Part shown: in pieces, positions 1 through 64,000 of the stretch
How positions within the stretch are numbered: position 1 is the stretch's first letter
Layout of the letters: each line of letters opens with the position of its first letter
NCBI GenBank assembly: GCA_000404785.1
Contig: ASNI01000006.1
Span: 3,037 to 67,036 of the forward strand
Reading direction: 5' to 3'
Length of the DNA stretch: 64,000 bases
Source of the DNA: Cloacimonetes bacterium SCGC AAA252-N17
GTDB lineage: Bacteria; Cloacimonadota; Cloacimonadia; JGIOTU-2
Notes under the pieces: generated by a model
What the model was told of the DNA's origin: nothing
Databases searched by the model: none
Seen by the model: only the letters and a program-made list of their open reading frames with translations
Program-made: the position numbers and the translations under genes

Positions 1-45
1 TCCAGAGAAACTTGTATTTATAGGAAGTAATGTAAAAAAGTAGAA

Positions 46-474
46 ATGACTATTAATAAAGAAAAAATTATAACTCTGATTGGCGAAGCAAGAAACGCAT
101 TAGGTCAACTCGCTCGATATGAGGATGTATCTCTTGATGCATTACTTAAAGATGATGAGAAATTAGGAAATATAAAATATCAACTTATCATTCTGATAGA
201 AGCTTGTATCGATATGTGTGCCCATATTACAGCGAAATCTCTTAACGTCGCTCCGGAAAGTTATTCCCATTGTTTTCAATTGTTGCAAGAAAATAATTTT
301 ATTGATGAAGGATTAGCTGATAAAATGTCTGAGATGGCAAAATTCAGAAATCTTTTGGTGCATTTGTATTGGAAAGTTGATAATATACGTGTTATTGAAA
401 TAGCTCAAACTAAAATGGATATATGCAATGAATTTATTCATTCGATTGTTAGAATCGTGAAACGTGAGTCATGA
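46..474 (+). CDS. HepT-like ribonuclease toxin (DUF86/HEPN)
   Basis: HEPN R-x4-H-x-Y motif RNLLVHLY; the MNT partner probably lies upstream of the window. Confidence 0.9.
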   Translation: MTINKEKIITLIGEARNALGQLARYEDVSLDALLKDDEKLGNIKYQLIILIEACIDMCAHITAKSLNVAPESYSHCFQLLQENNFIDEGLADKMSEMAKFRNLLVHLYWKVDNIRVIEIAQTKMDICNEFIHSIVRIVKRES

Positions 475-566
475 AAAGTGAAATGTGAATTTCACAGAAA
501 ATTAGTTGTCACTCTGATTCACTAGCTTAAGGATTGGGTATCGGAAATCTAATAAATTTAGAGTTT

Positions 567-836
567 ATGAATAATCCGGAAATTAAACAATTCATAAGAG
601 AAAACAGCTATCTTTTCTGGTGGATCAGGGAAGATGCAAAAGCGGAAATTAGCTTAAATCTATTGATAGAAACAATCTTGAATTATGGTGATATAGAAAG
701 CATAAAAAATTTATTTACACTTATCGGAATAAAAAAAGTTGCTGAAATTTTCTATCAGAGTATTCATCGAAAACGTGTTAACTATCATCCACGAACTATT
801 AATTTTTTTACACTTTATTTTACACGAAATGCATAA
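567..836 (+). CDS. Small putative antitoxin of the AbiEii-type nucleotidyltransferase pair
   Basis: About 89 aa from ATG 567; YLFWW..ETILNYG pattern; stop overlaps the start of the AbiEii-type gene. Confidence 0.6.
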   Translation: MNNPEIKQFIRENSYLFWWIREDAKAEISLNLLIETILNYGDIESIKNLFTLIGIKKVAEIFYQSIHRKRVNYHPRTINFFTLYFTRNA

Positions 837-1446
837 AGAGATACTTACAAAAAATCAACAGAAATTACTGCCCTTTGTTAAGGATTTTTCAAATAACTAT
901 TATCTTGTTGGTGGAACAGCAGTCGCATTATATATAGGACACCGAAGATCTATAGATTTTGACCTTTTTTCAGATAAAGCAATTGATAGAGGTGATATCA
1001 AACGTTTGATTGAACATAATGATTTATCAATCCAGAAGACTATATTCGAAGCTCATGATCAGCTTCATTTAATTATTGAAGACGTGAAATTTACATTTAT
1101 GCAATTTCCCTTTAAGATTGAAGCGAATACGAATTTTAATACTATAATTAACTTGCCTGCATTGATCGACCTGGCAACAATGAAATCCTATGCACTTGGC
1201 GGAAGAGCAAAATGGAAAGACTATGTTGATCTGTACTTTCTTCTTAAATTTCATTTCAATCTGGATGAGATTATTTCAAGAGCAAAAAAAATATTTTGTA
1301 ATTATTTTAATGAGAAGCTTTTTCTGGAACAGCTTTCGTATTTTGATGATATAGACGAAAGTGAAAAAATCGAGTTTATGTGTGAACCTGTAAATGATGA
1401 TGAGATCAAAAATTTCTTGATTGATGTGGCGACCCAAACTTTTTAA
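829..1446 (+). CDS. AbiEii/AbiGii-family nucleotidyltransferase toxin
   Basis: YLVGGTAVAL..HRRSIDFDLF and K..A..GRAKWKDYVDLY motifs; ATG 829 in frame with the track ORF. Confidence 0.85.
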   Translation: MHKEILTKNQQKLLPFVKDFSNNYYLVGGTAVALYIGHRRSIDFDLFSDKAIDRGDIKRLIEHNDLSIQKTIFEAHDQLHLIIEDVKFTFMQFPFKIEANTNFNTIINLPALIDLATMKSYALGGRAKWKDYVDLYFLLKFHFNLDEIISRAKKIFCNYFNEKLFLEQLSYFDDIDESEKIEFMCEPVNDDEIKNFLIDVATQTF

Positions 1447-1542
1447 TAAACGTAATCATAATGAATAAAAAAATTGTGTTTATTTATCTCATTGTTTTTA
1501 ATGCTTAATTCTTCATTATGAAAACAAATGTTGTTCTTGAAA

Positions 1543-1617
1543 AAAGTAGAAATTAAAAAGCAGAAAGCAGAAATTAAAAAGCAGAAAGTTTACCCCGTGA
1601 AATCTTTTGTTACTAAT
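1543..1617. repeat. Heptamer array (GCAGAAA-type) plus left arm of a palindromic REP-like element
   Basis: gtagaaattaaaaagcagaaagcagaaattaaaaagcagaaagttt followed by ccccgtgaaat (1593-1603); near-identical context at 9655-9740. Confidence 0.7.
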
Positions 1618-1619
1618 TA

Positions 1620-3169
1620 GTCGACCCTGAAAAACTCTGTTTTTGTGCATTAGATTATTTACATTTTCATTACATTTAAGCATAAGATTTACAATATGAA
1701 TTGAGATATGGGTCAGATTGTATAATTTTAACATAATTTTCCAAGAAATTGAGCATTTTTTTGATAAAAACAGTAAAGACAAAAAAAGCAGACGCAATTC
1801 GCCTATAGATCATCCGTAAATTATATCCACAGGCTGAGAATACTACATTTAATGAATCTCCCTCTTTACCTTTAAGATAGTTGCGATCAAGACGATGTTC
1901 GCCTTTCATATGTCCAATATCCGCTTCAATGACGCTACGCCGATTATACCACCTCCGCTGTGAACGTGTAAGACGCTTTCTACTTCTTCCTACAATATGA
2001 ATCTCTGCTTCACCTTCATAATCATGCTTCCGATACCCAAGATCTACATACACATCTTCCAGGTTGCCAACCGAACGCACATTGCTCTTCGCTTGATGTA
2101 AAGTCTCTTGTAAAGTATGACCATCATAAGGATTCCCATGAAAAGCTACTGCCGACAATATAAAACCTTCTTTAGACGTTCCCGTAAATCCAACCTTGTT
2201 GCCAAATTCATAACGCTTATGTGCCTTCCCTTTGCAGATACATTCCACATGTGGCTCATGAACACTATAAAGTTTATGCTTACTCGTTTTCGTTTGACTC
2301 AAACCCTTATCCACTAACTGTCTTAATGCCTCGAAATCTTTATCCATAAGAAGTTCCGGTGTCGCTTTCCGAAGAATATCTCGATACAATCTCCCAAGTG
2401 AGGTCCTTAACTTACTCTTAACGCTCATGGCTCGTTTCATCTGTTTCGCATGCACATAACCGCCATGTCTACGAAGCAAAGTCTTACCTGATCTCTCATA
2501 GGTCTGTTTCATTGGAATATCATGTGATTTCGCTTTTCTAACAAGATGTTGGATTAATCTGTAATACAACTTTACATCTGTAGGAAAGGTGATGTTCTTC
2601 TCCTGTACTGTTGTATCAACATTTACCTTCTTGATGCTCTGCTTCCTTATCGTTTTCGTCTTTAAACCCGACTTGATCGTTGTCTCAAGAAGCTCTTGTA
2701 AATGTGAATCTTTAAGTCGATTACGCCACTTGGTCATGCTGGTAGGATGAATCGGGAACTCTGTCTGAAAATATTCTTCTCCGCAGAAATACTGCCAGTA
2801 GGGGTTCTCGATCCATTGCTCCACAAGAACTTCATCACTCAGGTTTTTCATATACTTCAGGAAATGAAGACCCACCATTAAACGCACCGATTTCGCAGGA
2901 CGCCCCATATCTTCTGAATACAATACCTTGAATGATTCATTAAGATCATCCCAAGATATACTATTCGCTAATCTACAGAGCGGATGTGGAAGATTTAGAA
3001 TATTTGGAAGATACATTTGAAACATATTTGGTTCATTTACTTTATTTTTTATCATCATAAACTCTCAGACTTTTAAGCATTTCTGCACCTTTTTTGGGAG
3101 TTTATTACGTACTAAAATCCTCGTAGTCAAGTTATTTATCAAGGCCTTAACAACTTTTTCAGGGGGAAC
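1620..3169 (-). mobile_element. IS5-family insertion sequence
   Basis: Imperfect terminal inverted repeats gtcgaccctgaaaaa / tttttcagggggaac; TA on both flanks (1618-1619, 3170-3171) as probable target duplication; single transposase inside. Confidence 0.8.
1676..3058 (-). CDS. IS5-family DDE transposase
   Basis: GRP..RLMVGL..LSDE..W.ENPYWQYFCG N-terminal domain; VDTTVQEK, D.GYR, RRSVIE..IGHMK DDE segments. Confidence 0.92.
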   Translation of the reverse strand: MMIKNKVNEPNMFQMYLPNILNLPHPLCRLANSISWDDLNESFKVLYSEDMGRPAKSVRLMVGLHFLKYMKNLSDEVLVEQWIENPYWQYFCGEEYFQTEFPIHPTSMTKWRNRLKDSHLQELLETTIKSGLKTKTIRKQSIKKVNVDTTVQEKNITFPTDVKLYYRLIQHLVRKAKSHDIPMKQTYERSGKTLLRRHGGYVHAKQMKRAMSVKSKLRTSLGRLYRDILRKATPELLMDKDFEALRQLVDKGLSQTKTSKHKLYSVHEPHVECICKGKAHKRYEFGNKVGFTGTSKEGFILSAVAFHGNPYDGHTLQETLHQAKSNVRSVGNLEDVYVDLGYRKHDYEGEAEIHIVGRSRKRLTRSQRRWYNRRSVIEADIGHMKGEHRLDRNYLKGKEGDSLNVVFSACGYNLRMIYRRIASAFFVFTVFIKKMLNFLENYVKIIQSDPYLNSYCKSYA

Positions 3170-3174
3170 TACTT

Positions 3175-3300
3175 ATCCCGTTAAATCTCATCTTTTTGTA
3201 TTTAACTGGGACCTGTCCCGTTAAATCTCATCTTTTTGTATTTAACTGGGACCTGTCCCGTTAAATCTGTTTTATTTATTTAACTGGGATTTCACTGGGG
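3175..3300. repeat. Three tandem 40-bp hairpin repeats inside an outer palindromic arm
   Basis: cccgttaaat..atttaactggg-acctgt units starting at 3177, 3217 and 3257; closes with atttcactgggg (3289-3300). Confidence 0.9.
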
Positions 3301-3325
3301 CAGAAAGATAAAAGATTAAAAAGAA

Positions 3326-3721
3326 ATGAAAATTGACATAGATAGAATTAGCAAAGAACTTTTTAATACTATTCCAGAAGCTGAATTTGCATATATTTTT
3401 GGATCTACACAAGATGGGAATATAGGCAAAAACTCAGATATTGATATTGCATTTTATTTTTCTAAAAATATTGAAATATCTGAAACTTTAATATTAAAAA
3501 TTTTTAAAAGTTTCGAAAAAATCTATCCTAACCTAACCTTGGATATTTGTAATTTAAATACTGCTTCTCTGATCTTACGGTTCGAAGCTTTAAGGGGAAC
3601 ATTGTTATTTGTAAGAGATAGTTTTAAAGATAAGTTTGCAGAATTTTTTTCTCTGACAGCTCGTGAATACGAAGATGAAATGTATAGAAGAAAACTTCAG
3701 TTGAAGTATAGAGGTTATTAA
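3326..3721 (+). CDS. Minimal nucleotidyltransferase (MntA-type antitoxin)
   Basis: FGS-x10-DIDIA motif; stop overlaps the HepT start. Confidence 0.88.
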   Translation: MKIDIDRISKELFNTIPEAEFAYIFGSTQDGNIGKNSDIDIAFYFSKNIEISETLILKIFKSFEKIYPNLTLDICNLNTASLILRFEALRGTLLFVRDSFKDKFAEFFSLTAREYEDEMYRRKLQLKYRGY

Positions 3722-4137
3722 TGGAATATAATGGTGTAATTGAAAATAAAATTCGATTACTTGAAAATAAAATCGAAGAAATCAGATCGTGGGATATTAC
3801 TTCTTTAAATAAAATTAAAAAGAGTACTCTAATTAGAAATGCTGTTGAGCGAGCATTGCAAGTATCAATTGAAATTATGTTGGATATAGCTGAAAGAATC
3901 TTGGCTTTAGAAAATTGCAAACCCACCATGAGTTCATCTGAAGCTATTGCAAAATTGGAAGATTTAGGCATAATAAAAGAATCTGAAAAATATATTGATA
4001 TGATAAGATTTCGCAATTTTATTGTTCATCGTTATGAATATGTTGATATTAATATTCTCTTTACTATTGTTACTAAAAAACTGCATTATTTTGAATATTA
4101 TGTTGATGAAATAAGAAATGCGATTTCAATTGGTTAA
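3721..4137 (+). CDS. HepT-like ribonuclease toxin (DUF86)
   Basis: RNFIVHRY HEPN motif; ERALQVSIEIMLDI helix. Confidence 0.9.
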   Translation: MEYNGVIENKIRLLENKIEEIRSWDITSLNKIKKSTLIRNAVERALQVSIEIMLDIAERILALENCKPTMSSSEAIAKLEDLGIIKESEKYIDMIRFRNFIVHRYEYVDINILFTIVTKKLHYFEYYVDEIRNAISIG

Positions 4138-4177
4138 TACGCCATGACAAGACGCCGTGATAAGAAAGAAGAAAGAT

Positions 4178-4300
4178 AAACCACCCGTCTTCGTTACACT
4201 TCAGTCTTTGCTACGCTACGCCCAGACAGGACGCCGAGGCAGGCGAAATACACCAGTCTTCGCTACGATTCGCCGAGGCAGGCGAAATAACACGAAAAAT
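4178..4300. repeat. CACGAAA-type array interrupted by nested CCGTCTTCG/CAGTCTTCG palindromic units
   Basis: aaccac[ccgtcttcg..gcagg]cgaaatacac[cagtcttcg..gcagg]cgaaataacacgaaaaa. Confidence 0.65.
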
Positions 4301-4394
4301 TAAAGAAATTGAATAAAGAAAAAAGAATCTCCCAAAAACAAGTTGTCATTCATCCGTCTTCGTTGCACTACGCCATGATATGAAAGCAAAAAGT

Positions 4395-4580
4395 TTACCC
4401 CGTGAAATACGAAAGTATATTTCACAGGGTGAACCCCTTGAAATCTGTTACTATTTATCCCGTTAAATCTCATCTTTTTGTATTTAACTGGGACCTGTCC
4501 CGTTAAATTTGTTTTATTTATTTAACTGGGACCTGTCCCGTTAAATCTGTTTTATTTATTTAACTGGGATTTAACTGGGG
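4395..4580. repeat. REP-like hairpin plus three tandem cccgttaaat..atttaactggg units
   Basis: Near-identical to the block at 3175-3300; preceded by ccccgtgaaat..atttcacagggtg. Confidence 0.88.
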
Positions 4581-4600
4581 AAGAAAGATAAAAAGAAAAA

Positions 4601-5346
4601 ATGAATCCATTTCAATATGGCAATATTGTATCAGGAGATTTCTTTTATGACCGCAAGGAAGAGTTGTTGCGCATTAAGCAAACACTGAAGGGGGGAAACA
4701 ACTTAATGCTTTATGCTCCCAGGCGCTACGGGAAATCTTCTTTGGTAGCAAAGGCTATGAACACCATCAGAATGTATCATATTTGTTTCTCGGAAGCCGG
4801 ACACATCTTTTGAAAAATATGTTTAACAACAAAAACAGGGCTTTTTATAATGCAGCAATGCTTATGAATATTAGAGCAATGGATACTGAACATTCTATTA
4901 ATTTTTTATCTGATCGTTTTGCAAAAGATAATATTGACATATTAAGAAACACTGCCTTATACCTTATTAAAAAAGTTGATAGTATTCCTTATTATATTCA
5001 ATTTGTAGCAGCAGAGATCTGGCAACAGATTATTAACAATAAACAAAAAATCACTAATTACCACGTTGATAAAGCATTAGAACATATTATTGATTTAAAA
5101 TCTGATTATTATTGGGAATTAACAAATAAACAAACAAATTATAGAAAAAAAGTTTTGTATGCCATCAGTAAATCTGTTGAAGAGTTGTTTTCAAAAAAAA
5201 CAACAAATGATTATAATCTCGGACCTGTCTCAACAACTCAAAAAGCTGTTAAATCTTTTATTAATGAGGGCATTATAGAACGTTTTAATAATCAATACAA
5301 ATTTTCCGACCCTATCTATAAATTGTTTTTAATCAAAAATTTATGA
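4601..5346 (+). pseudogene. AAA/archaeal-ATPase-family protein with internal deletion and frameshift
   Basis: NPF.YG..V..FYDRKEEL and Walker A APRRYGKSSL in one frame; at about 4765 the match switches frame to HQNVSYLFLGSRTHLL; the Walker B region is missing. Confidence 0.75.
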
Positions 5347-5387
5347 TTATACCTAAAGGCGTAACGCTCACGGACGTAGTCAGGGGA

Positions 5388-5459
5388 AAAGCAACCCAGT
5401 TCACCCCGTTAAATCCCTTCAGGATCCCGATATATCGGGATATTTAACAGGGTGAAATA
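5388..5459. repeat. 72-bp palindromic repeat, copy 1
   Basis: caccccgttaaat..cccgatatatcggg..atttaacagggtg; differs from 6208-6279 at 2 positions. Confidence 0.9.
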
Positions 5460-5541
5460 TAAAAATAAAGCCATTTCACCCATGTGTAATAACAGATAAA
5501 AGAGATTACACCCCGATTAAATAAAGGTGAAAAAGGAAAAT

Positions 5542-5838
5542 ATGAATTTATATGATATAATTAACTTCATAAAAAATAATAAAAAATTTCTAAAAAAACA
5601 ATATGGGGTTGAAAAAATTGGGATTTTCGGCAGTTATGTTAAAAATAATATTAAAGATGACAGTGATATAGATATTGCGATAGAAATGGCTAAAGAGAGT
5701 AAAACCCTTCATAATTTTTTGGAACTCAAAAGGTATTTAGAAAAGAATCTACAAAGGGAAGTTGACTTAGGTATTGAATCAAATTTAAAAAAAGCTGTTA
5801 AAAAAAAAATAAAAAGTGAAATTATATATGCCTACTAA
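5542..5838 (+). CDS. Minimal nucleotidyltransferase (MntA-type antitoxin)
   Basis: YGVEKIGIFGSY..DSDIDI; ATG 5542 follows an AAGGA SD-like sequence (the track uses GTG 5527). Confidence 0.9.
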   Translation: MNLYDIINFIKNNKKFLKKQYGVEKIGIFGSYVKNNIKDDSDIDIAIEMAKESKTLHNFLELKRYLEKNLQREVDLGIESNLKKAVKKKIKSEIIYAY

Positions 5839-6163
5839 AGATCGACTATACCTCGAAGATATCATCGCATCAATAGAAGCGATAAAAATATATACTAAAG
5901 ATATAGAATATAAAGAATTTGTAAAAGACCGCAAAACACATTCTGCAACAATAAGAGAATTAGAAATTGTTGGTGAAGCAGTAAGCAAGCTGTCTGAAAA
6001 TATAAAAAATAAAGCCCCTGAGGTTCATTGGAGAGATATTAAGGATTTACGAAACCTCCTAATTCATGAATATTTTGGTGTAGACCTTGAAATCTTATGG
6101 AATATTGTAAATAATGATATTCCAATACTCCATAAAGCGATAAAAACTATTTTAAGTGATTAA
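5828..6163 (+). CDS. HepT-like ribonuclease toxin (DUF86)
   Basis: YLEDI..IE, ELEIVGEA, W..IKDLRNLLIHEYFGVD. Confidence 0.92.
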   Translation: MPTKDRLYLEDIIASIEAIKIYTKDIEYKEFVKDRKTHSATIRELEIVGEAVSKLSENIKNKAPEVHWRDIKDLRNLLIHEYFGVDLEILWNIVNNDIPILHKAIKTILSD

Positions 6164-6207
6164 GATTTTTGCGGAATGACATTAGTGTTTCAAAAGACCA
6201 AAGACTT

Positions 6208-6279
6208 AAAGCAACCCAGTTCACCCCGTTAAATCCCTTCGGGATCTCGATATATCGGGATATTTAACAGGGTGAAATA
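6208..6279. repeat. 72-bp palindromic repeat, copy 2
   Basis: Direct repeat of 5388-5459 at an offset of 820 bp. Confidence 0.9.
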
Positions 6280-6294
6280 AAAGAAAAAGAAGAT

Positions 6295-6765
6295 TCCACC
6301 CCGATTAACCCGGTGAAATAAAAGACAGATTTCACAGGTTAAAAATAAAAGAAAGAATTTAATGGGGTAAACAGGGCAGGCCGAGAACACCGAATAACAC
6401 AGAAAAGGCTGAGATGATTTATAAAAAAGTAATTGTCATTCTGAATCCGCCAGCCGGCGGAGAAGAATCTCCTAAAAGTAATTGTCATCCCAGTTGAATA
6501 GAAAAGAAAGATTCAACGGGATAAATTCTGAAGCACATTCGCCTTGCTCAGTATAAACTCCGCGAAGTTTACAATCCCGATTTATCGGGGAATCTCGCAA
6601 GAAGAACGTTAATCAATCCTTCTGAGAGATCCTTCCCGTCTTTATTTCACTTCAGTCTTCTCCGCCAGCTGGCGGATACGCCCAGACAGGACGCCGTGAC
6701 AGGTCCGTCTTCGTTGCACTTCGCCGTGACAGGCGCTCACTTAGTTCACTCGAGGATGACAAAGA
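6295..6765. repeat. Composite nested REP-like array (TTGTCATTCTG..GAAGAATCTC / GAGATCCTTC..AGGATGACAA with inserted hairpins)
   Basis: Same units as those around 52480-52773 and at 55870-56170. Confidence 0.8.
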
Positions 6766-6800
6766 AAAAAGAAATTAGAAAACGGTTAAAATGTAAAACA

Positions 6801-7190
6801 ATGAAAAAAGATATCATAAACATAATAAAAGAAATGCTATTTGCAAGAAAGGAAATTATTGCCGCATTTATCTACGGCTCATTCCTTAATACCGAAGATT
6901 ACGATGATATTGATGTTGGGGTATTTACAAATTGTGCATTTCAAGGTTTAGAAAAACCGGATTATGAATTTGAATTAGAGCAATTATTATCAAAGAAACT
7001 AACAGGTAGCAAAATCGATCTTAGAGTAATTGATGATGCTCCGGATAAATTTTTATATAATGTTTTCAAGGGTTGCTATCTATTTTCTAAAGACGAAAAA
7101 ATTGAAAAAATAATAGAGCATGTAATACAAAAAAGCATGGATCAACAATATTATCAAATCCAATATGTGCAACAAGCTTATGGAGTTTAA
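6801..7190 (+). CDS. Minimal nucleotidyltransferase (orphan MNT)
   Basis: IYGSF..DDIDVGV; the track N-terminal extension from 6696 is repeat-derived; the overlapping downstream frame stops after MEFN. Confidence 0.8.
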   Translation: MKKDIINIIKEMLFARKEIIAAFIYGSFLNTEDYDDIDVGVFTNCAFQGLEKPDYEFELEQLLSKKLTGSKIDLRVIDDAPDKFLYNVFKGCYLFSKDEKIEKIIEHVIQKSMDQQYYQIQYVQQAYGV

Positions 7191-7209
7191 TTAATGATAG
7201 ATAAACAAC

Positions 7210-7395
7210 ATGAAAAGAATAATTTTTTTAACTAAGTTAAAAGAACAAAAAAAACAGGATTTGAAATTCAGACGTTCAATGAGTTCGGAAGAGCGCTTGA
7301 GCGAAGTAGAAAGTCTCAGAATTCAAGCTGGTAAATTTTTATATGAATATCCAACAAGATTTCGAAGAATTATTAGAATTGCTCATAGAGCATAA
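7210..7395 (+). CDS. Small basic hypothetical protein, putative partner of the downstream nucleotidyltransferase
   Basis: 61 aa containing MSSEERL..VESLR; overlaps the next gene. Confidence 0.55.
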   Translation: MKRIIFLTKLKEQKKQDLKFRRSMSSEERLSEVESLRIQAGKFLYEYPTRFRRIIRIAHRA

Positions 7396-7789
7396 GGTAA
7401 AATACCTTATCGTTGGGGGATATGCTGTTGCTTTCCATGGATATCCGAGATTTACAAATGATATTGATATTTTTTATGAAATGAGTGAAGAAAATGTAAA
7501 AAAAATTACCGATTGCCTGGTGGATTTCGGATTTTCTAACTCAGAAGTTAACGGGAAACTATTTTTGGAAAAAGGTAATATCATTGTTATTGGAGTTGAA
7601 CCGCTGAGAGTGGATTTTATTAACGATATTGATGGAGTAGAGTTTGCAGCTGCTTGGGAAAATAGAATCAAGGGTAAATATGGTTCTGTTGAAGTAAATT
7701 TTATTTCAAAAACTGATCTGATAAAGAACAAATCAAAAACTAAAAGATCTGAAGATAAACTTGATGTAGAAAAGCTTACAGAAATTTGA
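7343..7789 (+). CDS. Nucleotidyltransferase-fold protein (putative toxin)
   Basis: YLIVGGYAVAFHGYPRFTNDIDIF; C-terminal DLIKNK..KR.ED..DVE. Confidence 0.8.
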   Translation: MNIQQDFEELLELLIEHKVKYLIVGGYAVAFHGYPRFTNDIDIFYEMSEENVKKITDCLVDFGFSNSEVNGKLFLEKGNIIVIGVEPLRVDFINDIDGVEFAAAWENRIKGKYGSVEVNFISKTDLIKNKSKTKRSEDKLDVEKLTEI

Positions 7790-7816
7790 AAGAAATATAA
7801 GGTTGTTACGAAGATA

Positions 7817-8146
7817 ATGCTGCATACCGGTCTCACTTCAGATAAATGGAAAACTTTTAGTATTGATAAGCAGATACTTATGATCGCTAATGAAATGAAT
7901 CGGGCAAAGAATTGGATTGAGAAGAAGGATTTTGAGAAGGTTTTGCATTGCTATGAGCGCGCTTTTGAGCTTATTGATCTCACTGTTGATTCGTCAAAGA
8001 ATAGAAGTTTGATTAATGAGTTAATGAGGGTTCGTGAACTTCTTGCAACAGAATACATTCATAGAGCTGATAATTCCGAGCAGAATATGAAAATATTTAA
8101 AGTTTTGCTTTCCTTAAATTTAGAAAGTTATAATATCTATAACTAA
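7817..8146 (+). CDS. Hypothetical all-helical protein
   Basis: 109-aa ORF (QILMIANEMNRA..YERAFELIDLT); stop overlaps the MNT start. Confidence 0.65.
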   Translation: MLHTGLTSDKWKTFSIDKQILMIANEMNRAKNWIEKKDFEKVLHCYERAFELIDLTVDSSKNRSLINELMRVRELLATEYIHRADNSEQNMKIFKVLLSLNLESYNIYN

Positions 8147-8415
8147 TGAAAAGAGAAAAAATACTACATACACTAAAAGATTTTAAAGAAAATAATACTG
8201 ATAAATATGGTATTTTGACTTTAGGAATTTTCGGCTCTTACGCAAGAGGAGAAGCTAAATCTGACAGTGATCTTGATATTGTAGTTGAAATTTCAAATGT
8301 AGATATGTTTTTATTGGTTCATATGAAAGATGATTTAGAAAAAATCTTTAATACCAAAATAGATATTGTGGTTAGAAAAGGGGAAAGAAGAGGTTCATAT
8401 TACGAATTAATATGA
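8146..8415 (+). CDS. Minimal nucleotidyltransferase, C-terminus apparently altered
   Basis: YGI..LGIFGSYARGEA..DSDLDIVV. Confidence 0.8.
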   Translation: MKREKILHTLKDFKENNTDKYGILTLGIFGSYARGEAKSDSDLDIVVEISNVDMFLLVHMKDDLEKIFNTKIDIVVRKGERRGSYYELI

Positions 8416-8416
8416 T

Positions 8417-8449
8417 ATGCCAACTTTATGCCAACTTTATGCCAACTTT
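8417..8449. repeat. 11-bp tandem repeat x3
   Basis: atgccaacttt repeated three times. Confidence 0.9.
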
Positions 8450-8605
8450 GAAATAGAGCTATAGGGAGCACAAGAAGGGTTCATTAAATTTCAGAGGTAA
8501 TACTAAACAAAGTTTCAAATAAAACAGCGAGTTTAGAACTTAAAAATTTGGAGAAAGAATTAAGAGTTTAATTAAAGAAAAACATGAATATGTGATGTCT
8601 AAACA

Positions 8606-8710
8606 GTTAAAACAAGGTAAAAGGGTAAAAGATAAAAGGTATCCGTCTTCATTACACTTCGCCGCGACAAGAAGGTAAAAGGTAAAAGATAAAAGGCAAA
8701 AATAAAATAA
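8606..8710 (+). repeat. AAAAGGT/AAAAGAT heptamer array with an inserted CCGTCTTC hairpin
   Basis: aaagggt aaaagat aaaaggt [atccgtcttc..gacaag] aaggt aaaaggt aaaagat aaaaggc, directly before ATG 8711. Confidence 0.75.
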
Positions 8711-8890
8711 ATGAAAAAATACGAAATTGACCTTAACGAAAGATTAATTCAATTCGCAATAAATACTTTCAAATTCCTGAAATCATTACCAAAAGATAAA
8801 GAATATGATGTTTTTACCCTGTGAACCCCCCGACGAGAGGGGGAGAAGTGTAACTTCTGTTTCACTGGGTGAAGATATAAACTATTAATA
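8711..8890 (+). pseudogene. Four-helix-bundle protein remnant disrupted by a 57-bp hairpin insertion
   Basis: MKKYEIDLNERLIQFAINTFKFLKSLPKDKEYDVF aligns with DLSERLLNF..LPHNKEYDVFRYQL of the gene at 9861; after the insert at 8816-8872 it resumes RYKL. Confidence 0.75.
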
Positions 8891-8976
8891 TCATTTATTT
8901 TAAAAATAAAGACATTATGGAAATAATTAATGTTATATTTTTTAAGCAACAATAAATGTATAAAAAAGGAGATGCG

Positions 8977-9189
8977 ATGCAAAAAATTACTTTAAATATT
9001 AAAGACGAATCAAAATTAGATATTTTTATACGGTTTCTTCGTGAAATAAGTTTCATTGAAATATCTAAAATAGAAAAATCAACAAACGATTTTGAAACAA
9101 AAAGTTTTAATTATTTGTTTGGTATTTGGAAAAACCGCTCCATTTCATTATCCGATATTAGGGAAAAAGCTTGGGGAAGGAGTCTATAA
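8977..9189 (+). CDS. Putative VapB-type antitoxin
   Basis: Short ORF ending LFGIWK..IREKAWGR; SD AAGGAG; directly abuts the PIN gene. Confidence 0.7.
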   Translation: MQKITLNIKDESKLDIFIRFLREISFIEISKIEKSTNDFETKSFNYLFGIWKNRSISLSDIREKAWGRSL

Positions 9190-9564
9190 ATGGTTTTATG
9201 TGATACCAATGTTATTATTGAATTCTTCAAAGGTAATAATAAAACACTTAAAGAACTTGAGCAAATTGGTTTTGATAATATAGTTATAAGTACAATTACT
9301 GTTATGGAATTATACTATGGGGCTTTAAATAAGAAAGAATTAAGTAAGATTAAAAAATGTATTCATTCTTTAAATGTTCATCAAATTGATTCCTATATCT
9401 CAGAAATTTCAGTTGAATTGATTGAAAAGTATTCTAAGAGTCATAACCTAATGATTCCAGATGCTATTATAGCTGCGACAGCAATTTCAATTAAAATGGA
9501 CCTCTATACTTACAATCTCAAAGATTTCTCTTTCATTAAAGAACTTAAGCTATATAATTTATAA
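9190..9564 (+). CDS. vapC: VapC PIN-domain ribonuclease toxin
   Basis: VLCDTNVII, TVMELYYG, IPDAIIAATA, TYNLKDF. Confidence 0.92.
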   Translation: MVLCDTNVIIEFFKGNNKTLKELEQIGFDNIVISTITVMELYYGALNKKELSKIKKCIHSLNVHQIDSYISEISVELIEKYSKSHNLMIPDAIIAATAISIKMDLYTYNLKDFSFIKELKLYNL

Positions 9565-9607
9565 GAGTTAACAAATTGAGGATGCAATTGAACCCATGGA
9601 AAATTCT

Positions 9608-9742
9608 AAAGATAAAAGGGAAGACAAAAGATAAAAGAAAAAAGACGAAAGATTAAAAGCAGAAAGTAGAAATTGTAAAGCAGAAAGTTTACCCCGTGAA
9701 ATCTTTTGTTACTATTTCACCGGGGTAGAAAGCAGAAAGGTA
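9608..9742 (+). repeat. AAAGAT/GCAGAAA heptamer array with an inserted ccccgtgaaat..atttcaccgggg hairpin
   Basis: Repeat read directly from the sequence; same architecture as 1543-1617. Confidence 0.75.
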
Positions 9743-9860
9743 TAATATGATAGAAAAATTAGATATTGACGATCATATAAAGAATAATCCTTTATTATAT
9801 AAATCATTTTTTTAGCATTAGAAATTATCAAATTGTATAAATATTTAACTGAAGAAAAGC

Positions 9861-10262
9861 ATGGAATACAAGATTAAAGACGAAAGACAAAAGAGCAAAG
9901 AAAAGAAGATTAATCGTGATCTTTCAGAAAGACTTCTTAATTTCGTTGTAAAGACTATGCAATTTCTACGATCACTTCCACATAACAAAGAGTACGATGT
10001 CTTTAGGTATCAACTATCAAAATCATCTTCGTCCATAGGCGCCAACTACGAGGAATCTCAAGCATGCACTGAAAATGAATTCAAGCAGCGAATAGCCATC
10101 TGTCTTCGTGAAGCTCGTGAAACAAATTATTGGTACAGAGTAATTGATAAACTGGACATTGGTGATAGCGAACAAAGAAAATATTTATTACAAGAATCCT
10201 ATGAATTAAAGTTAATATTTGGATCAATATACTCCAAATGCTACAAGAAGGCAAAAATATGA
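9861..10262 (+). CDS. Four-helix-bundle protein (23S rRNA IVS protein/Avd-like family)
   Basis: QLSKSSSSIGANYEE, F...IAICLREARETNYW. Confidence 0.9.
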   Translation: MEYKIKDERQKSKEKKINRDLSERLLNFVVKTMQFLRSLPHNKEYDVFRYQLSKSSSSIGANYEESQACTENEFKQRIAICLREARETNYWYRVIDKLDIGDSEQRKYLLQESYELKLIFGSIYSKCYKKAKI

Positions 10263-11800
10263 ATAATAAAATTTTAATCTTTATTCTTTGCTCTTTAATC
10301 TTTTTTACTATAACTTTCTGCTCAAACACAGGACCTCAGACAGGAACATTATCCGGCACTATTAATTTAGAAGGTCAATCCGACCACTCCGGAATAATTA
10401 TAGGCATTTACAAACTTGCCGAGTTAGATCCCGACATCGTCGAAGCTAATCAGAAATGGCCCCACATTGGCGTAATAATTAATCAGATGACTGAATTCGA
10501 CCACCGCTTCGGCACATTAATTAAAACCGGAGAAACCGATGCATCCGGTTACTTTGAAATTAAAGACATCCCAACGGGTGTTTATAATGTAGTTGCAATA
10601 AAAGACTCTTTCGGTTTTCGTTATATTTACAATGTACAAATAAATGATGGAAATAATGAGCTTTCAGCAAAGAATAAAGACAAAAGATCAAAGATCAAAA
10701 GTGAAAATTCTACCGATGTCCTTAATCTTTCTTCTTTAGTCTTTGATCTTAATAATCGCACTAGCGATTTAACTCTTTTTCCCGAAACAACAATCTCCTC
10801 CGACATCTCCACCCCAACTACCTTTCTCTCCCACCATCATTACATAATTGAACAAGACATTATAGTTGATGACGAACTCATCATACAACCCGGTGCAGTT
10901 GTACGTTTGAACGAAGGCAAAGAAATAACCAGCTATGGTACCTTTAATGCAGTAGGAGAATATGAAAACTTCATCTGGTTTACCAAGAATGATGGATTTT
11001 CCGAAAACTTGAGTACAATAGAACCTGACTCAAATTATATTTGGGATAGAGTTACCCTAGAGCCATATTCACAAGCGCAGGTCCAATGGAGTAAATTCGA
11101 TTGTGCGAATATTGGATTGTTAAATCATGTGAATGGATTTGGGATTTCGGATTGTATTTTTAGTGCTAGTCAGTGTGGATTTAAAGCTGTGGATGTTGAT
11201 TCGATGTTTTGTAGTAATTTGTTGTGTGAAGCGATTACAAATGAAACTGAAGGTGGGATTTATTTTGTAAATTGTAATTCAGGTAAAATTAATAATAACC
11301 TGTTAGTAAAAAACTCTACAGGTATAAAAGTAAAGGATTTATCTAATCCCTTAATGAAGAATAATTACTTTACTCAAAATGAATTTGGTGCAGAATTATG
11401 GAGTAGTAATTCTTCTTTTATCAATAATGAATTTTCATACAATTCTAACGGTTTAAGGATTTGTGGAACCACTTCTCCCACAATATATCTTAATAACATT
11501 CAATCGGATATCGGAATATATATAGGATTTAACGATACCTATCCAAACGCAAATCCTGAAATTAATTTTAACAATTTAATCAATTGCGGCTATACGATTT
11601 ATGAAACGTTTTTTAATAGTAATGTTATAAATGCAGAGAATAACTATTTTGGCACTACTGATCCACTCATTATTGAAGAATTAATTCATGATAAAAATGA
11701 TCTATCATCAACGGCACCATATTATAACACTTATGGAATAATTAATTATATTCCATTTTTATTATCGGAATATCCAAATGCAGGAATACAGGATGAATAA
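10259..11800 (+). CDS. Secreted or lipoprotein with carboxypeptidase-regulatory-like domain and right-handed parallel beta-helix
   Basis: Signal peptide ending TFC; GTLSGTINLEG..G.YNVVA; repeated N..(I/F)..N..GI turns; C-terminal NAENNYFG. Confidence 0.65.
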   Translation: MNNKILIFILCSLIFFTITFCSNTGPQTGTLSGTINLEGQSDHSGIIIGIYKLAELDPDIVEANQKWPHIGVIINQMTEFDHRFGTLIKTGETDASGYFEIKDIPTGVYNVVAIKDSFGFRYIYNVQINDGNNELSAKNKDKRSKIKSENSTDVLNLSSLVFDLNNRTSDLTLFPETTISSDISTPTTFLSHHHYIIEQDIIVDDELIIQPGAVVRLNEGKEITSYGTFNAVGEYENFIWFTKNDGFSENLSTIEPDSNYIWDRVTLEPYSQAQVQWSKFDCANIGLLNHVNGFGISDCIFSASQCGFKAVDVDSMFCSNLLCEAITNETEGGIYFVNCNSGKINNNLLVKNSTGIKVKDLSNPLMKNNYFTQNEFGAELWSSNSSFINNEFSYNSNGLRICGTTSPTIYLNNIQSDIGIYIGFNDTYPNANPEINFNNLINCGYTIYETFFNSNVINAENNYFGTTDPLIIEELIHDKNDLSSTAPYYNTYGIINYIPFLLSEYPNAGIQDE

Positions 11801-12042
11801 AAGAAGAAAGCATTAATAACAGGACAGGATGGTTCATATCTTGCTGAATTATTATTGGACAAAGGATATGAAGTACATGGGATTATCCGTAGGGCATCAA
11901 CTTTTAATACAGAAAGAATTGATCATTTATTCAATAATCCTGAAATCCATGATAAAAAATTATTTTTACACTATGGCGATCTAACGGATTCCAGTAATTT
12001 AAACCGTATATTGGGAAAAGTTAAACCCAATGAAATATACAA
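11793..12042 (+). pseudogene. gmd: Truncated GDP-mannose 4,6-dehydratase
   Basis: [48 protein letters not shown]; start out of frame; one ITG of ITGITG missing; similarity ends after EIYN. Confidence 0.85.
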
Positions 12043-12222
12043 TATTGGCTTCCAGCTGTTGATGTATATGCTGAGAATAACTATTTTTATGCAAATGATG
12101 AAAATGAAATATCGGTTATTATATATGACAAAAATGATGTTGTAAATAATCAGGAAAATATTGGACTAATATTTTATGATCCATGGGAAGACACTCAAAT
12201 TGATAGCTGTGGAATTTATTAG
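12040..12222 (+). pseudogene. 3-prime fragment of a beta-helix protein paralogous to 10259-11800
   Basis: [31 protein letters not shown] resembles INAENNYFGTTDPLIIEELIHDKNDL..NYIPF. Confidence 0.65.
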
Positions 12223-12243
12223 TCAAAAATGAAATAATTTGAT

Positions 12244-13710
12244 ATGTTGAAAAAAAAAGAATATTCATTAACTTCACAAGCAGTATATGTGTTTTTAGGA
12301 AAGTTTATACAATTTCTTTTTCAAATTATTGTGCCAGTAATATTAGTACGTTTATTCACAACAGAACAATATGGTCTATATCGGCAAGTAATTTTTATGT
12401 GTCTTTTAATTGTTCCGATATTAAGGTTTCATTTCACAAATAGTCTTTTTTATCTTTATCCAAATAAAAATAATCATGAAGAACAGAGTGAATTAATTTC
12501 ACAAACTTTTTTTATTTTAATTTGTGTAGGTATATTTTTCTGCTTAATAGTTTTCATATTCCACAAATCTTTTATTTCATTAATTAATACTGAGAATTTT
12601 AATAAGATGGTTGTTCCTGCCGTATTTCTTATTACTTTATATGTATTTTCTTCAATTGTTGAGAATATATTTATTATTGAAAAAAAATCTAAACTAGTAA
12701 TAAGTTTTTTATCAATTGATACATTTATTAGAACATTATTTTTACTTGCATTTGTATTTTTTTATCGAACTATTTATGCGGCATTAATTGCATTAGTAAT
12801 ACATGGTGTATTGAAGTTTATTTTCCTTGTAATATATCTTCTACATTATTATAAGCTAAATATTTTTAAGATACATTTAGGGGGAGTGAAAGAACAGTTG
12901 AAGTATGTCATTCCAATGGGATTGAGTACTGTGATAGGTACAATCGGAAAAAATGTTGATAAAATTATATTGATTTATTTATTAACATCACAAGATTTTG
13001 CCTTATATTCTGTTGGTAACTTAAGTATTCCTTTTATAGCAATATTGTATTTGTCAGTTGGTAATGTAATACTACCACAAATTAGTAGATTTTCTAAAAA
13101 AAAAGAAAACAATAAAACAATTCAATTATGGAAAAAAATGATAATAAAAAATGCTACTTTTACGATACCGACTTTGATTTTTTTCTTTGTTCAGGCAAAT
13201 CATGTTTTTATTATTCTTTTTACTGAGAAGTATTTAGCAAGTGTTGGTGTTTTTCGGATATATATATTAGTTTTACTGATTCAAATGTTGGGTTATGGAT
13301 ATATACTAAGGGGGTATGGTAAAACGAAAAGTGTTTTTTATGCAAATTTAATAAAAACATTGTTCAGTATTGTATTCGGATTTCTTTTTATCAAGTATTT
13401 TGGAATTATAGGCGCAGCTGTTACATATGTCATTGCTTTTTCAATTAATGGTATATTTCAACTCTTTAGAACAAAATGTATGTTAAATATAAGTTGGTTA
13501 AACCTTTTGCCGTGGATGGATATTTTAAAATTATTTTTGGTTTCTCTACCACCAATTATACTGATAATATTAATTAATCAATGTAATTATTCGGATATTG
13601 TTTTAATTATTATAACTGGTATTGTATATTTTTCTATTGTATTTATGGCATTTGTGAAATTGGGGTACTTAAATATTAGAAATATTAAAGATTTAGCTAA
13701 ACTAAATTAG
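12244..13710 (+). CDS. wzx: Polysaccharide flippase (Wzx/MOP family)
   Basis: Many TM segments; RLFTTEQYGLY, DKIIL..ALYSVG, GIIGAAV. Confidence 0.88.
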   Translation: MLKKKEYSLTSQAVYVFLGKFIQFLFQIIVPVILVRLFTTEQYGLYRQVIFMCLLIVPILRFHFTNSLFYLYPNKNNHEEQSELISQTFFILICVGIFFCLIVFIFHKSFISLINTENFNKMVVPAVFLITLYVFSSIVENIFIIEKKSKLVISFLSIDTFIRTLFLLAFVFFYRTIYAALIALVIHGVLKFIFLVIYLLHYYKLNIFKIHLGGVKEQLKYVIPMGLSTVIGTIGKNVDKIILIYLLTSQDFALYSVGNLSIPFIAILYLSVGNVILPQISRFSKKKENNKTIQLWKKMIIKNATFTIPTLIFFFVQANHVFIILFTEKYLASVGVFRIYILVLLIQMLGYGYILRGYGKTKSVFYANLIKTLFSIVFGFLFIKYFGIIGAAVTYVIAFSINGIFQLFRTKCMLNISWLNLLPWMDILKLFLVSLPPIILIILINQCNYSDIVLIIITGIVYFSIVFMAFVKLGYLNIRNIKDLAKLN

Positions 13711-13718
13711 TTTAATAA

Positions 13719-14747
13719 ATGAAAATATTAATTATTATATCAAACTTACCTCCTTCTGGGGGAGCAGAGAAAGTGGCTTGGGATCTGGCCGTTAATTTAA
13801 AATACAAGCATGAAGTTCATGTTATCACATTTTGCAAAGAAAGTAAAACTGTTTATATTAATGAGGTCGCTGTACATTGTTTAAAACAAAGATCACATGC
13901 CCTTTGGTATTACATGACAATTGGCAGGAAACAAATTTTAGATATTGTAGACCAGATAAAACCGGACGTGATCAATGCACACATGCCTTCCATTATTGCA
14001 TTTGTTCTGAGACATTATCCAGCAAAAAAGGTGTTAACACTTCATAATAGTGAATATAAATTTTATGTGAAGAGTTTGTCTCAAAAACTGGAACATAAAT
14101 TTACCTTGAGAACGATTAATAGATTTGATCATGTAACCACTGTTTCTAGGCACATGCAGGCGTACTTCATTGAATTCTTAAAAAGAAATATCGAATTAAT
14201 CACCAATGGAATTGATTTAAATTTATTTAAACATAATGAAAAATGCCTTAGACAACGAAATACAATTTTGTATGTAGGCAGATTAGTTGAATTTAAAGGT
14301 GTGAAAATTATTTTTGAAATGGCGACTAAACTTCAAAAATTCAATTTTGTTTTAATAGGCCAGGGTCCATTATATAAAAGTATTGATCTTCCAAATGTTT
14401 TTTTTGAAGGTAGAAAACAAGCCCATGAGGTTGCTATATACTATAATGAATCTTTTCTTTCCATATTTCCAAGTATTTACGAGAATTTTCCACTAGTTGG
14501 TCTTGAAGCAATGGCTTGCGGTTCAATAGTATTGGCAAATGACATAAAAGGATTTAGAGAATATATCGAAAATGGAGTTAACGGATTTTTAATTGATATG
14601 AAAAACCAAGATCAAGTTATCAAAAAAATTGAAGAAATTGAAAACTCAGATAATTTAGATTGCATAAAAGAGAATGCATTCGATACTGCAAGAAAATATT
14701 CTTGGGAAAAAATTAAAAACAGTTATGTGGAATTGTATTCATCGTAA
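13719..14747 (+). CDS. Glycosyltransferase family 4
   Basis: GGAEKV, ILYVGRL..KG, PS.YENFPLVGLEAMACG. Confidence 0.9.
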   Translation: MKILIIISNLPPSGGAEKVAWDLAVNLKYKHEVHVITFCKESKTVYINEVAVHCLKQRSHALWYYMTIGRKQILDIVDQIKPDVINAHMPSIIAFVLRHYPAKKVLTLHNSEYKFYVKSLSQKLEHKFTLRTINRFDHVTTVSRHMQAYFIEFLKRNIELITNGIDLNLFKHNEKCLRQRNTILYVGRLVEFKGVKIIFEMATKLQKFNFVLIGQGPLYKSIDLPNVFFEGRKQAHEVAIYYNESFLSIFPSIYENFPLVGLEAMACGSIVLANDIKGFREYIENGVNGFLIDMKNQDQVIKKIEEIENSDNLDCIKENAFDTARKYSWEKIKNSYVELYSS

Positions 14748-14779
14748 GTAAAATATAAATATTGGGGCGATAGAATAAA

Positions 14780-15703
14780 ATGTTAGAAGAAACTATTTCG
14801 ATTAATCAATTGAGAAAAAAATCAGTAGTCATGCTTTTTGATATAAAAAATTCTCTGGATAAATGGAATGTAACTTATTGGTTAGATTTTGGATCGTTGT
14901 TAGGAGCCTTTAGAAGTGGTAAATCTATGCCGTGGGACGGTGATTTTGACCTTAGTACATTGGACTTGGACATAAATAAGAAAGAAGGACTTTGGCAGGA
15001 ATTAAAGAAAAAAGGTTATCTGCTAGATTTTTCTCATAGCAATATCAAAATAATAAAAAATGATTGGAGAATTGGACAATATCGACTTGATCTTCATAGA
15101 TATCATACTAATGAAAAAGATGATGCTGAATATGAATATGGTCGTAAGTATGTAAGAAAAATCGATTTCTTTTTGAATAATTTTATCCAGGTTTTAGATT
15201 TCCTCATGGTCCCTAATATTAAATCAAAGATAAAATATCCTACTTTTGGTATTCTATGCAGGCTCTTGCTGCAGAATGGAGTTGACCCAAATGAACTTGA
15301 AACTTTAGAACCTTTTAAGGTTATAAAAGGAAAATTTAATAGTCATTATGATTTAGTCATCCAAACTTCTCAAGTAGAAATTTTTAGTTCACCTCTACAG
15401 AGATTAACTAAATCCAGCAAACTATTTTATCATATTATTAAGATTTCACCTAATTTTTTAATAACAGGATTGTTCTCATTGCTAAATAATCATCTTCTCA
15501 GGTCTCCGAAAATTCCATCACGTAGAGTGTTCTTTCCTAAACGTTTTTATAATGCATTTACACCTATAGATTTTTTTGGTATGAAATTTAATGCTCCAAG
15601 TCCTACAGAAGAATATCTTGAAAGAATTTATGGAAATAATTGGAAAACTCCATTAGTTACTAAAAATAAAAAATATTTAAATAGGATAACTTATAAAAAA
15701 TGA
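14780..15703 (+). CDS. LicD-family phosphotransferase
   Basis: YWLDFGSLLGAFR..PWDGDFD; C-terminal F.GMKFNAP..YLERIYG.NW. Confidence 0.88.
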   Translation: MLEETISINQLRKKSVVMLFDIKNSLDKWNVTYWLDFGSLLGAFRSGKSMPWDGDFDLSTLDLDINKKEGLWQELKKKGYLLDFSHSNIKIIKNDWRIGQYRLDLHRYHTNEKDDAEYEYGRKYVRKIDFFLNNFIQVLDFLMVPNIKSKIKYPTFGILCRLLLQNGVDPNELETLEPFKVIKGKFNSHYDLVIQTSQVEIFSSPLQRLTKSSKLFYHIIKISPNFLITGLFSLLNNHLLRSPKIPSRRVFFPKRFYNAFTPIDFFGMKFNAPSPTEEYLERIYGNNWKTPLVTKNKKYLNRITYKK

Positions 15704-16911
15704 ATACCACACCTTCAAATTACCAGGGAAAACTCGCAATTGTATGTATTCATGGCCTTGGAGAAAACGGCTTAAATACTGTCAGATCATTAGGAAGAGC
15801 AGGAATCCCCGTTGTGGTTATAGGTATACAAGGAGAACTTAATCTTGCAAAATATAGCAAATACTGTTCACGATTTGAAGAAATAAATTCATTTGATAAG
15901 AAACAATTGCTTGATAAATTATTTCAACTTCGGGATGAATTGACATATAATCCAATTCTTTTTTTTGATAATGATTATATGCTGGCTCTATTAAATGATT
16001 CAGAAGAAGTATTGAAATCTAAATTCAAGCTTACACAAGGAATCAAAGATTTTTCATTTAAAGATTATCAAATGAAAATGGCTGATGAAGCTGACGTAAA
16101 TGTGCCAAAAACCTGGAAACCGAAGAGTTGGAATGGCTTAATGGAAATGAAAATTCCCCTCAATATTAAGCTTATTGCCAAACCTTCACAAGACGAAGGC
16201 AAAAAACCTTTTAAAACAATAGTTGCTAGTAATTTAGAAAAACTAATTGATTTAATTAAAAAGAAAACAGAATCAATAGATAAAATTATTATTCAAGAAT
16301 ATATTGAAGGTAAACAAGACAGCATATGGGCTGTATTAGGTTACTATTCATCTGATATGCAATTTTCCCCAATTTTAACAGCTGTAAAATATTCAATGTG
16401 CCCTCCACAAGGTGGAGTTATGGCTATTGGCAAAGTATTAGAGAATAACACTTTGACTGAAATTTCCAAGCGATATATAAGAAAATCTAATTATTTTGGT
16501 ATTTTTGGTTTAGAATTTAAATACTCAATTTCTGATGGTAGTTATTATTTCATTGAAATGAGTCCTCGAACTGAAGGTTTTCACAATATTACAAAACTTA
16601 TTGGTATTGATTTGCCGCTATGTGCTTATTGGGACTTAGTATTAAAAAAGAAACCATTTTACCAAAAGAGCAACAAATTGGGCATTTATTCTGGTTACTG
16701 GATAAATATTAGATATTTTGTGGAATCATTAGTGATTCAAAAGAGTGTTTCTGATCTTAGCAAACTTTTTATTGCATTAGCATCAAAAAGCCAGTTTCAA
16801 CACTTTGATATAAAGGATCTTAAACCATTCTTTGTGGCATCACGATGGTATATCAATACTGCTTGGAAACATCGAATTAAAAAACTAATTATAGGTAAGA
16901 TGAATGGCTAA
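15700..16911 (+). CDS. ATP-grasp carboxylate-amine ligase (D-aspartate ligase-like)
   Basis: L.TVRSLGRAGI; K..Q...A....VPKTW; IAKP; IIQEYIEG; GLEFK..YFIEMSPR; LPL.AY. Confidence 0.75.
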   Translation: MNTTPSNYQGKLAIVCIHGLGENGLNTVRSLGRAGIPVVVIGIQGELNLAKYSKYCSRFEEINSFDKKQLLDKLFQLRDELTYNPILFFDNDYMLALLNDSEEVLKSKFKLTQGIKDFSFKDYQMKMADEADVNVPKTWKPKSWNGLMEMKIPLNIKLIAKPSQDEGKKPFKTIVASNLEKLIDLIKKKTESIDKIIIQEYIEGKQDSIWAVLGYYSSDMQFSPILTAVKYSMCPPQGGVMAIGKVLENNTLTEISKRYIRKSNYFGIFGLEFKYSISDGSYYFIEMSPRTEGFHNITKLIGIDLPLCAYWDLVLKKKPFYQKSNKLGIYSGYWINIRYFVESLVIQKSVSDLSKLFIALASKSQFQHFDIKDLKPFFVASRWYINTAWKHRIKKLIIGKMNG

Positions 16912-18829
16912 AGGTATAAACATTTTATTAGGTGGAATAGGAGATGATGCCCATTCAGTAGGAATTACACTTTTATCTTTAGGATTATCTGAAGCAGGAT
17001 TTGAAGTAGACAATATAGGTATTCAAAATCCGATTAATGATTTTTTCAAATCAGAACAAGACGTCCAGATAATAATGATATCCAGCAAAAACGGACATAG
17101 TGAATTGTATTTAAATAATTATGGAAAAGAAATATATGAACACACACAAAGCAATAAAAAACAAATATGGTATATAGGTGGTCATTTATCAATATGTGAA
17201 AAAGATGATGTTATAATTAACAAATATAAGAGAATGGGTTTTACTAGAGTTTTTCCAAATTTCATTACAATGGAAAATATCATAGAATACCTGAAAAAAG
17301 ATATATATTTAAAAAAAATAACTCCTGGTATAGTTAGAACTTCACAAGCTGAAGTGATTGAAGATGAAGGATTAGAAAGGGTCTCAGATTCAAAATGGCC
17401 AATTGAAAAATTAATTAAAATTAGACCGAATGTTTTAAGAACTTGGAAAACAGGATTAGATATCGACTGGGGTATTATAAAAAAAGTTCACTCATTTCCA
17501 AATAAAAATCTCAATTTTGTTCAGAACAATAGAGGTAAAACACCTTTACTTCAACCAAGAACAGGAGTGGCCAGCATCTCAAAACAAATAAGAAAATTAA
17601 TTGATTTGCAATCTTTAGGAATTGATGTTGCCTCAGTGCAACTTGATGCATCGACAAGAATTAAGAATTATAAGAAGGCTGAGGAAGGTGTACAGATAAG
17701 CGAATATAGGAAAAAATCATTTTTAAATGGTTTTCCAGTTCCAATATATGGTCAGGAAGGTGTAAAAAAAATTGTTGATTAATTAAAAATCCCATTTCAA
17801 ATCAGGGGTGGAGCACCTGATCATAGGTTAACCTATGAAATTGCATTAGCTGGAGGTGCATCAGCTGTTGAAGGGGGCTTTTTATGTTATCTTTTTCCTT
17901 ATGATAAAGATACACCACCTAGTGAAAGCTTGAAGAACTGGCAATATATTGATAGGTTAGCTGGATTTTATTATGAAGAACATCGCATAGTTATAAATAG
18001 AGAGTGGTTTGGCGTTCTTACTGCAAACTTAATTCCACCTTCTTTAGCAATAGTTATAAATATAATTCAGACAATTTTAAGTGCAAAACAAGGTGTAAAA
18101 AGCATATCTGTAGGTTATGCTGAACAGGGAAACAGATCACAGGACATTGCTGCAATGCAGGCTTTAAGGGAACTGAATCTAAAATACTTAAATGATTTTG
18201 GCTTTTATGATGTAAGTCTAACAACAGTTTTCCATCAATATATGGCTGCTTTTCCAAGTGATATTGAAAAAGCAGAAATGTTAATTTTCGAGTCAGCAAT
18301 TACAGCGCAATTAGCCAAATCAGATAGAATGATGATGAAATCACCTGTTGAAGCAATCAAGATTCCATCGACAAAAGAAAATGAATTGGGTGTGAAGATT
18401 TGCAGGAATGGGTTTCTACACGCCAATGATATCCACTATTATGATGCAAAAGTAAACTTTGAAAAAAAGTATATATTTAAAGAAGTTGATGCAATAATTC
18501 AAAAGGTGATACAACTTGGGAAAGGTGATATAGCAAAAGGAGCAATAAAAGCATTCTCAAAAGGTGTCCTGGATATCCCATTTTCACCCAGTAGGTATAA
18601 CAAGGGAGAAGTGATTTGCATTAGAGATGTTTCGGGTGCTATAAGATATGCTAAATTTGGGAATATGCCCTTTAGTGATGAGATTAAAGAATTTCATTTT
18701 GAGAAAATTGAAGAAAGAAAAACCAAACAACGAAAAAATAGCTTATTTCAAATGGTTGAAGATGATCTACAAAGAATTGCTCTGAATGATTTCAGTACGT
18801 GGCCATTAGACGATAATTATATTATTTAA
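16904..18829 (+). pseudogene. Fused B12-dependent glutamate (methylaspartate) mutase S+E subunits with one in-frame TAA at 17780-17782
   Basis: DAHSVG (DxHxxG) B12 domain; LQPRTGV, LDASTR, LNGFP, EGG..Y..PY, WQYIDRL, REWFG.LT..LIPPS match GlmE; the reading frame continues past the TAA. Confidence 0.88.
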
Positions 18830-19495
18830 ATGTTTTTAAAAATAAATAATCTTATTCTTAAGATATTTAGAAAATTAATTAGCTACTTAAAAATCAGAAT
18901 TCATTATGGTTTAGTTTTTTGTTATGATATTAATATAATTAAGAAGATTACAAATTCGAAGAGCAATGCAGAATTAATAAAGTCACCAATCAAAATTGTT
19001 CAATGTAATAACTCAATTGATATTTATAATTATTATAATAAAAATGGTAAATATATTCCTGAAGAAGTAATTGCTGATTGGCTGTTAAATGATTATAGGT
19101 GCTGGCTAGCATATAGCTCAAATGAAATAGCTGGGATTTCTTGGACATGGACAGGAAAAGTACATTTACAGGGTTTAAGTGGTAGAGCTTTTTCGAAAAA
19201 GAAGACAATCGAATTTGAAGAAGACACATTCTATATTTGTCATGTACATGTCGACCGAAAATACAGAGGACAGAATATAATGGCAAAACTTGAAATTGAA
19301 CAGCTTAAATTTCATCTTATTGAGAATAATTATAGCAAAGGGGTCATTACAATGGGTATAGATAATATACCCAGTGTTAAAACTCAAACAAAATTAGGTG
19401 GTAAGTTAATTGTTGTATCTTTTATGTTGTTTTTATTGAATATTCAGTTTCGAAAGTATTTGTACTTTGATAGAAAAGAAAAATGTTGGAATTAA
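18830..19495 (+). CDS. GNAT-family acyltransferase
   Basis: YICHVHVDRKYRGQNIM acetyl-CoA motif; DNIPS...KLGG. Confidence 0.75.
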   Translation: MFLKINNLILKIFRKLISYLKIRIHYGLVFCYDINIIKKITNSKSNAELIKSPIKIVQCNNSIDIYNYYNKNGKYIPEEVIADWLLNDYRCWLAYSSNEIAGISWTWTGKVHLQGLSGRAFSKKKTIEFEEDTFYICHVHVDRKYRGQNIMAKLEIEQLKFHLIENNYSKGVITMGIDNIPSVKTQTKLGGKLIVVSFMLFLLNIQFRKYLYFDRKEKCWN

Positions 19496-19728
19496 CTGAC
19501 TTGAACTAATCTCATATTAAGTTTATTAAATGATTTATAGTAACATTTTATTTGTCTGTAAATTAATTAAAAACTGTTTCTGATCGAGTTTGATCGCAAT
19601 CAATTGATAAATTAATGTTGGCTTTTAGCAGGTTAGGTAAAAAAAAGTTCTATGAAATTTGTTTGATATTATCATTGTGTTTCAATAAACAATTGAATAT
19701 CATTAACTTTTAACTTGATGGAGAAAAG

Positions 19729-20487
19729 ATGATTGAGATTAAGAATACTGTGTTAATTATTGCGGCTGGTATGGGAAGTAGGTTGAGACCTTATACATCA
19801 CAAACTCCTAAATCAATAATAGATATTAATGGAATGACAATGTTAGGTCAATCCTTATTCAACCTTAATGAAATAAATAATTCTGATAATATCATTATTG
19901 ATAAAGTGCTTATTTGTATTGGATATTTAAAAGAAAAGATCAAGCAATATGTGAATTCACTTGAGTTAAAGAATATCAACGTTGAATTCATAGAAAACCC
20001 GTTATATGCAACTCTAAATAATAACTTTAGTGTATGGTTAGCACATTCTCATATTACAGACCAGCAATTGGTGTTAATTAATGGTGATATTTTTTATGAT
20101 AAACAGATACTAATAAGTACTTTTCTTTCAAGATATGAGAACCTGTCTGTTATAGACTCCACAAAACCTTTACCAGAGGATGGAATGAAGGTTTTGGTTA
20201 ATGATGAAAATAGAATTATTGCTTTTAGCAAAACATATTACAATGGATTTGGATGTACAGTAGGCATTCATAAATTCTCAACTGAAGGGACCTCATTATT
20301 TTTGAAAAAGATATATGATCATTTGGAAAATGGTATAAACACTTTTCATCATAAAGCGATTGATGACTTGATTAAATCAAATGAGTTAGATCATTATGCC
20401 TTGGATGTAAATGGCTTTGAATGGATTGAAATTGATGATGTTACAGATTTGCAATCAGCTAAGGAGAATTATTTTGAAGAATTATGA
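19729..20487 (+). CDS. Phosphocholine-cytidylyltransferase-like NTP transferase (LicC-like)
   Basis: IIAAGMGSRLRP..PK; ENP.Y..NN..S; LINGDI; W.EIDD..DL. Confidence 0.85.
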   Translation: MIEIKNTVLIIAAGMGSRLRPYTSQTPKSIIDINGMTMLGQSLFNLNEINNSDNIIIDKVLICIGYLKEKIKQYVNSLELKNINVEFIENPLYATLNNNFSVWLAHSHITDQQLVLINGDIFYDKQILISTFLSRYENLSVIDSTKPLPEDGMKVLVNDENRIIAFSKTYYNGFGCTVGIHKFSTEGTSLFLKKIYDHLENGINTFHHKAIDDLIKSNELDHYALDVNGFEWIEIDDVTDLQSAKENYFEEL

Positions 20488-21688
20488 GATAATTCTAAAT
20501 ACCATAAAAAAACGACGAAGCGTGAGATCATTTATCAGAGACTTTGAAATCGGGGATGATGTCTTGATGAAAATTCTTGAGGCTGCAAAGCATATACCTT
20601 CAGCAAGGAATATTCAGCCTTTAGAATTTATTATAGTTAGAGATAAAAATATTCTAGAATCACTAAATACCGCTTGCCAGCAAAATCAAACTTCACAAGT
20701 AGATGTGGCAATTGTTATAGTGGGTGATTTGATTTTAGCCAGGAAAGTTGGCTCAATAAGTTCACATTCATACACAACTGCTGATAAAGGAAGTAATATT
20801 TTTATTTTTATGGATGCAGCAGCCTCAGCGCAGAATATTCTATTGGCAGCCTGCTCGCTGGGTATAGACACACTTTGGATAAGTAGTTTTGATGAAAAAG
20901 AAATTTCAAGAGTATTGAATATTCCAGAAACATATATTCCCTTGGTAATTATCCCATTAGGCAAAAGAAAGAATGAACCTTTTACCCCGCAGAAGAGACC
21001 GTTGATTGAAAGAATTCATCATGATACATTCCAAGTAATTAATCACGATTTCAGTTATCTTGAAATGTCGAAAAAGATAAATGAGGATAATGGTGAACTA
21101 CAAAATTACACTCATGTAAATCTTCAGACTGCACGTAAGGAATTAACTAAACTTTTAGCTGCTAATTGTAACACTAAACAATCGGAGGAATTCTTACATT
21201 ATGCCAACTCAATAGCAAAGAAATGTAAACTGATTAGCGAACAAATTAACAAAAGAAATAGCTTGCCTGTTAGTCCCAGCAAGCTAGAAGCTATAGGATT
21301 GTTATGTAGAATTGGGCTTATTCTTTCAGATAATATTGAATATGAAGAACTATATTGCTTTGACTACTTGAATAAAAATGGATTTAGCACAATTTCAAAC
21401 ATAATAGTTAGTCCAGTTATTGGATTAGAAAAAATCAGTTTTTATGTTTCGAAAACAAGTATAGAAATTGGTAATATTAGAAATTATGCTATAGATAGTG
21501 TTGAAAAAAAAATATTAACTTTTGTGTTACTTTCCACTAATTCAGATGGTGGTGATATTTATTTTGGAGACAAGATAAATGAGCTTGAAAGTAATTGCTC
21601 AAATATTGTTATTAAAAGCATGTACAATAAAAAACGGAACGAATTAACTGAAATCTGTTTAGAGATTGAAACTCTAGTTAATAAATAA
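20474..21688 (+). CDS. Nitroreductase-family protein fused to a degenerate HD-like domain
   Basis: IKKRRSVRSF, PSARNIQP, DAAASAQNILLAA..LG; TTG start after AAGGAG; C-terminal LEAIGLLCRIG resembles HD-domain A.LLHDIG. Confidence 0.75.
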   Translation: MKNYEIILNTIKKRRSVRSFIRDFEIGDDVLMKILEAAKHIPSARNIQPLEFIIVRDKNILESLNTACQQNQTSQVDVAIVIVGDLILARKVGSISSHSYTTADKGSNIFIFMDAAASAQNILLAACSLGIDTLWISSFDEKEISRVLNIPETYIPLVIIPLGKRKNEPFTPQKRPLIERIHHDTFQVINHDFSYLEMSKKINEDNGELQNYTHVNLQTARKELTKLLAANCNTKQSEEFLHYANSIAKKCKLISEQINKRNSLPVSPSKLEAIGLLCRIGLILSDNIEYEELYCFDYLNKNGFSTISNIIVSPVIGLEKISFYVSKTSIEIGNIRNYAIDSVEKKILTFVLLSTNSDGGDIYFGDKINELESNCSNIVIKSMYNKKRNELTEICLEIETLVNK

Positions 21689-21719
21689 GATGAAGCTGTA
21701 TTAAAAGGATAAACTTAAT

Positions 21720-22673
21720 TTGCAATACTTCACTTTGACTGTAGATACTGAAGCTGATAATGCATGGACTTCACCCGAGAAAATTGAGATGAAAAATTTC
21801 AAAGAGTTAATTCGTTTCCAAGAATTATGTGAGAAGTACAATATTATTCCGACATATTTACTAACATATGAATATGCTACATATAAACCTGCAATTGATT
21901 ATCTAAAACCGAAAGCTTATCAGAGAAAATGTGAAATTGGTCATCACCTACATGTTTGGACTACACCTCCCCTCCAGAAGGAACAGAAAGGTATTGATAT
22001 TGAATGGTTACATGCATATCAGTATGAATTACCAGACAATCTGTTTTACGATAAAGCAAATATGCTTTATAATACAATAGAAAAAAATTTTGGTTTAAAA
22101 CCAAAATCTCATAGAGCTGGTAGATGGGGAATTGATAATCGTACAATTGATTGGTTGGTCAACAAAAATTTTCTCGTAGATACTTCAGTTGTTCCAGGGA
22201 AAGATTATACTGATAGTAAGGGTGTTTTTAGTAGTGGACCAAATTTTCAAAATCAATCTAGTAATTTTTTTTTTTGGAAAACTAATAAAAGCAAAATACT
22301 TGAAGTTCCTGTATCAGTCTATAATAATTTTTTTATTTTTAATAAAGCCTTTATTAAAAATATTTATAAATTTATTCCCAATAATAAAAAAGGGAGTAAA
22401 CTATCCAACATTTCAATATTACGCTTAGATCCAGCTTATTCTTATTCTTTTTATAAAAATGCGATATCAGGAAAATTACAAAAACAATACATCGTAAATA
22501 TGATGCTTCATTCTTCAGAGCTTGCTCTTAATTGTAGTCCCAAATCAAAAATAATGAAATATTATAAAAAAAACTGGCTTGTAATTGAACACGTTTTTAG
22601 AATTGTGAGAAAACTTAAATTAATTTCATGTTCTTTATCTGAAATTTCATTATTATATAAGAAATATGAATAA
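21720..22673 (+). CDS. Polysaccharide deacetylase-like protein (WalW-like)
   Basis: FTLTVDTEAD, EIGHHLH.W, SHRAGRWG, VDTSV.P, LEVPVS, MLHSSEL. Confidence 0.8.
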   Translation: MQYFTLTVDTEADNAWTSPEKIEMKNFKELIRFQELCEKYNIIPTYLLTYEYATYKPAIDYLKPKAYQRKCEIGHHLHVWTTPPLQKEQKGIDIEWLHAYQYELPDNLFYDKANMLYNTIEKNFGLKPKSHRAGRWGIDNRTIDWLVNKNFLVDTSVVPGKDYTDSKGVFSSGPNFQNQSSNFFFWKTNKSKILEVPVSVYNNFFIFNKAFIKNIYKFIPNNKKGSKLSNISILRLDPAYSYSFYKNAISGKLQKQYIVNMMLHSSELALNCSPKSKIMKYYKKNWLVIEHVFRIVRKLKLISCSLSEISLLYKKYE

Positions 22674-22699
22674 ATTTATTACTTTTAAGGAAATTTATT

Positions 22700-24055
22700 T
22701 TGTCTTCTAATAAGGATTTCTTTTTAGCGTTATTTTTTATTTTAATTCTACTCGCTATAATTATAATATTTGCTCACTATGGAATATTAAATTATTTGTA
22801 TCTATTTTTACTAATTTTTTTTATTTTTTTGCTTATAATAAGACCTGAGTTAATAATTTATAGTTATTTAGTAATATTACCTACTAACGGAATTGTTCCC
22901 GCCAAATACAACTTTGTTTTGTTTTTGGGGCTTGATGATATAATAAGCATTCTGGTATTACTTTATTTAATTTTTTATCGAAATTTAAGAAACCCCAAAA
23001 AGAATGTTCTTCAAAAATATAATATTTCATTGATTATAATTATGATAGTAATATACTTTCTTACTAATATAAAAAATTCATATTTTAATATTTATAATGG
23101 GGATTATTTTACAACAATTAAAATTTTATTATCCCTAATACTAAAATATGTTCCTTTAATATATATTTTGGTTAATCTCAATCGTGAAGATGTTAAACTG
23201 TTAACTTGTGTAAGATATGGTATTTATTGTAGCATGATTTTTCTTGTTATTTGTCAGTTTATAACACCCTATTTAGGAGGATTAGATCTATTTACCATGG
23301 TTGATTCTGAATATGCTGGACTTGCTAAAAACGTTACTAATGTTGAAAGATTTGCTGGATTCTATAATGGAGATTCAAATAGCTTCGGGGCATTTTTAGT
23401 AATGAATATTGGATTCCTATTTCTACAATTAAATACAAAAAATACAAAAAAATATTTAATTTATTTTTTTATAGGTATTGCTGTATTAGGAGTTTTACAA
23501 ACGGCATCTAGATCTGCAGAAATTTCTTTAGTAATTATTACCTTAATGTTTTTATATAATAATAGAAGTAGTAAGAATTTTATTCAACTATTAATTCTTC
23601 TTCTATTAATTATTTTTAGTTTTGCTGGTTTTATTTCAAATCAAATATCAAGATTTCATAATGCATCATTCCAGCTTAATACTAATCTTGAAGGAAATAG
23701 AATAATGATCTGGGCAAATTATTTTAATTTTTTTAATATAAATCCTCAATATTTAATAACTGGTTCCCATGAAGAAATATATTTTTATGCAGCTCATAAT
23801 GTGTACATTCAAACGATATTCAATGTAGGTATTTTTCCTCTTTTATATATGTTATATATACTTTATAGAATAATTATTAATGTAATTAAGGAAAATAGAT
23901 ATTTGTTGTACATCATTATTCCATTTGTGATTATTACAATGTATGTGGGCCAAATGTCAGAATTTGCCTTTTTTGTTCTGTTAATCACAGTATCCATAGT
24001 TGATTTTAGAAGAAAAGTGAATTTGAATGTAAAACAAACAAAGGATGAAAGTTAA
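22700..24055 (+). CDS. wzy: O-antigen polymerase/ligase-family membrane protein (Wzy)
   Basis: Many TM helices; RFAG..GDSNSFG, TASRS, R..IW, AHNVY. Confidence 0.75.
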
Positions 24056-24056
24056 T

Positions 24057-25088
24057 ATGAAAAAAGCACTTATTACAGGAATTAGTGGCCAAGATGGTTC
24101 TTATTTAGCAGAATTATTACTAAATAAAGGTTACGAAGTACATGGAATTATTAGAAGGTCTAGTTTAGAAACTCGAACTAGGATTGATCATTTATACCAA
24201 GACCCTCACTTGAAAGGAAGGAAATTCTTTTTACATTATGGAGATATGACGGATTCTTCTGGATTATCACATCTTATTAAAGCCATATCACCCGACGAAA
24301 TTTATAATCTTGCAGCTCAAAGCCATGTAAGGGTATCTTTCGAGACGCCGGAATATACTGAAAACGTTGATGCCGCTGGAGCATTAAGGATATTAGAAGC
24401 AATAAGGACTCATGGATTTATAGGTAAAACAAAATATTACCAAGCATCAACGAGTGAATTATTTGGTAAAGTTAAAGAAGTCCCTCAAAAAGAAACTACT
24501 CCTTTCTATCCCAGAAGTCCATATGCAGCAGCAAAGATCTATTCCTATTGGATAACTGTTAATTATAGAGAAGCATATAATATATTTGCCACAAATGGAA
24601 TATTATTTAATCATGAATCACCTCGTAGAGGTGATAGTTTTGTAACTAAAAAAATTGTAAATTCAGTTGCAGGAATTGAAAAAGGTAAGTTAAAGAAATT
24701 CTATATGGGCAATATAAACTCGAAACGCGATTGGGGTTATGCGCCAGATTATGTTGATGCTATGTGGAGAATGCTGCAAACAGAATATCCACACGATATT
24801 GTTATTGCAACAGGAGAAACAAATACTGTTCGTGATTTTATAGAACGTGCTTTTAAATATGTTGATATTGAGATTGAATGGCAGGGAAATGGAGTTGATG
24901 AAAAAGGCATTAATCCTAAGAATGACGATGTTTTGCTAGAAATAGATCCTTGGTATTTTAGACCTACAGAAGTAGATATACTTGTTGGTGATGCATCAAA
25001 AGCAAAAAAAATATTAAATTGGGAACCCTCTGTTCGTTATGAAGAACTTATTGAAATTATGATGAAAGACGCATTAGAAACAACATAA
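24057..25088 (+). CDS. gmd: GDP-mannose 4,6-dehydratase
   Basis: [53 protein letters not shown]. Confidence 0.97.
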
Positions 25089-25122
25089 GGTAGATTTACA
25101 TCTGATAATTAAGGATTATCAA

Positions 25123-26229
25123 GTGAATAATAAATATTTCGAAATTCCGATAACCATTCCAGACCTTTCAGGAAATGAATACAAATACTTATGTGATGCT
25201 TTTCAATCAACTTGGATCTCTAGTAGTGGAGAATATATTAATAAATTTGAGAATAAATTTTCCAGTTTTTGCGAAAGTGATTATGGTATAGCTGTATCAA
25301 ACGGTACAGTTGCAATACACTTGGCTTTGGTTTCTCTAGGAATTAAATCAGGTGACGAGGTTATTGTTCCTGATCTCACTTTTGCTGCAACAATTAATGC
25401 AGTGTTACATGCTAACGCAATACCTGTTATAGTTGATATTGAGAAAGATAGCTGGTGTATATCTCCCGTAGAGATTGAAAAGGCAATTACTCCTAAAACC
25501 AAAGCTATAATTCCTGTACATCTATATGGGCAACCTGCAGATATGGATAACATCATGAAGATTGCAAAAGCAAATAATTTATTTGTTATCGAAGATTGTG
25601 CAGAAGCACATGGAGCAAAATTCAATAATCGCAAAGTAGGTTCTTTTGGAGATATTGGCTGTTACTCTTTTTTTGCGAACAAGATTATTACAACCGGTGA
25701 AGGTGGAATGTGTGTTACAAATAACCAGAAATATTATTCTAAAATGAGGAAACTTAGAGATCATGGGATGAGTAAAAACCAAAAATATTGGCATGATGAA
25801 ATCGGATTTAATTATAGGATGACAAATTTGCAAGCTGCAATTGGTGTTGCGCAACTTGAGCGAATCGAAGCAATATTAGAGGAAAAAAAAGCTCTTGAAG
25901 CAAGATATAGAAAAGTCCTTGATGTATGTGAAAATATTCGTTTTCAAGAAAATGATTTAAACGAAAGAGAAAAAATTACTTGGTTAGTATCAATATTGGT
26001 TAATGGTAATAGAGATAATTATTTAACCAATTTGCATGAGAAAGGAATTGATGCCAGACCATTTTTCTATCCTTTGAGTATAATGCCTCCATATAAAGAT
26101 TATTTATTCAGTAATAAAAATAGCGTTGAAATTTCACAAAAAGGTATAAATTTACCAACAAGCAAGAATGTAACTAATAGTATTCTTAAACAAGTTAAAC
26201 AGTTATTTCTGGAGTATCCAAATGATTAA
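25123..26229 (+). CDS. per: DegT-family aminotransferase, perosamine synthase-like
   Basis: SNGTVAIHLAL, VHLYGQP, EDCAEAHGA, SFFANKIITTGEGG; directly follows gmd. Confidence 0.8.
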   Translation: MNNKYFEIPITIPDLSGNEYKYLCDAFQSTWISSSGEYINKFENKFSSFCESDYGIAVSNGTVAIHLALVSLGIKSGDEVIVPDLTFAATINAVLHANAIPVIVDIEKDSWCISPVEIEKAITPKTKAIIPVHLYGQPADMDNIMKIAKANNLFVIEDCAEAHGAKFNNRKVGSFGDIGCYSFFANKIITTGEGGMCVTNNQKYYSKMRKLRDHGMSKNQKYWHDEIGFNYRMTNLQAAIGVAQLERIEAILEEKKALEARYRKVLDVCENIRFQENDLNEREKITWLVSILVNGNRDNYLTNLHEKGIDARPFFYPLSIMPPYKDYLFSNKNSVEISQKGINLPTSKNVTNSILKQVKQLFLEYPND

Positions 26230-26938
26230 TTCAAAAAGAGTACTTGCCCTTATCCCCGCGAGAGGAGGAAGTAAAGGTTTACCAGGTAAAAACATTAAAG
26301 TAATAAATGGAAAACCTCTAATCAACTGGACTATTAATACAGCTCTTAATACAAAAGAAATTGATAAAGTTATTGTCTCAACTGATGATAAAGCGATTGC
26401 TGACATTGCTAAAAAAGCAGGGGCATCTATTCCTTTTTTAAGACCAAAATATTTAGCACAAGATAATTCAGGTTCTGTGGACGTCTTATTACATGCGATT
26501 AATTATTTAGAGAGAAAAAATGAGGACTATGATTTGATTATGTTGTTAGAACCAACATCGCCTTTACGGAAAAAAGAAGATTTATCTTTAGCAATTAATA
26601 AATTCACTTCAAATTTTGAAAACTTTGACGGCATTGTATCCTTAGGGGAAATTCATTTAGAAAATCCTGTGATTACAAAGATTATCAAGAATGGATTTGT
26701 TTCACCATTCTTCGAATATAAATCAATATCGCAAAGACAGCAATACCCACGGGTTTTTTTCCCTTATGGTGTAATATATGCAGTAAAAATTGAATTACTG
26801 AAAAAAAATAAAACAATATATAATAAACACTCAATGCCATATATAATCGAAAGATGGCAAAACTATGAAATTGATGACTATTATGATTTTATTTGCATTG
26901 AACAAATACTTAAGTTAAAAGAAAAGGAAATATTGTGA
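26222..26938 (+). CDS. neuA: Acylneuraminate cytidylyltransferase (CMP-nonulosonate synthetase)
   Basis: LIPARGGSKGLPGKN, VSTDD, LEPTSPLR, EIDD. Confidence 0.9.
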   Translation: MINSKRVLALIPARGGSKGLPGKNIKVINGKPLINWTINTALNTKEIDKVIVSTDDKAIADIAKKAGASIPFLRPKYLAQDNSGSVDVLLHAINYLERKNEDYDLIMLLEPTSPLRKKEDLSLAINKFTSNFENFDGIVSLGEIHLENPVITKIIKNGFVSPFFEYKSISQRQQYPRVFFPYGVIYAVKIELLKKNKTIYNKHSMPYIIERWQNYEIDDYYDFICIEQILKLKEKEIL

Positions 26939-27924
26939 AATTTTTAGTAATTGGATTAGGCTCAATGGGTAGAAGACGGATTAGATGTTTGCAAGCACTT
27001 GGCTATAAAGATATTGTCGGTATTGATCCTAGGAATGATCGTCGATCAGAATCCCTATCTAATTATTCAATAGATTCCTACAGTACAATATCGGACATTA
27101 ATGTCTCAGATTTTGATATAATGATTATTTCAACACCTCCAGATATACATAAGACTTACTTGAAGATTGCCATCAAATACAATAAACCTACTTTTGTAGA
27201 AGCTGGGGTGATTTTGGATGATGCAATAACTATCTTGAATACTAATAGAAATGACACGTATATTGCTCCAAGTTGTACACTAAAATTTCATCCTCTTATA
27301 AAAGATTTGAAACATTTAATCAACTCTAAAAAATATGGAAAACTTTCAAATTTCACTTACCATTCTGGCAATTATCTGCCAGATTGGCATCCTTGGGAAA
27401 AAGTTTCTGATTTTTATGTTTCAAATAGAATAACTGGGGGGGCAAGAGAAATAGTACCGTTTGAATTGACTTGGTTGATTGACATATTTGAAAATCCTAT
27501 TGATTTGAAAGCTTATTTTCAGAAAACCATTAATATGGGTGCTGATATTGAAGACACGTATTTATTTCAGTTAAAATTTGTGGAGGGATTAGGATCAGTA
27601 ATTATAGACGTTACTTCTAGATTTAGCACAAGAAGCTTGATAGTAAATTTGGAAGAAGCGCAGATAAGATGGAATTGGGAAGAGAATAAATTAAAAGTTT
27701 ATGAAGCAGAAAATAGGAGATGGGTAGAGTATTATCAATATACCGGTGAAGCTGAAAAGGGTTATAATAAGAATATCATCGAGCAAATGTATATTGATGA
27801 AATTGCAGCTTTTTTACTAGGAATCAGCGATAAAAGTAAATTTCCTAATAGCTTAAATGATGACGTGAAAATTCTAAAAATACTCGAAAAAATTGAAAAA
27901 TCGGATGGAGGATTTAGCAGATGA
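26935..27924 (+). CDS. Gfo/Idh/MocA-family oxidoreductase
   Basis: LVIGLGSMGRR, ISTPP..H, YLPDWHPWE. Confidence 0.85.
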   Translation: MKFLVIGLGSMGRRRIRCLQALGYKDIVGIDPRNDRRSESLSNYSIDSYSTISDINVSDFDIMIISTPPDIHKTYLKIAIKYNKPTFVEAGVILDDAITILNTNRNDTYIAPSCTLKFHPLIKDLKHLINSKKYGKLSNFTYHSGNYLPDWHPWEKVSDFYVSNRITGGAREIVPFELTWLIDIFENPIDLKAYFQKTINMGADIEDTYLFQLKFVEGLGSVIIDVTSRFSTRSLIVNLEEAQIRWNWEENKLKVYEAENRRWVEYYQYTGEAEKGYNKNIIEQMYIDEIAAFLLGISDKSKFPNSLNDDVKILKILEKIEKSDGGFSR

Positions 27925-29213
27925 ACTATAGTGAAAAACTAAATAATTTAATACCAGGTGGAGCACATACTTATAGTAGAGGTGATGATCAATATCCATC
28001 TAATGCACCTAAAATATTAGCAAAAGGAAAAGGCTGTTATGTTTGGGATACAGAAGGTAACAAGTATCTCGATTATGGTATGGCGTTAAGAGCAAATACG
28101 ATAGGCTATTCATATGAACCCATAGATAATGCAGCTATTAAAGAAATACAAAATGGTAATAATTTAACGAGAGCGTCAATGATTGAATTAAAGGCTGCAG
28201 AAGTGATTACAGCATTAATCCCTTCTGCTGATATGGTTAAGTTTGCTAAAAACGGTTCAACTGCTACGTCAGCTGCGGTCAAATTGGCTCGAGCCTATAC
28301 TGGAAGGAAAATGATTGCACGCTGTGTTGACCATCCATTCTTTTCTTATGATGATTGGTTCATTGGTGACACACCTCTTATCAAGGGAATTCCTCAAGAG
28401 ATTTATAAATTAACACTAAATTTTCATTATAATGATCTACCTTCGTTGAAAAAACTATTTGACGAGTACCCAAATGAAATTGCATGTATTATTTTACAAC
28501 CAGCTGTAAACGAAAAACCTAAAGATGGTTTCTTGCACAAAGCAAAAGAGCTATGTCACCAAAATGGTACTCTATTCATATTGGACGAGATGATCACAGG
28601 TTTTAGATGGCATCTTAACGGAGCCGAATCCTATTATGATATCAAACCGGACCTCTCAACTTTTGGCAAAGGTATGGCAAACGGATTTTCCGTGGCAGCA
28701 CTTACTGGTAAAAGAGAGATTATGAATCTTGGCGGGATTAAAGAAGTTGGTAAAGAGAGAGTATTTCTAGTATCTACGACACATGGAGCTGAAATGTCTG
28801 GCCTGGGTGCATTCGTAAAAACTGTAGATTGTTACAAAGAACTAAAAGTGGTAGAACACCTCTGGGATTATGGTAGAAAAATGATAGATGGCATGAACAA
28901 TATTGCCAAAGATTTTGGTTTAGAAAACTATTTCATTGCTAAAGGTTATCCCTGCTCCCCTGAGTATTGTACCTTAGATCAATCGGGCAATAATTCTCTA
29001 GATTTTAGAACACTTTTTTCTCAGGAAATGATAAAAAATGGTGTGCTGATTCCCTGGATTGCTCTTAGTTACGCTCACAATGAGCTTGAACTTGAACTTA
29101 CATTTGAAGCTACCAGGAAATCGTTGCAGATTTACGAACAAGCTCTTGATAAAGGATTAAAAAGATATTTAGTTGGTGATTCTATAAAACCAGTTTTCAG
29201 GAAATATAATTGA
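27921..29213 (+). CDS. Class III PLP aminotransferase (glutamate-1-semialdehyde aminomutase-like)
   Basis: KGCYVWD..YLDY, FAKNGSTATSAAVKLARAYTG, DEMITGFR, TFGKGMANG. Confidence 0.88.
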   Translation: MNYSEKLNNLIPGGAHTYSRGDDQYPSNAPKILAKGKGCYVWDTEGNKYLDYGMALRANTIGYSYEPIDNAAIKEIQNGNNLTRASMIELKAAEVITALIPSADMVKFAKNGSTATSAAVKLARAYTGRKMIARCVDHPFFSYDDWFIGDTPLIKGIPQEIYKLTLNFHYNDLPSLKKLFDEYPNEIACIILQPAVNEKPKDGFLHKAKELCHQNGTLFILDEMITGFRWHLNGAESYYDIKPDLSTFGKGMANGFSVAALTGKREIMNLGGIKEVGKERVFLVSTTHGAEMSGLGAFVKTVDCYKELKVVEHLWDYGRKMIDGMNNIAKDFGLENYFIAKGYPCSPEYCTLDQSGNNSLDFRTLFSQEMIKNGVLIPWIALSYAHNELELELTFEATRKSLQIYEQALDKGLKRYLVGDSIKPVFRKYN

Positions 29214-29998
29214 TAAAAATTGCTTTAGTATCATTGAATCATGTATGGGAAAACAAACAAAAAAACAAGCAGAATTGTATTACATATATAAAAAAAGCTG
29301 CAGATCAAAAGGCAGAAATTGTAATATTCCCGGAAATGACTTTAACTGGATTTTCCATGAAGAGCCGTGAAATAGCAGAGGATATAGATGGATCAGAAAC
29401 AATTGAATTCTTTCGGAAAATGGCCTTGGAATATTTTATAACAATAGTATTTGGTATAGTACTGTTTTCCTCAGAAAATCCCACAAACAATCTATTTGCT
29501 ATATCTCCCGAAGGGAAAATACTGGTTAAATATACAAAGATTCATCCTTTTACATATTCATCGGAAGATAAGTATTATACCAAGGGGAATGAGCTTGCAG
29601 AGTGTACGATCGGAGGAATTACTTTTGGATATGCAATTTGCTATGATCTTCGTTTTCCAGAACTTTATCAAGCTCTATCCAAACAATCTAAAATAATAAT
29701 AACAATTGCTAACTGGCCAAAAGCTAGAGTTGGCCACTGGAAAGTTCTTCTTAGGGCAAGGGCAATAGAAAACCAGTCTGTTTGCATTGGCGTAAATAGA
29801 GTTGGTGAAGATGGAAATGGTATCGAATATGTTAAAAGCTCTTTCGTTTTTGATCAATCCGGAAACATGATACTTCCAGAATTCTCTGAAAATGAATTTG
29901 ATGTTTTCGATATTGATGTAGCAAAAGTTAATGAAGAAAGAGATAGATTTCCAATAAAAAATGATAGGCGTATAGATTTGTATAAAAAGGTACTATAA
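29210..29998 (+). CDS. Carbon-nitrogen hydrolase (nitrilase family)
   Basis: E-K-C triad: FPEM, YTKIH, ICYDLRFPE. Confidence 0.9.
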   Translation: MIKIALVSLNHVWENKQKNKQNCITYIKKAADQKAEIVIFPEMTLTGFSMKSREIAEDIDGSETIEFFRKMALEYFITIVFGIVLFSSENPTNNLFAISPEGKILVKYTKIHPFTYSSEDKYYTKGNELAECTIGGITFGYAICYDLRFPELYQALSKQSKIIITIANWPKARVGHWKVLLRARAIENQSVCIGVNRVGEDGNGIEYVKSSFVFDQSGNMILPEFSENEFDVFDIDVAKVNEERDRFPIKNDRRIDLYKKVL

Positions 29999-30792
29999 TG
30001 ATAGATGGAAAGATAGTCATTGTAACTGGGGGAGCAGGTTTATTAGGATTTGAATTTGTCAAAGCCATAGTAAATAATGGCGGGACAGCAATAATTGGAG
30101 ATATAAACGAAGATGTTGGTAAACAGCGGCTGCAGGAAATATCGCAATCATCTGGCAAAAACAAAGCAGAGTTCCTGAAATTAGATGTTACTTCTAAATC
30201 TTCCATTAATGCTATGATTGAATTCGTTAAAAACAAATATGGTAAAATCGATACCTGGGTAAATAATGCTTATGCCAAGATTAAAAGTTTTAATATTGAG
30301 AAGAAGAGAGAATATTCAAACTCTTTTTTTGACGTAGATGTAGATGATTTATGTGAGAGCGTGAGTTTAAATATTGGTTCATATTTTCTCTGTTCTCAAC
30401 TCATTGCCAAATATTTTATTGATCAGGGTTATGGAAATATTGTGAATATTTCTTCAATATATGGAGTAATCTCTCCCAGATTTGAAATATATTCCGATAC
30501 TAAAATGACTATGCCTGTTGATTATGCTTTGAATAAATCTTCAATGATCCATTTTACTCGTTATCTAGCAAAATTTTTAAGAGATAAAAACATTATAGTC
30601 AATACAATAAGTCCGGGAGGGATATTTAATAATCAACCCGTATCTTTTGTTAATGCATATAACCAATTTGCTCTAAACAAAGGTATGTTAGATAAAGATG
30701 ATATTAGCGGAACTTTAATCTTTCTTATTTCTGATTATTCAAAATTTGTGAATGGACAAAATATTATAGTTGATGATGGTTGGACATTATGA
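29998..30792 (+). CDS. SDR oxidoreductase (PtmA-like)
   Basis: VTGGAGLLG, VNNA, SSIYG, Y..NK, N.ISPGG. Confidence 0.85.
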   Translation: MIDGKIVIVTGGAGLLGFEFVKAIVNNGGTAIIGDINEDVGKQRLQEISQSSGKNKAEFLKLDVTSKSSINAMIEFVKNKYGKIDTWVNNAYAKIKSFNIEKKREYSNSFFDVDVDDLCESVSLNIGSYFLCSQLIAKYFIDQGYGNIVNISSIYGVISPRFEIYSDTKMTMPVDYALNKSSMIHFTRYLAKFLRDKNIIVNTISPGGIFNNQPVSFVNAYNQFALNKGMLDKDDISGTLIFLISDYSKFVNGQNIIVDDGWTL

Positions 30793-31841
30793 TAAGTTTT
30801 AATAAAAAGATTCAAATAGGTAACAAAGAAATTTCTAATGATTCTCCCGTGTTCATTATTGCTGAAGCTGGAGTAAACCATAATGGCGATATTCATGTTG
30901 CAAAACAACTTATTGACGTTGCTGTGGAATCTGGAGTTGATGCAGTAAAATTTCAAGCTTTCAAGACAGAAAACTTGATTTTAGCTAATGTGGAAAAAGC
31001 AGATTATCAGAAAAAAACTACAGGAAGCAGTGAATCACAATACAACATGCTGAAAAAACTGGAGATTTCTAAACAACAAACTAGAGAATTAATGGATTAT
31101 TGTATTAAGAATAGAATCCTATTCTTATCAACTCCATTCGATGAAACAAGTCTTTTGGAACTGGAATCATTGGGAATATATGCTTACAAGATTGCATCTA
31201 CCGATACAACCAACTTGCCATTTCTAAAAAAGATTGCAAAGTTAGGAAAACCAATGATTTTATCATCTGGCATGAGTTATATGTCGGAGGTAAAAATGGC
31301 TCTCGAAGAAATTTATCCATATAATAAAAATGTGATATTACTGCAATGTACTGCCAACTATCCAATAAAAAATAACGAGGCAAATTTAAATGTATTGAAG
31401 ACGTATCATAATGAACTTGATATTCTGCTGGGATATTCCGACCATTCGGAAGGTCTTGGCGCATCACCATATGCTGTACCGTTAGGAGCTAAAGTAGTTG
31501 AGAAACATTTTACTTTAGATATACAAAATGAAGGACCTGATCACCTGGCTTCACTTTCTCCACAAGAACTAAAGCTGTATGTAAAGGAAATCAGAAAGGT
31601 AGAGGAGTATCTTGGTTCAAAGATAAAAAAACCATCTTTTGAAGAAATCGAAACGAGAAGATCTCTGCAGAAATGTTTGGTTGCAGCCAGACGTATAAAA
31701 AAGGGTGAGTTGTTTAGTTTGGATAATATTGTAGCAAAAAGAACTAATGGGAATGGAATTTCTCCGATATATTATAAAAGTATTATAGGTAAACCAGCTA
31801 AATACAATATCTCTAAAAATGAGATAATCTATGAAAAATGA
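30789..31841 (+). CDS. neuB: Nonulosonic acid synthase (NeuB family)
   Basis: IIAEAGVNHNGD, AVKFQ, GYSDHSEG, EKHFTLD; C-terminal AFP-like domain. Confidence 0.95.
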   Translation: MISFNKKIQIGNKEISNDSPVFIIAEAGVNHNGDIHVAKQLIDVAVESGVDAVKFQAFKTENLILANVEKADYQKKTTGSSESQYNMLKKLEISKQQTRELMDYCIKNRILFLSTPFDETSLLELESLGIYAYKIASTDTTNLPFLKKIAKLGKPMILSSGMSYMSEVKMALEEIYPYNKNVILLQCTANYPIKNNEANLNVLKTYHNELDILLGYSDHSEGLGASPYAVPLGAKVVEKHFTLDIQNEGPDHLASLSPQELKLYVKEIRKVEEYLGSKIKKPSFEEIETRRSLQKCLVAARRIKKGELFSLDNIVAKRTNGNGISPIYYKSIIGKPAKYNISKNEIIYEK

Positions 31842-32445
31842 AATAATAATTATCGGTGCTGGTGGACATGTAACATCAGTTTTAAACTTGCTGAAGTACA
31901 CCGAATATACTGTAATTGGAATATATGACAACTCTTATCAGGAAGGAAAAAATGAATTGATCAATGCAATTCCGGTTAAAGGTAGAATTGATTCGATTCC
32001 TTCAAGATATCAGATTTTATTATCGATTGGTGATAACCATGAAAGAAGAAGACTTTTTCACAGGTTTTCAAATCAAATCTTAGCAGATAACCTTATACAT
32101 GAGCTATCATTTATAGAAGATCATATTGAGATGGGAATAGCAAATCAGATCCTAGCAAATTCGTACTTAAATGCAAATACAGTTATCGGCAATAATAATA
32201 TTATCAATTCCAGTTCAACCATAGAGCATGAAGTCAGAATTGGTTCTCATAACCATATATCAGTGAATACTACGATTTGTGGAAGAGTTACGATCGGTGA
32301 TTCATGTTTTATCGGAGCCGGTACTGTAATCATAGATAAAATAAATATTTGTAGCGATGTAACTATTGGAGCAGGATCTGTTGTTATCAGAAGTATTGAA
32401 GAACCAGGTGTATATGTTGGCAATCCATTGAGGAAAATCAAGTGA
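31831..32445 (+). CDS. NeuD/PglD-family acetyltransferase
   Basis: IIGAGGH; hexapeptide repeats; IEHE..IG..HI; YVGNP. Confidence 0.88.
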   Translation: MKNEIIIIGAGGHVTSVLNLLKYTEYTVIGIYDNSYQEGKNELINAIPVKGRIDSIPSRYQILLSIGDNHERRRLFHRFSNQILADNLIHELSFIEDHIEMGIANQILANSYLNANTVIGNNNIINSSSTIEHEVRIGSHNHISVNTTICGRVTIGDSCFIGAGTVIIDKINICSDVTIGAGSVVIRSIEEPGVYVGNPLRKIK

Positions 32446-33299
32446 TTTTTGTTTCATCATCTTGTGTTAAACATTCAAAAATTTCTCATTCTGTCAAAGA
32501 ATTAGCAGAGCATGGTTTCAAAAATATAGAACTTTCTGGTGGAACAGATTACTATAAAAATTATATTAAAGATCTAATAGATTTGAAGAAAAAGTACAAT
32601 CTTAATTATTTTATTCATAATTATTTTCCTCCACCTGAACAGCATTTTGTCTTGAACTTAGCTTCCTTAAACCAAACGATATTTGATAATACAATCAACC
32701 ATTTCAAGATATCTATAGATCTTGCCAAGAAACTGGATATTGACAGAATAGGTGTTCACGCTGGATTCTATATTGATCCAAATGTGAATGAATTAGGGCA
32801 TAATATAAGCAAGACCACAATAAACAATAGACGTAAGGCTATCGATAGATTCATAAATGGTTATTCTAGTTTGAAAAGATATGGAGATGATGTAATAATC
32901 TATGTTGAAAATAATGTGATTTCTAAAAGAAATTTTAAAACTTATAAGACAAATCCATTTATGTTAACAAATCTTGCAGATTATCATGAACTGAAAGACA
33001 GGATAGATTTTCCACTTTTATTAGACGTAGCTCATCTAAAGGTAAGTTGCAAAACTTTAGATTTAGGTTTCGAGTATGAATTGAGCGAATTGCTAGAACA
33101 TTCTGATTATATACATATTAGCGATAATAATGGTGAAAGTGACACTAATAATCCAATAGATGAAAATAGTTATATGTTGCAGTATCTAAAAACAAGTAGA
33201 TTAGACAATAAGAAAATTACTTTAGAAATTTACGATGATATTTATAAGTTAAGGAAAAGTTTTAAAATTATTGCGAATATGGAGGATTTTATTAAGTGA
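32442..33299 (+). CDS. Sugar-phosphate isomerase/epimerase-family TIM barrel (AP endonuclease 2 type)
   Basis: IELSGG, HNYFPP, YVENN, LLDVAHLK, YIHISDN, LEIY. Confidence 0.8.
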   Translation: MIFVSSSCVKHSKISHSVKELAEHGFKNIELSGGTDYYKNYIKDLIDLKKKYNLNYFIHNYFPPPEQHFVLNLASLNQTIFDNTINHFKISIDLAKKLDIDRIGVHAGFYIDPNVNELGHNISKTTINNRRKAIDRFINGYSSLKRYGDDVIIYVENNVISKRNFKTYKTNPFMLTNLADYHELKDRIDFPLLLDVAHLKVSCKTLDLGFEYELSELLEHSDYIHISDNNGESDTNNPIDENSYMLQYLKTSRLDNKKITLEIYDDIYKLRKSFKIIANMEDFIK

Positions 33300-34432
33300 C
33301 TGAAAAAAAGAATGGAGTTCTTTTTATAATTTTTTCACTAGGAAATGGTGGCACTGAAAGAATGATGATGAATGTATTGAATAAATGTGAGTTACCTCAC
33401 AATGATAAAATCCTATATTTGTATAGTTATATTGATAATAATTCTTATGAAAAATTATTAAACAGTAATATTACAATATACAAACATCCGCGAACCCAAA
33501 AAAAATATAAACATTTTGTCCAAATCAGTAAATTAATAAAAATTATTAAAAATCATAATGTAGAAACAATTGTATGTTTCTCTTCAAAATCTGCATTATT
33601 GGCTGTAATTATAAAAAAAATATTCTTCTTTAAAAAGATAAAAGTAATTTCCCGACTCGGAGCTTTTTTCTTAAAGCAATACAGCGATACGAAAAACATG
33701 ATAAAATATCACTTTTGGACTCATGTTACCCTTCATTTCTCCTATAGATATTCAGATAAAGTAATTTGTCTTACAAATGCTATGAAGAATGATTTAGTTA
33801 GTAAATCAGAAAAACTATTTGATAAAATTGTCATAATAAATAATTATATTGATACTGATAGAATTGAATTAGCACTTAAAAATCCCTTACCAGTAAAATA
33901 TCAAAACTACTTTATTGCGGTGGGAAGATTAGAGAAACAGAAAAATTATTTTGGTTTGATTGAAGCTTTTAATATAATAAAAGACGAAATTAAAGAGAAT
34001 TTATTAATTCTAGGAGACGGAGGTCACAAAACTATTTTAGAAGATTATATCAATCAAATCCAATGCTCGAATCGGATAAAATTATTAGGGTTTAAAGAAA
34101 ATCCATATAAGTACATAAGTAATGCTAATTTTTATATTCTTAATTCTTATTTTGAAGGGATGTCAAATTCATTGCTAGAGGCAATGATCTGTAAAATTCC
34201 AATTATTGTTACTAATCATCCAGGTGTAGAAGATGTGATAACTAATGAAAAAAATGGATTAATCGTACCAATGGGTGATGATGCAACTCTTGCTAAAACT
34301 ATTGTAAGATTATCAAATGACAAAGAATTACAATCAAATCTAGCTAAAGCGAGTTTTAAATCTGCAGTTAGGTTTACAAATACAATAGAGAAATATAGTG
34401 AATTAATTGATGAATTAAGAGATAACAAATGA
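33296..34432 (+). CDS. Glycosyltransferase family 4
   Basis: GGTERMM, VGRLEKQKN, SYFEGMSNSLLEAM. Confidence 0.9.
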   Translation: MTEKKNGVLFIIFSLGNGGTERMMMNVLNKCELPHNDKILYLYSYIDNNSYEKLLNSNITIYKHPRTQKKYKHFVQISKLIKIIKNHNVETIVCFSSKSALLAVIIKKIFFFKKIKVISRLGAFFLKQYSDTKNMIKYHFWTHVTLHFSYRYSDKVICLTNAMKNDLVSKSEKLFDKIVIINNYIDTDRIELALKNPLPVKYQNYFIAVGRLEKQKNYFGLIEAFNIIKDEIKENLLILGDGGHKTILEDYINQIQCSNRIKLLGFKENPYKYISNANFYILNSYFEGMSNSLLEAMICKIPIIVTNHPGVEDVITNEKNGLIVPMGDDATLAKTIVRLSNDKELQSNLAKASFKSAVRFTNTIEKYSELIDELRDNK

Positions 34433-35643
34433 AGATAGGTTTTTTTATAGTCAGCTTAAATGCTTATCATGCCCACATAAAGCCCTTTATTGATTACTTA
34501 TCAGATGCAGATTATTCTTTTGTTATTTTTCACTTAAATAATTTATATACACCAGAATTTTCTATTGATGAATTGCCATGTTCAACAGTTAGCTTGTCAA
34601 AGATGTGTAATATAAAAAAAATATTATGTTATCATTCAATAGATTTTATGGTTTTTATAAATCCAGGTAGTTTATTCGACCTCTTTTTGATTGCCTGTTG
34701 TAAACAATTGAATATTACAACTATATATTATCAGCATGGAATTCAATTAGATTTTTCTTCGTTTAATCCAAACTCTTTAAATAGAAATAAAACGTTAAAG
34801 GCTTTTCTAATAAGAATAAAAAAATACTTTTATATCTATTTTTTTATTCTTAATAATATTTTTTTTTTTAAAAGAGCAAAAAATATTTTAAAAACTGTAA
34901 CAATCAAAACATTACATTTACTAAATAAAAAAAATAAGAATGTTTTACCCAAATATGGTCTTAAATTCATGCATATAGATTATGCATTTGTATATGGAAA
35001 ATTAGATAAAAAATATTTAATTTCAAGTATGGATATGTGTAATAAAAATATAATTTTATCAGGATATCCATTTATTCAACAATCTGAAAAGCTTAAGTTT
35101 TTAAGTAGGATTAAATATATTTTATATATTTCTTCTGGATTAAGAAAAGCTGGTGTCATTCCAATTGCTGAAAAAGAAGAAAGGGAGTTTTACTTAAATA
35201 TAAATGAAATTGCATTTCAAAACAATTTCAAACTAATAATTAAAATTCATCCACAAGAAAACATAAAGTTATTTGAAAAAAATTTTGAGAATAATAAAAA
35301 CATAATTGTTTATAAACATAAAAACTTAGCTGATTTGACTATTAATTCTGAATGCGTATTAGGAGACTATTCAACAGCCTTATTTTACGCAATTAAATAT
35401 TACAAACCCATTTTGATCATTAGAAATAGATTTTTTCATACTTATCCTTTTGATTTAACTAAATATGATATAGGCAAAAAAATAGATTTAACTAATTTAG
35501 ATATAGAATTAAAAAGATTAGGTTTAACTAGATATGAGAAAAAGAAATATCAAGATTTTCTACATAATCACTTACTAAGTCCATTTAGTGAAACATTATA
35601 TAAGATTTTTTATGATCATTTAGAAAAAATAAGAAAGGCATGA
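34429..35643 (+). CDS. GT-B-fold capsule protein, candidate nonulosonate transferase
   Basis: YYQHG, SGYP, KIHPQE, DYSTALFYA motifs resemble sialyl-/glycerophosphotransferase families. Confidence 0.55.
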   Translation: MKIGFFIVSLNAYHAHIKPFIDYLSDADYSFVIFHLNNLYTPEFSIDELPCSTVSLSKMCNIKKILCYHSIDFMVFINPGSLFDLFLIACCKQLNITTIYYQHGIQLDFSSFNPNSLNRNKTLKAFLIRIKKYFYIYFFILNNIFFFKRAKNILKTVTIKTLHLLNKKNKNVLPKYGLKFMHIDYAFVYGKLDKKYLISSMDMCNKNIILSGYPFIQQSEKLKFLSRIKYILYISSGLRKAGVIPIAEKEEREFYLNINEIAFQNNFKLIIKIHPQENIKLFEKNFENNKNIIVYKHKNLADLTINSECVLGDYSTALFYAIKYYKPILIIRNRFFHTYPFDLTKYDIGKKIDLTNLDIELKRLGLTRYEKKKYQDFLHNHLLSPFSETLYKIFYDHLEKIRKA

Positions 35644-36968
35644 AAATTAGGTTAATTGAATTTGTTATGAAGCACGTATTCATTAAACTATTAGATTTAC
35701 TTATTTCTACAAATATTTTGAAATGGTATAAACTAATAGCTGAATTGCGAGGAAAAAAAACATCTGAAATTTGCGACTGGCAATTCAAAAGATTAAAATT
35801 TTTATTAAAACATGCATACAATAATACAGTCTATTATCGAAGACTATTTGACAATTTAAATTTGCAACCCAATGATATCCTTTCTTTAAATGATTTAAAT
35901 AAAATTCCACCTCTTTCAAAACAAGACATAAAAAAGAATTTTGAAAACATAAAAGCTCGAAATATAAAAAAAATTCCTCATTTTTTCAAATCTACGGGTG
36001 GTTCTACTGGAGATCCATTGCAGTACATTTTAGATAGAGATTCGTGGAGTTTTATTTTTGCTAATCGATTACAAGCATGGGAAAAAATAGGATATACTAT
36101 TGGGCAAAGATATGTTGCTTTAGGGAGCTCTTCATTGTTTCCAATAAATAAACGATCAATTAAAAATCGACTATATAATTTACTTATTGGAAGAATTCCT
36201 GTTAATGCTGTTAATTTATCAGACCAAAAATTAGAAATTATTGTAACTTTGTTACAGAAAAGAAAAATTAGATACATTTTCGGATATTCCTCAGCATTAT
36301 ATTTGCTTGCAAAATACGTTATTACTAATAATATATATCTTAAACACATAAAAGGTTGCATATCAACATCAGAGATTTTATTGGAAAATTATAGGGAAAC
36401 AATTATTCAAGCATTTAATTGTAAAATAATTGATGCTTACGGAGCTTATGATGGAGGCATTAACGCATACAAAATCTTTGATGATTTTTATAAAGTGGGT
36501 TATAATTGTTATATTGAAACAAAGAAAACAAATATTGAAAAAATAGACAATGAATTGTTAACAACAGATCTATTAAATTTTGCATTTCCGTTTATTAGAT
36601 ATAGTATAGGGGATGAAGCAATAATATCGAATAAAGGGATTAAAAATTACAAAGGTCAAACCATAACTAAGCTGATGGGACGAACACCTGATATTATTAA
36701 ACTTAGTAATGGAAACATTCTTACAGGACCTGGATTTACAATACTATTTAAAGATCTCAATGTTGATGCTTATAGGATAGTACAAAAAACTGAATTAGAA
36801 ATAACTTGTCAGATATTAGTAAATAAAAGTTTTGTAAAAAAGGAAGAAATCTTGATTTTGAATACATTAAAAAAACATGCGGGAAAGGAATGTATTATTA
36901 ATATTGAATATGTTAAAGATTTTAAGATATTAGATAGTGGTAAATTAGGGTATTTTATTTCAAATTAA
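35640..36968 (+). CDS. Phenylacetate-CoA ligase-like protein (CapK family)
   Basis: AY.NTVYYR, STGGSTGDP, TSE.L, DAYG..DGG, FPFIRYSIGD, GR. Confidence 0.85.
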   Translation: MKIRLIEFVMKHVFIKLLDLLISTNILKWYKLIAELRGKKTSEICDWQFKRLKFLLKHAYNNTVYYRRLFDNLNLQPNDILSLNDLNKIPPLSKQDIKKNFENIKARNIKKIPHFFKSTGGSTGDPLQYILDRDSWSFIFANRLQAWEKIGYTIGQRYVALGSSSLFPINKRSIKNRLYNLLIGRIPVNAVNLSDQKLEIIVTLLQKRKIRYIFGYSSALYLLAKYVITNNIYLKHIKGCISTSEILLENYRETIIQAFNCKIIDAYGAYDGGINAYKIFDDFYKVGYNCYIETKKTNIEKIDNELLTTDLLNFAFPFIRYSIGDEAIISNKGIKNYKGQTITKLMGRTPDIIKLSNGNILTGPGFTILFKDLNVDAYRIVQKTELEITCQILVNKSFVKKEEILILNTLKKHAGKECIINIEYVKDFKILDSGKLGYFISN

Positions 36969-37077
36969 ATTGAGAAAATCTTAGAATTTATCAGGAATTT
37001 TTACTTGATAAGAATCTATTTGTTAGAGTTTATTAATAGAGCCTGTCCAATTATGGAGTAGTATTTACTTAGTACCA

Positions 37078-37602
37078 ATGAAAATAATAAGCATGTTTTT
37101 ATATTACTTAATTTTTTGCAAACTTCCCAGTAGCTATTTCCCTTTTGGCAAAGTGTTTAACAATTTAAGAATATTTTTTCTCAAGAATTTTGTTAATATT
37201 GGAAAATTTAATAAAATACAAAGTAGAGTATATTTAGGTGATGGATCAGATGTGTTTATAGGTAGTAATTGTCAAATTAATGAGAATGTTAAATTGGATA
37301 ATGTTAAAATTGGAAATTACGTTATGATTTCTCCTGGGGTTACAATTTTGGGTAAATTGCATAAAACGGATAATGTAGATATCCCGATGGTAAAACAAGG
37401 TCAGTTGAAAGCAGAACAAACGATAATTGGTAATGATGTATGGATTGGTACGAATGCAATATTGATGCCTGGGATAAAAATAGGTGATGGTGTAATAGTT
37501 GCAGCTGGTGCAGTTGTTACAAAAGATTGTGAAGCTTTTTCCGTTTATGCTGGCGTTCCAGCGAAACTAATAAAGAAAAGAATACTAAATAATGAAAAAT
37601 AA
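37078..37602 (+). CDS. Hexapeptide-repeat O-acyltransferase
   Basis: IGNDVWIGTNAILMPGIKIG..VAAGAVVTKD..YAGVPA. Confidence 0.88.
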   Translation: MKIISMFLYYLIFCKLPSSYFPFGKVFNNLRIFFLKNFVNIGKFNKIQSRVYLGDGSDVFIGSNCQINENVKLDNVKIGNYVMISPGVTILGKLHKTDNVDIPMVKQGQLKAEQTIIGNDVWIGTNAILMPGIKIGDGVIVAAGAVVTKDCEAFSVYAGVPAKLIKKRILNNEK

Positions 37603-38632
37603 AATTTGGTTTGATTTAGATAATTTACCTCATGTTTCTCTTTTTCGTCCGGTTTTCGAGGAATTAGAAACACGAAATATTAAATATCTCGTAACAGCAA
37701 GGGATTTTAATCATACATTGGAACAACTTAAGTATTGGAATATTAATCATACTGCTATTGGCTGTCATGGAGGAAAGAATAAGTTTAAAAAGATATTAAA
37801 CTTGTTTGAAAGGTCATATCACTTAAAAAGGTATATCAAAAGTTTTGATAATATTAGTTTAGCTGTAAGCCACGGATCAAGAACACAATTAATTGCAGCT
37901 AAACTAATGGGAATTAATTCTATTGTTATGATGGATTATGAATATACTGAAACAAAAATATTTAATTATTTATCAACGTATATGCTTATTCCAAAATTTA
38001 TTCCAAAACATAGACTTTCTTCGGTTGGTATTAATCTTAAGAAAGTAATTAGATATAATGGTTTTAAAGAGCAAATATATTTAAATAATTTTAAGCCGGA
38101 TAAAAATTTTAGAGATCAAATTAATATTTCAGATGAAGCAATATTAGTTGTTATAAGACCGCCTGCTTTAGCAGGTAATTATCATGATCCTAAAAGTGAA
38201 GAATTGTTGATTAGTGGATTGAATTATTTTTCAAATATTGAAAATACTATTTGTTTAATTTTAAGTCGTACTTCTGAGGATAAAGATTTCATTTTATCCC
38301 AAATTGCTACTAGTAATAAAATTAGATTCTTGGACAAACAGGTTGATGGACTCCAACTTCTTTATTCAGCTGATATTACTGTAAGCGGTGGTGGAACCAT
38401 GAATAGAGAGTCAGCGCTTTTAGGAACAGAATCTTACAGTATATTTACTGGCAGAAGACCGTATTTGGATGAATATCTTGAAAAGCAAGGGAAATTAACA
38501 TTTATCAATAAACCCGATGATTTTTATAATATTCATATAAAAAGAGATGGGGGAAAGAAATTTTTCAAAAATAGCATTCAATTAAATTTAACCAAAGAAA
38601 TTGTTGATATAATTATAGAGAGAATGGATTAA
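37592..38632 (+). CDS. DUF354-family protein (GT-B/epimerase-like fold)
   Basis: IWFDL.N.PHV.LF, TARD, SHGS, DYEY, GGTMNRE.ALLG. Confidence 0.8.
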   Translation: MKNKIWFDLDNLPHVSLFRPVFEELETRNIKYLVTARDFNHTLEQLKYWNINHTAIGCHGGKNKFKKILNLFERSYHLKRYIKSFDNISLAVSHGSRTQLIAAKLMGINSIVMMDYEYTETKIFNYLSTYMLIPKFIPKHRLSSVGINLKKVIRYNGFKEQIYLNNFKPDKNFRDQINISDEAILVVIRPPALAGNYHDPKSEELLISGLNYFSNIENTICLILSRTSEDKDFILSQIATSNKIRFLDKQVDGLQLLYSADITVSGGGTMNRESALLGTESYSIFTGRRPYLDEYLEKQGKLTFINKPDDFYNIHIKRDGGKKFFKNSIQLNLTKEIVDIIIERMD

Positions 38633-40051
38633 ATGAAACTACCACTCCACAAATCTCTCCTTTTCATCCATGATATAATAATTATAATTGCTGGGATAAT
38701 TATTTCTAATTATTTCTATTTCCATCATAGATTATTAAATTATAGTGAGATCTCTTATGGGCATTTATGGGGATATGTTATATTATTTTTTACTATTATG
38801 GTATTTTTACAGGGGAATCATCTTTATCAATATCAAATCATTCTTGACCGTTCACGCCATACCCTTGCTCTGCTCAAGTCACTTTTTACAAGTTTGATTG
38901 TCTTAGTATTTATGTCCTTTATATTGAAGATAACTGAAATTACTATGAGCAGAATTCTTTTAGGGATAACATTTACAATCCTGTTTATATTATTTTTCAT
39001 TAGCCGAGTTATAATTGTTCCACAAATTTACTATTTGCTGGTAAAAACTAAAAAAATAAATCGCAACTTACTTATTATTGGTGCAGGTGAATTAAGCATA
39101 AAAAAGGCACGATATCTGAAGGTAGATAAAAGATCTTATTATAATATTTGTGGATTTCTCGATGATGATGAATCCAAACAAGGGAATTCTTTTATAGATA
39201 TTCCTGTTTGGGGAAATACAAAGGATTTGAAAAAAATTGTTGATTTAAATAAAATTAAAGAAATTCTTATTTCTATAAATAATATTTGCTATGAAAGGTT
39301 ACAAGCAATTATTGATTTGTGCAAAGAAACGCAATGTACAACTCATATAATATCCGAATTATATAATATTGTATCTGAAAAATTAGAAATTGAGGAAATC
39401 GCCGGTATTTCTGCGTTTAGGTTGCAACCATATAATCAGAAATCTGGCTATGAGATTATTAAAAGAATTGTTGATGTTGTAATTACCGTTTTGCTAATTA
39501 TAGTTTTGTCTCCTATTTGGATTGTAATTGCATTTTTTATAAAGATTTCCTCAAGAGGACCTGTTTTTTATAAGGCAAGAGTAATTGGAAAAGATGGTAA
39601 AGAATTTGATATGTTTAAATTCCGTTCAATGTATCATAATTGTAATCCAAAACCTCACAAAGACAAAGTTAAAGAAATGATTAATGGGAATGGAAATACA
39701 AAAAAATTAAGAGGAGATTCGAGAATTACACCCATCGGTAAATTCCTTAGGAAATACTCTATTGATGAATTTACACAATTATGGAATGTTTTAAAAGGAG
39801 ATATGAGTTTAGTTGGTCCTCGTCCTAATGTAAGATATGAATATGATTTAATGGAAAATTGGCAAAAGAAGAGACAAACTGTTTTACCGGGCATGACCGG
39901 TTTATGGCAGGTAAGAGGTAGAGATGAAGTTACATTTAATGACCAGGTTATCTTGGATTTGTATTATATTGAAAATAGGTCGTTAAAACTTGACTTGGAA
40001 ATACTACTTAAGACCATTCCTGCAGTAATTTTTGGGAAGGGAGGAGTATGA
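38633..40051 (+). CDS. Initiating polyprenyl-phosphate sugar-1-phosphate transferase (WcaJ/WbaP family)
   Basis: N-terminal TMs, CoA-binding-like domain, FKFRSM, SIDEF.QL.NV..GDMSLVGPRP, PGMTGLWQV. Confidence 0.92.
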   Translation: MKLPLHKSLLFIHDIIIIIAGIIISNYFYFHHRLLNYSEISYGHLWGYVILFFTIMVFLQGNHLYQYQIILDRSRHTLALLKSLFTSLIVLVFMSFILKITEITMSRILLGITFTILFILFFISRVIIVPQIYYLLVKTKKINRNLLIIGAGELSIKKARYLKVDKRSYYNICGFLDDDESKQGNSFIDIPVWGNTKDLKKIVDLNKIKEILISINNICYERLQAIIDLCKETQCTTHIISELYNIVSEKLEIEEIAGISAFRLQPYNQKSGYEIIKRIVDVVITVLLIIVLSPIWIVIAFFIKISSRGPVFYKARVIGKDGKEFDMFKFRSMYHNCNPKPHKDKVKEMINGNGNTKKLRGDSRITPIGKFLRKYSIDEFTQLWNVLKGDMSLVGPRPNVRYEYDLMENWQKKRQTVLPGMTGLWQVRGRDEVTFNDQVILDLYYIENRSLKLDLEILLKTIPAVIFGKGGV

Positions 40052-40097
40052 GAGATATTGTTGTTTTAGAATTTATAAAAAAACTTAGGAGTACATT

Positions 40098-40391
40098 ATG
40101 TCCAAAGAATTAATTATTCAGATCGTTATTAAGTGTGTTGATGAATATTTTGATTCTCAAGATATTTCAGAATCTGCCAGTAAAAATACTGTGCTATTTG
40201 GAAACAAATCAATGCTCGATTCGATTGGTTTGGTAAGTGTTATTGTTGATATTGAATCAAAATTTTCAGATGATGATATTGAAATATCTCTAACTTCTGA
40301 AAAAGCAATGTCTCGCCGAAATAGCCCTTTCAGAACCATTTCAACTTTAGCTGAATTTATTAAAGAACAAATTGAGGGGAATGATGAATAA
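40098..40391 (+). CDS. Acyl carrier protein
   Basis: LFG..LDSIGLV phosphopantetheine motif; acidic, 97 aa. Confidence 0.8.
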   Translation: MSKELIIQIVIKCVDEYFDSQDISESASKNTVLFGNKSMLDSIGLVSVIVDIESKFSDDDIEISLTSEKAMSRRNSPFRTISTLAEFIKEQIEGNDE

Positions 40392-41082
40392 AGTAATTGT
40401 AATAACAGGTTCAAGACAAGGTATTGGTCGATATTTAGCTGAGTACTACTTGAATAAAGGATTTGTTGTAATTGGCTGTGATCTTTTCGAAACCGACTTG
40501 GAGCATCTGAATTATGAACATTTCTGCCTAGATGTTGCAAATGAAAATGAAGTAAAGAAAATGGTCTCTAAAATTGCAAAGAAATATAAACGAATTGATT
40601 ATCTTGTTAATAATGCAGGCATTGCTTCTATGAATCACAGTCTTTTAACACCACTATCCACTGTTGAGAAGGTTTTTAGAACTAATGTATTTGGCACATT
40701 TCTTTTTTGCCGTGAAGTAGCTAAAGTAATGATTAAAAACAAATTTGGTAGAATTATTAATTTTAGCTCAGTAGCAGTCCCACTTGATCTCGAAGGAGAA
40801 GCTATTTATGCTGCATCGAAATCTGCAATCGAGAAATTAACAACAATTTTATCAAAGGAATTTGGGAAAAATGGAATTACAGTAAATGCAATAGGACCTT
40901 CTCCAATTAGAACCGCACTACTAAAAAATGTGAATGAAACAAAACTAAATGATCTTCTTAAGCAACAAGCAATATCCAAATTTGGTTCCTTTGAAGATGT
41001 TGCTAATGTTATTGATTTTTATATTTCAGAAAAAAGTGATATGATAACTGGACAAATAATTTATTTGGGAGGAGTATTTTAA
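40381..41082 (+). CDS. FabG-like SDR ketoreductase
   Basis: ITGSRQGIG, NNAGI, Y.ASK, VNAIGP. Confidence 0.85.
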   Translation: MMNKVIVITGSRQGIGRYLAEYYLNKGFVVIGCDLFETDLEHLNYEHFCLDVANENEVKKMVSKIAKKYKRIDYLVNNAGIASMNHSLLTPLSTVEKVFRTNVFGTFLFCREVAKVMIKNKFGRIINFSSVAVPLDLEGEAIYAASKSAIEKLTTILSKEFGKNGITVNAIGPSPIRTALLKNVNETKLNDLLKQQAISKFGSFEDVANVIDFYISEKSDMITGQIIYLGGVF

Positions 41083-42413
41083 TGTTTTTAGATTTCTTGT
41101 TTAATATTTTCGAAGAAAATAAAGAGAATAATGCTTTTTTCTGGCGGGGAGAGGAATTTACATATGAATGGTTAAAGTCGCAAATTGTTAAGGCTCAGTC
41201 ATTTTTGAAAAGACATGACATCAAATTTGGCGATGTTGCAGCAATCCGTTCTGATTTTAACCCATTTTCGGTTGCATATTTAATAGCTTTAATTGAGAAT
41301 GGGAATATAGTTGTTCCTATTAGTTTTGCTGTAAAAACGTTAGAAGAATTCTATGATATTGCAGAAGTAGAATCTGTGATTGAAATGAAAGAAGAAAAAC
41401 CGACTGTAATGATAAGAAACATAAAACCATCTCATTCAACATTAATATACTTAAAAGAAAAAAAACATCCAGGTTTGATTTTGTTTTCCTCAGGTTCAAC
41501 TGGAAAAAGTAAAGCAGCTGTTCATGATTTTGTGCCATTGTTAGAAAAATTCAAAGTAAAAAGAAAATTATTAAAGACGATTACTTTTTTACTATTCGAT
41601 CACATAGGTGGAGTTAATACTTTATTCTATATTTTATCTAATGCAGGAACAGTAATTTCAGTAGAAGACCGAAGCCCTGAAAATGTGTGCCTCATGATTG
41701 AAAAATATAAAGTTGAATTGTTACCGACATCACCGACTTTTATAAACATGATTTTGATGAGTAGAGCTTATGAAAAATATGATATTTCTTCCTTAAAAAT
41801 GGTGACTTATGGAACAGAGTCAATGCAAGAACAAACATTGAAAACATTTCACAATCTTTTCCCAAATATAAGACTAAAACAAACCTATGGTCTTTCCGAA
41901 CTTGGTATTCTACGCTCAAAATCGCGTTCTGACGACTCTCTATGGGTTAAAGTTGGTGGTGAGGACTATGAAATAAAAGTAATTGATGATATTCTTTATA
42001 TTAAGGCAAAAACGGCAATGTTGGGTTATCTAAATGCCCCATCCCCATTTGATGAAAATGGTTGGTTTAATACTCAAGATAAAGTTGAAGTTGATGGCGA
42101 GTGGATAAAGATCTTAGGAAGAGAAACTGATATAATAAATGTTGGTGGTCAGAAAGTATATCCCGTTGAAGTTGAATCAATACTTCTTGAAATGGATAAT
42201 ATAATTGACGTAACAGTTTATAGTAAAAAGAATCCAATTATGGGTAATGTCGTTGCAGCAAAGATAAATTTACATAACGAAGAATCATCTGTGGAATTAA
42301 AGAAAAGAATAAGAAAATATTGTAAGGATAAATTAGAATCCTATAAAATTCCTATTTATATAGAAATTACACGGGAAAAGCAGATTTCAGGTAGATTTAA
42401 AAAAATACGATAA
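41082..42413 (+). CDS. AMP-binding acyl-activating enzyme (acyl-CoA/ACP ligase)
   Basis: FSSGSTGKSK, QTYGLSE, WFNTQD, GRETD.INVGGQKV.P.EVE, YKIP. Confidence 0.9.
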   Translation: MFLDFLFNIFEENKENNAFFWRGEEFTYEWLKSQIVKAQSFLKRHDIKFGDVAAIRSDFNPFSVAYLIALIENGNIVVPISFAVKTLEEFYDIAEVESVIEMKEEKPTVMIRNIKPSHSTLIYLKEKKHPGLILFSSGSTGKSKAAVHDFVPLLEKFKVKRKLLKTITFLLFDHIGGVNTLFYILSNAGTVISVEDRSPENVCLMIEKYKVELLPTSPTFINMILMSRAYEKYDISSLKMVTYGTESMQEQTLKTFHNLFPNIRLKQTYGLSELGILRSKSRSDDSLWVKVGGEDYEIKVIDDILYIKAKTAMLGYLNAPSPFDENGWFNTQDKVEVDGEWIKILGRETDIINVGGQKVYPVEVESILLEMDNIIDVTVYSKKNPIMGNVVAAKINLHNEESSVELKKRIRKYCKDKLESYKIPIYIEITREKQISGRFKKIR

Positions 42414-42417
42414 AGGG

Positions 42418-43185
42418 ATGTTGGAAATGAAAGGTAAAATATCATCAAAAGCTGTTATTGGTGAAAATGTTAGTATTGGTGAATATACAATTATTCATGA
42501 TAATGTAATTATAGGTAATAACTCAATAATAGAAGATTTTTGTATACTAGGTTATCCAACAAATCTATCAAACGAAAAACCTTTAATAATTGGAGAAGAT
42601 TCTCATATAAGAAGCCATTGTGTTTTTTATGAAGGTTCCATATTAGGGAATAACTTGGTGACAGGTCATTCAGTTCTAGTAAGAGGAAATACTAAAGCTG
42701 GCAAATATTTACAAATCGGTAGTCAGAGTGAAATTGAGGGTGCTTGTCATATCGGTAACTATGTTAAAATACATACTGGAGTACAGATTTCAAAAAAAAC
42801 AAAAATTGGAGATTTTGTTTGGTTATATCCCCACGTTCAATTTACAAACGATCCATTACCTCCATCTATTTATTGTGAAGGTGTAATAATAAAAGATTTA
42901 GCAGTAATTGCTACTTCTTCATTATTGCTACCTGGCATCGTGGTTGGATTAGGTAGTTTTGTAGCTGCTGGTAGTTTAGTTAATTCTGATGTGCCAGATA
43001 TTATGTGTGTATATGGAAATCCCGCTAAAACATTTGCTCGTATAGATCAACTTGTAAATTATAAATACAAAATATCTAATCCGTGGCCAAAACATTTTAG
43101 AGATGGATATCCGGAAGAAAGTTTTCCATTAATGGATAAATTATTAAAAAGAATTGAGAACTTAATAAAAGAAAAGAAAGATTAG
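42418..43185 (+). CDS. Hexapeptide-repeat N-acyltransferase (FdtC/WxcM-like)
   Basis: Multiple hexapeptide turns; PHVQFTND..P; YGNPA. Confidence 0.8.
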   Translation: MLEMKGKISSKAVIGENVSIGEYTIIHDNVIIGNNSIIEDFCILGYPTNLSNEKPLIIGEDSHIRSHCVFYEGSILGNNLVTGHSVLVRGNTKAGKYLQIGSQSEIEGACHIGNYVKIHTGVQISKKTKIGDFVWLYPHVQFTNDPLPPSIYCEGVIIKDLAVIATSSLLLPGIVVGLGSFVAAGSLVNSDVPDIMCVYGNPAKTFARIDQLVNYKYKISNPWPKHFRDGYPEESFPLMDKLLKRIENLIKEKKD

Positions 43186-43194
43186 GAGTGTATT

Positions 43195-44115
43195 ATGTAC
43201 AATTTTATTGTAACTGGGGGATGTGGATTTATTGGGAGTCATTTTATTGAATTATTATTATCAAAAGGATATTCGGTTCTTAATATTGATAAAATGACCT
43301 ATGTCTCATGGGATAATATTGGTTTTGAAAATTACAAGAATTACGATTTTTGGAAACAGGATATTTGTGAAATTACTAATCTTCCAAAATCAGATTATCT
43401 AGTAAATTTTGCTGCAGAGAGTTTTGTGGATAATTCAATCGAAAATAGTGAAGTTTTTTTCAAATCCAATGTCCAGGGTGTCCATAATTTACTTGAACAT
43501 ATTAGAATGAAAGCAAAATTTGATCGACCTGTTTTTGTTCAAATTAGCACTGATGAGGTTTATGGAGATACTGAAGATGGGAAATTTACAGAGAAAGATA
43601 TATTGCGCCCAAGTAATCCATATTCGGCTACAAAAGCAGCAGCCGAAAAGTTCTTGATCGCATACAATCGTACTTATGGAATTGATTATATTACTACTAG
43701 ATGTAGCAACAATTATGGCAATCGCCAATATCCTGAAAAATTAATTCCCAAAACTATAGAAAGTGCGCTGAATAATCGTAAAATGACTATACAGGGGGAT
43801 GGATCCTATATAAGATCATGGATTCACGTAAAAGATCATTGTGAAGCAATTTTGAGTTTAATAGAGAATAATTGTTATAATGAAATTTTTAATATATGCT
43901 CTGGTACTGAATTTTCAAATCTTGAAATTGTGAACATGGTTTTTGATGCTATGGGCATTCAACCGAATTTACAGTTTGTTGAAAATAGATGGGGACAAGA
44001 TGTAAGGTATGCTATTTCAACAGAGAAGTTAAATAAAAGAATATCCTGGAAACCTAAATATGATATTAGAAAAAGTATGCATGAGATGATCAAATTTTAT
44101 AAGGATCATAAATGA
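43195..44115 (+). CDS. rmlB: dTDP-glucose 4,6-dehydratase
   Basis: VTGGCGFIGS, FAAESFVDNSI, ISTDEVYG, NPYSATKAA, SNNYG.RQYPEKLIP. Confidence 0.92.
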   Translation: MYNFIVTGGCGFIGSHFIELLLSKGYSVLNIDKMTYVSWDNIGFENYKNYDFWKQDICEITNLPKSDYLVNFAAESFVDNSIENSEVFFKSNVQGVHNLLEHIRMKAKFDRPVFVQISTDEVYGDTEDGKFTEKDILRPSNPYSATKAAAEKFLIAYNRTYGIDYITTRCSNNYGNRQYPEKLIPKTIESALNNRKMTIQGDGSYIRSWIHVKDHCEAILSLIENNCYNEIFNICSGTEFSNLEIVNMVFDAMGIQPNLQFVENRWGQDVRYAISTEKLNKRISWKPKYDIRKSMHEMIKFYKDHK

Positions 44116-44513
44116 AATTAAATACAATCCCTAAGCATTCTGATCAAAGGGGTTTTTTAATAGAGTTTATTCGGGAAGATGAGAATTTATTAAATTTTAA
44201 AGGGCAAATATATGCATCAACTATCAGTCCTGGAGATATACGAGGAAATCATTATCATAACGAGAAAACAGAAATTTTCTGTGTTATGAAAGGTAAACTA
44301 AAAGTATTGGTTCAACAAATTGATTCAAACAAGATTAATGAGTATATATTAGACAGCAATAAAGATGAATTAGATAGAATACTGGTGTCACCCAAATACG
44401 CTCATGCTTTTATTAATATTGGTAATGAAGAAGTAATTTTGTTGGCTTATGGTGATAAAGTTCATGACCATGGCAATCCCGATCAGTATAAATTTATTAT
44501 TTGTTCAAATTAA
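44112..44513 (+). CDS. Cupin sugar 3,4-ketoisomerase/epimerase (FdtA/WxcM-like)
   Basis: D.RG.L, RGNHYH, P.YAHAF. Confidence 0.8.
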   Translation: MKLNTIPKHSDQRGFLIEFIREDENLLNFKGQIYASTISPGDIRGNHYHNEKTEIFCVMKGKLKVLVQQIDSNKINEYILDSNKDELDRILVSPKYAHAFINIGNEEVILLAYGDKVHDHGNPDQYKFIICSN

Positions 44514-44619
44514 AGATTTAATGATGAAGAATTACTAATGGATACATAATACACTCGACACCACTTACTCCTTCCGAAGCTTCTCAGGCTGTGTGAAGAT
44601 GATTTATTTAATTTATAAC

Positions 44620-44725
44620 GACCCCCATCCCTTAACCCTTCCCCCTATCGAAGGGGAAGGGAACTGCCTGCGGCAAAAGGAGATAGATTCTCCCCCTATT
44701 TAGGGGGAGTTAGAGGGGGTTGAGA
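44620..44725. repeat. Purine/pyrimidine-tract double hairpin (ccccatcccttaacccttccccct..aggggaaggg; tccccctatttaggggga)
   Basis: Two GC-rich inverted repeats in an intergenic region. Confidence 0.75.
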
Positions 44726-45089
44726 AAATATCGAGCATTTCATCAGTTTTCACACAAGCTGTTTTGCTTCGGAAACTAATAGGATTTGAAGTGTTTGCTC
44801 CGGCATTGAAAGCTTCTACTTCGCTATTGAGAGAAGCAGAAGCTTCTGGAGTTAGCGTCTTCCGAAATGAAAAGTTCGGAAGGAGAAAATCAATATGTCA
44901 GGAATTTAATGTACTCATTAGTATATCTGTTGGTTCAACATATCTATATTGGATTTTGCATAGTTTTTTCCAAACCAAATCTTTCTAATAAATAAACAAT
45001 AAAATTAAGAAAATGAGTATCTTAAAGAATAGATATATAATTAAAATCAGTGTTAATCAGTTTAATCTGCGCAATCTGTGTTCTAAACA

Positions 45090-46202
45090 ATGAAAGTTAA
45101 ATTTTTAGATTTAAAATCACAATATTTGTCAATCAAAGAAGAAATAGATAATGCAATTCAGAATGTTTTATTGGATTCTGCATTTACTTCTGGTCCTTAT
45201 GTAAGATCATTTGAAGATAATTTTGCAAAACGTCATACTGCTAAATATTGTGTTGCAGTTAATTCTGGGACTGCTGCCCTGCATGCCTCTTTAATGGCTT
45301 TGGATATCAAAGCTGGTGACGAAGTTATTGTTCCTGCCAATACTTTTTTTTCAACTCCTCTTTCAGTAACATTGACTGGAGCCACTCCAGTTTTTGTTGA
45401 TTGTGAAAGCGATTATTTTAATATCGATGTAAATGAGATTGAAAATGCAATTACAGGTAAAACAAAAGCAATTATTGCAGTGCATCTTTATGGTCAACCA
45501 TCACAAATAGATAAAATTAAAGCGATTGCAGATAAACATGGTTTATATCTAATTGAAGATTGTGCTCAAGCACATATTGCAAAGTATAAAGAAGGATTTG
45601 TCGGAAATTTTGGAAAATGTGGTTGTTTCAGTTTCTATTGTGGCAAAAACTTAGGTGCTTATGGCGAAGGCGGAGCGATTATTACTAATGATGAAACTCT
45701 ATATGAAAAATTGTTAATGATTAGAAATATTGGTATGTCTCGAAAATACTATCATGATTTGATAGGTCATAATTACAGAATGTCAGGTATGCAAGGTGCA
45801 ATCCTCGATGTTAAGTTGAAACATTTAGATGAATGGACTGATACACGCAGAAAAAATGCTGATTTGTACAGAAGATATTTAGCTGATTGCAGTGAGATAA
45901 TATTACCAAATGAAATGGATAATATTAAGCACGTATATCATCTTTTTGTTATTAGAACTCAAAAGAGAGATAAGCTCATGCATTTCCTTGATAATAATCA
46001 AATACAAACCGGCATTCACTATCCAATACCTTGTCATCTGCAAAAAGCGTATGATTATTTAAACTATAAAATAGGAGATTTCCTTATAACTGATAAATTG
46101 GCTAATGAAATAATTTCTCTTCCAATGTCTGAGCAATTAAAAGAAGAAGAAATTAGGTATGTCTCTTGGAAAATAAAGGAATTTTTTAGTAATAGAGTTT
46201 GA
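45090..46202 (+). CDS. DegT-family aminotransferase (FdtB-like)
   Basis: VNSGTAALH, VHLYGQP, EDCAQAH, SFYCGKNLGAYGEGG, YHLFVI. Confidence 0.88.
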   Translation: MKVKFLDLKSQYLSIKEEIDNAIQNVLLDSAFTSGPYVRSFEDNFAKRHTAKYCVAVNSGTAALHASLMALDIKAGDEVIVPANTFFSTPLSVTLTGATPVFVDCESDYFNIDVNEIENAITGKTKAIIAVHLYGQPSQIDKIKAIADKHGLYLIEDCAQAHIAKYKEGFVGNFGKCGCFSFYCGKNLGAYGEGGAIITNDETLYEKLLMIRNIGMSRKYYHDLIGHNYRMSGMQGAILDVKLKHLDEWTDTRRKNADLYRRYLADCSEIILPNEMDNIKHVYHLFVIRTQKRDKLMHFLDNNQIQTGIHYPIPCHLQKAYDYLNYKIGDFLITDKLANEIISLPMSEQLKEEEIRYVSWKIKEFFSNRV

Positions 46203-46311
46203 TCTGTGGTATATAGAAAATTGGACTTTCTGGCTTGATGTTAAAATTATTTTTATGACAGTATTTAGCAGGCAATCTAAATTAAATGCGTTTTAATATA
46301 TTTTAGTTTGG

Positions 46312-46353
46312 GGGTTTAGGAGTTTAGAGGTTTAGAGGGTTAGAGGTTTAGAA
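46312..46353 (+). repeat. Octamer array (AGGTTTAG), left flank of a four-helix-bundle gene
   Basis: gggtttag gagtttag aggtttag agggttag aggtttag. Confidence 0.85.
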
Positions 46354-46716
46354 GTGCATACATATTCATTTGAAAAACTTTAAGTATGGAAATTAGCAAA
46401 AGATTTTGTTATTAAAATTTACAGGATAACAGAGAAATTTCCAAAATCAGAAAAATTTGGAATAGTAGATCAAATAAGACGTTCTTCAGTTTCTGTACCT
46501 ACCAATTTATCCGAGGGAAGTGGAAGGCAAACAGGAAGAGATAAAGCACATTTCACACAAATTGCTTATGGCAGCATAATGGAGTGCTTGAATCTATTAA
46601 TTATTTCTCGTGATTTGGAGTATATTTCTCAAGATGAATTAGATGATTTAAGATCTGATATCGAAAGAATTACAAAGAAACTTTCAAATTTACGCCTATC
46701 ACAACTAAACAACTAA
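46354..46716 (+). pseudogene. Four-helix-bundle protein with in-frame TAA at 46381-46383 (not in the ORF track)
   Basis: MHTYSFEKL*VWKLAK..FPKSEKFGIVDQIRRSSVSVPTNLSEGSGR..F.QIAYGSIME. Confidence 0.85.
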
Positions 46717-46719
46717 GAT

Positions 46720-46860
46720 AAGTTTAGAAGGTTAGGTGTGTAGAGTTTTATGTGTTTATTGGGTTAGAAGGTTATGGATTTTTTCTAAACTTCTAAACTT
46801 TTTTCCTAAACTTCTAAACTGTTTTTTCTAAACTTCTAAACTTTTTTTCTAAACTTCTAT
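46720..46860. repeat. Direct then inverted octamer arrays (GTTTAGAA / TTCTAAAC) forming a long potential hairpin
   Basis: agtttagaaggttagg.. followed by about seven ctaaact units. Confidence 0.85.
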
Positions 46861-46879
46861 AACAAAAAAAAGAGCCATC

Positions 46880-48427
46880 ATGAAAAAACTCCTCTTAACA
46901 ATAATAGTCTTAACAACCCTCACTACAATCTCCTTCGCAGACTATATCATCTCACCCAACGATCCCGTCTATTCATTTCTCGAAACAGCTCAAAACTTAG
47001 GTTATACAGAACAGTTAATATCTGTCTATCCCCAATATCATGATAAGGTCATTAATGACCTTACTCAATTGCTATCATTGGATATTGCAGTAAGTTATAA
47101 GAAACTTGCTGAATATCATTTAAAAAGAATTTCGCTTATCACTTCTTATGGATTTGAGTCAGCACTCTATCCGATAAAGAAAATTCCACAATCCTTCATC
47201 TCGATATTCAAGAATCGATCTCCGAAAAAAAGATTATTCCGATTTAAAAAAGGAGATACTGATCTATTTCTTTCCGGAATCATTGGAATAGATTATGATT
47301 TATTGAAATCAGATGCTGAAGATAAGCATCGTTTGCTAAAATATTATGGATTAGAGTTTGGTGGTAACATATCAGAGACTATTGGAATATTCTCTATATT
47401 CCGCAAAGGGCATTATACCTGCGATGCCTATTTTACTCGAGCGGATTCTGTACAACTCATTTCTGATAATTGGGAAAATCCTGAAAAGGTAGAGATTCAG
47501 ACAGAGTGCTTTTTGCAAACAAATTTATTAGATTTTTCTATTGGATATGGAAATTTTCAGTTTGGTAATGCCATAACTTCTTCAATTATTCTCAACAAGG
47601 ATATTTCACCTTTTCCTTATATAAAAGTTTCAAAACAGTTCGGTGATTTCTCATACATATCTTTATATAGCCAATTAGTTCCGGATAGTCTGAAAGATGA
47701 AATAGAATATGAATCCAAATCCTATGCGCTACAAATGCTATCTTATCAAACCGATAAATTGTTCTTAGCCATTGGTGAATGCTCAATTTATGGTGACAGG
47801 AATTTTGATATTTCCTATTCCACACCCTTAATTATGTACAAGCTGGTAGATTTTGCAAATCAATCCAGAGATAATGTAAATGCTTTTTTAATCACAAATT
47901 ATTCTCCATTCAATGGTTTTCTTATTTATAATAATTTATTTATTGATGATGTAAAGTTGAGTAGATTAACAACTAATGAATATTTGTCAGGATTCGCTGA
48001 ACAGCTTGGAGTAAGTTATTCATTTGAAAAGTTACCATTAAATATCACTTTTGAAGGAACCGCTATTGGACCGAGAACATATTGCCACCGCAGGGATTTA
48101 GTTTACAGTCATAGAAATCAATTACTCGGTTATCCGAATGGCTCTAATCAACTTAATCTTGCGATTCAGGCTCAATATTTATTACCAGGTCTGGAATGTA
48201 AAGTGCTATATTCAAATATGCAGCAGGGCAGTATTAGTAATGATCCTTTCAAGCCGCAGCCCAATACTAAATTCTTAGCTGGTGAAATCAGCAGGACACA
48301 AAATATTGTTGCTTCGATAAATTATAGTTTTACACCGGAATTGAAGTTTCATCTCAGATATGAATATGAGAATACAGATGATAAGGTGAAGAATTATGTT
48401 TATTCGGGAATTGAGTTGAAATATTAG
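46880..48427 (+). CDS. Outer-membrane beta-barrel, capsule assembly Wzi-like
   Basis: Signal peptide; DP.Y.FLE N-terminus; alternating aromatic strands; C-terminal ..GIELKY. Confidence 0.6.
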   Translation: MKKLLLTIIVLTTLTTISFADYIISPNDPVYSFLETAQNLGYTEQLISVYPQYHDKVINDLTQLLSLDIAVSYKKLAEYHLKRISLITSYGFESALYPIKKIPQSFISIFKNRSPKKRLFRFKKGDTDLFLSGIIGIDYDLLKSDAEDKHRLLKYYGLEFGGNISETIGIFSIFRKGHYTCDAYFTRADSVQLISDNWENPEKVEIQTECFLQTNLLDFSIGYGNFQFGNAITSSIILNKDISPFPYIKVSKQFGDFSYISLYSQLVPDSLKDEIEYESKSYALQMLSYQTDKLFLAIGECSIYGDRNFDISYSTPLIMYKLVDFANQSRDNVNAFLITNYSPFNGFLIYNNLFIDDVKLSRLTTNEYLSGFAEQLGVSYSFEKLPLNITFEGTAIGPRTYCHRRDLVYSHRNQLLGYPNGSNQLNLAIQAQYLLPGLECKVLYSNMQQGSISNDPFKPQPNTKFLAGEISRTQNIVASINYSFTPELKFHLRYEYENTDDKVKNYVYSGIELKY

Positions 48428-48520
48428 ATGGGGGAAACGTTGAGAGAAAGAGACGTTGTGAAGGAGAGACTGGGGGACTTGGTGAAGGGGAGTTTGGACT
48501 AATAGGCGGTAGGGTGATAA
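48428..48520 (+). repeat. G-rich octamer array (NNAGAGAC/NNGGTGAA), left flank
   Basis: gttgagag aaagagac gttgtgaa ggagagac tgggggac ttggtgaa. Confidence 0.7.
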
Positions 48521-48538
48521 GGCGAAAAATAGAGTATT

Positions 48539-48910
48539 ATGAAAATAAGAACGCATAAAGATCTTGTAGTTTATCAATTAGCTTTTGATGCAGCAATGGA
48601 AATATTTGAAATTACAAAATTATTTCCTAAAGAAGAACGATATTCTTTAGTTGATCAAATGCGCAGAAGTTCTCGTTCTGTAGCAGCAAATATTGCAGAA
48701 GCTTTTAGGAAAAGAAAGTATCCAAAAGCTTTTATATCAAAATTATCAGATAGCGAATCTGAAGCTGCAGAAACTCAGGTGTGGTTAGAATTTACTTTGA
48801 AATGCAGATATATTGATGAAATTACATTTGATGATTTGTTTAATAATTATGATCATATAATTGGCAAACTTGTAAATATGAGTAGAGAGCCACAGAATTG
48901 GAGCATATGA
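48539..48910 (+). CDS. Four-helix-bundle protein
   Basis: FPKEERYSLVDQMRRSSRSVAANIAEAFRKR..KLSDSESEAAETQVW. Confidence 0.92.
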   Translation: MKIRTHKDLVVYQLAFDAAMEIFEITKLFPKEERYSLVDQMRRSSRSVAANIAEAFRKRKYPKAFISKLSDSESEAAETQVWLEFTLKCRYIDEITFDDLFNNYDHIIGKLVNMSREPQNWSI

Positions 48911-48927
48911 AATTTCAAGGCAGTCAA

Positions 48928-48966
48928 TGATTTCTCACATTCTCTCTATCTCTAAGTCTCTTATTC
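48928..48966 (-). repeat. Inverted octamer array, right flank
   Basis: atttctca cattctct ctatctct aagtctct. Confidence 0.65.
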
Positions 48967-49026
48967 GTTTAAATATCTTTGAACAATGTAAATAATCTAA
49001 TAAACAAAATAAATTGAGGTTTACAT

Positions 49027-50565
49027 ATGATGAAAGCATCCCTCTCGCCCAACGGAACGGAATATAAACTTCCAACCGAATCTGAATCAGCGAATGAATT
49101 AAAAGAACTCAAGAAAATAACTGCCGAGCAACGAAAATTAGGACGCAAGATCGTAGCTGTGCAGGGGATGGGTTTTGTCGGCTGCGTGATGGCAGCAGTT
49201 GTTGCAGATGCAGTTGATGAAAAAGGAGAACCGCTCTATTTTGTGCATGGTCAGCAAAGAGCTTCTCTGCGTTCCTTTTGGAAAGTGCCGGTTATCAATC
49301 GAGGAATCCCACCGGTAAGTTCCTCCGATGTAGAAGTGCCAAAAATATTTCATAGAACTGTAGTTGAAAAGAAAACACTGAGAGCAACATGGCTCAATTA
49401 TGCATATGAGGTGGCAGATATTGTGGTTGTAGATATTCAGTTGGATGCTACGAAACCTACTTTTGGAGATGCCTCTCAGGGCTATTGTGATATGTCTGCC
49501 TTTAGAGATGGCATGAAAAATCTTGGTATGCATATTTCTCCTGAATGTCTTATTCTTGTAGAAACAACTGTTCCGCCCGGAACATGCGAGAATGTCGTTA
49601 AGCCACTTATTGAAGAGGAATTTAATAAACGTGGAATTGACATTGCAAAGAATCCTCCTTTGATCGCACATTCTTATGAGCGAGTTATGCCCGGTGCAAA
49701 GTATGTAAGCTCAATCCGAGATTTCTGGCGTGTATTTTCGGGAGTGAATGAAAAGAGTAAGTATATTGCTCGAGAGTTTTTAAACAATATTCTCGATACT
49801 GAGAAATATCCCCTTACTGAATTGGATAACACAAATGCATCCGAACTTTCCAAGGTTATGGAAAATTCATATCGTGCAACGAATATTGCACTTACACTTG
49901 AATGGGCAAAGTGTGCGGAAAAGATAGGTGTCGATATTCATAAAGTACGTGCTGCGATCCGCAAACGTAAAGGTACTCACGATAATTTATTGCGTCCAAG
50001 TTTAGGGGTGGGTGGATATTGTCTGACGAAAGATCCTGTTCTGGCAAACTGGGCAATGGGTGCTATTTTTAATATTGATGATAAGCTGAAAATTGCAATA
50101 AATTCTGTTGATATTAATGATACAATGCCATTACATACTATCGATCTTATCAAAGAAGAATATCCTGATTTGAAGGATGTAAAGATAGCTGTTTTGGGTG
50201 TTTCTTATTTAGAAAATTTAGGAGACACGAGACATTCACCGTCCGAAACTCTGATAAAATTCTTGAATGAATATTGGGCAATTGTCAAAACCCACGATCC
50301 TTATGTGGAATATTGGGCAGAAATGGAGAATGTGCCGATTGAAAAATCACTATCCGATGCGCTAAAAGATGCAGATGTGGTCATTTTTGCTGTAGGTCAT
50401 ACGCAATACCTCGAGCTCGACCCGGATGAGGTTGTTGCGATGACAGGGAAAAAACCTCTTATTATAGACTGCTCAAATTTTCTTAATGATGAGAAGATAA
50501 AGGCATATTTGAGAGCAGGATGTAAAGTCAAAGGTGTTGGGAAGGGACATATTGGGAAGCTGTGA
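49027..50565 (+). CDS. Nucleotide-sugar dehydrogenase (UDP-HexNAc 6-dehydrogenase family)
   Basis: GMGFVG, ETTVPPGT, SYERVMPG, K..ENSYRA.NIA, GVGGYCL.KDP. Confidence 0.88.
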   Translation: MMKASLSPNGTEYKLPTESESANELKELKKITAEQRKLGRKIVAVQGMGFVGCVMAAVVADAVDEKGEPLYFVHGQQRASLRSFWKVPVINRGIPPVSSSDVEVPKIFHRTVVEKKTLRATWLNYAYEVADIVVVDIQLDATKPTFGDASQGYCDMSAFRDGMKNLGMHISPECLILVETTVPPGTCENVVKPLIEEEFNKRGIDIAKNPPLIAHSYERVMPGAKYVSSIRDFWRVFSGVNEKSKYIAREFLNNILDTEKYPLTELDNTNASELSKVMENSYRATNIALTLEWAKCAEKIGVDIHKVRAAIRKRKGTHDNLLRPSLGVGGYCLTKDPVLANWAMGAIFNIDDKLKIAINSVDINDTMPLHTIDLIKEEYPDLKDVKIAVLGVSYLENLGDTRHSPSETLIKFLNEYWAIVKTHDPYVEYWAEMENVPIEKSLSDALKDADVVIFAVGHTQYLELDPDEVVAMTGKKPLIIDCSNFLNDEKIKAYLRAGCKVKGVGKGHIGKL

Positions 50566-50642
50566 CAGGGCGACGGGGTGACTTGGTGAGGGAGAGACTG
50601 AGAGAGACAGGCTGACTGGGTGAGATTGAGATAAGATGAGAA
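50563..50642 (+). repeat. Octamer array (NNNGTGAC), left flank
   Basis: gtgacagg gcgacggg gtgacttg gtgaggga gagactga. Confidence 0.75.
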
Positions 50643-50666
50643 ATAATAAAAAAGGAGGAGGGTATA

Positions 50667-51038
50667 ATGAAAATAAGAGATCATAATGAATTGGATGTTT
50701 TTAATTTGTCTTTTGATAATGCGATGAAAATATTTGAACTTTCTAAGAATTTCCCAAAAGAAGAAAAGTTTTCATTAACTGATCAGATTAGAAGAGCTTC
50801 GAGATCAGTTGCTACGAATATTGCTGAAGCATTTAGAAAAAGACGTTATCCTAAAGCGTTTGTAGCAAAACTTTCAGATTCTGAAGCAGAAGCTGCAGAA
50901 ACTCAGGTCTGGTTAAAATTTTCCTATGAATGCAGCTATATAGACAAACAGGTTTTCAACGAATTAATCCAAAGTTATGATTTTGTTCTGGGGAAATTGG
51001 TAAATATGAGCCGGCAACCAGAGCAATGGACAACGTAA
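50667..51038 (+). CDS. Four-helix-bundle protein, close paralog of 48539-48910
   Basis: FPKEEKFSLTDQIRRASRSVATNIAEAFRKRRYPKAF. Confidence 0.92.
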   Translation: MKIRDHNELDVFNLSFDNAMKIFELSKNFPKEEKFSLTDQIRRASRSVATNIAEAFRKRRYPKAFVAKLSDSEAEAAETQVWLKFSYECSYIDKQVFNELIQSYDFVLGKLVNMSRQPEQWTT

Positions 51039-51061
51039 TATCCATCAGACTTTTTATAAAT

Positions 51062-51142
51062 CTCAAAGTCACTTGGTCACTTAGTCACAAAGTCCCCAAA
51101 TCACATAGTCCCAAAGTCTCTATGTCATAAAGTTACTAAATC
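51062..51142 (-). repeat. Inverted octamer array (GTCACNNN), right flank, about 10 units
   Basis: ctcaaagt cacttggt cacttagt cacaaagt ccccaaat cacatagt cccaaagt ctctatgt cataaagt. Confidence 0.85.
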
Positions 51143-51192
51143 ATTTAATACCACGAAAATACAATCCTTAATCCATTATACTTAACAAGCAT

Positions 51193-52218
51193 ATGATAAT
51201 CTTATACTTTTTTTCCTTCTTCCTTATTTTATTTGGAGTTTCATTATTCATTTCTTTTAAGAAAAAAAACTCAATTCAGCATTCTTACTCCATCATAATT
51301 CCTTGCAGAAACGAGGAGCACACCCTTCCAGTTCTTCTACACTCATTAGAAAATCTCAATTATCCGGAAAAATTATTTGAAGTGATCCTTATTGATGATG
51401 CTTCGAGTGACAGTACTTCTAAAATAATTCAGGAATTCTGTAAAAATAGATCCAATTATACAGCAGTGCATATTGCCAATAAAAGTGAAGAGTATAAAGG
51501 CAAGAAGTATGCTCTTAAGAAGGGAATTGAAAAAGCACAATTTGAAAATCTTCTTTTTACTGATGCTGATTGCATGATGCCTTCGAACTGGATAGACTCG
51601 TTTAATAAATTCATTTGCAAAAATGTTGGAATGGTAGTAGGATACTCACCCGAAAAAGGAGTTTCTTCTTTTCGGAGATTTTCACAGATCATTACTGCAG
51701 ATTTTTATTGTGCCACGATAAATCTTGGAGTTCCCTTCAGTAACAATGGGAGGAATCTCTATATTAATAAAAAAGCTTACGAGCAGGTTGATGGATTCGA
51801 GAAGATAAAGAGCTTCACATGCGGAGAGGATAAGTTATTACTTAATCTCATTAAAAATACCCAGTTTAAAATCATATATAATTCTGACTGCAAGGTTTAT
51901 ACTCATCCTCAAATAAACGATTTTGCCAATCAGCAAAAACGCAGATACGGTCAATTTCCTTTATCGTCTCCGCTTTACAAAGTAGTTTCATTATTTATTC
52001 TTTTATTCTTTCTTTATATGCCATTCCATGTAATTTTTTATAAAGATTTGCTTGGTTTGTCGATATACTATGTTTCATTCTTGATTTTCTGGATTTCAGG
52101 TTTGATCAAACACAGGGAGTCCTTTCATTTCTTTGATCTGTTTTATATAATATTTTATCCATATTATTTGATTTATTATTCTCTGTTAGGGATGTTCAGC
52201 AAGTGGACGTGGAAATAA
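51193..52218 (+). CDS. Glycosyltransferase family 2 with membrane anchors
   Basis: SIIIPCRNEE, IDDASSD, GKKYAL, FTDADC, Q.KRR. Confidence 0.9.
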   Translation: MIILYFFSFFLILFGVSLFISFKKKNSIQHSYSIIIPCRNEEHTLPVLLHSLENLNYPEKLFEVILIDDASSDSTSKIIQEFCKNRSNYTAVHIANKSEEYKGKKYALKKGIEKAQFENLLFTDADCMMPSNWIDSFNKFICKNVGMVVGYSPEKGVSSFRRFSQIITADFYCATINLGVPFSNNGRNLYINKKAYEQVDGFEKIKSFTCGEDKLLLNLIKNTQFKIIYNSDCKVYTHPQINDFANQQKRRYGQFPLSSPLYKVVSLFILLFFLYMPFHVIFYKDLLGLSIYYVSFLIFWISGLIKHRESFHFFDLFYIIFYPYYLIYYSLLGMFSKWTWK

Positions 52219-52224
52219 TAGTTG

Positions 52225-52465
52225 ATTGTCACTCTGATCAGCCAGTGGGCGGAGAAGAGTCTCCCAAAAGTAATTGTCATTCTGGAGCACATTCGCTTTG
52301 CTCAGTATAAGCCATGTGCTGAGCGTAGCGAATGCATCCGCGAAGAATCTCCCGAAAGTAATTGTCATTCTGGAGCGCAGCGAAGAATCTCCCGAAAGCG
52401 TTAATTTATCCTCTTTTGAGATCCTTCGTCAGGAATTAAAATTCCTTCCTCGAGGATGACAAGAA
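52225..52465. repeat. REP-like doublet array upstream of the GIY-YIG gene
   Basis: Three TTGTCA(C/T)TCTG..GAAGA(A/G)TCTC units, then inverted GAGATCCTTC..AGGATGACAA. Confidence 0.88.
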
Positions 52466-52479
52466 AGTAGTAAAAAAAG

Positions 52480-52773
52480 ATGCCACTCACCAAAACCTAT
52501 TATGTGTATATAATGACTAATAACTCAAAGACTCTTTACACAGGTGTAACAAATAATCTGGAAAGAAGAGTCTTTGAGCATAAACATGGTACTGTTAGAG
52601 GTTTCACAAAAAAGTATAATATTGATCAACTTGTGCATTATGAATCCTGTCCTGACATAAATGGAGCAATAAATAGAGAAAAGCAAATCAAAGGTTGGCT
52701 TAGAATCAAAAAGATCGAGTTAATTGAAAGTGTTAATCCAGAATGGAAGGACCTTAGTTATGGCTGGTTTTAG
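52480..52773 (+). CDS. Small GIY-YIG nuclease
   Basis: YYVYIMTN..LYTGVTNNLERRVFEHK..FTKKY..LVHYE..AINREKQIKGW. Confidence 0.93.
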   Translation: MPLTKTYYVYIMTNNSKTLYTGVTNNLERRVFEHKHGTVRGFTKKYNIDQLVHYESCPDINGAINREKQIKGWLRIKKIELIESVNPEWKDLSYGWF

Positions 52774-52796
52774 TGATTAATAGGTTAAAAAGCAAG

Positions 52797-53245
52797 ATTG
52801 TCATTCTGGAGGAGCACATTCGCTTTGCTCAGTATAAACTCCGCGAAGAATCTGGCAAAAACATTGATCTATCCTCTTGGGGAGATCCTTCGTCACCCCA
52901 ATGAATTGGGGATTCCTCGAGGATGACAAGGAAGGGGAAATTGTCATTCTGGTGAATGTCAGTTTCAACTGACTGAAGAAGAATCTCCCGAAAGTAATTG
53001 TCATCCCAGTTAAATAAAAAAAAGATTTAACGGGATAAATTCTGGAGCACTTTCGCTTTGTTCAGTATAAGCCATGTGCTGAGCGTAGCGAATGCATCCG
53101 CGAAGAATCTCCCGAAAACATTAATTTATCCTCTTGGGAGATCCTTTCCGTCTTCATTTCAGTCTTCGCTACACTACGCCCAGACATGACGCCGTGACAG
53201 GCGGTCACTTCACTCAGACAGCTGGCTGATGACAAAGTAATGTGT
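52797..53245. repeat. REP-like doublet array downstream of the GIY-YIG gene
   Basis: Same unit pair repeated twice, with different nested hairpins in the loops. Confidence 0.88.
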
Positions 53246-53262
53246 ATGACAATCAAAATTAA

Positions 53263-54156
53263 ATGAAATTATCAAACTCATCCAAAACCATAATTTTTGT
53301 CCTTAAGATAATCATAACAGCACTAATACTCTATTTCATTTTCAAAAAAATTCAATTTGACCAATTAATTGCTGATTTCCTGACAATAAAATTATGGGTA
53401 ATACTATTAATTATTATCACAACAATTATTAAACTCTTTATTCAGGCATATAATTGGGGAAAATATCTCAAAATGAATTCTGATTACACACCTAAGAAAT
53501 ATGAAGTGTTGAAATCATATTTTGTCGGACTGGCACTACGATTTGTTGGTCCTGGCGGTATCGGTGTCGTTGGCAAAATATATTTTGTGAATAACAAAAA
53601 GAAAGCCACATTAGCTTCAATAGGCGTTGAGCGAATATTCCTTACATGGAAAAATATTTTTTTTGCAGCTTTTGCAGCGATTTTCTTTTTCACCAACATT
53701 AATATGATCATAAAGGTAGCGGTCTTGATCGCAGTGATCTTTCTTCCTTTTATAATTTATCTTTTTTCTTTCTTAACCAAAAATGAGAATATCCAGTCAT
53801 ACTCATTAAATTATTTAAAGAAAACACCCGAAATAATGCTTGCACAGATAATTTTTGTGTTTATAACATTCTACCAATATTTTATTCTTCTGAGAAATTT
53901 CGTTGATATTAGTTTTTTTAAAATTATGATCTCTGTCCCACTCATTCATATCTCTCACATTATTCCCCTTTCATTTAATGGATTTGGGCTTCGTGAAACC
54001 TTTGCAATCGAGGTTTTCTCGAAGTATGGAATAAGTCCTGAACTTGCGGTCACTGCTACGTTCTTAATATTTTTCTTTAATTCGGTTGTTCCGGCAATAA
54101 TCGGTGTATATTACATTTTCAGGATAAAACATAGCAAAGAAGCGATAAGAATATGA
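53263..54156 (+). CDS. Lysylphosphatidylglycerol-synthase TM-region (UPF0104) membrane protein
   Basis: K..I..LILYFIF, P.G.G..GK, ER, PLSFNGFGLRE. Confidence 0.8.
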   Translation: MKLSNSSKTIIFVLKIIITALILYFIFKKIQFDQLIADFLTIKLWVILLIIITTIIKLFIQAYNWGKYLKMNSDYTPKKYEVLKSYFVGLALRFVGPGGIGVVGKIYFVNNKKKATLASIGVERIFLTWKNIFFAAFAAIFFFTNINMIIKVAVLIAVIFLPFIIYLFSFLTKNENIQSYSLNYLKKTPEIMLAQIIFVFITFYQYFILLRNFVDISFFKIMISVPLIHISHIIPLSFNGFGLRETFAIEVFSKYGISPELAVTATFLIFFFNSVVPAIIGVYYIFRIKHSKEAIRI

Positions 54157-54543
54157 AAAAAGTAATACTCTTACTTATTGTCCTGTTGCTCGCTAATCTA
54201 ATTTATGCAGATTTTACCATTCCCCTTGATGATGATGTTTACGAGTATCTGCCCCGATAAATCGGGGGAAATATTGGGGAAAATCCCATCAATTGCTGTA
54301 TATCCATAATATTTTGATCGTATAGAAAATTATCTTAACAATATTGCTGATTACGAGAATATTGCGAGAAGCTAGTAAGAATCTGAGTTCCTCTCTGGAG
54401 AATTCACTCGTACTCAAAGAATAAGTGGGAAAGTATCCTTCTATTTGAACCGGCATCTCAAAGCGAAAGTTCAATACACTCTGATTAATACGAATAATAA
54501 AACTACAAATTATCTCTTTTCCGGACTGGAATTCCAATTATAA
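54153..54543 (+). pseudogene. Collapsed remnant of a Wzi-like paralog of 46880-48427
   Basis: MKKVILL..ADFTIPLDDDVYEYL* at the start and EFLSGEFTRTQ..NYLFSGLEFQL* at the end match both ends of the 46880 protein. Confidence 0.7.
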
Positions 54544-54635
54544 AGCGATAGAATTATAAAACAAATTAAGAAAAACTTGACACATCCTTACCATAAAAAC
54601 AAGAAACATCTAAACATATTCTGAAAGGAGAACGT

Positions 54636-54905
54636 ATGGGAAAGAATATAATTAAGATCATATCTTTTTTATTGATTGCATTTTTTGTGCTTTCAGCGTG
54701 TTGTCATAAACCATCTCCGCCTATTTCCCAAGCAGAGCTGGTTGACCTTCGCGCGAAAGTGGAACAATTCGAAGCACAAGTTAGTGCACAAAGCGCAGAG
54801 ATTGAAGCACTCGAGAAGGAATTGCAACAAAAAAAAGTTGAACTTCAAAATCTTCAGGATTACGAACAACAGCTAAAAGACGACGGTTTTTTAGGGGAGG
54901 AGTAA
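54636..54905 (+). CDS. Small coiled-coil lipoprotein
   Basis: Lipobox-like LSACC; heptad-rich C-terminus. Confidence 0.7.
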   Translation: MGKNIIKIISFLLIAFFVLSACCHKPSPPISQAELVDLRAKVEQFEAQVSAQSAEIEALEKELQQKKVELQNLQDYEQQLKDDGFLGEE

Positions 54906-54906
54906 C

Positions 54907-55791
54907 ATGAAAAAGTATATCGCACTATTCGTTTTATTGATGATCCTATCTACTTTTCTGCAGGCGGAAGTCCGCTATTTGACAGAAGAGGAATACAAAG
55001 ACCTCTCCAAAGAAGAAACTCTCAAGTACTGGGAAGCTCTGGAAAATGAGCTGATGATGCTGCAGGTTCGCCAGGCAAATGCCGGTTCGCAAGTTACTGA
55101 GAATGAATTGAAAATTGTAGCTCTGGGTGAAGAAATCGCTCTTCTTGATCTGGAATATGATGTGATCTACACAAGAATCATGAATTCTATCGGAACTGTT
55201 TCGCATAGTGAACTTGTTGATTTCGAACAGAAATTGAATGAGATCAAGAACAAGCTTGATTACTATGATCAACTTCCTAATTCCGAACTGTATAAAAGTA
55301 ATCAGGAAATCAAGAATTTCATTGCTCAGTATGAAAGTCTGAAGGGTGAGGATATAGCAAAAGTCCCTCGGTTCCAGCAGGATTTTGCAGAGATTGATAG
55401 CAGAATTGATATGCTTCAGGAAAATATGTATCCTTATGGTGAGTACTATGAGGATGAATATACTGTGGTTAAAGGTGATTATTTAGTGAAGATCTCCGGC
55501 TATGAGCATATTTATAATGATCCTGCAAAGTGGGGGATCATATATCGTGCCAATAGAGATCAGATCAAAGATCCTGACTTGATCTATCCCAATCAGGTTT
55601 TCAAAATACCTCGTGGACTTCCTTCAAGTTGGAAGGTGTATGGAGGTGAATGCCTTTGGACAATTTCAAGCTATCCTGAGATTTACAATGATCCATTCCA
55701 ATGGCCCAAAATTTACCGAGCTAATACAGATCAGATCAAAGATCCTGATTTGATTTATCCAAACCAGATTCTTAGAATACCCCGAGACTGA
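54907..55791 (+). CDS. Secreted coiled-coil protein with two C-terminal LysM domains
   Basis: YTVVKGDYL.KIS..W..IYRANRDQIKDPDLIYPNQ pattern twice. Confidence 0.88.
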   Translation: MKKYIALFVLLMILSTFLQAEVRYLTEEEYKDLSKEETLKYWEALENELMMLQVRQANAGSQVTENELKIVALGEEIALLDLEYDVIYTRIMNSIGTVSHSELVDFEQKLNEIKNKLDYYDQLPNSELYKSNQEIKNFIAQYESLKGEDIAKVPRFQQDFAEIDSRIDMLQENMYPYGEYYEDEYTVVKGDYLVKISGYEHIYNDPAKWGIIYRANRDQIKDPDLIYPNQVFKIPRGLPSSWKVYGGECLWTISSYPEIYNDPFQWPKIYRANTDQIKDPDLIYPNQILRIPRD

Positions 55792-55804
55792 TATACATTC
55801 TTAG

Positions 55805-55848
55805 AAGCCCCTTATCTCTTTGTTCGGAATAAGGGGCTTTTTTATTTT
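55805..55848 (+). terminator. Rho-independent terminator
   Basis: aagccccttat-loop-ataaggggctt followed by a T tract, 14 bp after the LysM stop. Confidence 0.8.
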
Positions 55849-55869
55849 CAGTAAAATAACCTTGCGAAT

Positions 55870-56170
55870 GGTGAGCTAAAACTCACTTCTCAAGGATAAC
55901 AAGGAAGGGGGATTGTCATTCTGATCCGCCAGCTGGCTAAGAAAGAGAATCTCCCCAACAAGGATTGTCATTCTGGAATCCGATTTATCGGGTGAAGAAT
56001 CTCCCAAGAACATTAATTCATCCTTTTGGGAGATCCTTCGTCACCCCCAATGAATTGGGGATTCCTCGAGGATGACAATGAAGGGGAGATTGTCATTCTG
56101 GTGAATGTCAGTTTCAACTGACTGAAGAAGAGTCTCCCAAGATATTAATCTATCGTTATTGGATATCCTT
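55870..56170. repeat. Orphan REP-like doublet array (same family as around the GIY-YIG gene)
   Basis: gagatccttcgtcacccc(c)aatgaattggggattcctcgaggatgacaa and ttgtcattctggtgaatgtcagtttcaactgactgaagaa shared with 52878-52990. Confidence 0.88.
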
Positions 56171-56248
56171 TCAGTCTTCATTTCTCACTCATCCGTCTTC
56201 ATTTCTCACTCATCACTCTTCACTCTTTGCTCTTCACCCATTTATTGT

Positions 56249-56276
56249 TTGACAAAAGAATTGATGATTTTATATA
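56249..56276 (+). promoter_or_regulatory. Putative sigma70 promoter of the pgpH-ybeY operon
   Basis: TTGACA-16 bp-TATATA, 37 bp before ATG 56314. Confidence 0.45.
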
Positions 56277-56313
56277 TACATATCAAAATTCTCGAGTAAA
56301 TATTTAATAAGAC

Positions 56314-58443
56314 ATGAAAACATATATTCCAGCAAAAAGAATATCGCAGGCATTTATTGCGGTCGGTATCACCACAATACTCATCTTTCTTGTTAATTTC
56401 TTCTTTACAAGAGAAAAAATTATTATTAGGAAATCCACTTTCAATATCGGGCAGATTTCCAATCAGACTATCGTAGCTCCCTTTAATTTCCATATTTATG
56501 AAGATCCTGAAATTCTCAAAGACAAAAAAGCAAAAGCAGAAGAACGTGTTTTGCCCAAGTATCAATTTTCTGATGATGTCACTTTTGACGCACAGTCTCA
56601 TATAAATGATTTCTACAGCTTATTGGATAAGACATTTATACAGGATTCCCTTAATTCTGTAAGATTATTAAGTTTAAATCAAGACGGATACAGCTTAAAC
56701 GAACAGGAGTTGAAATTTCTTGAGAACAAAGATGCTCGCGAACAGCTCTTTGAATTTCTGCTTGTGCAGGTGAAAAGTGTTCTTGGTGTTGGAATCCTCA
56801 AAAGCGAACCCAATAATGAAAAAATCACTCTAATTGAGGGTAATACTGAAAAAGTAGTTTCTATAAAAGAGCTTTTTACAAAAGAAACTGCGATCAATTA
56901 TATTCTTGATCAACGCACTCCAAGGTTCGGTTCTGACGGGTGGAAAAGCATCATTGAGAAAATACTCAATAAAATCTTACAGCCCAATGTCATATATGAT
57001 AGAGAAGAAACTGATGTTGCAAAGAAAAGAGCCAGCGAAAGTGTTCCTCAGATTCTCGGTGAAGTCCTCAAAAATGAACTGATCGTGCCGGAGCATCAGA
57101 AAATAACTGGGGATATGCTACGAAAACTGAATGCTCTTGAACAAGCTGAGCAAAAAAGGATCGTTACAGAACAGGCAGGAAAACAGGTTCTTTCTCACAT
57201 TGCAGAATTTTTCTATATCTTCATTGTGCTTTCTCTATTCATCATATTGTCATATTTTATGTATCCTGAACTCCTTAGGACTGTTTCTTTCTTCAGAACC
57301 TTTCTATTTTTTACAGCATGTATTGCACTTTTACTCATTCTGATAACAAATCTCACTACTTGGTCAGCTTATATTCTTCCCTTTGGTTTGCCCATTATTC
57401 TTCTTGCATTTCTGATTGATGTTCCCGCTGCAATGATCTTTGGGTTTGTAAATTACTTTCTGATAGCTGGTTTGCTAGACTGGAAGATCGTTCCCTCTAT
57501 GATCATTTGCCTGTCCGGTATGAGCGCTGTGCTTCCCCTTGAGAATCCACGTAGCCGAAGAGATTTCTATAATGCTGCGTTCTATATGCTGATCTTTTTC
57601 ATCGCACTGGTCTTTATTTTTGGCGCAATACAGCACGCTAAGATTCTTACAATTCTGAATGATATCAAATGGGGTGTTCTGGGGGTATTAATTTCTCTCG
57701 TTGGTAGTATGACACTTCTTGCTCCGATCGAGCAGCGTTTGCCGGTGATCACAAATATCCATCTGCTCGAGTTGGCTGATTTCAGTAATCCTTTATTAAA
57801 ATTACTCACTGAAGCTGCGTCTGGAACATATCATCATTGCATCATTGTAGGAAATCTTGCAGCAGCAGCCGCAAAAGCCATAGAGGCAAATCCTATCCTT
57901 GCTCGTGTGGGAAGCTATTATCACGATATCGGAAAGACCAAAAATCCCGAATACTTTATTGAAAATACTACTGAAAAAGAAAGTATGCACAATCAATTAA
58001 CTGCAACTCAGAGTGCGCAGATAGTAAAGCGCCATGTTGAGGACGGAGTTAAGCTTGCTCGAGAGCGCCACATTCCTAAAGCAATAATTGATATTATGCA
58101 ACAGCATCATGGCACATCACAGATCAGCTTTTTTCTGAATGAAGCGCTTGAACAGGAAGAAGAGATCGATGAGAAAGATTTCTATTATGATGGTCCCAAA
58201 CCTCAAACAAAAGAAGCTGCTATCGTTATGATCGCTGATATTATAGAGTCCACTACCAAATCTCTGCATGAGCCGACTGTTGAAGAAATCGAAAGTGTTG
58301 TGAAAAAAACCATAAAGCGATTGATCGATACTGACCAGCTTTCAGAGAGTGGAATTTCTCTGAAGGAATTAAAAACTTTACAGGAAAGTATGATGCCAAT
58401 TTTACTTGGTATCTATCAAAAACGTATTGCATATCCGGAATAA
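56314..58443 (+). CDS. pgpH: 7TM-HD phosphohydrolase (PgpH-like cyclic-di-AMP phosphodiesterase)
   Basis: Extracellular 7TMR-HDED region, TM block, GTYHHC..YYHDIGK.KNPEYFIEN..HHGT..GPKPQTKEAAIVMIAD; adjacent to ybeY. Confidence 0.8.
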   Translation: MKTYIPAKRISQAFIAVGITTILIFLVNFFFTREKIIIRKSTFNIGQISNQTIVAPFNFHIYEDPEILKDKKAKAEERVLPKYQFSDDVTFDAQSHINDFYSLLDKTFIQDSLNSVRLLSLNQDGYSLNEQELKFLENKDAREQLFEFLLVQVKSVLGVGILKSEPNNEKITLIEGNTEKVVSIKELFTKETAINYILDQRTPRFGSDGWKSIIEKILNKILQPNVIYDREETDVAKKRASESVPQILGEVLKNELIVPEHQKITGDMLRKLNALEQAEQKRIVTEQAGKQVLSHIAEFFYIFIVLSLFIILSYFMYPELLRTVSFFRTFLFFTACIALLLILITNLTTWSAYILPFGLPIILLAFLIDVPAAMIFGFVNYFLIAGLLDWKIVPSMIICLSGMSAVLPLENPRSRRDFYNAAFYMLIFFIALVFIFGAIQHAKILTILNDIKWGVLGVLISLVGSMTLLAPIEQRLPVITNIHLLELADFSNPLLKLLTEAASGTYHHCIIVGNLAAAAAKAIEANPILARVGSYYHDIGKTKNPEYFIENTTEKESMHNQLTATQSAQIVKRHVEDGVKLARERHIPKAIIDIMQQHHGTSQISFFLNEALEQEEEIDEKDFYYDGPKPQTKEAAIVMIADIIESTTKSLHEPTVEEIESVVKKTIKRLIDTDQLSESGISLKELKTLQESMMPILLGIYQKRIAYPE

Positions 58444-58887
58444 ATGGAAGAAAATAATCAACAAATTATCAATGAAACTGACGCCGAGATAGACCAACGG
58501 CGCATACAAAAACTCATAACGCATATTTTTCAGAGTGAAGGATTACCCACTGAAACAATTCTAAATATTGTCTTTACTGATAATGCTACAATTCATGAAC
58601 TCAATAAGAAGTTCCTTGACCGTGACTGTCCAACAGATGTGCTTTCCTTTAATGTGCATACCGAGTATTTACCCGGCGAATTACCAATTCTTGGTGATGT
58701 ATACATCTCAGCAGAAGAAGCAAAAAATCAGGCGGAAAGTTATCTAGTAACATTTCAGGATGAACTTGAACGGCTTGTTACGCATGGGATTCTCCATCTC
58801 ATTGGATATGAGCATGATGATCCCGAACAGCAAGAGAAGATGAAAGCTTTGACCGAACAATACCTTGAGTTATCTAATGATAAATAA
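58444..58887 (+). CDS. ybeY: rRNA maturation endoribonuclease YbeY
   Basis: LNKKFL.RD.PTDVLSF, LGDVYIS, THGILHLIGYEH. Confidence 0.95.
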   Translation: MEENNQQIINETDAEIDQRRIQKLITHIFQSEGLPTETILNIVFTDNATIHELNKKFLDRDCPTDVLSFNVHTEYLPGELPILGDVYISAEEAKNQAESYLVTFQDELERLVTHGILHLIGYEHDDPEQQEKMKALTEQYLELSNDK

Positions 58888-58908
58888 GATTTAGGTATAA
58901 ATAGAAAA

Positions 58909-59352
58909 TTGAACATGAAAGAGTTAATTAAAACCACAGAGTTCACAGAGGGCACAGAGAAATTAGAGAGGGATCCGTTTACCGGAAAGATTATTGGCTG
59001 TGCAATAGAGGTACATCGCACTCTTGGACCTGGATTACTTGAATCGACTTATCAACAATGTTTAGCTCGAAAATTAGCAATTAATAAAATAAAATTTTCT
59101 TTAGAACATCCTTTACCGGTAGAGTATAAAGGCGTTCGTTTAGATTGTGGGTATCGTATTGATGTTCTTGTTGAAAGCGAAGGTGTGCCTTGTCGTCTTC
59201 TTATCCTTGAATTGAAATCAGTGGAAAAGATACAAGGAATTCATAGAGCTCAACTTCTCACGTATATGAAACTTTCAAATATTAAAACAGGTTTGTTAAT
59301 TAACTTTAATGTAAAGAGATTGAAAGATGGTATTGAAAGATTTAAATTATAA
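58909..59352 (+). CDS. GxxExxY protein (PD-(D/E)XK nuclease-like)
   Basis: IIGCAIEVHRTLGPGLLESTY, YRID..ELKSV, QLLTYMKL..GLLINFN. Confidence 0.93.
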   Translation: MNMKELIKTTEFTEGTEKLERDPFTGKIIGCAIEVHRTLGPGLLESTYQQCLARKLAINKIKFSLEHPLPVEYKGVRLDCGYRIDVLVESEGVPCRLLILELKSVEKIQGIHRAQLLTYMKLSNIKTGLLINFNVKRLKDGIERFKL

Positions 59353-59373
59353 ATCTCTGTGTTCTCTGTGGTT
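58932..59373. repeat. Inverted CACAGAG arrays bracketing the GxxExxY gene
   Basis: aaccacagagttcacagagggcacagaga (58932-58960) versus tctctgtgttctctgtggtt (59354-59373). Confidence 0.85.
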
Positions 59374-59409
59374 AGAAAAAAATATGTTTATAATTGTTAG
59401 CATTTTTGA

Positions 59410-60696
59410 ATGGAAGAAATAACGATGGCTTTTAAGATCATATTAATGGTTGTTTTTCTTGCACTTTCAGGATTTTTTTCATCCTCGGAAACAGCGATAT
59501 TCTCACTTTCCAGAATGTATCTTAAGAAGCTTGAGAATTCAAAAAAATGGTCGAGCAGATATGTTCCCCAACTTCTCAAACATCCTCAGCAGCTTTTGAT
59601 CACAATACTTCTTGGCAATACAATTGTGAACGTTACTTTTGCTTCTATAGCTGCAATGATGGCGCTTAATATCAGCCATTCCATACCGGGCTTTTCTACA
59701 GCTCTTGCACTAATAATAGAAATTTTTCTTGCAACAATGATCATACTCATTTTTGGTGAAGTCGTTCCAAAAGTCTTTGCTATCCAGTATGCTGAAAAGT
59801 ATTCGACTTTGGTCGCACTACCTGTTGGATTTTTTAAGATCATTCTATTTCCGATAGTTAAGATTTTAGAACTTTTCTCTAGTATTTTTACGAAAGGAAC
59901 AGATCATGGTTTGCTGGATTCCAATATAAAAATCACTTCTGATGATATAAAAAGCATTGTCTATGATGAAGCTCCAGACTTGGTTGATATTCATGAAGAA
60001 GAACGGGAGATGCTGAACAGCGCCTTCGAGTTTTCAGATACAAAAGTGAAAGAGATACTCACTCCAAGAATTGATATTACTGCAGTTGAGATAGAAGATG
60101 GCATTGAAAATCTTATTTATGTGATAAAGGAAAGTGGTTTTTCCCGCATTCCGATATATCGTGGAACAATAGATAACATTATCGGCATGGTTTATAGTAA
60201 GGATATCATACTGAACCTCGGCTCTCAGATGCGTATAAAAGACCTTATGCGAACATGCTATTTCATTCCGGAAAATATGAAACTGAGCTTCATTCTGAGT
60301 TATTTCAGAAAAAATAAGATCCACATGGCAGTTGTGGTGGATGAGTATGGCGGCACAACCGGCTTGGTTACACTGGAGGATGTGCTGGAAGAGATTGTTG
60401 GGGAAATTCTCGATGAAACAGATGTTGAAAAGATAGAGATCAAGTCCATTACAAAGAGCGAATATATTATTGATTGCTCGATCGATATTGACGATGTTTG
60501 CAAGAAGTTCGATCTGGAAGTCGATGATCAGTATGATAGTTTTTCAGGTTTCCTGTATCAGCTTTTTGGCAAGATACCTCAAAAAGGTGAAACTGTTATT
60601 TTTAAGGATAAATATAAGTTTATTATCGAGTCCATTGACGGACAGCGAATTACAAGTGTACGCCTGAATATACTGCAACCACAAAATGAAGAATAA
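59410..60696 (+). CDS. HlyC/CorC-family CNNM-CBS-CorC protein
   Basis: [56 protein letters not shown]. Confidence 0.93.
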
Positions 60697-61423
60697 GTTC
60701 CGGCTGATTTTATTTATTCTGATCCTACCCCTTGTGTGCTTTGCAGAAAAAACAGTCTGTGAATATAGTGTTCATTATGCAGGACTTCCTGTTGCACTCG
60801 TAAAGATCACACTGGATAGCACAGATTCATTACAGACTATTGCGCTTGAAAGCACCTCAAAAGGATTTGTCTCAGCACTCTTTTCTATAGAGAATACTTA
60901 TGTGAGTTCGTGCAATAATAGTTTTTTACCTTTCTATTTCTGGAAAACGATTTGCCAGCAAAATGTACAAGAAAAGAAAGTTGTTCTCTTCAATCAAAAA
61001 GAGGGTAGTATTGTTGTTCGAAATGTTTTAAGTAGTGAAGTCGATACACTTCGATGCGATAACCCAATTCATGACATTGTAAGCATGACCTTTTCACTGC
61101 TTTCTGATGTGCCGAAGCAAAAGTACTATACCTGTTATGGCAATTATCGTATCTGGCAGTTAGATGCAGAAAAGTCAAAAACAGTGACTCTCAGCTTCCA
61201 GAAGAAAAAATATGAGTGCTTTGAGTACGAGATCAAATCCGAGATTAAGTACGATTCCAAGATTGATTCAAAAACCGATATACTTACTAATAATATTTTT
61301 AAGAACAAGGGAACGACCTATTACTGGGTCAGCAAAGAAGCACCGCATTTGTTGTTAAAAGCAAAATATAAACGTTTTCCCTTCAGTATATATTTGTATA
61401 TGATTAATATCTATACACAATAA
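60686..61423 (+). CDS. DUF3108-like secreted protein
   Basis: Signal peptide; Y.V.YAG..VA, HDIVS, YWVSKE...LLK. Confidence 0.55.
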   Translation: MKNKFRLILFILILPLVCFAEKTVCEYSVHYAGLPVALVKITLDSTDSLQTIALESTSKGFVSALFSIENTYVSSCNNSFLPFYFWKTICQQNVQEKKVVLFNQKEGSIVVRNVLSSEVDTLRCDNPIHDIVSMTFSLLSDVPKQKYYTCYGNYRIWQLDAEKSKTVTLSFQKKKYECFEYEIKSEIKYDSKIDSKTDILTNNIFKNKGTTYYWVSKEAPHLLLKAKYKRFPFSIYLYMINIYTQ

Positions 61424-61486
61424 TTTTTCAAACACATTTTTTTTCAAAACTTGACACATTAATAAACAGCTTATTTTTCTAAAAAT

Positions 61487-61876
61487 ATGAAAATGGGATT
61501 CAGAATCGCTCTTATTATATGGACAATTCTTATGCTGACATTGTCCTCTTTACCGAATTTTCAAGCGCCGAACCTCTTTCCTAAATTTTCTGATAAAATC
61601 GCACATTTGATCGAATATGGGATTTGGGCTACTCTTTTCCTTCTGATGTTGAAACATGAAGACAGGATCAAGAACCTCTGGAGCGTCTTTGTTACTGTGC
61701 TCATTTGCGGAGGTATATTGGGTATTTTAGATGAAATTCATCAACGCTTTGTATCGGGTCGTTTTATGGATATTTATGATTTCTTCGCTGACGTGATAGG
61801 CATTACAGTTGCGATAATTATCTTCCGCATTTTTTACAGAAAACCACGATATTATATTCCTGAAAGAAAAAAATAA
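61487..61876 (+). CDS. VanZ-family membrane protein
   Basis: DKIAHLIEYG, LDEIHQ.FV.GR..D..D..AD..G. Confidence 0.9.
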   Translation: MKMGFRIALIIWTILMLTLSSLPNFQAPNLFPKFSDKIAHLIEYGIWATLFLLMLKHEDRIKNLWSVFVTVLICGGILGILDEIHQRFVSGRFMDIYDFFADVIGITVAIIIFRIFYRKPRYYIPERKK

Positions 61877-61898
61877 ATAATAGTTTTACAATAACATT

Positions 61899-63173
61899 AT
61901 GAAATACCAGGCACCACGCGGAACCTATGATATTTTGCCGGAAGATATTAAGAAATGGCATTATATTGAGAACATCATAAGAAAACTTACATCATTATAT
62001 AATTACTTTGAAGTTCGTGTCCCAATTTTTGAACAGCTCGAACTTTTTCAGCGAAGTGTGGGTGAAGACACAGATATCGTTGAAAAAGAGATGTATGCTT
62101 TTAAAGATAAGAAAGGACGTGAACTTGCTCTCCGACCTGAAGGTACTGCTTCGATAGCGAGAATGGTAGCAGAACACAATCTTAAATCATCAAAGAAAAA
62201 ACCTCTGCGCCTCTGGTATGAAGGTCCGATGTTCAGATATTCAAGACCTCAAAAAGGTCGGTACAGACAGTTCTATCAATTCGGTGTGGAGTGCATAGGA
62301 TCGTCCAATCCGATTGTAGATGCAGAAATTATTGCCATTGGCTGGCAGATACTACAAGAAGCAAAAGTGCCGGATGTATCTCTTGAGATCAACAGTGTGG
62401 GCTGCCCTGAATGCAGTAATGATTATAATATTTTACTGAAAGAGTTTTTATATAAAGATAAAGATAAATATTGTGCGGACTGCCAGCGCAGAATGGATCA
62501 GAATCCACTCAGAGTGTTTGACTGCAAGAATAATAGCTGTCGGCAACTCATAAAAAATGCACCACGCATGTTGGATAGCCTTTGTGAAGAGTGTGCCCTG
62601 CATTTCGAGGGTGTGAAGAATAATCTGGAAATGATGAAGGTGCCCTTTAATGTTAATCCTGAAATAGTCCGAGGATTGGATTATTATACAAAAACTGCAT
62701 TTGAATACAAGATCAATTATCTTGGAGCGCAGGACGCACTTGGTGGTGGCGGAAGGTATGATGAACTGATCGAATATCTTGGTGGAAAGCAAACACCGGC
62801 AGTAGGACTCTCAATGGGATTGGAAAGAATAATCCTTTCTCTGGAAAAATCGGGCTTTTCATTCCCTGAAGAAAATATCCTGGAAGTGCTTGTTATTCCT
62901 ATCGGGACTTGTGCACTTCAGGCATCCATCGAGATGATACAGGAACTTCATAAAGCAGATATTTCTGCAATAATAGCGGATGAAAGTTCATCTGTGGGAA
63001 ACAATTTAAAGTTTTGCGACAAAAACAATGTGTCTTTTGCTGTATTGATCGGCGATAACGAGCTGAAATCAGGTATGTATGTAGTAAAAGATATCAAAAA
63101 GAAAGCTCAATCAGAGATTAAAAGAGAAGAAGTTGTAAGCTTCATAAAAAAATATCTGAGTGGGGTAGTATAA
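61899..63173 (+). CDS. hisS: Histidine-tRNA ligase
   Basis: PRGTYD, LRPEGTA, GRYRQFYQFGVE, VRGLDYYT, GGGRYD. Confidence 0.97.
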   Translation: MKYQAPRGTYDILPEDIKKWHYIENIIRKLTSLYNYFEVRVPIFEQLELFQRSVGEDTDIVEKEMYAFKDKKGRELALRPEGTASIARMVAEHNLKSSKKKPLRLWYEGPMFRYSRPQKGRYRQFYQFGVECIGSSNPIVDAEIIAIGWQILQEAKVPDVSLEINSVGCPECSNDYNILLKEFLYKDKDKYCADCQRRMDQNPLRVFDCKNNSCRQLIKNAPRMLDSLCEECALHFEGVKNNLEMMKVPFNVNPEIVRGLDYYTKTAFEYKINYLGAQDALGGGGRYDELIEYLGGKQTPAVGLSMGLERIILSLEKSGFSFPEENILEVLVIPIGTCALQASIEMIQELHKADISAIIADESSSVGNNLKFCDKNNVSFAVLIGDNELKSGMYVVKDIKKKAQSEIKREEVVSFIKKYLSGVV

Positions 63174-64000
63174 TGATACTGGTAACAGGTGCAGCGGGTT
63201 TTATTGGTTCACATCTCGTGGAGCAACTTCTCAGTAAGGGTGAAGTGGTTATTGGGCTTGATAATATAAATGATTTTTATGATGTTGCATTAAAGCAACA
63301 CAATCTAAAACTGATTAAAGAACGCACTCAAGCAGAAAAGAATTTTACCTTTATTCGAGGAGATATCACTGATATGGCGTTGTTACAGATACTTTTCAAT
63401 GAATATGATATCAATAGTGTGATCCATTTCGCAGCAATGGCTGGAGTGCGACCCTCGATAGAAAATGCACCATATTATCAGAAGGTGAACATTGAAGGGA
63501 CACTGAATCTGCTCGAATGTTGTAAGGATCATAGTATTAAGAAGTTTATTTTCGCCTCCTCATCATCGGTGTATGGAAATAATGAGAAGATACCTTTCTC
63601 TGAAGATGATCCCGTTGAAAATCCGATCTCTCCCTATGCAGCGACTAAAAAAGCAGGTGAGCTTTTCTGTCATACATATCATTATCTCTATGATATGGAT
63701 ATTGTTTGCTTGAGATTTTTTACAGTGTACGGTCCTCGCCAGCGTCCTGATCTTGCGATCCATAAATTCTCTCAGTATATCATACATAAGAAATCGATAC
63801 CCTTTTATGGCGACGGTACTACCTCCAGAGATTACACCTATATTGATGATATAATCGATGGTGTTATGAAGGCATTTGCATGGCTCAAGAAAAATAAAGG
63901 TGTATTTGAGATCATCAATCTGGGCAATAATGAGCCCATAACACTCGAAGAGCTTGTAAAAGAAATTTCGGATAATTTTGAATACGAAATACTTACTAAT
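63173..64000 (+). CDS. NAD-dependent epimerase (UDP-glucuronate 4-epimerase-like), runs off the window end
   Basis: ILVTGAAGFIGSH, HFAAMAGVRPSIEN, ASSSSVYG, SPYAATKK, RFFTVYGPRQRPDLA. Confidence 0.88.
   Translation, partial: MILVTGAAGFIGSHLVEQLLSKGEVVIGLDNINDFYDVALKQHNLKLIKERTQAEKNFTFIRGDITDMALLQILFNEYDINSVIHFAAMAGVRPSIENAPYYQKVNIEGTLNLLECCKDHSIKKFIFASSSSVYGNNEKIPFSEDDPVENPISPYAATKKAGELFCHTYHYLYDMDIVCLRFFTVYGPRQRPDLAIHKFSQYIIHKKSIPFYGDGTTSRDYTYIDDIIDGVMKAFAWLKKNKGVFEIINLGNNEPITLEELVKEISDNFEYEILTN

What the first reader, a model, noticed from the sequence alone, without database searches (positions are those of the whole stretch)
46..9564. Dense toxin-antitoxin array punctuated by palindromic repeats, directly upstream of a polysaccharide locus
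Seen: about 9.5 kb of co-oriented small genes (three HEPN, four MNT, an AbiEii pair, a second nucleotidyltransferase pair, VapBC) with repeat blocks in most of the spacers. Known: MNT-HEPN, AbiEii/MenT-type and VapBC modules act as TA or antiphage systems. Inference: this is an accretion array in which the palindromic repeats serve as entry and exit sites for TA cassettes, with no integrase visible in the window.
Basis: partly seen in the sequence, partly recalled or inferred. Interest (0 to 1): 0.65.

Follow-up and report, generated by a model that had tools for sequence, protein, structure and literature searches.

The report
Toxin-antitoxin island littered with selfish hairpins
This is a real, variable island of toxin-antitoxin genes in an uncultured Cloacimonadota bacterium. 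Its palindromic repeats are not gene-cassette docking sites but gene-less remnants of a small GIY-YIG nuclease element that litters intergenic DNA in many phyla.

Summary
Window 46-9564 carries three HepT, four MNT, AbiEii, DUF6036-nucleotidyltransferase and VapC genes, with repeats in 7 of 9 larger spacers. The array also runs about 4.5 kb beyond the window start.

"Accretion" is supported. Five related Cloacimonadota loci have ssb directly followed by the GT2, LPG-synthase and LysM genes, which here lie at 51-56 kb. So the TA array plus a 41-kb polysaccharide locus is an insertion. Three other relatives carry different arrays.

"Palindromes as cassette entry/exit sites" is not supported:
- There is no integrase in the window or in the 10 kb upstream.
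- The hairpins do not have attC geometry.
- They occur 0-6 per spacer.
- They also occur at non-TA sites in the window, and in at least 238 contigs from many phyla, mostly beside housekeeping genes.
- Module homology with relatives stops short of the hairpins.

The hairpin arms are the inverted ends of an 84-87-aa GIY-YIG gene element. Its 3' arm encodes the protein's C-terminus (Y-L-T-G-stop). Full copies split four-helix-bundle genes; the array copies are ORF-less miniatures that nest into one another. That link appears undescribed in the literature I could search.

The parts
46..474 (+). HepT (HEPN RNase toxin). Its MNT partner ends at window position about 23 and lies mostly upstream of the window.
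   Evidence: PF01934 E=4.5e-26; upstream MNT is L001 9595-9978.
567..1446 (+). AbiE-like pair: an 89-aa upstream ORF (567-836) plus the AbiEii nucleotidyltransferase (829-1446).
   Evidence: PF08843 E=1.9e-10; PADLOC AbiEii; gene calls in the SAGs.
1588..1615 (+). 5' arm (GTTTACCCCGTGAAAT) and loop of an 'outer' hairpin. Its 3' arm is at 3290-3300. The loop has been invaded by the IS and by three inner hairpin units.
   Evidence: Sequence; intact paralogue at 9687-9727; the same composite with a single inner unit in L159/L196.
1616..3168 (-). IS5/IS1182-like insertion sequence (transposase 1676-3058). Imperfect terminal inverted repeats and an apparent CTA target duplication. Absent from metagenome contig L145.
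   Evidence: DUF772 plus DDE_Tnp_1; L145 joins window 1619 to 3216.
3172..3300 (+). Three tandem ORF-less hairpin units (3172-3211, 3212-3251, 3252-3289), followed by the outer 3' arm TTTCACTGGGG (3290-3300).
   Evidence: z=-7.4; L145 has two units rather than three.
3326..4137 (+). MNT (3326-3721) plus HepT (3721-4137), a type VII TA-like pair.
   Evidence: PF18765 E=1.4e-16 and PF01934 E=1.2e-20; ortholog in L192 at 83% nt identity, where homology starts at window 3310.
4184..4377 (+). Type-3 repeats (CCGTCTTCGTTRCACTWCGCC and relatives). Also present at 6635-6728, 8642-8666 and 53160.
   Evidence: The same family fills spacers in L192 and L196.
4393..4580 (+). One hairpin (4393-4434). Then an outer 5' arm (4431-4444), three inner units (4454-4493, 4494-4531, 4532-4569) and the outer 3' arm (4570-4580).
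   Evidence: z=-7.3.
4601..5346 (+). ATPase_2 (archaeal-type ATPase) pseudogene with an internal 375-bp deletion.
   Evidence: PF01637 weak hit; intact 373-aa gene in L164.
5399..5513 (+). Hairpin with an inner GC hairpin (5399-5456), plus two smaller hairpins (5450-5481 and 5484-5511). The block is duplicated at 6208-6308.
   Evidence: z=-6.0.
5527..6163 (+). MNT (5527-5838) plus HepT (5816-6163).
   Evidence: PF01909 E=4.9e-14 and PF01934 E=6.6e-27; PADLOC PDC-S09 E=1e-30.
6219..6745 (.). Repeat-filled spacer. It holds hairpins at 6219-6276 and 6307-6340, a half-site at 6349-6372, and type-2 units (TTGTCATTCTG...GAAGAATCTC). One type-2 unit is split by a minus-strand hairpin unit (6487-6521). 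Type-3 repeats follow. Length is polymorphic among the SAGs.
6801..7190 (+). Solo MNT (MntA-like).
   Evidence: PF18765 E=8e-13; NF047752, below its cutoff.
7210..7789 (+). A 61-aa ORF plus a DUF6036 nucleotidyltransferase (candidate TA pair). A paralogous pair lies upstream at L001 8873-9527 (41% aa identity).
   Evidence: PF19502 E=4.2e-7.
7817..8415 (+). A 109-aa ORF plus a truncated MNT. The 109-aa protein is 80% identical to L001 5875-6207, which is also followed by an MNT fragment.
8671..8874 (+). N-terminal fragment of a four-helix-bundle (23S-IVP/TIGR02436) gene (8711-8816), cut off by a hairpin (8813-8874).
   Evidence: 98.6% nt identity to the N-part of the split gene in L276; alignment to the intact window gene.
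8956..9564 (+). VapB-like 77-aa ORF plus VapC (PIN).
   Evidence: PF01850 E=1.1e-15. The antitoxin has no family hit.
9655..9860 (+). Repeat block A' with an intact single hairpin (9687-9727), then a decayed N-terminal fragment of another four-helix-bundle gene (9731-9860).
   Evidence: homology to L276 480-600.
9861..10262 (+). Intact four-helix-bundle (23S rRNA IVP family) gene abutting the NosD-like first gene of the polysaccharide island.
   Evidence: PF05635 E=8.9e-12. The same IVP-NosD junction is seen in L196, L276 and L280.
52219..53262 (+). Outside the finding: a 1-kb insertion between GT2 and LPG synthase (5 bp apart in relative L128). It holds a 97-aa GIY-YIG gene (52480-52775), type-2 and type-3 repeats, and one hairpin unit (53003-53040, minus strand).

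Best explanation
**What it is.** Window 46-9564 is the distal two thirds of a roughly 15-kb toxin-antitoxin island in a Cloacimonadota population. It holds at least ten two-gene modules: MNT-HepT x4, AbiE-like x2, small-ORF+DUF6036 x2, 109-aa+MNT x2, and VapBC. Together with the adjoining 41-kb polysaccharide locus it forms a lineage-specific insertion of about 55 kb. The insertion lies around ssb, between conserved housekeeping genes.

**How the modules arrived (inferred).** They seem to have arrived one by one, most likely by ordinary recombination into a permissive hot spot.

**What the spacers are.** They are a sink for selfish DNA: an IS, fragments of four-helix-bundle genes, an ATPase pseudogene and three families of short repeats.

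**What the main palindrome is.** It has the form ...C-CCC-GTKAAAT, a loop of 8-30 nt, then ATTTMAC-N-GGG-G... It is the ORF-less miniature form of a small mobile element.
- Shown: the full-length version carries an 84-87-aa GIY-YIG nuclease gene between the same two arms. The 3' arm doubles as the last codons, Y-L-T-G-stop. Full copies sit inside four-helix-bundle genes at conserved positions, in the manner of homing endonuclease genes.
- Shown: miniature copies insert into the 3' arm or loop of resident copies (at TA^TTTMAC) and into other repeats. This produces the tandem and nested blocks seen here.
- Inferred: the GIY-YIG protein is the enzyme that moves them.

The hairpins are passengers of the array, not the machinery that loads TA cassettes.
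For: **Genes and repeats.**

**Real and fixed in the population, apart from IS presence, hairpin copy number and an ATPase deletion.**

**The island is an insertion.**
- L128, L129, L132, L133 and L134 show ...SSB-GT2-LPG synthase-LysM with no array.
- Flank orthology is 63-83% aa.
- Their 20-kb regions contain none of the repeats.

**Arrays differ in relatives.**
- L126 and L192.
- L196, with three ssb copies interleaved with modules.
- Array paralogues are only 27-41% identical.

**No integrase or tRNA.**

**The hairpin is not TA-specific.**
- At least 119 genome contigs carry it, from Desulfobacterota, Cloacimonadota, Bacteroidota, Patescibacteria, WOR-3, Chlorobium and others.
- The copies are intergenic. 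140 flanking ORFs fall in 184 Pfam families, with only 2 PIN.
- They favour convergent over divergent gene pairs, 19 to 5, with no strand preference, 20 to 24.
- A metagenome scan found at least 119 more contigs (GC 27-57%). About 10% of their neighbours are TA-like.

**Arms equal the ends of the GIY-YIG element.**
- Seen in L152, L168 (compensatory GTTAGAT/ATCTAAC), L196, L216, L136 and L192.
- Seen again in loci chosen by protein alone: L256, L266, L276 (two copies) and L285. All five distinct contexts have both arms.

**Full copies split four-helix-bundle genes** at two recurrent sites.

**Discrete nested insertions.** Window 6487-6521 and 53003-53040 split a type-2 repeat. The outer hairpins at 1588...3300 and 4431...4580 hold 3 inner units, against 1 in L159/L196 and 2 in L145.
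Against: - No autonomous 84-87-aa GIY-YIG copy lies in this window. Its only GIY-YIG gene (52480-52775) belongs to another subfamily and is flanked by type-2 repeats, not type-1 arms.
- Mobility by the GIY-YIG protein is inferred from architecture only.
- In the window the type-1 hairpin is roughly 25-fold denser per intergenic kb inside the array than outside. The metagenome census shows a mild excess of TA neighbours. Some functional or mechanistic tie to TA spacers is therefore not excluded.
- The whole source genome could not be scanned, so genome-wide enrichment is unmeasured.
- How TA modules themselves are inserted remains unshown.
Confidence: 0.75

Rival explanations
1. Integron-like cassette array (a CALIN, or a new recombinase system). 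In this reading each TA module is a cassette, the palindromes are attC-like sites folded from single-stranded DNA, and a recombinase encoded elsewhere acts on them.
For: - The small genes are co-oriented, with imperfect palindromes between them.
- The arms contain the heptamers ATTTAAC and GTTAAAT, which fit RYYYAAC and GTTRRRY.
- One arm has a constant extra or mismatched base.
- TA cassettes are common in chromosomal integrons, and CALINs need no nearby intI (PMC4889954).
Against: - The heptamers are in the wrong order and position. GTKAAAT is 5' and next to the loop; attC has RYYYAAC 5' at the stem base.
- About half the copies read GTGAAAT.
- Units are 36-58 nt.
- There are 0-6 units per spacer, and none at three gene junctions.
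- There is no integrase within 10 kb upstream or 54 kb downstream.
- The same hairpin sits singly between housekeeping genes in many phyla.
- The arms flank and partly encode a GIY-YIG gene.
- Homology of shared modules with L192 and L196 excludes the hairpins.
Confidence: 0.03
2. The repeats do drive array turnover, but indirectly. They would act as dispersed homology and as sites of nuclease-induced breaks. GIY-YIG cleavage in hairpins or four-helix-bundle genes would promote ectopic repair that inserts, deletes or swaps neighbouring TA modules.
For: - Breakpoints between this array and those of L192 and L196 fall in repeat-filled spacers.
- Near-identical repeat blocks sit at several spacers: 1556-1618 matches 9655-9717 at 94%, and 3168-3325 matches 4450-4605 at about 92%.
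- In L196 three ssb copies bracket the modules.
- VapBC lies between a four-helix-bundle gene fragment and an intact copy.
- Spacer length is polymorphic among the SAGs.
Against: - No population variant was seen that lacks exactly one module between two repeat blocks.
- The two four-helix-bundle copies flanking VapBC are not alike at the DNA level.
- L126 has an array without these repeats.
- Any spacer is where breakpoints would be tolerated anyway.
Confidence: 0.2
3. The hairpins are functional cis-elements of the TA operons. They would act as terminators, insulators or mRNA-stabilising stem-loops that keep adjacent toxin and antitoxin transcripts separate, and they have been retained by selection.
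For: - They are stable stem-loops in the spacers.
- In other genomes they favour 3' ends: convergent 19 against divergent 5. REP elements, which can stabilise mRNA, behave similarly.
Against: - There is no U-tract and no excess of terminator-like sites (5 found, 4.5 expected).
- There is no orientation preference relative to transcription (20 same, 24 opposite).
- Copy number varies within the population.
- There is no Rfam match.
- Relatives' arrays work without them.
Confidence: 0.1

Closest known systems
Toxin-antitoxin / defence islands in variable chromosomal regions (Makarova et al. 2009, PMC2701414; HepT/MntA type VII TA, PMC7641770)
   Same: Clusters of diverse, mostly unrelated two-gene TA modules (MNT-HEPN, AbiE, VapBC). 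They are lineage-specific, sit next to other accessory DNA (here a polysaccharide locus), and carry IS and pseudogenes.
   Different: Nothing essential. The unusual points are the density (at least 10 modules in 15 kb, all co-oriented), the position around ssb, and the load of short selfish repeats.
Sedentary chromosomal integrons and CALINs (Cury et al. 2016, PMC4889954)
   Same: Co-oriented small genes, many of them TA, separated by imperfect palindromes with an unpaired base. CALINs also lack a nearby integrase.
   Different: The palindromes do not have attC box order, size or one-per-cassette spacing. They occur singly beside housekeeping genes in many phyla. They are the termini of a GIY-YIG gene element.
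REP/REPIN elements with RAYT transposases, and MITEs (PMC3116915, PMC3184786)
   Same: Short extragenic imperfect palindromes in many copies, biased to 3' ends of genes, nested or tandem, and polymorphic in copy number. They are non-autonomous derivatives sharing their ends with an ORF-bearing element.
   Different: The partner ORF is an 84-87-aa GIY-YIG nuclease, not a Y1/HUH or DDE transposase. One arm is coding sequence of that ORF. The same arm sequence is kept across phyla, whereas REPs are lineage-specific.
Free-standing GIY-YIG homing endonuclease genes (for example phage T4 seg/mob genes and I-TevI-type enzymes; from general knowledge)
   Same: A small GIY-YIG ORF is inserted at precise conserved positions of a host gene (the four-helix-bundle gene), with both gene halves still recognisable. 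Several subfamilies have different target positions.
   Different: There is no intron or intein context and no recognisable DNA-binding domain beyond about 85 aa. The element is bounded by inverted repeats that form a hairpin, and it spawns ORF-less miniatures that spread to intergenic DNA.
23S rRNA intervening sequences carrying the S23p/four-helix-bundle ORF (family PF05635; general knowledge)
   Same: The same protein family, and an ORF carried within a stem-forming insertion.
   Different: Here the four-helix-bundle genes are free-standing and multi-copy (9861, 48539, 50667 plus fragments). They are hosts of the GIY-YIG element, not inserts in rRNA.

Membership tests
Integron / CALIN | Integron integrase (tyrosine recombinase with the IntI-specific insert) next to the array. 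Not required for a CALIN. | tested here: not met
   No PF00589-type protein was found. This covers 10 kb upstream, the array, and the rest of the window.
Integron / CALIN | attC sites: an imperfect hairpin with R'' (RYYYAAC) at the 5' end and R' (GTTRRRY) at the 3' end forming the base of the stem, with L boxes and extrahelical bases inside. | tested here: not met
   Reading of all copies shows GTKAAAT at the 5' side and ATTTMAC at the 3' side, adjacent to the loop. Half the copies have GTG. The whole unit is 36-58 nt.
Integron / CALIN | One attC at the 3' end of each cassette. | tested here: not met
   There are 0-6 hairpins per spacer. Three junctions have none, and tandem units have no ORF between them.
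Integron / CALIN | Detection by the attC covariance model (IntegronFinder). | not testable with these tools
   The model was not available. Rfam holds no matching family.
[quoted passage not shown] | Adjacent or overlapping MNT (GSx10DxD) and HEPN (Rx4-6H) genes, with MNT first. | tested here: met
   Three pairs fit: 3326-3721/3721-4137, 5527-5838/5816-6163, and L001 9595-9978/window 46-474. Domains are, motifs from the translations.
[quoted passage not shown] | HepT toxicity neutralised by MntA-catalysed AMPylation. | not testable with these tools
   This is a biochemical property.
AbiE (type IV TA / abortive infection) | AbiEii nucleotidyltransferase preceded by an AbiEi wHTH antitoxin. | tested here: inconclusive
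   The AbiEii domain is met (PF08843 E=1.9e-10; PADLOC). The 89-aa partner has only a sub-threshold DUF6922 hit.
VapBC | PIN-domain toxin preceded by a small antitoxin gene that overlaps or abuts it. | tested here: met
   PIN E=1.1e-15. The 77-aa ORF ends 1 nt before vapC. The antitoxin fold is unassigned.
MITE-like non-autonomous element | Shares terminal inverted repeats with an ORF-bearing element. | tested here: met
   The arms of solitary hairpins match the arms flanking the 84-87-aa GIY-YIG ORFs. This holds in 11 loci, including 5 contexts selected by protein only.
MITE-like non-autonomous element | Insertion polymorphism or discrete insertions. | tested here: met
   Copy number is 2 against 3 units (L145 against the window), and 1 against 3 units in the same outer hairpin (L159/L196 against the window). 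One unit splits a type-2 repeat at two sites.
MITE-like non-autonomous element | Target-site duplication. | tested here: inconclusive
   No duplication is seen at the TA^TTTMAC insertions. A possible TTACGTA duplication in L285 is itself palindromic.
REP/REPIN-RAYT | Associated Y1/HUH (RAYT) transposase gene. | not tested
   The whole genome was not available. The arms instead flank a GIY-YIG ORF, so I do not file it here.
GIY-YIG homing endonuclease gene | GIY-YIG catalytic domain. | tested here: met
   PF01541 E=1e-15 to 1e-16 for L276 856-1110 and 1201-1464. Precomputed hits cover the homologues.
GIY-YIG homing endonuclease gene | Insertion at a conserved position of a host gene, with both halves retained. 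| tested here: met
   Four-helix-bundle genes are split at site A (...SKxxxS|GAN) in L192, L136 and L276#1. L196 is split close by (SNIA|EG). They are split at site B (...I[CKS]|[RK]EA.E..YW) in L266, L152 and L276#2.
GIY-YIG homing endonuclease gene | Cleavage of the empty target and copying into it. | not testable with these tools
   This needs an enzyme assay or a genetic cross.

The most novel reading that the evidence does not exclude
The palindromes may belong to an undescribed, cross-phylum family of selfish elements.
- The autonomous form would be an 84-87-aa GIY-YIG nuclease gene bounded by about 15-nt inverted arms, one of which encodes its own C-terminus. It homes into at least two conserved positions of multi-copy four-helix-bundle (TIGR02436/23S-IVP) genes.
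- It gives rise to 36-60-nt ORF-less hairpins. These colonise intergenic DNA and the arms or loops of resident copies.
- The family would span Cloacimonadota, Desulfobacterota, Bacteroidota, Patescibacteria and others.

A stronger form of the idea is that breaks made by this nuclease help remodel the TA island.
Probability: 0.45. Interest if true: 0.7.

Novelty: new variant of a known kind. Interest (0 to 1): 0.5.

Why it matters
**The TA island itself is ordinary biology.** It is a lineage-specific accumulation of addiction and defence modules beside a surface-polysaccharide locus. The analysis matters mostly because it stops the island being misfiled as an integron-like cassette platform.

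**The by-product is more interesting.**
- Thousands of tiny "GIY-YIG nuclease family proteins" sit in databases: 5205 homologues at E<=1e-10 in one search. Equally anonymous "four helix bundle proteins" sit there too.
- Both could be read as a host-parasite pair of selfish genes.
- A very widespread intergenic hairpin gets an origin as the miniature form of that nuclease element.
- If confirmed, this would add a nuclease-based analogue to the REPIN/RAYT and MITE/IS pairs.
- It would also explain many spurious small ORFs and assembly breaks in genomes of uncultured anaerobes.
- It would offer a compact nuclease with a defined DNA hairpin or target for biochemical study.

Tried and rejected
- **Rfam.** A gathering-threshold scan of the whole window and an E<=1 scan of 1-10300 found no family.
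- **tRNA integration site.** No tRNA gene in the window.
- **Intrinsic terminators.** No excess: 5 found against 4.5 expected.
- **dif/Xer-like reading** of ATTTAAC-TGGGA-CCTG-TCCC-GTTAAAT between tandem units. Rejected because solitary copies elsewhere have the arms in the other order around variable loops.
- **Chance as the source of the cross-phylum hits.** By my own estimate, a 20-base pattern in about 600 Gb would give on the order of 100 random matches. I rejected chance because the flanks extend the conservation, several contigs carry multiple copies, and the taxa are strongly non-random.
- **Tandem duplication as the origin of the array.** Paralogues are 27-41% identical.
- **Campbell-type duplication of the four-helix-bundle gene around VapBC.** The fragment and the intact copy are not similar at the DNA level.
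- **Literature searches** by repeat sequence, GIY-YIG plus MITE or inverted repeats, COG2827/UPF0213/YhbQ, and PF05635 plus GIY-YIG returned nothing relevant.
- **One failed script and three rejected tool calls**, plus one script that printed nothing, gave no data.

Full report
**1. What is in the sequence**

All sizeable ORFs in 46-9564 lie on the + strand, except one. Pfam assigns the following:
- HepT/HEPN: 46-474, 3721-4137, 5816-6163.
- MNT: 3326-3721, 5527-5838, 6696/6801-7190, 8146-8415.
- AbiEii: 739/829-1446.
- DUF6036 nucleotidyltransferase: 7343-7789.
- PIN: 9190-9564.

Small partner ORFs precede AbiEii (567-836), DUF6036 (7210-7395), the last MNT (7817-8146) and PIN (8956-9189). 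None of these has a family assignment.

- A 460-aa DDE transposase on the minus strand (1676-3058; DUF772 plus DDE_Tnp_1).
- A broken ATPase_2 gene (4601-5346).
- A fragment of a four-helix-bundle gene (8711-8816).
- An intact four-helix-bundle gene (9861-10262) that abuts the NosD-like first gene of the polysaccharide locus.

The repeats are far above chance. The half-site CCCGTKAAAT (up to 1 mismatch) occurs 38 times against 6.3 expected, and 30 of those lie in 1594-9723. The units fold as stable hairpins, with one unpaired or mismatched base always in the 3' arm. Two other repeat families share the spacers: TTGTCATTCTG...GAAGAATCTC modules, and CCGTCTTCGTTRCACTWCGCC.

**2. Source, and reality of the locus**

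The same DNA, 99-100% identical, is present in six single-cell assemblies and in metagenome contigs L145 and L164. Homologues of the flanking PHP protein are named Candidatus Cloacimonetes/Cloacimonadota.

The array continues upstream of the window. L001 5534-10000 holds DUF5674, a 109-aa paralogue plus an MNT fragment, ssb, AbiEi/AbiEii, 59 aa + DUF6036, and the MNT partner of HepT 46-474. It is bounded by PHP, metK and ahcY.

No integrase is encoded in those 10 kb or anywhere in the 64-kb window. There is no tRNA gene.

**3. Is it an accretion array? Yes**

Five loci from relatives have the order PHP-Rrf2-TauE-sulfate activation-(PLB-CitMHS)-SSB-GT2-LPG synthase-89 aa-LysM, with no TA genes. 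Their PHP is 76-88% identical to the one here. L128 was compared directly and gave these protein identities: SSB 83%, LPG synthase 79%, GT2 63%, metK 80%.

In the window those GT2, LPG synthase and LysM genes lie at 51193-55791. So the TA array and the 41-kb polysaccharide locus are inserted after ssb. The sulfate block has been replaced.

Other relatives have arrays at the same place, but with different content:
- **L126** has DUF5674, a 112-aa ORF, two MNT-type genes and others.
- **L192** has AbiEi/AbiEii (84% nt identity to the upstream copy here), followed directly by the ortholog of MNT 3326. Three modules and the IS that separate them here are missing.
- **L196** is part of a 249-kb contig. 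It runs DegT, SSB, two ORFs, AbiEii pseudogene, SSB, 59 aa + DUF6036, SSB, AbiEi-like, GMD, DUF5674 + 133 aa, DUF6036, MNT-HepT, IVP, NosD-like. Its three ssb copies are 88-93% identical.

Within the present array, same-family proteins are only 27-41% identical. The exception is the 109-aa pair at 80%. That argues for independent acquisitions rather than tandem duplication.

**4. Are the palindromes the entry and exit sites? No**

(a) *Geometry.* The heptamers ATTTAAC and GTTAAAT fit the integron R''/R' consensus. But in every copy GTKAAAT is on the 5' side and lies next to the loop, half the copies read GTGAAAT, and the units are 36-58 nt. attC sites have the opposite order, with the R boxes at the stem base (PMC4889954).

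(b) *Distribution in the array.* Spacers hold 0-6 units. Three junctions have none. Tandem units have no gene between them.

(c) *Elsewhere in the window.* One unit (53003-53040) and many type-2 and type-3 repeats fill the GT2/LPG-synthase spacer. That spacer is 5 bp long in L128 and 1045 bp here. More repeats fill the LysM/7TM-HD spacer.

(d) *Elsewhere in nature.*
They come from Desulfobacterota, Cloacimonadota, Bacteroidota, Patescibacteria, WOR-3, Chlorobium, Omnitrophota and others.
- These hairpins are intergenic. 140 neighbouring ORFs fall in 184 Pfam families, including ribosomal proteins, sugar-nucleotide enzymes and ABC transporters, with only 2 PIN.
- They prefer convergent to divergent gene pairs (19 to 5) and show no orientation preference relative to transcription (20 to 24).
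Its contigs range from 27 to 57% GC. About 10% of neighbours were TA-like and 90% were other genes.

(e) *Relatives.* L126's array has no such repeats. Homology between shared modules and L192/L196 begins a few bases before the start codon and ends with the coding region, so it excludes the hairpins.

**5. What the palindromes are**

In full-length copies the two arms flank a small GIY-YIG gene.
- The 5' arm (TT[TCA]ACCCTGTTAAAT or TTGCCCAGTGAAAT) lies 7-25 nt before the ATG.
- The 3' arm ATTTAAC-A-GGG-TGA/TAA supplies the codons Y-L-T-G-stop of the conserved C-terminus ...RLKSYLTG.

I first saw this in hairpin-selected contigs: L152 (two copies), L168 (with the compensatory pair GTTAGAT/ATCTAAC), L196, L216, L136 and L192. 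I then tested it on loci chosen by protein only.
- A search with one such protein found 5205 homologues at E<=1e-10. The 120 listed are mostly 84-87 aa and 71-99% identical to the query.
- All five distinct genomic contexts retrieved for four of them have both arms: L256, L266, L276 (two tandem copies) and L285.

In most contexts the element splits a four-helix-bundle gene (PF05635/TIGR02436), and both halves are still readable. The split falls at one of two recurrent positions:
- after ...SKxxxS, before (I)GAN; or
- after ...I(C/K/S), before (L)(R/K)EA.E..YW.

This is the behaviour of a homing endonuclease gene. The solitary hairpins of the array are the same arms around an 8-30-nt loop. They are ORF-less miniatures.

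Three observations show they are discrete insertions:
- A unit splits the type-2 repeat GTAATTGTCA|TTCTGG at 6487-6521 and again at 53003-53040.
- The outer hairpin that is intact at 9687-9727 carries one inner unit in L159/L196, two in L145 and three in the window (3172-3289). A second outer hairpin (4431...4580) also holds three inner units (4454-4569).
- The insertion point is always TA^TTTMAC of the resident 3' arm. This leaves the "extra half-site" at 3290-3300 and 4570-4580.

The IS lies in the loop of the first outer hairpin. It is absent from L145.

The array spacers also hold debris of the host gene family: 8711-8816 (98.6% identical to the N-part of the split gene in L276) and 9731-9860.

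**6. Mechanism, and what is shown versus inferred**

Shown:
- The island is an insertion, and it varies among relatives.
- The hairpins are not TA-specific.
- They share their ends with a GIY-YIG ORF element.
- They nest, and they vary in copy number within the population.

Inferred:
- The GIY-YIG protein mobilises both the full and the miniature forms.
- TA modules arrived by ordinary homologous or illegitimate recombination into a tolerant hot spot around ssb. The three ssb copies in L196 hint at repeated recombination anchored in that gene.
- The spacers accumulate selfish DNA because insertions there are harmless.

I give that about 0.2.

**7. Comparison and novelty**

- The TA content is a standard TA/defence island (PMC2701414). 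The MNT-HepT pairs meet the sequence criteria of type VII systems (PMC7641770).
- Membership in the integron/CALIN class fails three tested features.
- The hairpin family behaves like REPIN/MITE elements, but with a GIY-YIG nuclease partner and an arm that is coding sequence.
- I found no description of this, or of the GIY-YIG/four-helix-bundle association, in the searchable literature. That library lacks most subscription journals, so prior description cannot be excluded.

**8. Verdict**

- Observation: confirmed.
- Interpretation: half right. Accretion yes, cassette sites no.
- The finding as posed is ordinary. The origin of the palindromes is the part worth following up.

Noticed in passing
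window 1616-3168: An IS5/IS1182-like IS sits in the loop of a hairpin, with an apparent CTA target duplication. It is present in all six SAGs but absent from metagenome contig L145, so it is polymorphic in the natural population.
   Followed up: partly
window 52219-53262: A 97-aa GIY-YIG gene of a different subfamily (C-terminus DLSYGWF) is bracketed by type-2 repeat termini (GGATGACAAG ... ATTGTCATTCTGG). It fills a spacer that is only 5 bp long in relative L128. Type-2 repeats may be the miniature form of this second subfamily.
   Followed up: partly
window 48539-48910 and 50667-51038: Two more four-helix-bundle (TIGR02436) genes, 66% identical to each other, flank the UDP-glucose dehydrogenase gene inside the polysaccharide locus.
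   Followed up: partly
window 11855-12145: An N-terminal remnant of a GDP-mannose 4,6-dehydratase gene (PF16363 E=2e-19, 96 aa) lies at the start of the polysaccharide locus. An intact copy sits inside the TA array of relative L196 (6058-7185).
   Followed up: partly
window 58909-59352: A small PD-(D/E)XK (PDDEXK_3) ORF is wedged between ybeY and a CNNM/CorC gene. It may be another small selfish nuclease gene.
   Followed up: no
window 9601-9685, 1540-1587; L196 3458-3578; L126 19890-19950: Purine-rich AAAGAYAAAAG-type short tandem repeats lie just upstream of many array genes, including a 14-nt tandem run in L196. Their meaning is unknown. They also create a spurious N-terminal extension (MEYKIKDERQKSKEKK) on the ORF at 9861.
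   Followed up: no
L196 1044-1343, 3556-3855, 4939-5238: Three intact ssb copies (88-93% nt identical) are interleaved with TA modules in a related genome. This suggests repeated recombination anchored in ssb.
   Followed up: partly
L199 106-264, L227 34-312; protein P0148: A hairpin unit is inserted in frame inside a GIY-YIG ORF, adding about 12 residues. Separately, a database protein fuses HepT and GIY-YIG domains, which would fit an element inserted into a HepT gene (not examined further).
   Followed up: no
L076 1944-2192: In a Moranbacteria MAG, a GIY-YIG ORF ends inside what reads as the 5' end of a tRNA-Asn(GTT)-like sequence (identified by eye, not by a tRNA search). A hairpin and a CCGCCAGCTGGCGGA repeat lie upstream.
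   Followed up: no
window 6308-6733 compared with L001, L002, L006: The length of this repeat-filled spacer differs among the single-cell genomes (breaks at 6440-6474 and 6590-6733). This may be micro-variation or amplification/assembly noise.
   Followed up: no

Follow-up and report, generated by a model that had tools for sequence, protein, structure and literature searches.

S23p genes and their flanking arrays in the window

The window, a 64,000-nucleotide stretch of a Cloacimonadota genome, contains five genes of the family PF05635/TIGR02436, all on the + strand and named here by their first positions (8711, 9861, 46354, 48539 and 50667; Table 1). The family comprises the "23S rRNA intervening-sequence" (S23p) four-helix-bundle proteins, products of a small bacterial gene of unknown function. 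All five copies were found where an earlier note on this DNA had placed them. Its count of four full-length copies needs amending: 9861, 48539 and 50667 are intact and exceed the PF05635 and TIGR02436 cut-offs in a profile search, whereas 46354 is a pseudogene with an in-frame TAA. Because strain L094 reads GAA at this codon, the TAA is a recent nonsense mutation.

The window copies score 45.6, 122, 109 and 103 bits with PF05635 (cut-off 33.8) and 61-120 bits with TIGR02436 (cut-off 24); the 8711 remnant is below the usable length for an HMM. Alignment A1 shows no variation at residues Q40, S47, N51 and E54 (e.g. DQIRRASRSVATNIAEA), and the conserved Q..R...S...N..E motif of the window copies is the family motif GxxRxxxSxxxNxxE (PMC3936711). 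The proteins show sequence homology to 2GSC (E = 4e-9) and 2RLD (E = 2e-9), each an entry with five chains. PF05635 is their sole domain; the profile search matched no catalytic family and no transposase, recombinase or nuclease domain. Related strains encode a protein identical to the 50667 product on 23 or more contigs. The 8711 remnant is truncated at a hairpin (TTTACCCTGTGAA...TTCACTGGGTGAA, about 8813-8873) of a type found at the boundaries of GIY-YIG elements, and an antitoxin/PIN toxin pair follows at 8956-9564.

Table 1. S23p genes and associated tandem arrays in the window
Feature	Position	Strand	Remark
Upstream heptamer array (AAGGTAA/AAAGATA) of 8711 remnant	8606-8707	+	
Remnant of 9861-type (D-type) gene, 37 codons	8711-8824	+	59% identity to 9861
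Distal upstream heptamer arrays (AAAGAYA, AAAGCAG) of 9861	9596-9745	+	
Intact D-type gene, 133 aa	9861-10262	+	profile search
Reverse-complement heptamer array (TTTAATC type) of 9861	10270-10306	+	
Gene-less D-type array followed by its own reverse complement, 84 nt, in frame	10668-10752	+	within ORF 10238-11800
Upstream octamer array GGTTTAGA, about 6 units, of 46354	46297-46355	+	
C-type gene, recent pseudogene	46354-46716	+	strong profile match, TAA at 46381-46383
Degenerate sense-orientation array downstream of 46354	46717-46778	+	
Reverse-complement array of 46354, four 21-nt super-units TTTTTTCTAAACTTCTAAACT	46779-46862	+	
Degenerate purine-rich octamer array (GAGAC/GTGAA; GNGAC/GNGAA) upstream of 48539	48428-48520	+	
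Intact A-type gene, 123 aa	48539-48910	+	66% identity to 50667
Reverse-complement array of 48539 (TCTCNC), short, degenerate	48931-48966	+	weakest of four arm pairs
Upstream octamer array (GTGAC/GAGAC; GNGAC/GNGAA) of 50667	50558-50640	+	
Intact B-type gene, 123 aa	50667-51038	+	
Reverse-complement octamer array CAAAGTCA, about 9 units, of 50667	51050-51140	+	

Each of the five copies has a purine-rich tandem array of 7-8-nt units upstream and its reverse complement downstream, and a tandem repeat search recovered these inverted arrays, with the units attributed to them, at every site described earlier. The units are contiguous, head to tail and without spacers; a CRISPR array, in which unique spacers separate the repeats, is thereby ruled out. 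An unrelated insert of roughly 30 nt (about 8640-8672) interrupts the array of the 8711 remnant, and a hairpin (9701-9735) is embedded in the distal arrays of 9861. Inside the 9861 gene, a heptamer array of the AAGGTAA/AAAGATA type at 9870-9915 is translated as a Lys/Glu-rich N-terminal tail, and the array downstream falls in the signal-peptide coding part of the next gene (10238-11800). The array upstream of 48539 begins immediately 3' of the stop codon of the gene at 46880-48427, while the first unit of that upstream of 50667 holds the TGA stop (50563-50565) of a dehydrogenase gene. Unit number is polymorphic among strains: L094 has 4 units upstream of its 46354-type gene and two 21-nt units downstream, and L097 has three units more than the window upstream of its 50667-type gene.

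Solo arrays without a gene also occur in the window, at 1543-1588 and 56170-56241. Small inserted GIY-YIG and PDDEXK_3 genes of the window bear inverted flanks as well, so that such flanks are not exclusive to the PF05635 family.

Generality among relatives

Among 123 distinct relatives from many phyla, 88 have arrays on both sides (period 6-10), and the period is the same on either side of the gene: 8/8 in 40 AB-type and 7/7 in 18 D-type genes. The convergent layout of the window is thus general across relatives. For 100 relatives in other genomes, 161 ORFs from the same loci served as a control. Since 78% of flank pairs exceed the control 95th percentile, the objection foreseen in the earlier note, that such arrays might be equally frequent around unrelated genes, falls away. 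Upstream arrays are purine-rich in 87 cases and pyrimidine-rich in 5, downstream arrays are pyrimidine-rich in 75 of 104, and the motif points toward the interior of the element. Each arm has a median of about 4.6 units; the spacer between upstream array and gene has a median of about 60 nt, that between gene and downstream array about 20 nt, and the encoded protein measures 110-135 aa.

The upstream array usually starts at or overlaps the stop codon of the host gene before it, the gene is sense-oriented within host operons (58 vs 12), and no promoter is recognisable within the cassette. With a median dN/dS of 0.12 over 61 pairs, the protein is functional and under purifying selection. The proposal that these elements populate polysaccharide operons is too narrow: relatives are found in conjugation, cas and many unrelated operons (PMC3936711), as well as on plasmids, and Nostoc and Leptolyngbya plasmids bear the same gene-plus-arrays cassette.

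The repeat unit follows protein subfamily and locus

The claim that the repeat unit tracks the protein subfamily holds across phyla. D-type genes, of which 9861 is one, carry AAAGRTA (AAAG[A/G]TA) heptamers down to about 42% protein identity, in Cloacimonadota, Calditrichia, Brocadia, Bacteroidales and metagenomes. AB-type genes (48539/50667) carry nnGNGAnn octamers, whose core recurs in Cloacimonadota, Bacteroidota, Ignavibacteriota and Cyanobacteria. The choice between periods 7 and 8 depends on subfamily (Fisher P = 5e-12), and protein distance correlates with motif overall (Mantel r = 0.24, a value reached in 0 of 2000 permutations) and within AB (0.21).

The two arms of one locus also match each other better than arms from different loci. 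Within AB, cognate arms score 35 and non-cognate arms 18 (P = 1e-28); the corresponding values are 28 and 16 for C, 27 and 23 for D, and 28 and 18 within one contig (P = 1e-4). Distinct subfamilies on one contig retain distinct motifs. Unit order and number change fast while unit core and period stay constant per subfamily. None of the protein residues shows clear co-variation with those positions of the unit that vary, and part of the link between subfamily and motif could come from co-descent of gene and arrays.

Pairing of the arms as RNA

Arm-to-arm RNA duplex energies were scored against shuffled downstream arms. The values are -33 kcal/mol for 9861 (z -6.2), -55 kcal/mol for 46354 (z -7.0) and -67 kcal/mol for 50667 (z -6.3), while the arms of 48539 (-40 kcal/mol, z -1.0) are not significantly better than their shuffles. 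When 65 window ORFs are ranked by how well their flanks pair, 50667, 46354 and 9861 come second, fourth and sixth; ranks 1 and 3 belong to the GIY-YIG and PDDEXK_3 genes. Predicted MFE folds of the window copies pair the two arms, with a potential, imperfect stem of 43-66 bp.

In the window copies 46354, 48539 and 50667, pairing is more stable in the sense strand than in the antisense strand. Family-wide, there is no excess of G:U (136 G:U-type vs 163 A:C-type mismatches) and no difference between sense and antisense duplex energies (63 vs 60), and the lengths of the two arms are uncorrelated among relatives (rho 0.08). The idea that the transcript ends pair is thermodynamically strong for three of four copies and finds no family-wide echo in G:U pairs or strand. 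Such pairing is no more than plausible; the predicted topology fits the RNase III-cut stem of rRNA intervening sequences (PMC4990558).

Turnover and possible mobility

The gene and its two arrays act as one unit, as had been proposed: in L103 and L101, a gene of a different subfamily (E-type) arrived together with a GGTGATA array of its own and the corresponding reverse complement. The element at a given site differs among close relatives, and remnants and nested insertions occur there as well. For gene-bearing elements, no clean filled-versus-empty site with defined termini was found, and no target-site duplication or exact end could be identified; replacements have ragged junctions. Those beside the dehydrogenase gene look like homology-anchored illegitimate recombination, which is possible for any DNA. 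The L144 and L151 orthologues lack the gene-less array pair at 10668-10752 but are too diverged to define junctions.

Comparison with known systems

Intervening sequences (IVSs) of 23S rRNA with an S23p ORF, known from Leptospira, Coxiella burnetii and CPR rRNA insertions, encode the same family and likewise place a sense ORF in a host transcript, with complementary termini forming a stem around it. Such termini surround the sense S23p ORF here too, with z of -6 to -7 in three of four window copies. The nearest precedent for the arrays is the tandem heptamers of the Coxiella IVS: GACAGAT, two to three times and varying in number among strains, lies at the 5' terminus, immediately preceding the S23p ORF; RNase III cuts the 28-bp terminal stem within a run of three tandem heptamers, at the first one (PMC4990558). 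In contrast to that system, the hosts here are mRNA operons rather than rRNA (the window has no match to any Rfam family, those of rRNA among them), each end is a complete array of 4-9 units instead of a single 28-bp inverted repeat, and unit and period are subfamily-specific. The Coxiella ORF is decaying, unlike the protein here, which is under purifying selection; those who studied it consider that its S23p is probably not made (PMC4990558), which counts against a cassette reading.

Avd of diversity-generating retroelements (DGRs) is a homologous four-helix bundle that forms a pentameric ring and binds nucleic acid and reverse transcriptase (PMC10053308, PMC6182149). Unlike Avd genes, the copies here adjoin no reverse transcriptase, which makes a template and variable repeat pair unlikely, and their HMM scores lie below Avd cut-offs; flanking arrays are undescribed for DGRs. 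STRR/LSSR heptamers of cyanobacteria, Bacteroidota, Beggiatoaceae and Xanthomonas are likewise 7-nt, intergenic, variable in number and of unknown function, with 70-75 convergent pairs, including GGGAATC, in Xanthomonas (PMC4692102, PMC4679880, 10.1101/309039). TRF and strain comparison reveal the same head-to-tail 7-9-nt units of variable number here. Those reports tie the repeats to no gene, whereas the present arrays are cassette ends that follow the gene subfamily.

Inverted ends and an intergenic position are shared with MITEs, REP/BIME and small TIR elements, as are the gene-less derivative at 10668-10752, nested insertions and remnants. The terminal inverted repeat takes the form of convergent tandem arrays rather than a unique sequence, however, no transposase is known, and no target-site duplication was seen. 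The TRAP 11-mer ring, which reads GAG/UAG tandem RNA repeats, offers a functional analogy, not homology: a homo-oligomeric ring is matched with a short-repeat array of conserved core and variable spacers, and the median unit number per arm here is near five subunits. The TRAP fold is unrelated to S23p, for which array binding is putative.

Probable origin and proposed function of the cassettes

On balance, each copy is probably a compact selfish cassette of the 23S rRNA IVS kind, albeit one residing within protein-coding operons, and the two arrays are best read as the ends of the element, in the role of terminal inverted repeats. Each consists of an array with some 4-6 copies of a 7-9-nt repeat (purine-rich in the sense strand), a spacer, the gene and the reverse-complement array, and would be transcribed by read-through of the host operon. 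Once transcribed, the two arms could zip into a 43-66-bp imperfect duplex looping out the gene, and RNase III cutting of this topology, as in rRNA IVSs, could allow low-cost residence in essential transcripts. The encoded ring protein would recognise the arrays of its own element, with perhaps a single unit for each subunit, and thereby control processing or expression, or promote the maintenance or spread of the element. The conserved unit core suggests such recognition by a pentameric protein, and it is the most likely role because core and period of the unit stay fixed within a subfamily even as the units change rapidly in order and number.

A possible, if rather unlikely, alternative is that the arrays act on DNA, as multi-site protein-binding ends (like transposon sub-terminal repeats) or as hairpin or cruciform ends in ssDNA, to move, copy or exchange the cassette, RNA pairing being a by-product. 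The arms are symmetrical as DNA, with neither G:U bias nor sense/antisense difference, the motif always points to the interior, gene-less array pairs are present in some orthologues and absent from others, and occupants of the same intergenic slot swap quickly. Yet the protein has no nuclease or recombinase domain, target-site duplications and exact termini were not found, and the sense bias in operons and the RNase III precedent favour the transcript; on general reasoning, an 8-nt period is also unlike the DNA helical repeat.

It is improbable that the arrays are host-useful operon punctuation and the small gene incidental, whether as mRNA stability or processing stem-loops, in stopping upstream translation or through unit-number control of surface-polysaccharide expression. 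The position of arrays at upstream stop codons, the strain differences in unit number and the co-option of the array at 10270-10306 as signal-peptide coding sequence all agree with such a role, and all three frames are open in 55/104 downstream arrays against 27/102 upstream arrays, but this stop-codon pattern is only a tendency. Strong purifying selection on the gene, the prediction of motif by subfamily and the occurrence in unrelated operons and plasmids argue otherwise, and the differing slot occupants of close strains and the build-up of remnants are the behaviour of a parasite, not a regulator.

Chance or slippage, by which AT-rich genomes gather simple 7-8-nt repeats of the STRR/LSSR type with genes lying between them by accident, is very improbable. 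Among intergenic tandem repeats of prokaryotes, heptamer arrays are the most frequent (10.1101/309039), and the window has its solo arrays, but inverted complementarity, locus-specific co-variation of arms and subfamily-specific unit and period would go unexplained, and the control ORFs, the cognate versus non-cognate arms and the within-contig comparison contradict it. Scarcely credible, finally, are degraded DGRs with leftover Avd accessory genes: the similarity to bAvd and DGR Avd models is weak (23-27 bits; PF22296 23-27 against a cut-off of 40, NF033474 23-26 against 80), no reverse transcriptase adjoins any copy in the gene and Pfam tables, RVT is absent from the Pfam table of an identical locus (L100) and relatives (neighbours: aminotransferase, UDP-sugar dehydrogenase and glycosyltransferase), the neighbours are polysaccharide-synthesis and toxin-antitoxin genes (with a lipoprotein gene near 9861), and relatives were not found in viral contigs.

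No prior general description of these gene-plus-array cassettes was found in the literature. The reading as selfish, IVS-like cassettes offers a testable lead on two old puzzles, namely the role of this protein and the abundance of 7-base tandem repeats in bacteria.

Gene copies and arrays in the window

A tblastn search of the window with its own proteins recovers exactly five four-helix-bundle genes, all in the same orientation, which fall into D, C, A and B subfamilies and are referred to here by their start positions (see table). The intact genes exceed the curated cut-offs of both PF05635 (23S_rRNA_IVP) and TIGR02436 ('four helix bundle protein'), and their nearest solved relatives, 2GSC and 2RLD, each contain five chains per deposit. 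PADLOC returned no defence-system match for these proteins, and no AB-type relatives were found in viral contigs. Contigs with the best matches are from Cloacimonadota, and the 50667 protein recurs without change on at least 23 contigs, including NCBI assemblies such as GCA_000397845.1. The C-type copy is a recent pseudogene, since a sister-strain locus (L094) reads GAA at the site of its in-frame stop codon.

The orthologue of 48539 in two single-cell assemblies (L093 and L097, 3873-4241) carries four non-synonymous and zero synonymous differences, including a W to G change in the conserved QVW, which could stem from amplification error or from a relaxation of selection on this copy. An apparent 119-aa gene in L093 was considered as a different occupant and rejected, as it is the 48539 gene with another start call.

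The earlier note had described inverted tandem arrays of 7-8-mers around these genes, a description borne out by reading of the sequence and by Tandem Repeats Finder (TRF). The D-type upstream arrays consist of AAAGAYA-type heptamers, which in 9861 also occupy the first 55 nt of the ORF, with the reverse complement downstream at 10270-10306. The C-type copy is preceded by GGTTTAGA octamers and followed by 21-mers containing TCTAAAC, while the A and B types carry GNGAC/GNGAA octamers upstream and their reverse complement downstream. Whole-element folds were computed along with duplexes between these two arms, the latter scored against shuffled downstream arms. When 65 window ORFs are ranked by flank pairing, three four-helix-bundle genes stand in the top six together with two other small inserted genes, one PDDEXK_3 gene and one GIY-YIG gene, the last having the strongest flank pairing of all. 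A promoter and terminator scan showed no enrichment, and an Rfam search gave no match.

Four-helix-bundle genes, arrays and other features of the window, with arm-duplex statistics (z relative to shuffled downstream arms)
Feature	Window position	Strand	Description	Arm duplex (kcal/mol)	Pairs	z
Remnant copy	8711-8821	+	37 codons, 59% identity to 9861			
Intact D-type copy	9861-10262	+	133 aa	-33	43	-6.2
C-type copy	46354-46716	+	in-frame TAA at 46381-46383	-55	59	-7.0
Intact A-type copy	48539-48910	+	123 aa	-40	50	-1.0 (no better than shuffles)
Intact B-type copy	50667-51038	+	123 aa, 66% identity to 48539	-67	66	-6.3
UDP-sugar dehydrogenase gene	49027-50565		two flanking slots			
Gene-less D-type array pair	10668-10752		in frame within ORF 10238-11800			
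D-type downstream array	10270-10306 (region 10238-10330)		pyrimidine-rich			
Solo arrays	1543-1612; 53145-53170; 56170-56241		no neighbouring four-helix-bundle gene			
GIY-YIG gene	52480-52773		97 aa			
60-100-nt repeat region	52200-53170; 55890-56140		TTGTCATTCTGG...GAAGAATCTCCC			
PDDEXK_3 gene	58909-59376 (with downstream array)		GxxExxY-type; between ybeY-like and CNNM-like genes			
PDDEXK_3 arrays	58930-58962; 59353-59376		CACAGAG-type in first 50 nt; reverse complement right after stop			
38-40-nt hairpin units	1590-1612; 3176-3289; 4458-4569; 8813-8873; 9701-9735		CCCGT...ACGGG cores, partly tandem			
Toxin-antitoxin island	3300-9600		between remnant and intact D-type copies			
Nucleotidyltransferase/HepT pairs	3326-4137; about 5527-6163		in island			
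Nucleotidyltransferase-type genes	7343-7789; 8146-8415		in island			
PIN toxin and antitoxin	8956-9564		in island			
11-nt tandem repeat	8416-8449		TATGCCAACTT x3, perfect, directly 3' of the stop of ORF 8146-8415			

Among the solo arrays, one of AAAGCAG type with half a hairpin is nearly identical to 9660-9715, and pyrimidine arrays of TTCACTC type resemble orphan downstream arms of A/B-type elements. The 11-nt repeat is unrelated in sequence to the other window arrays.

Generality of the layout

Loci holding relatives of each subfamily were drawn from species-representative genomes, metagenomes, strain-level assemblies and cyanobacterial plasmids, a single pass over the species-representative genomes yielding 211 relatives of one subfamily. 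For the first 100 genes, alignment of the upstream flank with the reverse complement of the downstream flank gave a median score of 31.5. The corresponding medians were 16 in 161 control ORFs of those loci and 17 when flanks were mispaired, and 78% of the 100 genes exceeded the 95th percentile of the controls. A '>>> gene <<<' layout is common to every locus drawn in schematic, and it is found in cultured cyanobacteria as well (Nostoc punctiforme pNPUN02 and Leptolyngbya BL0902). By TRF, arrays of period 6-10 lie on both sides of 88 of 123 distinct genes and the two arms agree in period; the upstream array is purine-rich in 87/102 and the downstream array pyrimidine-rich in 75/104. Between the upstream array and the start codon lies a median of 59 nt, and the downstream array begins a median of 23 nt after the stop codon. 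Arrays have a median of 4.6 units (about 35 nt) but spread widely, so that a correspondence of one arm to five units is suggestive only, and the lengths of the two arms are uncorrelated (rho 0.08). A proposed rule, by which upstream arrays would be closed by stops in every frame and downstream arrays left open, was rejected as a compositional tendency.

Repeat units follow the protein subfamily

That the repeats track the protein subfamily, as the earlier note proposed, held at the level open to test here. The D-type heptamer consensus A-A-A-G-(A/G)-T-A is shared among Cloacimonadota, Calditrichia, Brocadia, Bacteroidales and assorted metagenomes, and persists in genes whose proteins are as little as about 42% identical. 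Octamers with a conserved G-N-G-A core accompany A/B-type genes in Cloacimonadota, Bacteroidota, Ignavibacteriota and Cyanobacteria, and E-type genes of other genomes, which adjoin the same dehydrogenase gene, carry GGTGATA/GGTATTA heptamers. Period splits D from A/B almost perfectly (16:0 versus 5:51; Fisher P = 5e-12). Protein distance correlates with the array k-mer profile (Mantel r = 0.24, reached by 0 of 2000 permutations), also within A/B (r = 0.21). Host composition is not the cause of the link: several contigs, the window included, hold two or three subfamilies that each keep their own motif. On such shared contigs cognate arms score 28, compared with 18 for the arms of another element (P = 1e-4). 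Non-cognate arms match worse within a subfamily too, so the two arms at a locus evolve in concert. Among orthologues at dS of about 0.5 the motif persists whereas unit order and number do not, and strains differ by whole units. Mutual information between protein columns and variable unit positions in the AB type, a comparison confounded by phylogeny, revealed nothing convincing.

Operon setting and turnover

The protein is under purifying selection (median dN/dS 0.12 over 61 pairs), with internal stops in roughly 7 of 123 genes. The gene lies in sense between co-oriented neighbours at 58 loci versus 12 (P = 2e-8), and the stop codon of the preceding gene forms the start of, or falls within, the upstream array.

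The two slots flanking the dehydrogenase gene vary in occupant among genomes whose dehydrogenase is 88-97% identical, and may hold A-, B-, C-, D- or E-type genes, a PDDEXK_3 gene or a GIY-YIG gene. At one such locus (L103, 4025-4955), an E-type gene with both its arrays stands in place of the B-type upstream array and the 5' two-thirds of the gene; what remains of the B-type element is the 3' end of the gene and the downstream array. At another (L101, 6090-7195), a GIY-YIG element splits that E-type gene, itself a replacement of the 5' part of a B-type element, at the conserved S...N..E motif, and at a third (L102, 3245-3945) an apparently frameshifted A-like gene sits next to a solo E-type downstream array. 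GIY-YIG genes also occur near D-type genes or truncated copies (L152, L162, L166, L169 and L170), a 5' fragment of the dehydrogenase is duplicated in L095 and L101, and remnants and solo arrays are present in the window too. Slot turnover, nested insertions and remnants are the behaviour of a parasitic cassette. The visible junctions, however, are ragged, with the conserved dehydrogenase gene as their anchor. Ordinary homology-facilitated illegitimate recombination could therefore account for them too, and no dedicated mobility mechanism emerges from them. In a further genome (L104, 5515-6265), the slot 3' of the dehydrogenase opens with a GAGAC/GTGAC array followed by some 630 masked bases (N).

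A gene-less D-type array pair lies in frame within the lipoprotein gene that follows 9861 and is missing from two orthologues. Comparison with five orthologous loci (L143, L144, L148, L089 and L149) marks this site as an insertion hot spot, empty in some and filled in others by D-type array pairs that vary in length, by AATGACN heptamers or by further hairpin-like inserts, each of them read in frame; heptamer arrays appear at a second, more downstream site in L144 and L151. At the start of the same gene, the D-type downstream array supplies the codons for the hydrophobic core of the signal peptide (MNNKILIFILCSLIFFTITFC); among orthologues (L144-L154) this lipoprotein signal peptide varies along with the array units.

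The PDDEXK_3 gene has the array layout of the four-helix-bundle genes, and inverted flanks also bound two others of its kind (L096 and L109). The GIY-YIG gene lies amid many copies of the 60-100-nt repeat. The 38-40-nt hairpin units flank a nucleotidyltransferase/HepT pair. They look like the short inverted repeats (TTTACCCCGT...) found at the borders of GIY-YIG genes elsewhere (L095, L101, L107 and L152) and may have arisen from GIY-YIG elements as gene-less derivatives.

How the cassette may work

The closest experimentally studied relative is the intervening sequence (IVS) of 23S rRNA. In Coxiella, a 28-bp terminal stem in the 23S IVS encloses the S23p ORF, and two to three tandem GACAGAT heptamers lie just upstream of this ORF, the first being where RNase III cuts (PMC4990558). 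The window elements have that topology in mRNA operons, their arms being whole arrays. The favoured reading is therefore an IVS-type cassette with arms able to fold the insert out of the host transcript. As each subfamily keeps its unit core and period despite rapid unit turnover, something subfamily-specific appears to read the units, and the encoded ring protein is the economical candidate.

The main rival is that the arrays act at the DNA level, as protein-binding or hairpin-forming ends. Symmetric arm alignments display no family-wide excess of G:U among arm mismatches (136 G:U versus 163 A:C), and sense and antisense arm duplexes are equally stable across the family, both of which speak against RNA pairing as the sole role. 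Only in the window do three copies show a preference for the sense strand, which could be strand compositional bias. The other explanations fit the data poorly: operon punctuation without a role for the gene; DGR remnants, the intact genes scoring far below the models of the DGR accessory protein Avd; and simple slippage.

A further proposal, less likely than not, is that the four-helix-bundle pentamers recognise their own 7-8-nt arrays by sequence, each subunit taking one unit and each subfamily having a specificity of its own. Gene and convergent arrays would then constitute a hitherto unrecognised and very widespread kind of cassette, mobile or self-maintaining, from which many of the enigmatic STRR/LSSR heptamer and octamer tandem repeats of bacteria, and the rRNA IVSs, would derive.

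Significance

Few small proteins of unknown function are as common as those of PF05635/TIGR02436 in Bacteroidota, Cyanobacteria, Cloacimonadota and numerous further phyla, and their role outside DGRs has been a question since rRNA IVSs were described in the early 1990s. Already known are the protein family, rRNA IVSs with inverted termini, the Coxiella heptamers, the presence of such genes inside cas operons, and heptamer arrays as a class (STRR, LSSR, TAACTGA, and GGGAATC with convergent pairs). In the literature, of which coverage was incomplete and in which an earlier description is possible, no statement was found that convergent tandem arrays generally frame these genes, or that unit and period follow the subfamily.

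The link is threefold: the arrays are paired cassette ends, their unit and period are subfamily-specific, and the arms co-vary locus by locus. It makes both the role of the protein and the origin of the repeats directly testable by experiment, and practical interest is high because the decisive experiments are simple. Annotators can use it to spot pseudogenes, remnants of elements and coding sequence that derives from arrays, and it may account for some spurious associations with repeat arrays. It also explains why cas, polysaccharide and conjugation operons contain such genes. Were the protein indeed a reader of its own arrays, it would constitute a small, naturally diversified repeat-recognition module.

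Follow-up and report, generated by a model that had tools for sequence, protein, structure and literature searches.

A lipoprotein signal peptide in Cloacimonadota that probably derives from the arm of a palindromic gene cassette

Introduction

Can repeat DNA supply the signal that directs a protein to be exported? A locus in Cloacimonetes bacterium SCGC AAA252-N17 raises this question. Within a stretch of 64,000 nucleotides (64 kb; contig ASNI01000006.1, hereafter the window), a gene for a small four-helix protein runs into a gene for a beta-helix lipoprotein, and the heptamer array near the start of one gene is the inverse of that near the start of the other. An earlier note on this DNA placed one array at the 5′ end of the four-helix gene and its inverse at 10273–10305, read as the hydrophobic core of the downstream signal peptide (SP). 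It also pointed to an exact 13-mer common to both arrays and proposed that repeat DNA had been recruited as an export signal or had replaced the native one. Here we follow up these observations at the locus, across orthologous loci and around related four-helix genes in other phyla.

Results

Heptamer arrays open two overlapping genes

Five features define the core of the locus.

9861–10262, + strand: four-helix-bundle gene (23S rRNA intervening-sequence protein/S23p family), 133 aa
9870–9908, + strand: proximal 5′ arm of the cassette, a purine-rich heptamer array (Tandem Repeats Finder (TRF) period 7 at 9876–9899)
10259–11800, + strand: beta-helix lipoprotein gene, 513 aa (Pfam, ORF list and AF2)
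10272–10322, + strand: 3′ arm of the cassette, a pyrimidine-rich heptamer array plus tail, residues 5–21 of the predicted SP (ILIFILCSLIFFTITFC)
10319–10321, + strand: lipobox Cys codon (Cys21), the right-hand border of the apparently cassette-derived segment, where homology among orthologues starts

The four-helix protein passes both family profiles, scoring 45.6 bits against PF05635 (cut-off 33.8) and 61.5 bits against TIGR02436 (cut-off 24; residues 23–125 covered), and it is identical across 6 single-cell genomes. Its array (aagatta aagacga aagacaa aagagca aagaaaag, 9870–9908) makes up codons 4–16 of the ORF and is translated as YKIKDERQKSKEKK, a Lys/Glu/Asp/Arg-rich N-terminal extension that the closest homologues do not have. 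Alignment reveals a 10-residue insertion relative to the proteins of two related loci, L026 (72% identical) and L028 (62%), and the array-coded extension falls outside the TIGR02436 match, which begins at residue 23.

The two genes overlap in the tetranucleotide ATGA, the four-helix stop TGA lying at 10260–10262 and the beta-helix ATG at 10259. Gene callers start the lipoprotein at ATG 10238; ATG 10259 has an AAGAAGG Shine–Dalgarno-like site 9–10 nt upstream, and we regard the called start as misplaced and prefer 10259. From there, the right array (10273–10307) is translated as ILIFILCSLIFF within MNNKILIFILCSLIFFTITFC, and TRF reports period 7 in this array as in the left one. Among the three frames of the right arm, only that of the beta-helix gene is both open and hydrophobic (mean Kyte–Doolittle 2.44, versus 0.03 with three stops and 0.68). 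The predicted SP comprises a positively charged MNNK followed by the 16-residue ILIFILCSLIFFTITF (mean Kyte–Doolittle 2.84), giving the n-region and the h-region of 7–22 hydrophobic residues expected of an SPase II lipoprotein signal peptide. Its lipobox is non-canonical: ahead of Cys21, which is invariant in 34 homologues, positions −3 to −1 read I-T-F versus the canonical L-[AS]-[GA]. The array-coded segment is predicted to direct export and may direct lipidation. Letters and translation therefore uphold the earlier placement of the first array; that of its inverse is also borne out, but the arm extends to about 10322, and frame, translation and hydrophobicity agree with its reading as the core of a predicted SP.

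The units of the right array may bear traces of their coding role. In order, they are TTTAATC, TTTATTC, TTTGCTC, TTTAATC and TTTTTTA. Kept in register, a perfect (TTTAATC)5 would be translated as MNNKILIFNL*SLIFN; the real array reads MNNKILIFILCSLIFF. The three deviating units are exactly those in which the consensus would put TAA or AAT in frame, and these departures do away with one stop codon and two Asn codons, no more and no fewer. The 5′ arm mirrors the AA-to-GC change of unit 3, as the shared exact 13-mer shows.

Beyond the SP, Pfam assigns the lipoprotein a CarboxypepD_reg-like N-domain and a NosD/parallel beta-helix domain. An AF2 model (pLDDT 88.5, pTM 0.86) shows residues 4–19 as an isolated helix, apart from the folded domains. 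A PDB fold search returned weak matches only (best E = 1.5e-3), to alginate epimerases, PL6 lyases and tailspikes. We found no promoter-like sites above chance and no terminator-like site between the two genes.

The arms complement each other across the four-helix gene

Two further features lie upstream of the four-helix gene.

9601–9666, + strand: distal purine-rich heptamer array of AAGAyAA units (TRF period 7 at 9621–9652)
9656–9740, + strand: three AAAGCAGAAAG(T/G) repeats (family D3) around a hairpin

The 13-mer, AAAGAGCAAAGAA, was correctly described: it occurs in the 64 kb only at 9890–9902 (+) and 10284–10296 (−), two matches where dinucleotide shuffles predict 0.01. It sits within 20 nt of 90% complementarity (9883–9902/10284–10303; pair I7). 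A looser pair extends over 47 nt at 72% (9853–9899/10273–10319; I1). The longest complement of the right arm is the distal array, where 9626–9658 matches 10272–10304 over 33 nt at 85% (I2) and TRF adds a period-22 row over 9621–9666. Further on, a hairpin (9690–9728, ccccgtgaaat...atttcaccgggg) is set among the AAAGCAGAAAG(T/G) repeats, the last of which, with the bases that follow, complements the distal end of the right arm. Pairs I16 (9679–9689 versus 10312–10322, 11/11) and I5 (9731–9754 versus 10299–10322, 24 nt, 79%) reach the same end. On this sequence evidence, the four-helix gene is cargo in the loop of a palindromic cassette.

Folding placed the arms together in the minimum free energy (MFE) and centroid structures of both transcript versions. 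The right arm pairs with the distal array in both structures of 9590–10335, and with the proximal left arm in 9845–10335. Whole-transcript fold energies were not better than those of shuffles in either version (z = −0.28 and −0.50), and the arm duplex of this cassette surpassed composition-matched shuffles by no more than a small margin (z = −1.2). Comparing sense with antisense duplex energies as a test of G-U wobble gave no asymmetry (Wilcoxon p = 0.54), so nothing marks sense RNA over DNA as the level at which complementarity matters.

Signal peptides differ between orthologues according to the resident cassette

A query with the single lipoprotein gave no related loci, and we therefore used an alignment query to collect orthologues. 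The resulting set covers about 35 related Cloacimonadota species, 18 with an upstream four-helix gene and 17 without. The protein is conserved from the lipobox Cys on and the SP itself is not: in the alignment of 34 homologues, all sequence N-terminal to the Cys is non-homologous, and homology with L007, L011 and L044 begins at TGCTCAAACAC. Comparing N-termini as the earlier note had suggested, we found significant lag-7 periodicity of SP DNA in 15 of 18 loci with a cassette versus 3 of 17 without (p = 0.0014); ordinary SPs are present in 14 of the 17 cassette-free orthologues. When the 90 nt that precede the Cys were searched for their best reverse-complement partner, most cassette loci had it immediately 5′ of their own four-helix gene; the partner score averages 20.4 with a close upstream cassette versus 13.2 without (Mann–Whitney p = 8e-5). 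The units are locus-specific: AAAAGTA in L047 (32/32), AGTGAAA in L041, AATGAAT in L007 and L044, TGAATTT in L011 and L015, and ATGTAAA in L029.

Close comparisons locate the borders of the exchanged segment. L007, which has the same synteny, is 97.7% identical up to window position 8629; beyond it, both the cassette and the SP are different ones, and homology returns with the Cys codon. Among seven strains, 9561–10330 is invariant (100% identity), with substitutions starting at 10331. In L011, downstream of a four-helix gene, what is left of an SP and about 17 mature codons ends in a stop; next comes a second cassette, and its 3′ arm serves the full-length gene as SP. The remnant is a displaced, older 5′ end of the lipoprotein gene. 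Three unrelated four-helix subfamilies occupy the site upstream of the lipoprotein gene, and in at least 9 of 18 loci the four-helix stop overlaps or abuts the lipoprotein start. Several contigs begin at or near the SP.

The direction of change can be read from the deepest branches. Deep-branching cassette-free orthologues have ordinary SPs (polarity taken from a rough neighbour-joining (NJ) tree of one domain), which implies that the lipoprotein family already had an export signal. Of the two alternatives in the earlier note, replacement of a native SP thus appears the better one. The earlier note also reasoned that orthologues with the same heptamer-periodic signal DNA but no element would refute its proposal. 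In form, such cases exist: L031, L036 and L039 have no four-helix gene and carry SP DNA that is a (TTTACAT)n array. The same array is, however, found in cassette-bearing L012 and L029, and since the three loci nest among cassette-bearing lineages, the pattern reads as gene lost, arm kept. More broadly, the arm is retained where the four-helix gene is broken (L007, L012, L029; in each, a GIY-YIG insertion interrupts it and the lipoprotein gene is whole) or gone (L025, L031, L036, L039). The sister pair L025 (no cassette) and L026 (cassette) has homologous SP DNA and can be read instead as insertion beside a pre-existing array. L038 has a cassette whose arm stops short of the SP.

A gene-less copy of the arms lies inside the lipoprotein gene

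Both arm types also occur together within the lipoprotein gene itself.

10669–10750, + strand: in-frame mini-palindrome with both arm types and no four-helix gene, encoding KNKDKRSKIKSENSTDVLNLSSLVFDL in the inter-domain linker

Positions 10669–10701 are 82% identical to the left arm (D1) and 10722–10750 are 86% identical to the right arm (D2), and a repeat search of the window returned the two halves as a compact inverted pair (I9). The insert is missing from 9 of 34 orthologues. It corresponds to residues 137–167, where pLDDT falls below 50 between two confident domains. The linker unit matches the locus's own SP-arm unit in the window and in L007, L012, L014, L015 and L028. The earlier note had overlooked both this copy and the distal array at 9626–9658.

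Inverted heptamer arrays accompany PF05635 genes in many phyla

For a multi-phylum set, we used one four-helix subfamily as query, an all-family alignment being too diverse. Around Cloacimonadota four-helix genes, cognate arms scored 18.5 versus 11.6 for non-cognate arms (p = 5e-8); around 78 PF05635 genes from many phyla, the scores were 18.6 versus 8.9 (p = 3e-38). Within-locus controls scored 8.8–11.8 (p ≤ 2e-8), and 33 of 39 arms had period 7. These inverted 7-nt arrays flank PF05635 genes regardless of neighbour, mostly in intergenic DNA, making the array a property of the cassette. The cassette studied here is flanked by a PIN toxin gene and the lipoprotein gene; others in the window (48539–48910 and 50667–51038) precede unrelated genes, and L011 and L017 contain tandem pile-ups.

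Several element classes were considered for this architecture. We rejected a transposon of the MITE/TIR type because non-cognate arms are unlike one another (the 11.6 and 8.9 above) and no inverted repeat is common to the copies. The four-helix protein shares its superfamily with bAvd, the accessory variability determinant of diversity-generating retroelements (DGRs). We rejected DGR Avd identity because no RVT family or reverse transcriptase lies within ±5 kb and the protein does not match the NF033474 Avd equivalog; weak PF22296 and NF033474 matches belong to the window's other four-helix genes. Searching the 64-kb window with Rfam yielded no families and hence no rRNA, and PADLOC found no defence-system match for the four-helix and GIY-YIG proteins. 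The searchable literature yielded no account of inverted heptamer arrays flanking four-helix genes outside rRNA, of a PF05635 cassette class of this kind or of repeat-derived signal peptides.

Discussion

We conclude, with a probability of about 0.8, that the 3′ arm of a cassette built like an ORF-bearing 23S rRNA intervening sequence (IVS) became the SP of this lipoprotein, replacing an ordinary one. Such a cassette holds a PF05635/S23p ORF in a loop closed by complementary arms of tandem ~7-nt units. Here its purine-rich 5′ arm has been taken into frame as the charged N-terminal tail of the four-helix protein, and its pyrimidine-rich 3′ arm as the hydrophobic h-region of the predicted lipoprotein SP. 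In crown Cloacimonadota, at least three four-helix subfamilies are represented among the cassettes directly upstream of the lipoprotein gene, and the resident cassette has overwritten the stretch from start codon to Cys with its own 3′ arm. SPs consequently differ wholly even among close orthologues, although the mature part is conserved. Most codons in a T/C-rich array specify Phe, Leu, Ile, Ser and Thr, and such an array would therefore be pre-adapted as an h-region; selection would then need only to purge stops and polar codons. Once the arm is the only export signal, it presumably cannot be lost.

The closest known relatives are the 23S rRNA IVSs of Coxiella burnetii and Leptospira, which likewise place a PF05635/S23p ORF in an inverted-repeat loop (Afseth 1995; Ralph & McClelland 1993; Warrier et al. 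2016, PMC4990558). The Coxiella IVS carries an S23p ORF, a stem that is formed by a 28-bp inverted repeat and cleaved by RNase III, and 2–4 tandem GACAGAT heptamers just 5′ of the ORF (PMC4990558). The cassette resembles it in pairing an S23p-type ORF with inverted repeats able to form a stem, and in having tandem purine-rich heptamers immediately 5′ of the ORF start, as both TRF period-7 tracts record. Another trait in common with IVSs is frequent decay of the ORF, with the palindrome persisting at the RNA level. Unlike them, the cassette sits between protein genes instead of in 23S rRNA helix 25 or 45, and its arms are heptamer arrays of 30–60 nt on both sides, both translated, the 3′ one as a predicted SP.

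Two other systems share single traits with the locus. The opa genes of Neisseria reportedly carry CTCTT coding repeats within the signal-peptide region (Stern et al. 1986). Those repeats are perfect, length-polymorphic and act as a frameshift switch. Here, too, the hydrophobic core of the SP of a surface protein is encoded by short pyrimidine-rich tandem units of non-triplet length; unlike in opa, a complementary partner and a cargo gene lie upstream. We rejected an opa-type phase-variable repeat because the units are imperfect and the seven strains are identical over 9561–10330, with no length variation seen. Rickettsia palindromic elements (RPEs) are reported to insert in frame in protein genes (Ogata et al. 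2000). They form a conserved multi-copy consensus family without an associated gene. Like an RPE, a selfish palindromic repeat here joins an ORF harmlessly outside the folded core, and 10669–10750 behaves in this way, being an in-frame palindrome absent from some orthologues and outside the folded domains. Unlike RPEs, the arms have a sequence of their own at each locus and belong to a four-helix cassette, and one of them supplies a predicted targeting signal rather than a neutral insert.

Other accounts of the locus must be weighed against domestication of a cassette arm. The four-helix protein and the arm stem could together form a switch dedicated to post-transcriptional control of the lipoprotein and of the glycan locus downstream, rather than an entrenched selfish cassette. 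Of 35 species-level loci, 18 have a four-helix gene immediately in front, and in at least 9 of these it touches or overlaps the lipoprotein gene. In the window, no terminator-like site separates the two genes, and the cassette and SP are perfectly conserved in seven strains while the mature part varies. We nevertheless consider an adaptive operon unlikely: three unrelated subfamilies have held the position, the lipoprotein gene is intact where the four-helix gene is split or absent, the other cassettes of the window serve no such neighbour, and the tandem pile-ups resemble accumulation, not design. Causality might also run the other way, with an SP-coding array or gene-less mini-palindrome at the site first and a four-helix gene landing in its loop, or with a cassette that copied its flank in inverted form, so that the left arm came from the SP. 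Arms that are copy-specific in every phylum are not what a sequence-specific transposase would yield; gene-less mini-palindromes do exist (for example, 10669–10750); and the SP DNA of cassette-free L025 shows homology to the right arm carried by its sister L026. Moreover, the GIY-YIG gene of L007 sits in the loop of a hairpin whose similar-sequence counterpart in the window (9690–9728) is empty. Against this order of events, which we judge quite improbable, stand the 14 of 17 cassette-free outgroup orthologues whose SP DNA has no 7-nt periodicity, the indifference of inverted arrays to their neighbours and the recurrence of the same arm types (NSKFKIQ..., FYILHFTFYI...) in distant orthologues.

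Slippage of a non-triplet repeat at replication, switching the lipoprotein on and off as in opa, would fit a unit length of 7, a surface-protein gene at the edge of a strain-variable polysaccharide locus, the perfect array of about 4.5 copies in L047 and the variation in heptamer copy number among Coxiella strains (PMC4990558). Yet all five units here differ or alternate and so offer little substrate for slippage, and close homologues are all in frame. Array length is identical in the seven strains and in one JGI metagenome contig that matches the flanks with a variable gap; no length variants appeared in either. We give phase variation very little credence. Composition might seem a simpler answer still, since at 31% GC in an AT-rich genome, A-rich Lys/Glu codons and T-rich SP codons would be trivially complementary, and composition-matched arm shuffles do pair almost as well energetically. 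That reading has next to no chance of being right: the exact 13-mer far exceeds expectation, both coding arrays have a period of 7 rather than 3, and the three comparisons of cognate with non-cognate arms (p = 8e-5, 5e-8 and 3e-38), with which the within-locus controls concur, rule it out.

Two wider proposals are made more cautiously. By analogy with rRNA IVSs, the arms may form a long stem around the four-helix ORF in a spanning transcript. As an RNase III substrate, this stem would sequester or sever the first ~20 lipoprotein codons, and ribosomes that translate the four-helix ORF and stop at ATGA would unwind it, so that lipoprotein synthesis would be coupled to translation of the cassette. 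We offer this tentatively, at somewhat less than an even chance; if RNase III cut within the SP codons, the lipoprotein mRNA would be destroyed, and long-term retention would then be difficult to explain unless cutting is partial or regulated. The second proposal, nearly an even bet in our estimation, is that PF05635 genes throughout Bacteria are the cargo of one class of palindromic cassette with inverted 7-nt (sometimes 8-nt) arms, the unit private to each copy but complementary between its arms. Classical rRNA IVSs would then be a special case. Cloacimonadota cassettes would exchange repeatedly at one site before a surface lipoprotein gene, their 3′ arm domesticated as an interchangeable SP, their gene-less derivatives serving as in-frame linkers and the cassette itself made undeletable.

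For practical work, assemblies break at the heptamer arrays, gene callers misplace the lipoprotein start, and signal peptides in this Cloacimonadota lineage are unusable for orthology. The border between cassette and SP also falls at the recombination boundary of a strain-variable surface glycan locus. More generally, the locus would represent a protein-targeting signal born from selfish repeat DNA, a natural case repeated across at least 15 species. It would illustrate how little stands between a T/C-rich array and an h-region, and how selfish DNA can secure its own persistence by providing something that a host gene cannot do without. With the same build of ORF and heptamer arms recurring in many phyla, the 'intervening sequence' cassette would move beyond rRNA and may provide a handle on PF05635, a very common protein family without known function.

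A cassette arm encodes a predicted lipoprotein signal peptide

The window (GC ~31%) derives from a member of the Cloacimonadota (WWE1). In it, a four-helix gene lies between two mutually complementary arms of tandem ~7-nt units, the whole of which we call a cassette, and directly precedes a beta-helix lipoprotein gene. The four-helix protein also matches TIGR02436 at 61.5 bits (cut-off 24) and is shared unchanged by six single-cell genomes, GCA_000397845 among them. Its TGA stop codon overlaps the lipoprotein ATG as ATGA.

Features of the cassette and the lipoprotein gene
9626-9658, + strand: second purine array, the longest complement of the pyrimidine arm (33 nt, 85%)
9861-10262, + strand: four-helix bundle gene, 23S-rRNA intervening sequence (IVS)/S23p family; PF05635, 45.6 bits (cut-off 33.8)
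9870-9908, + strand: left (5', purine-rich) array, period 7, coding for YKIKDERQKSKEKK
10259-11800, + strand: lipoprotein, 513 aa, start ATG 10259; CarboxypepD_reg-like N-domain and NosD/parallel-beta-helix domain
10273-10307, + strand: right (3', pyrimidine-rich) array, period 7, coding for ILIFILCSLIFF
10669-10750, + strand: gene-less in-frame copy of both arms (compact inverted pair, 10669-10701 and 10722-10750) in the inter-domain linker of the lipoprotein gene, coding for KNKDKRSKIKSENSTDVLNLSSLVFDL

An earlier note had described the two heptamer arrays, and both are real: their period of 7, their translations and their shared 13-mer were all reproduced, the latter occurring nowhere else in the window (2 matches against 0.01 expected). 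The positions it gave also held, but not the extent, as the pyrimidine arm continues to the lipobox Cys codon (10319-10321) and the second purine array and internal copy had been overlooked. Gene callers place the lipoprotein start at ATG 10238 (MLQEGKNM...); a Shine-Dalgarno-like AAGAAGG instead precedes ATG 10259.

We found that translation of the 3' arm supplies the h-region of a predicted lipoprotein signal peptide, which comprises MNNK, a 16-residue hydrophobic stretch (mean hydropathy 2.84) and a Cys invariant in 34 homologues. Only the frame in use is both open and hydrophobic; one alternative frame contains three stops (mean hydropathy 0.03), and the other is open with a hydropathy of 0.68 and three Asn. 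Had every unit followed the consensus TTTAATC in this register, the array would encode MNNKILIFNL*SLIFN; real units 2, 3 and 5 depart from it exactly where it would yield Asn, stop and Asn, respectively. Unit 3 has GC in place of AA, and the proximal 5' arm carries the matching change, which accounts for the exact 13-mer; either homogenisation between the arms or selection for pairing must therefore be at work.

Each arm is an addition to its host protein. The TIGR02436 match on the four-helix protein starts only at residue 23, and ten array-coded residues are missing from its closest relatives, at loci L026 (72% identical) and L028 (62%) of other genomes. In an AF2 model of the lipoprotein (pLDDT 88.5, pTM 0.86), residues 4-19 form a lone helix, residues 20-23 are of low confidence and the two domains (28-134 and 171-513) are modelled confidently. 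The internal mini-palindrome coincides exactly with residues 137-167, which are disordered with pLDDT < 50. This palindrome is missing in 9 of 34 orthologues, and its unit is that of the same locus's signal-peptide arm in the window and in L007, L012, L014, L015 and L028.

Signal peptides travel with cassettes

Across 68 lipoprotein homologues, conservation starts at C-(S/T)-x-T-x-P-Q-(T/S)-G; sequences N-terminal to the Cys show no relation to each other, and many are plainly repetitive, such as YALRPTPYALRPTPYAL and LYLVSCTLFLIPCTLYLVSCTLFL. The DNA compared came from 37 loci of other genomes, Cloacimonadota in almost every case, and from loci of further assemblies. A PF05635 gene lies directly upstream of the lipoprotein in 18 loci and is split by a GIY-YIG insertion in 3 of them. 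At each locus, the 90 nt preceding the Cys were scored for their best reverse-complement match; the scores averaged 20.4 with a cassette and 13.2 without (p = 8e-5), and in cassette loci the top match usually lay no more than ~90 nt 5' of the start of the four-helix gene. Arm units are locus-specific: AAAAGTA in L047 (32/32), AGTGAAA in L041, AATGAAT in L007 and L044, TGAATTT in L011 and L015, and ATGTAAA in L029.

Signal-peptide DNA had significant lag-7 periodicity in 15 of 18 cassette loci compared with 3 of 17 others; in the rest of these others, any periodicity was no more than a weak lag-6 codon signal. The three periodic loci without a cassette (L031, L036 and L039) carry a (TTTACAT)n array encoding FYILHFTFYIL, also present in cassette-bearing L012 and L029, and in a rough tree they nest within cassette-bearing lineages. 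Deep-branching orthologues have ordinary signal peptides and no cassette. The family therefore once had a native signal peptide, later replaced by cassette arms. The comparison of cassette-free N-termini called for in the earlier note thus supports the second of its alternatives, that a native signal was replaced: outgroup signal peptides are ordinary, and those at cassette loci are mostly encoded by periodic, arm-complementary DNA.

Strain comparisons revealed the same association. Strain L007 is syntenic with the window at 97.7% identity as far as 8629; beyond this break lie another cassette (AATGAAT arms) and another signal peptide, MKKTLSIIHYSLFILIIITLSFC, and homology restarts at TGCTCAAACAC, the Cys codon. 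In seven strains carrying the same cassette, 9561-10330 (arrays, four-helix gene and signal peptide) is 100% identical, with dense substitutions and indels from 10331, ten bases past the Cys codon. Given this sharp boundary, cassette and signal peptide form a single inheritance block, and the mature part belongs to the strain-variable glycan region downstream. At locus L011, a four-helix gene is followed by the leftover of a 5' end (VKKIIVLLSLIFLLLSLLILSCTSTTGISTGTLTGSVQL*), then by another cassette and finally by the full-length gene, whose signal peptide is the 3' arm of that second cassette.

Further loci display related arrangements. L002 joins a window-type cassette to a mature region strongly diverged from that of the window, and the C-terminal half of the lipoprotein and downstream polysaccharide genes vary from strain to strain (window and L001-L006). 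Tandem cassettes precede the lipoprotein gene in L011 (two, 2040-3080; an older signal peptide and ~17 mature codons are stranded between them) and L017 (four, 438-3607). Sister species L026 (2510-2590) and L025 (2940-3060) form an occupied/empty pair: the 5' arm in L026 doubles as the C-terminal tail (KEVQEKKD) of the gene upstream, and cassette-free L025 has a TTG start and signal-peptide DNA homologous to the L026 3' arm. Several public contigs (L009, L010, L012, L019 and L027) start or stop at or near the signal peptide or cassette, which suggests that the arrays break short-read assemblies.

Neighbouring elements

In L007 (2560-2860) and L029 (2470-2760), an 87-aa GIY-YIG gene in a hairpin loop (ccccgttaaat...atttaacaggg) splits the four-helix gene near a conserved S-I-G-A-N motif; an identical 3' junction begins the L012 contig (1-170). 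A similar hairpin occurs at 9690-9728 of the window, and tandem 38-40-nt repeats with a similar kind of stem (3176-3289 and 4458-4569) flank an MNT/HepT pair. This pair opens a dense toxin-antitoxin-type island (3326-9564), bordered by conserved genes on one side and the glycan locus on the other, with cassette remnants interspersed.

Genes of the toxin-antitoxin-type island
3326-4137: MNT/HepT toxin-antitoxin pair
6696-8415: several Pol-beta nucleotidyltransferases
8956-9564: small ORF and PIN toxin

Copy-specific arms flank PF05635 genes in many phyla

Among the Cloacimonadota four-helix genes compared, flanks are far more complementary within the same gene (18.5) than between different genes (11.6; p = 5e-8), and the window holds further copies.

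Further cassette copies with different units
46305-46355 / 46779-46859: arrays GGTTTAGA / TTCTAAAC
about 48440-48500 / 48925-48965: arms
50575-50640 / 51064-51133: arms

Between the GGTTTAGA and TTCTAAAC arrays is a decayed four-helix gene (46354-46716) with an in-frame TAA at codon 10 (46381-46383). A 37-codon four-helix stump (8711-8824), preceded by AAGGTAA arrays (8614-8707), sits at the L007 synteny break. A solitary pyrimidine-rich array of TTCACTC heptamers (56170-56237) adjoins no four-helix gene; just upstream of it (55880-56140) are hairpin-containing repeats of another family (ggattgtcattctg...).

We extended the flank comparison to 78 PF05635 genes from Bacteroidota, Nitrospirota, Acidobacteriota, Planctomycetota, Firmicutes, Proteobacteria and others (L049-L128). 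Cognate flanks scored 18.6 and non-cognate flanks 8.9 (p = 3e-38), with 38 of the 78 genes above the 99th percentile and within-locus controls at 8.8-11.8 (p <= 2e-8). Of 39 arms, 33 have a period of 7 and 5 a period of 8; C is scarce in the 5' arm (10% versus 22%), and the repeat unit is private to each copy across phyla. Outside Cloacimonadota, the 3' arm is occasionally an N-terminal extension of the downstream gene (L077, L080 and L062; for example, MSIHNSQLTIHNIPV... and MKKFILLFLLFLYPIPYTLTP...).

The Coxiella 23S-rRNA IVS likewise comprises an S23p ORF, a stem of 28-bp inverted repeats that RNase III cuts, and 2-4 tandem GACAGAT heptamers directly 5' of the ORF (PMC4990558). No rRNA was found in the 64-kb window, so the element lies outside the location that defines an IVS. 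From the parts in common with Coxiella we class it as an IVS-type cassette outside rRNA, with putative excision. A DGR Avd assignment was rejected (no RT nearby, no equivalog match), as was a classical TIR transposon or MITE (arm sequences not common to different copies).

Alternative explanations and proposed mechanism

The cognate versus non-cognate flank tests exclude chance or composition as the source of the arm match. Phase variation of the opa type, driven by the signal-peptide repeat, found no support here, as the repeats are imperfect and no length variants turned up. Reversed causality, in which the site served as template for the arms, deserves some weight given the L025/L026 pair and the copy-specific arms, but cassette-free outgroups lack 7-nt periodicity. 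A dedicated regulatory operon is possible, yet four-helix subfamilies turn over at the site and four-helix genes are broken while lipoprotein genes stay intact.

The 3' arm, then, took the place of an older signal peptide and persists at loci whose four-helix gene is disrupted or gone. Because T/C-rich arrays code for hydrophobic residues, little editing would be needed for them to act as signal peptides. Once an arm is the sole export signal, selection on the lipoprotein would shield it and entrench the cassette. In a cassette-spanning transcript, pairing of the arms could also build an RNase III-type stem, and the opening ~20 codons of the lipoprotein mRNA would then be masked or cleaved; since the four-helix ORF includes the proximal arm, its translation would melt the stem and bring ribosomes to the ATGA overlap. 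The arms pair in MFE and centroid folds with transcript starts at 9590 or 9845 alike. Several results speak against this RNA reading: fold z-scores of cassette transcripts were not significant, the arm duplex of the window copy barely beats composition-matched shuffles, and arm duplex energies show no sense/antisense asymmetry. By analogy with the IVS, we hold this stem-based control tentatively, at somewhat short of even odds.

Together, the finding unites features already known: a cassette of the IVS type, a signal peptide coded by repeats (compare opa) and palindromes inserted in frame (compare the Rickettsia palindromic element, RPE). Inverted heptamer arrays that surround PF05635 genes and are specific to each copy appear to be undescribed in the searchable literature, where we found no account of them; the recurrence of this pattern across many phyla is the most interesting lead.
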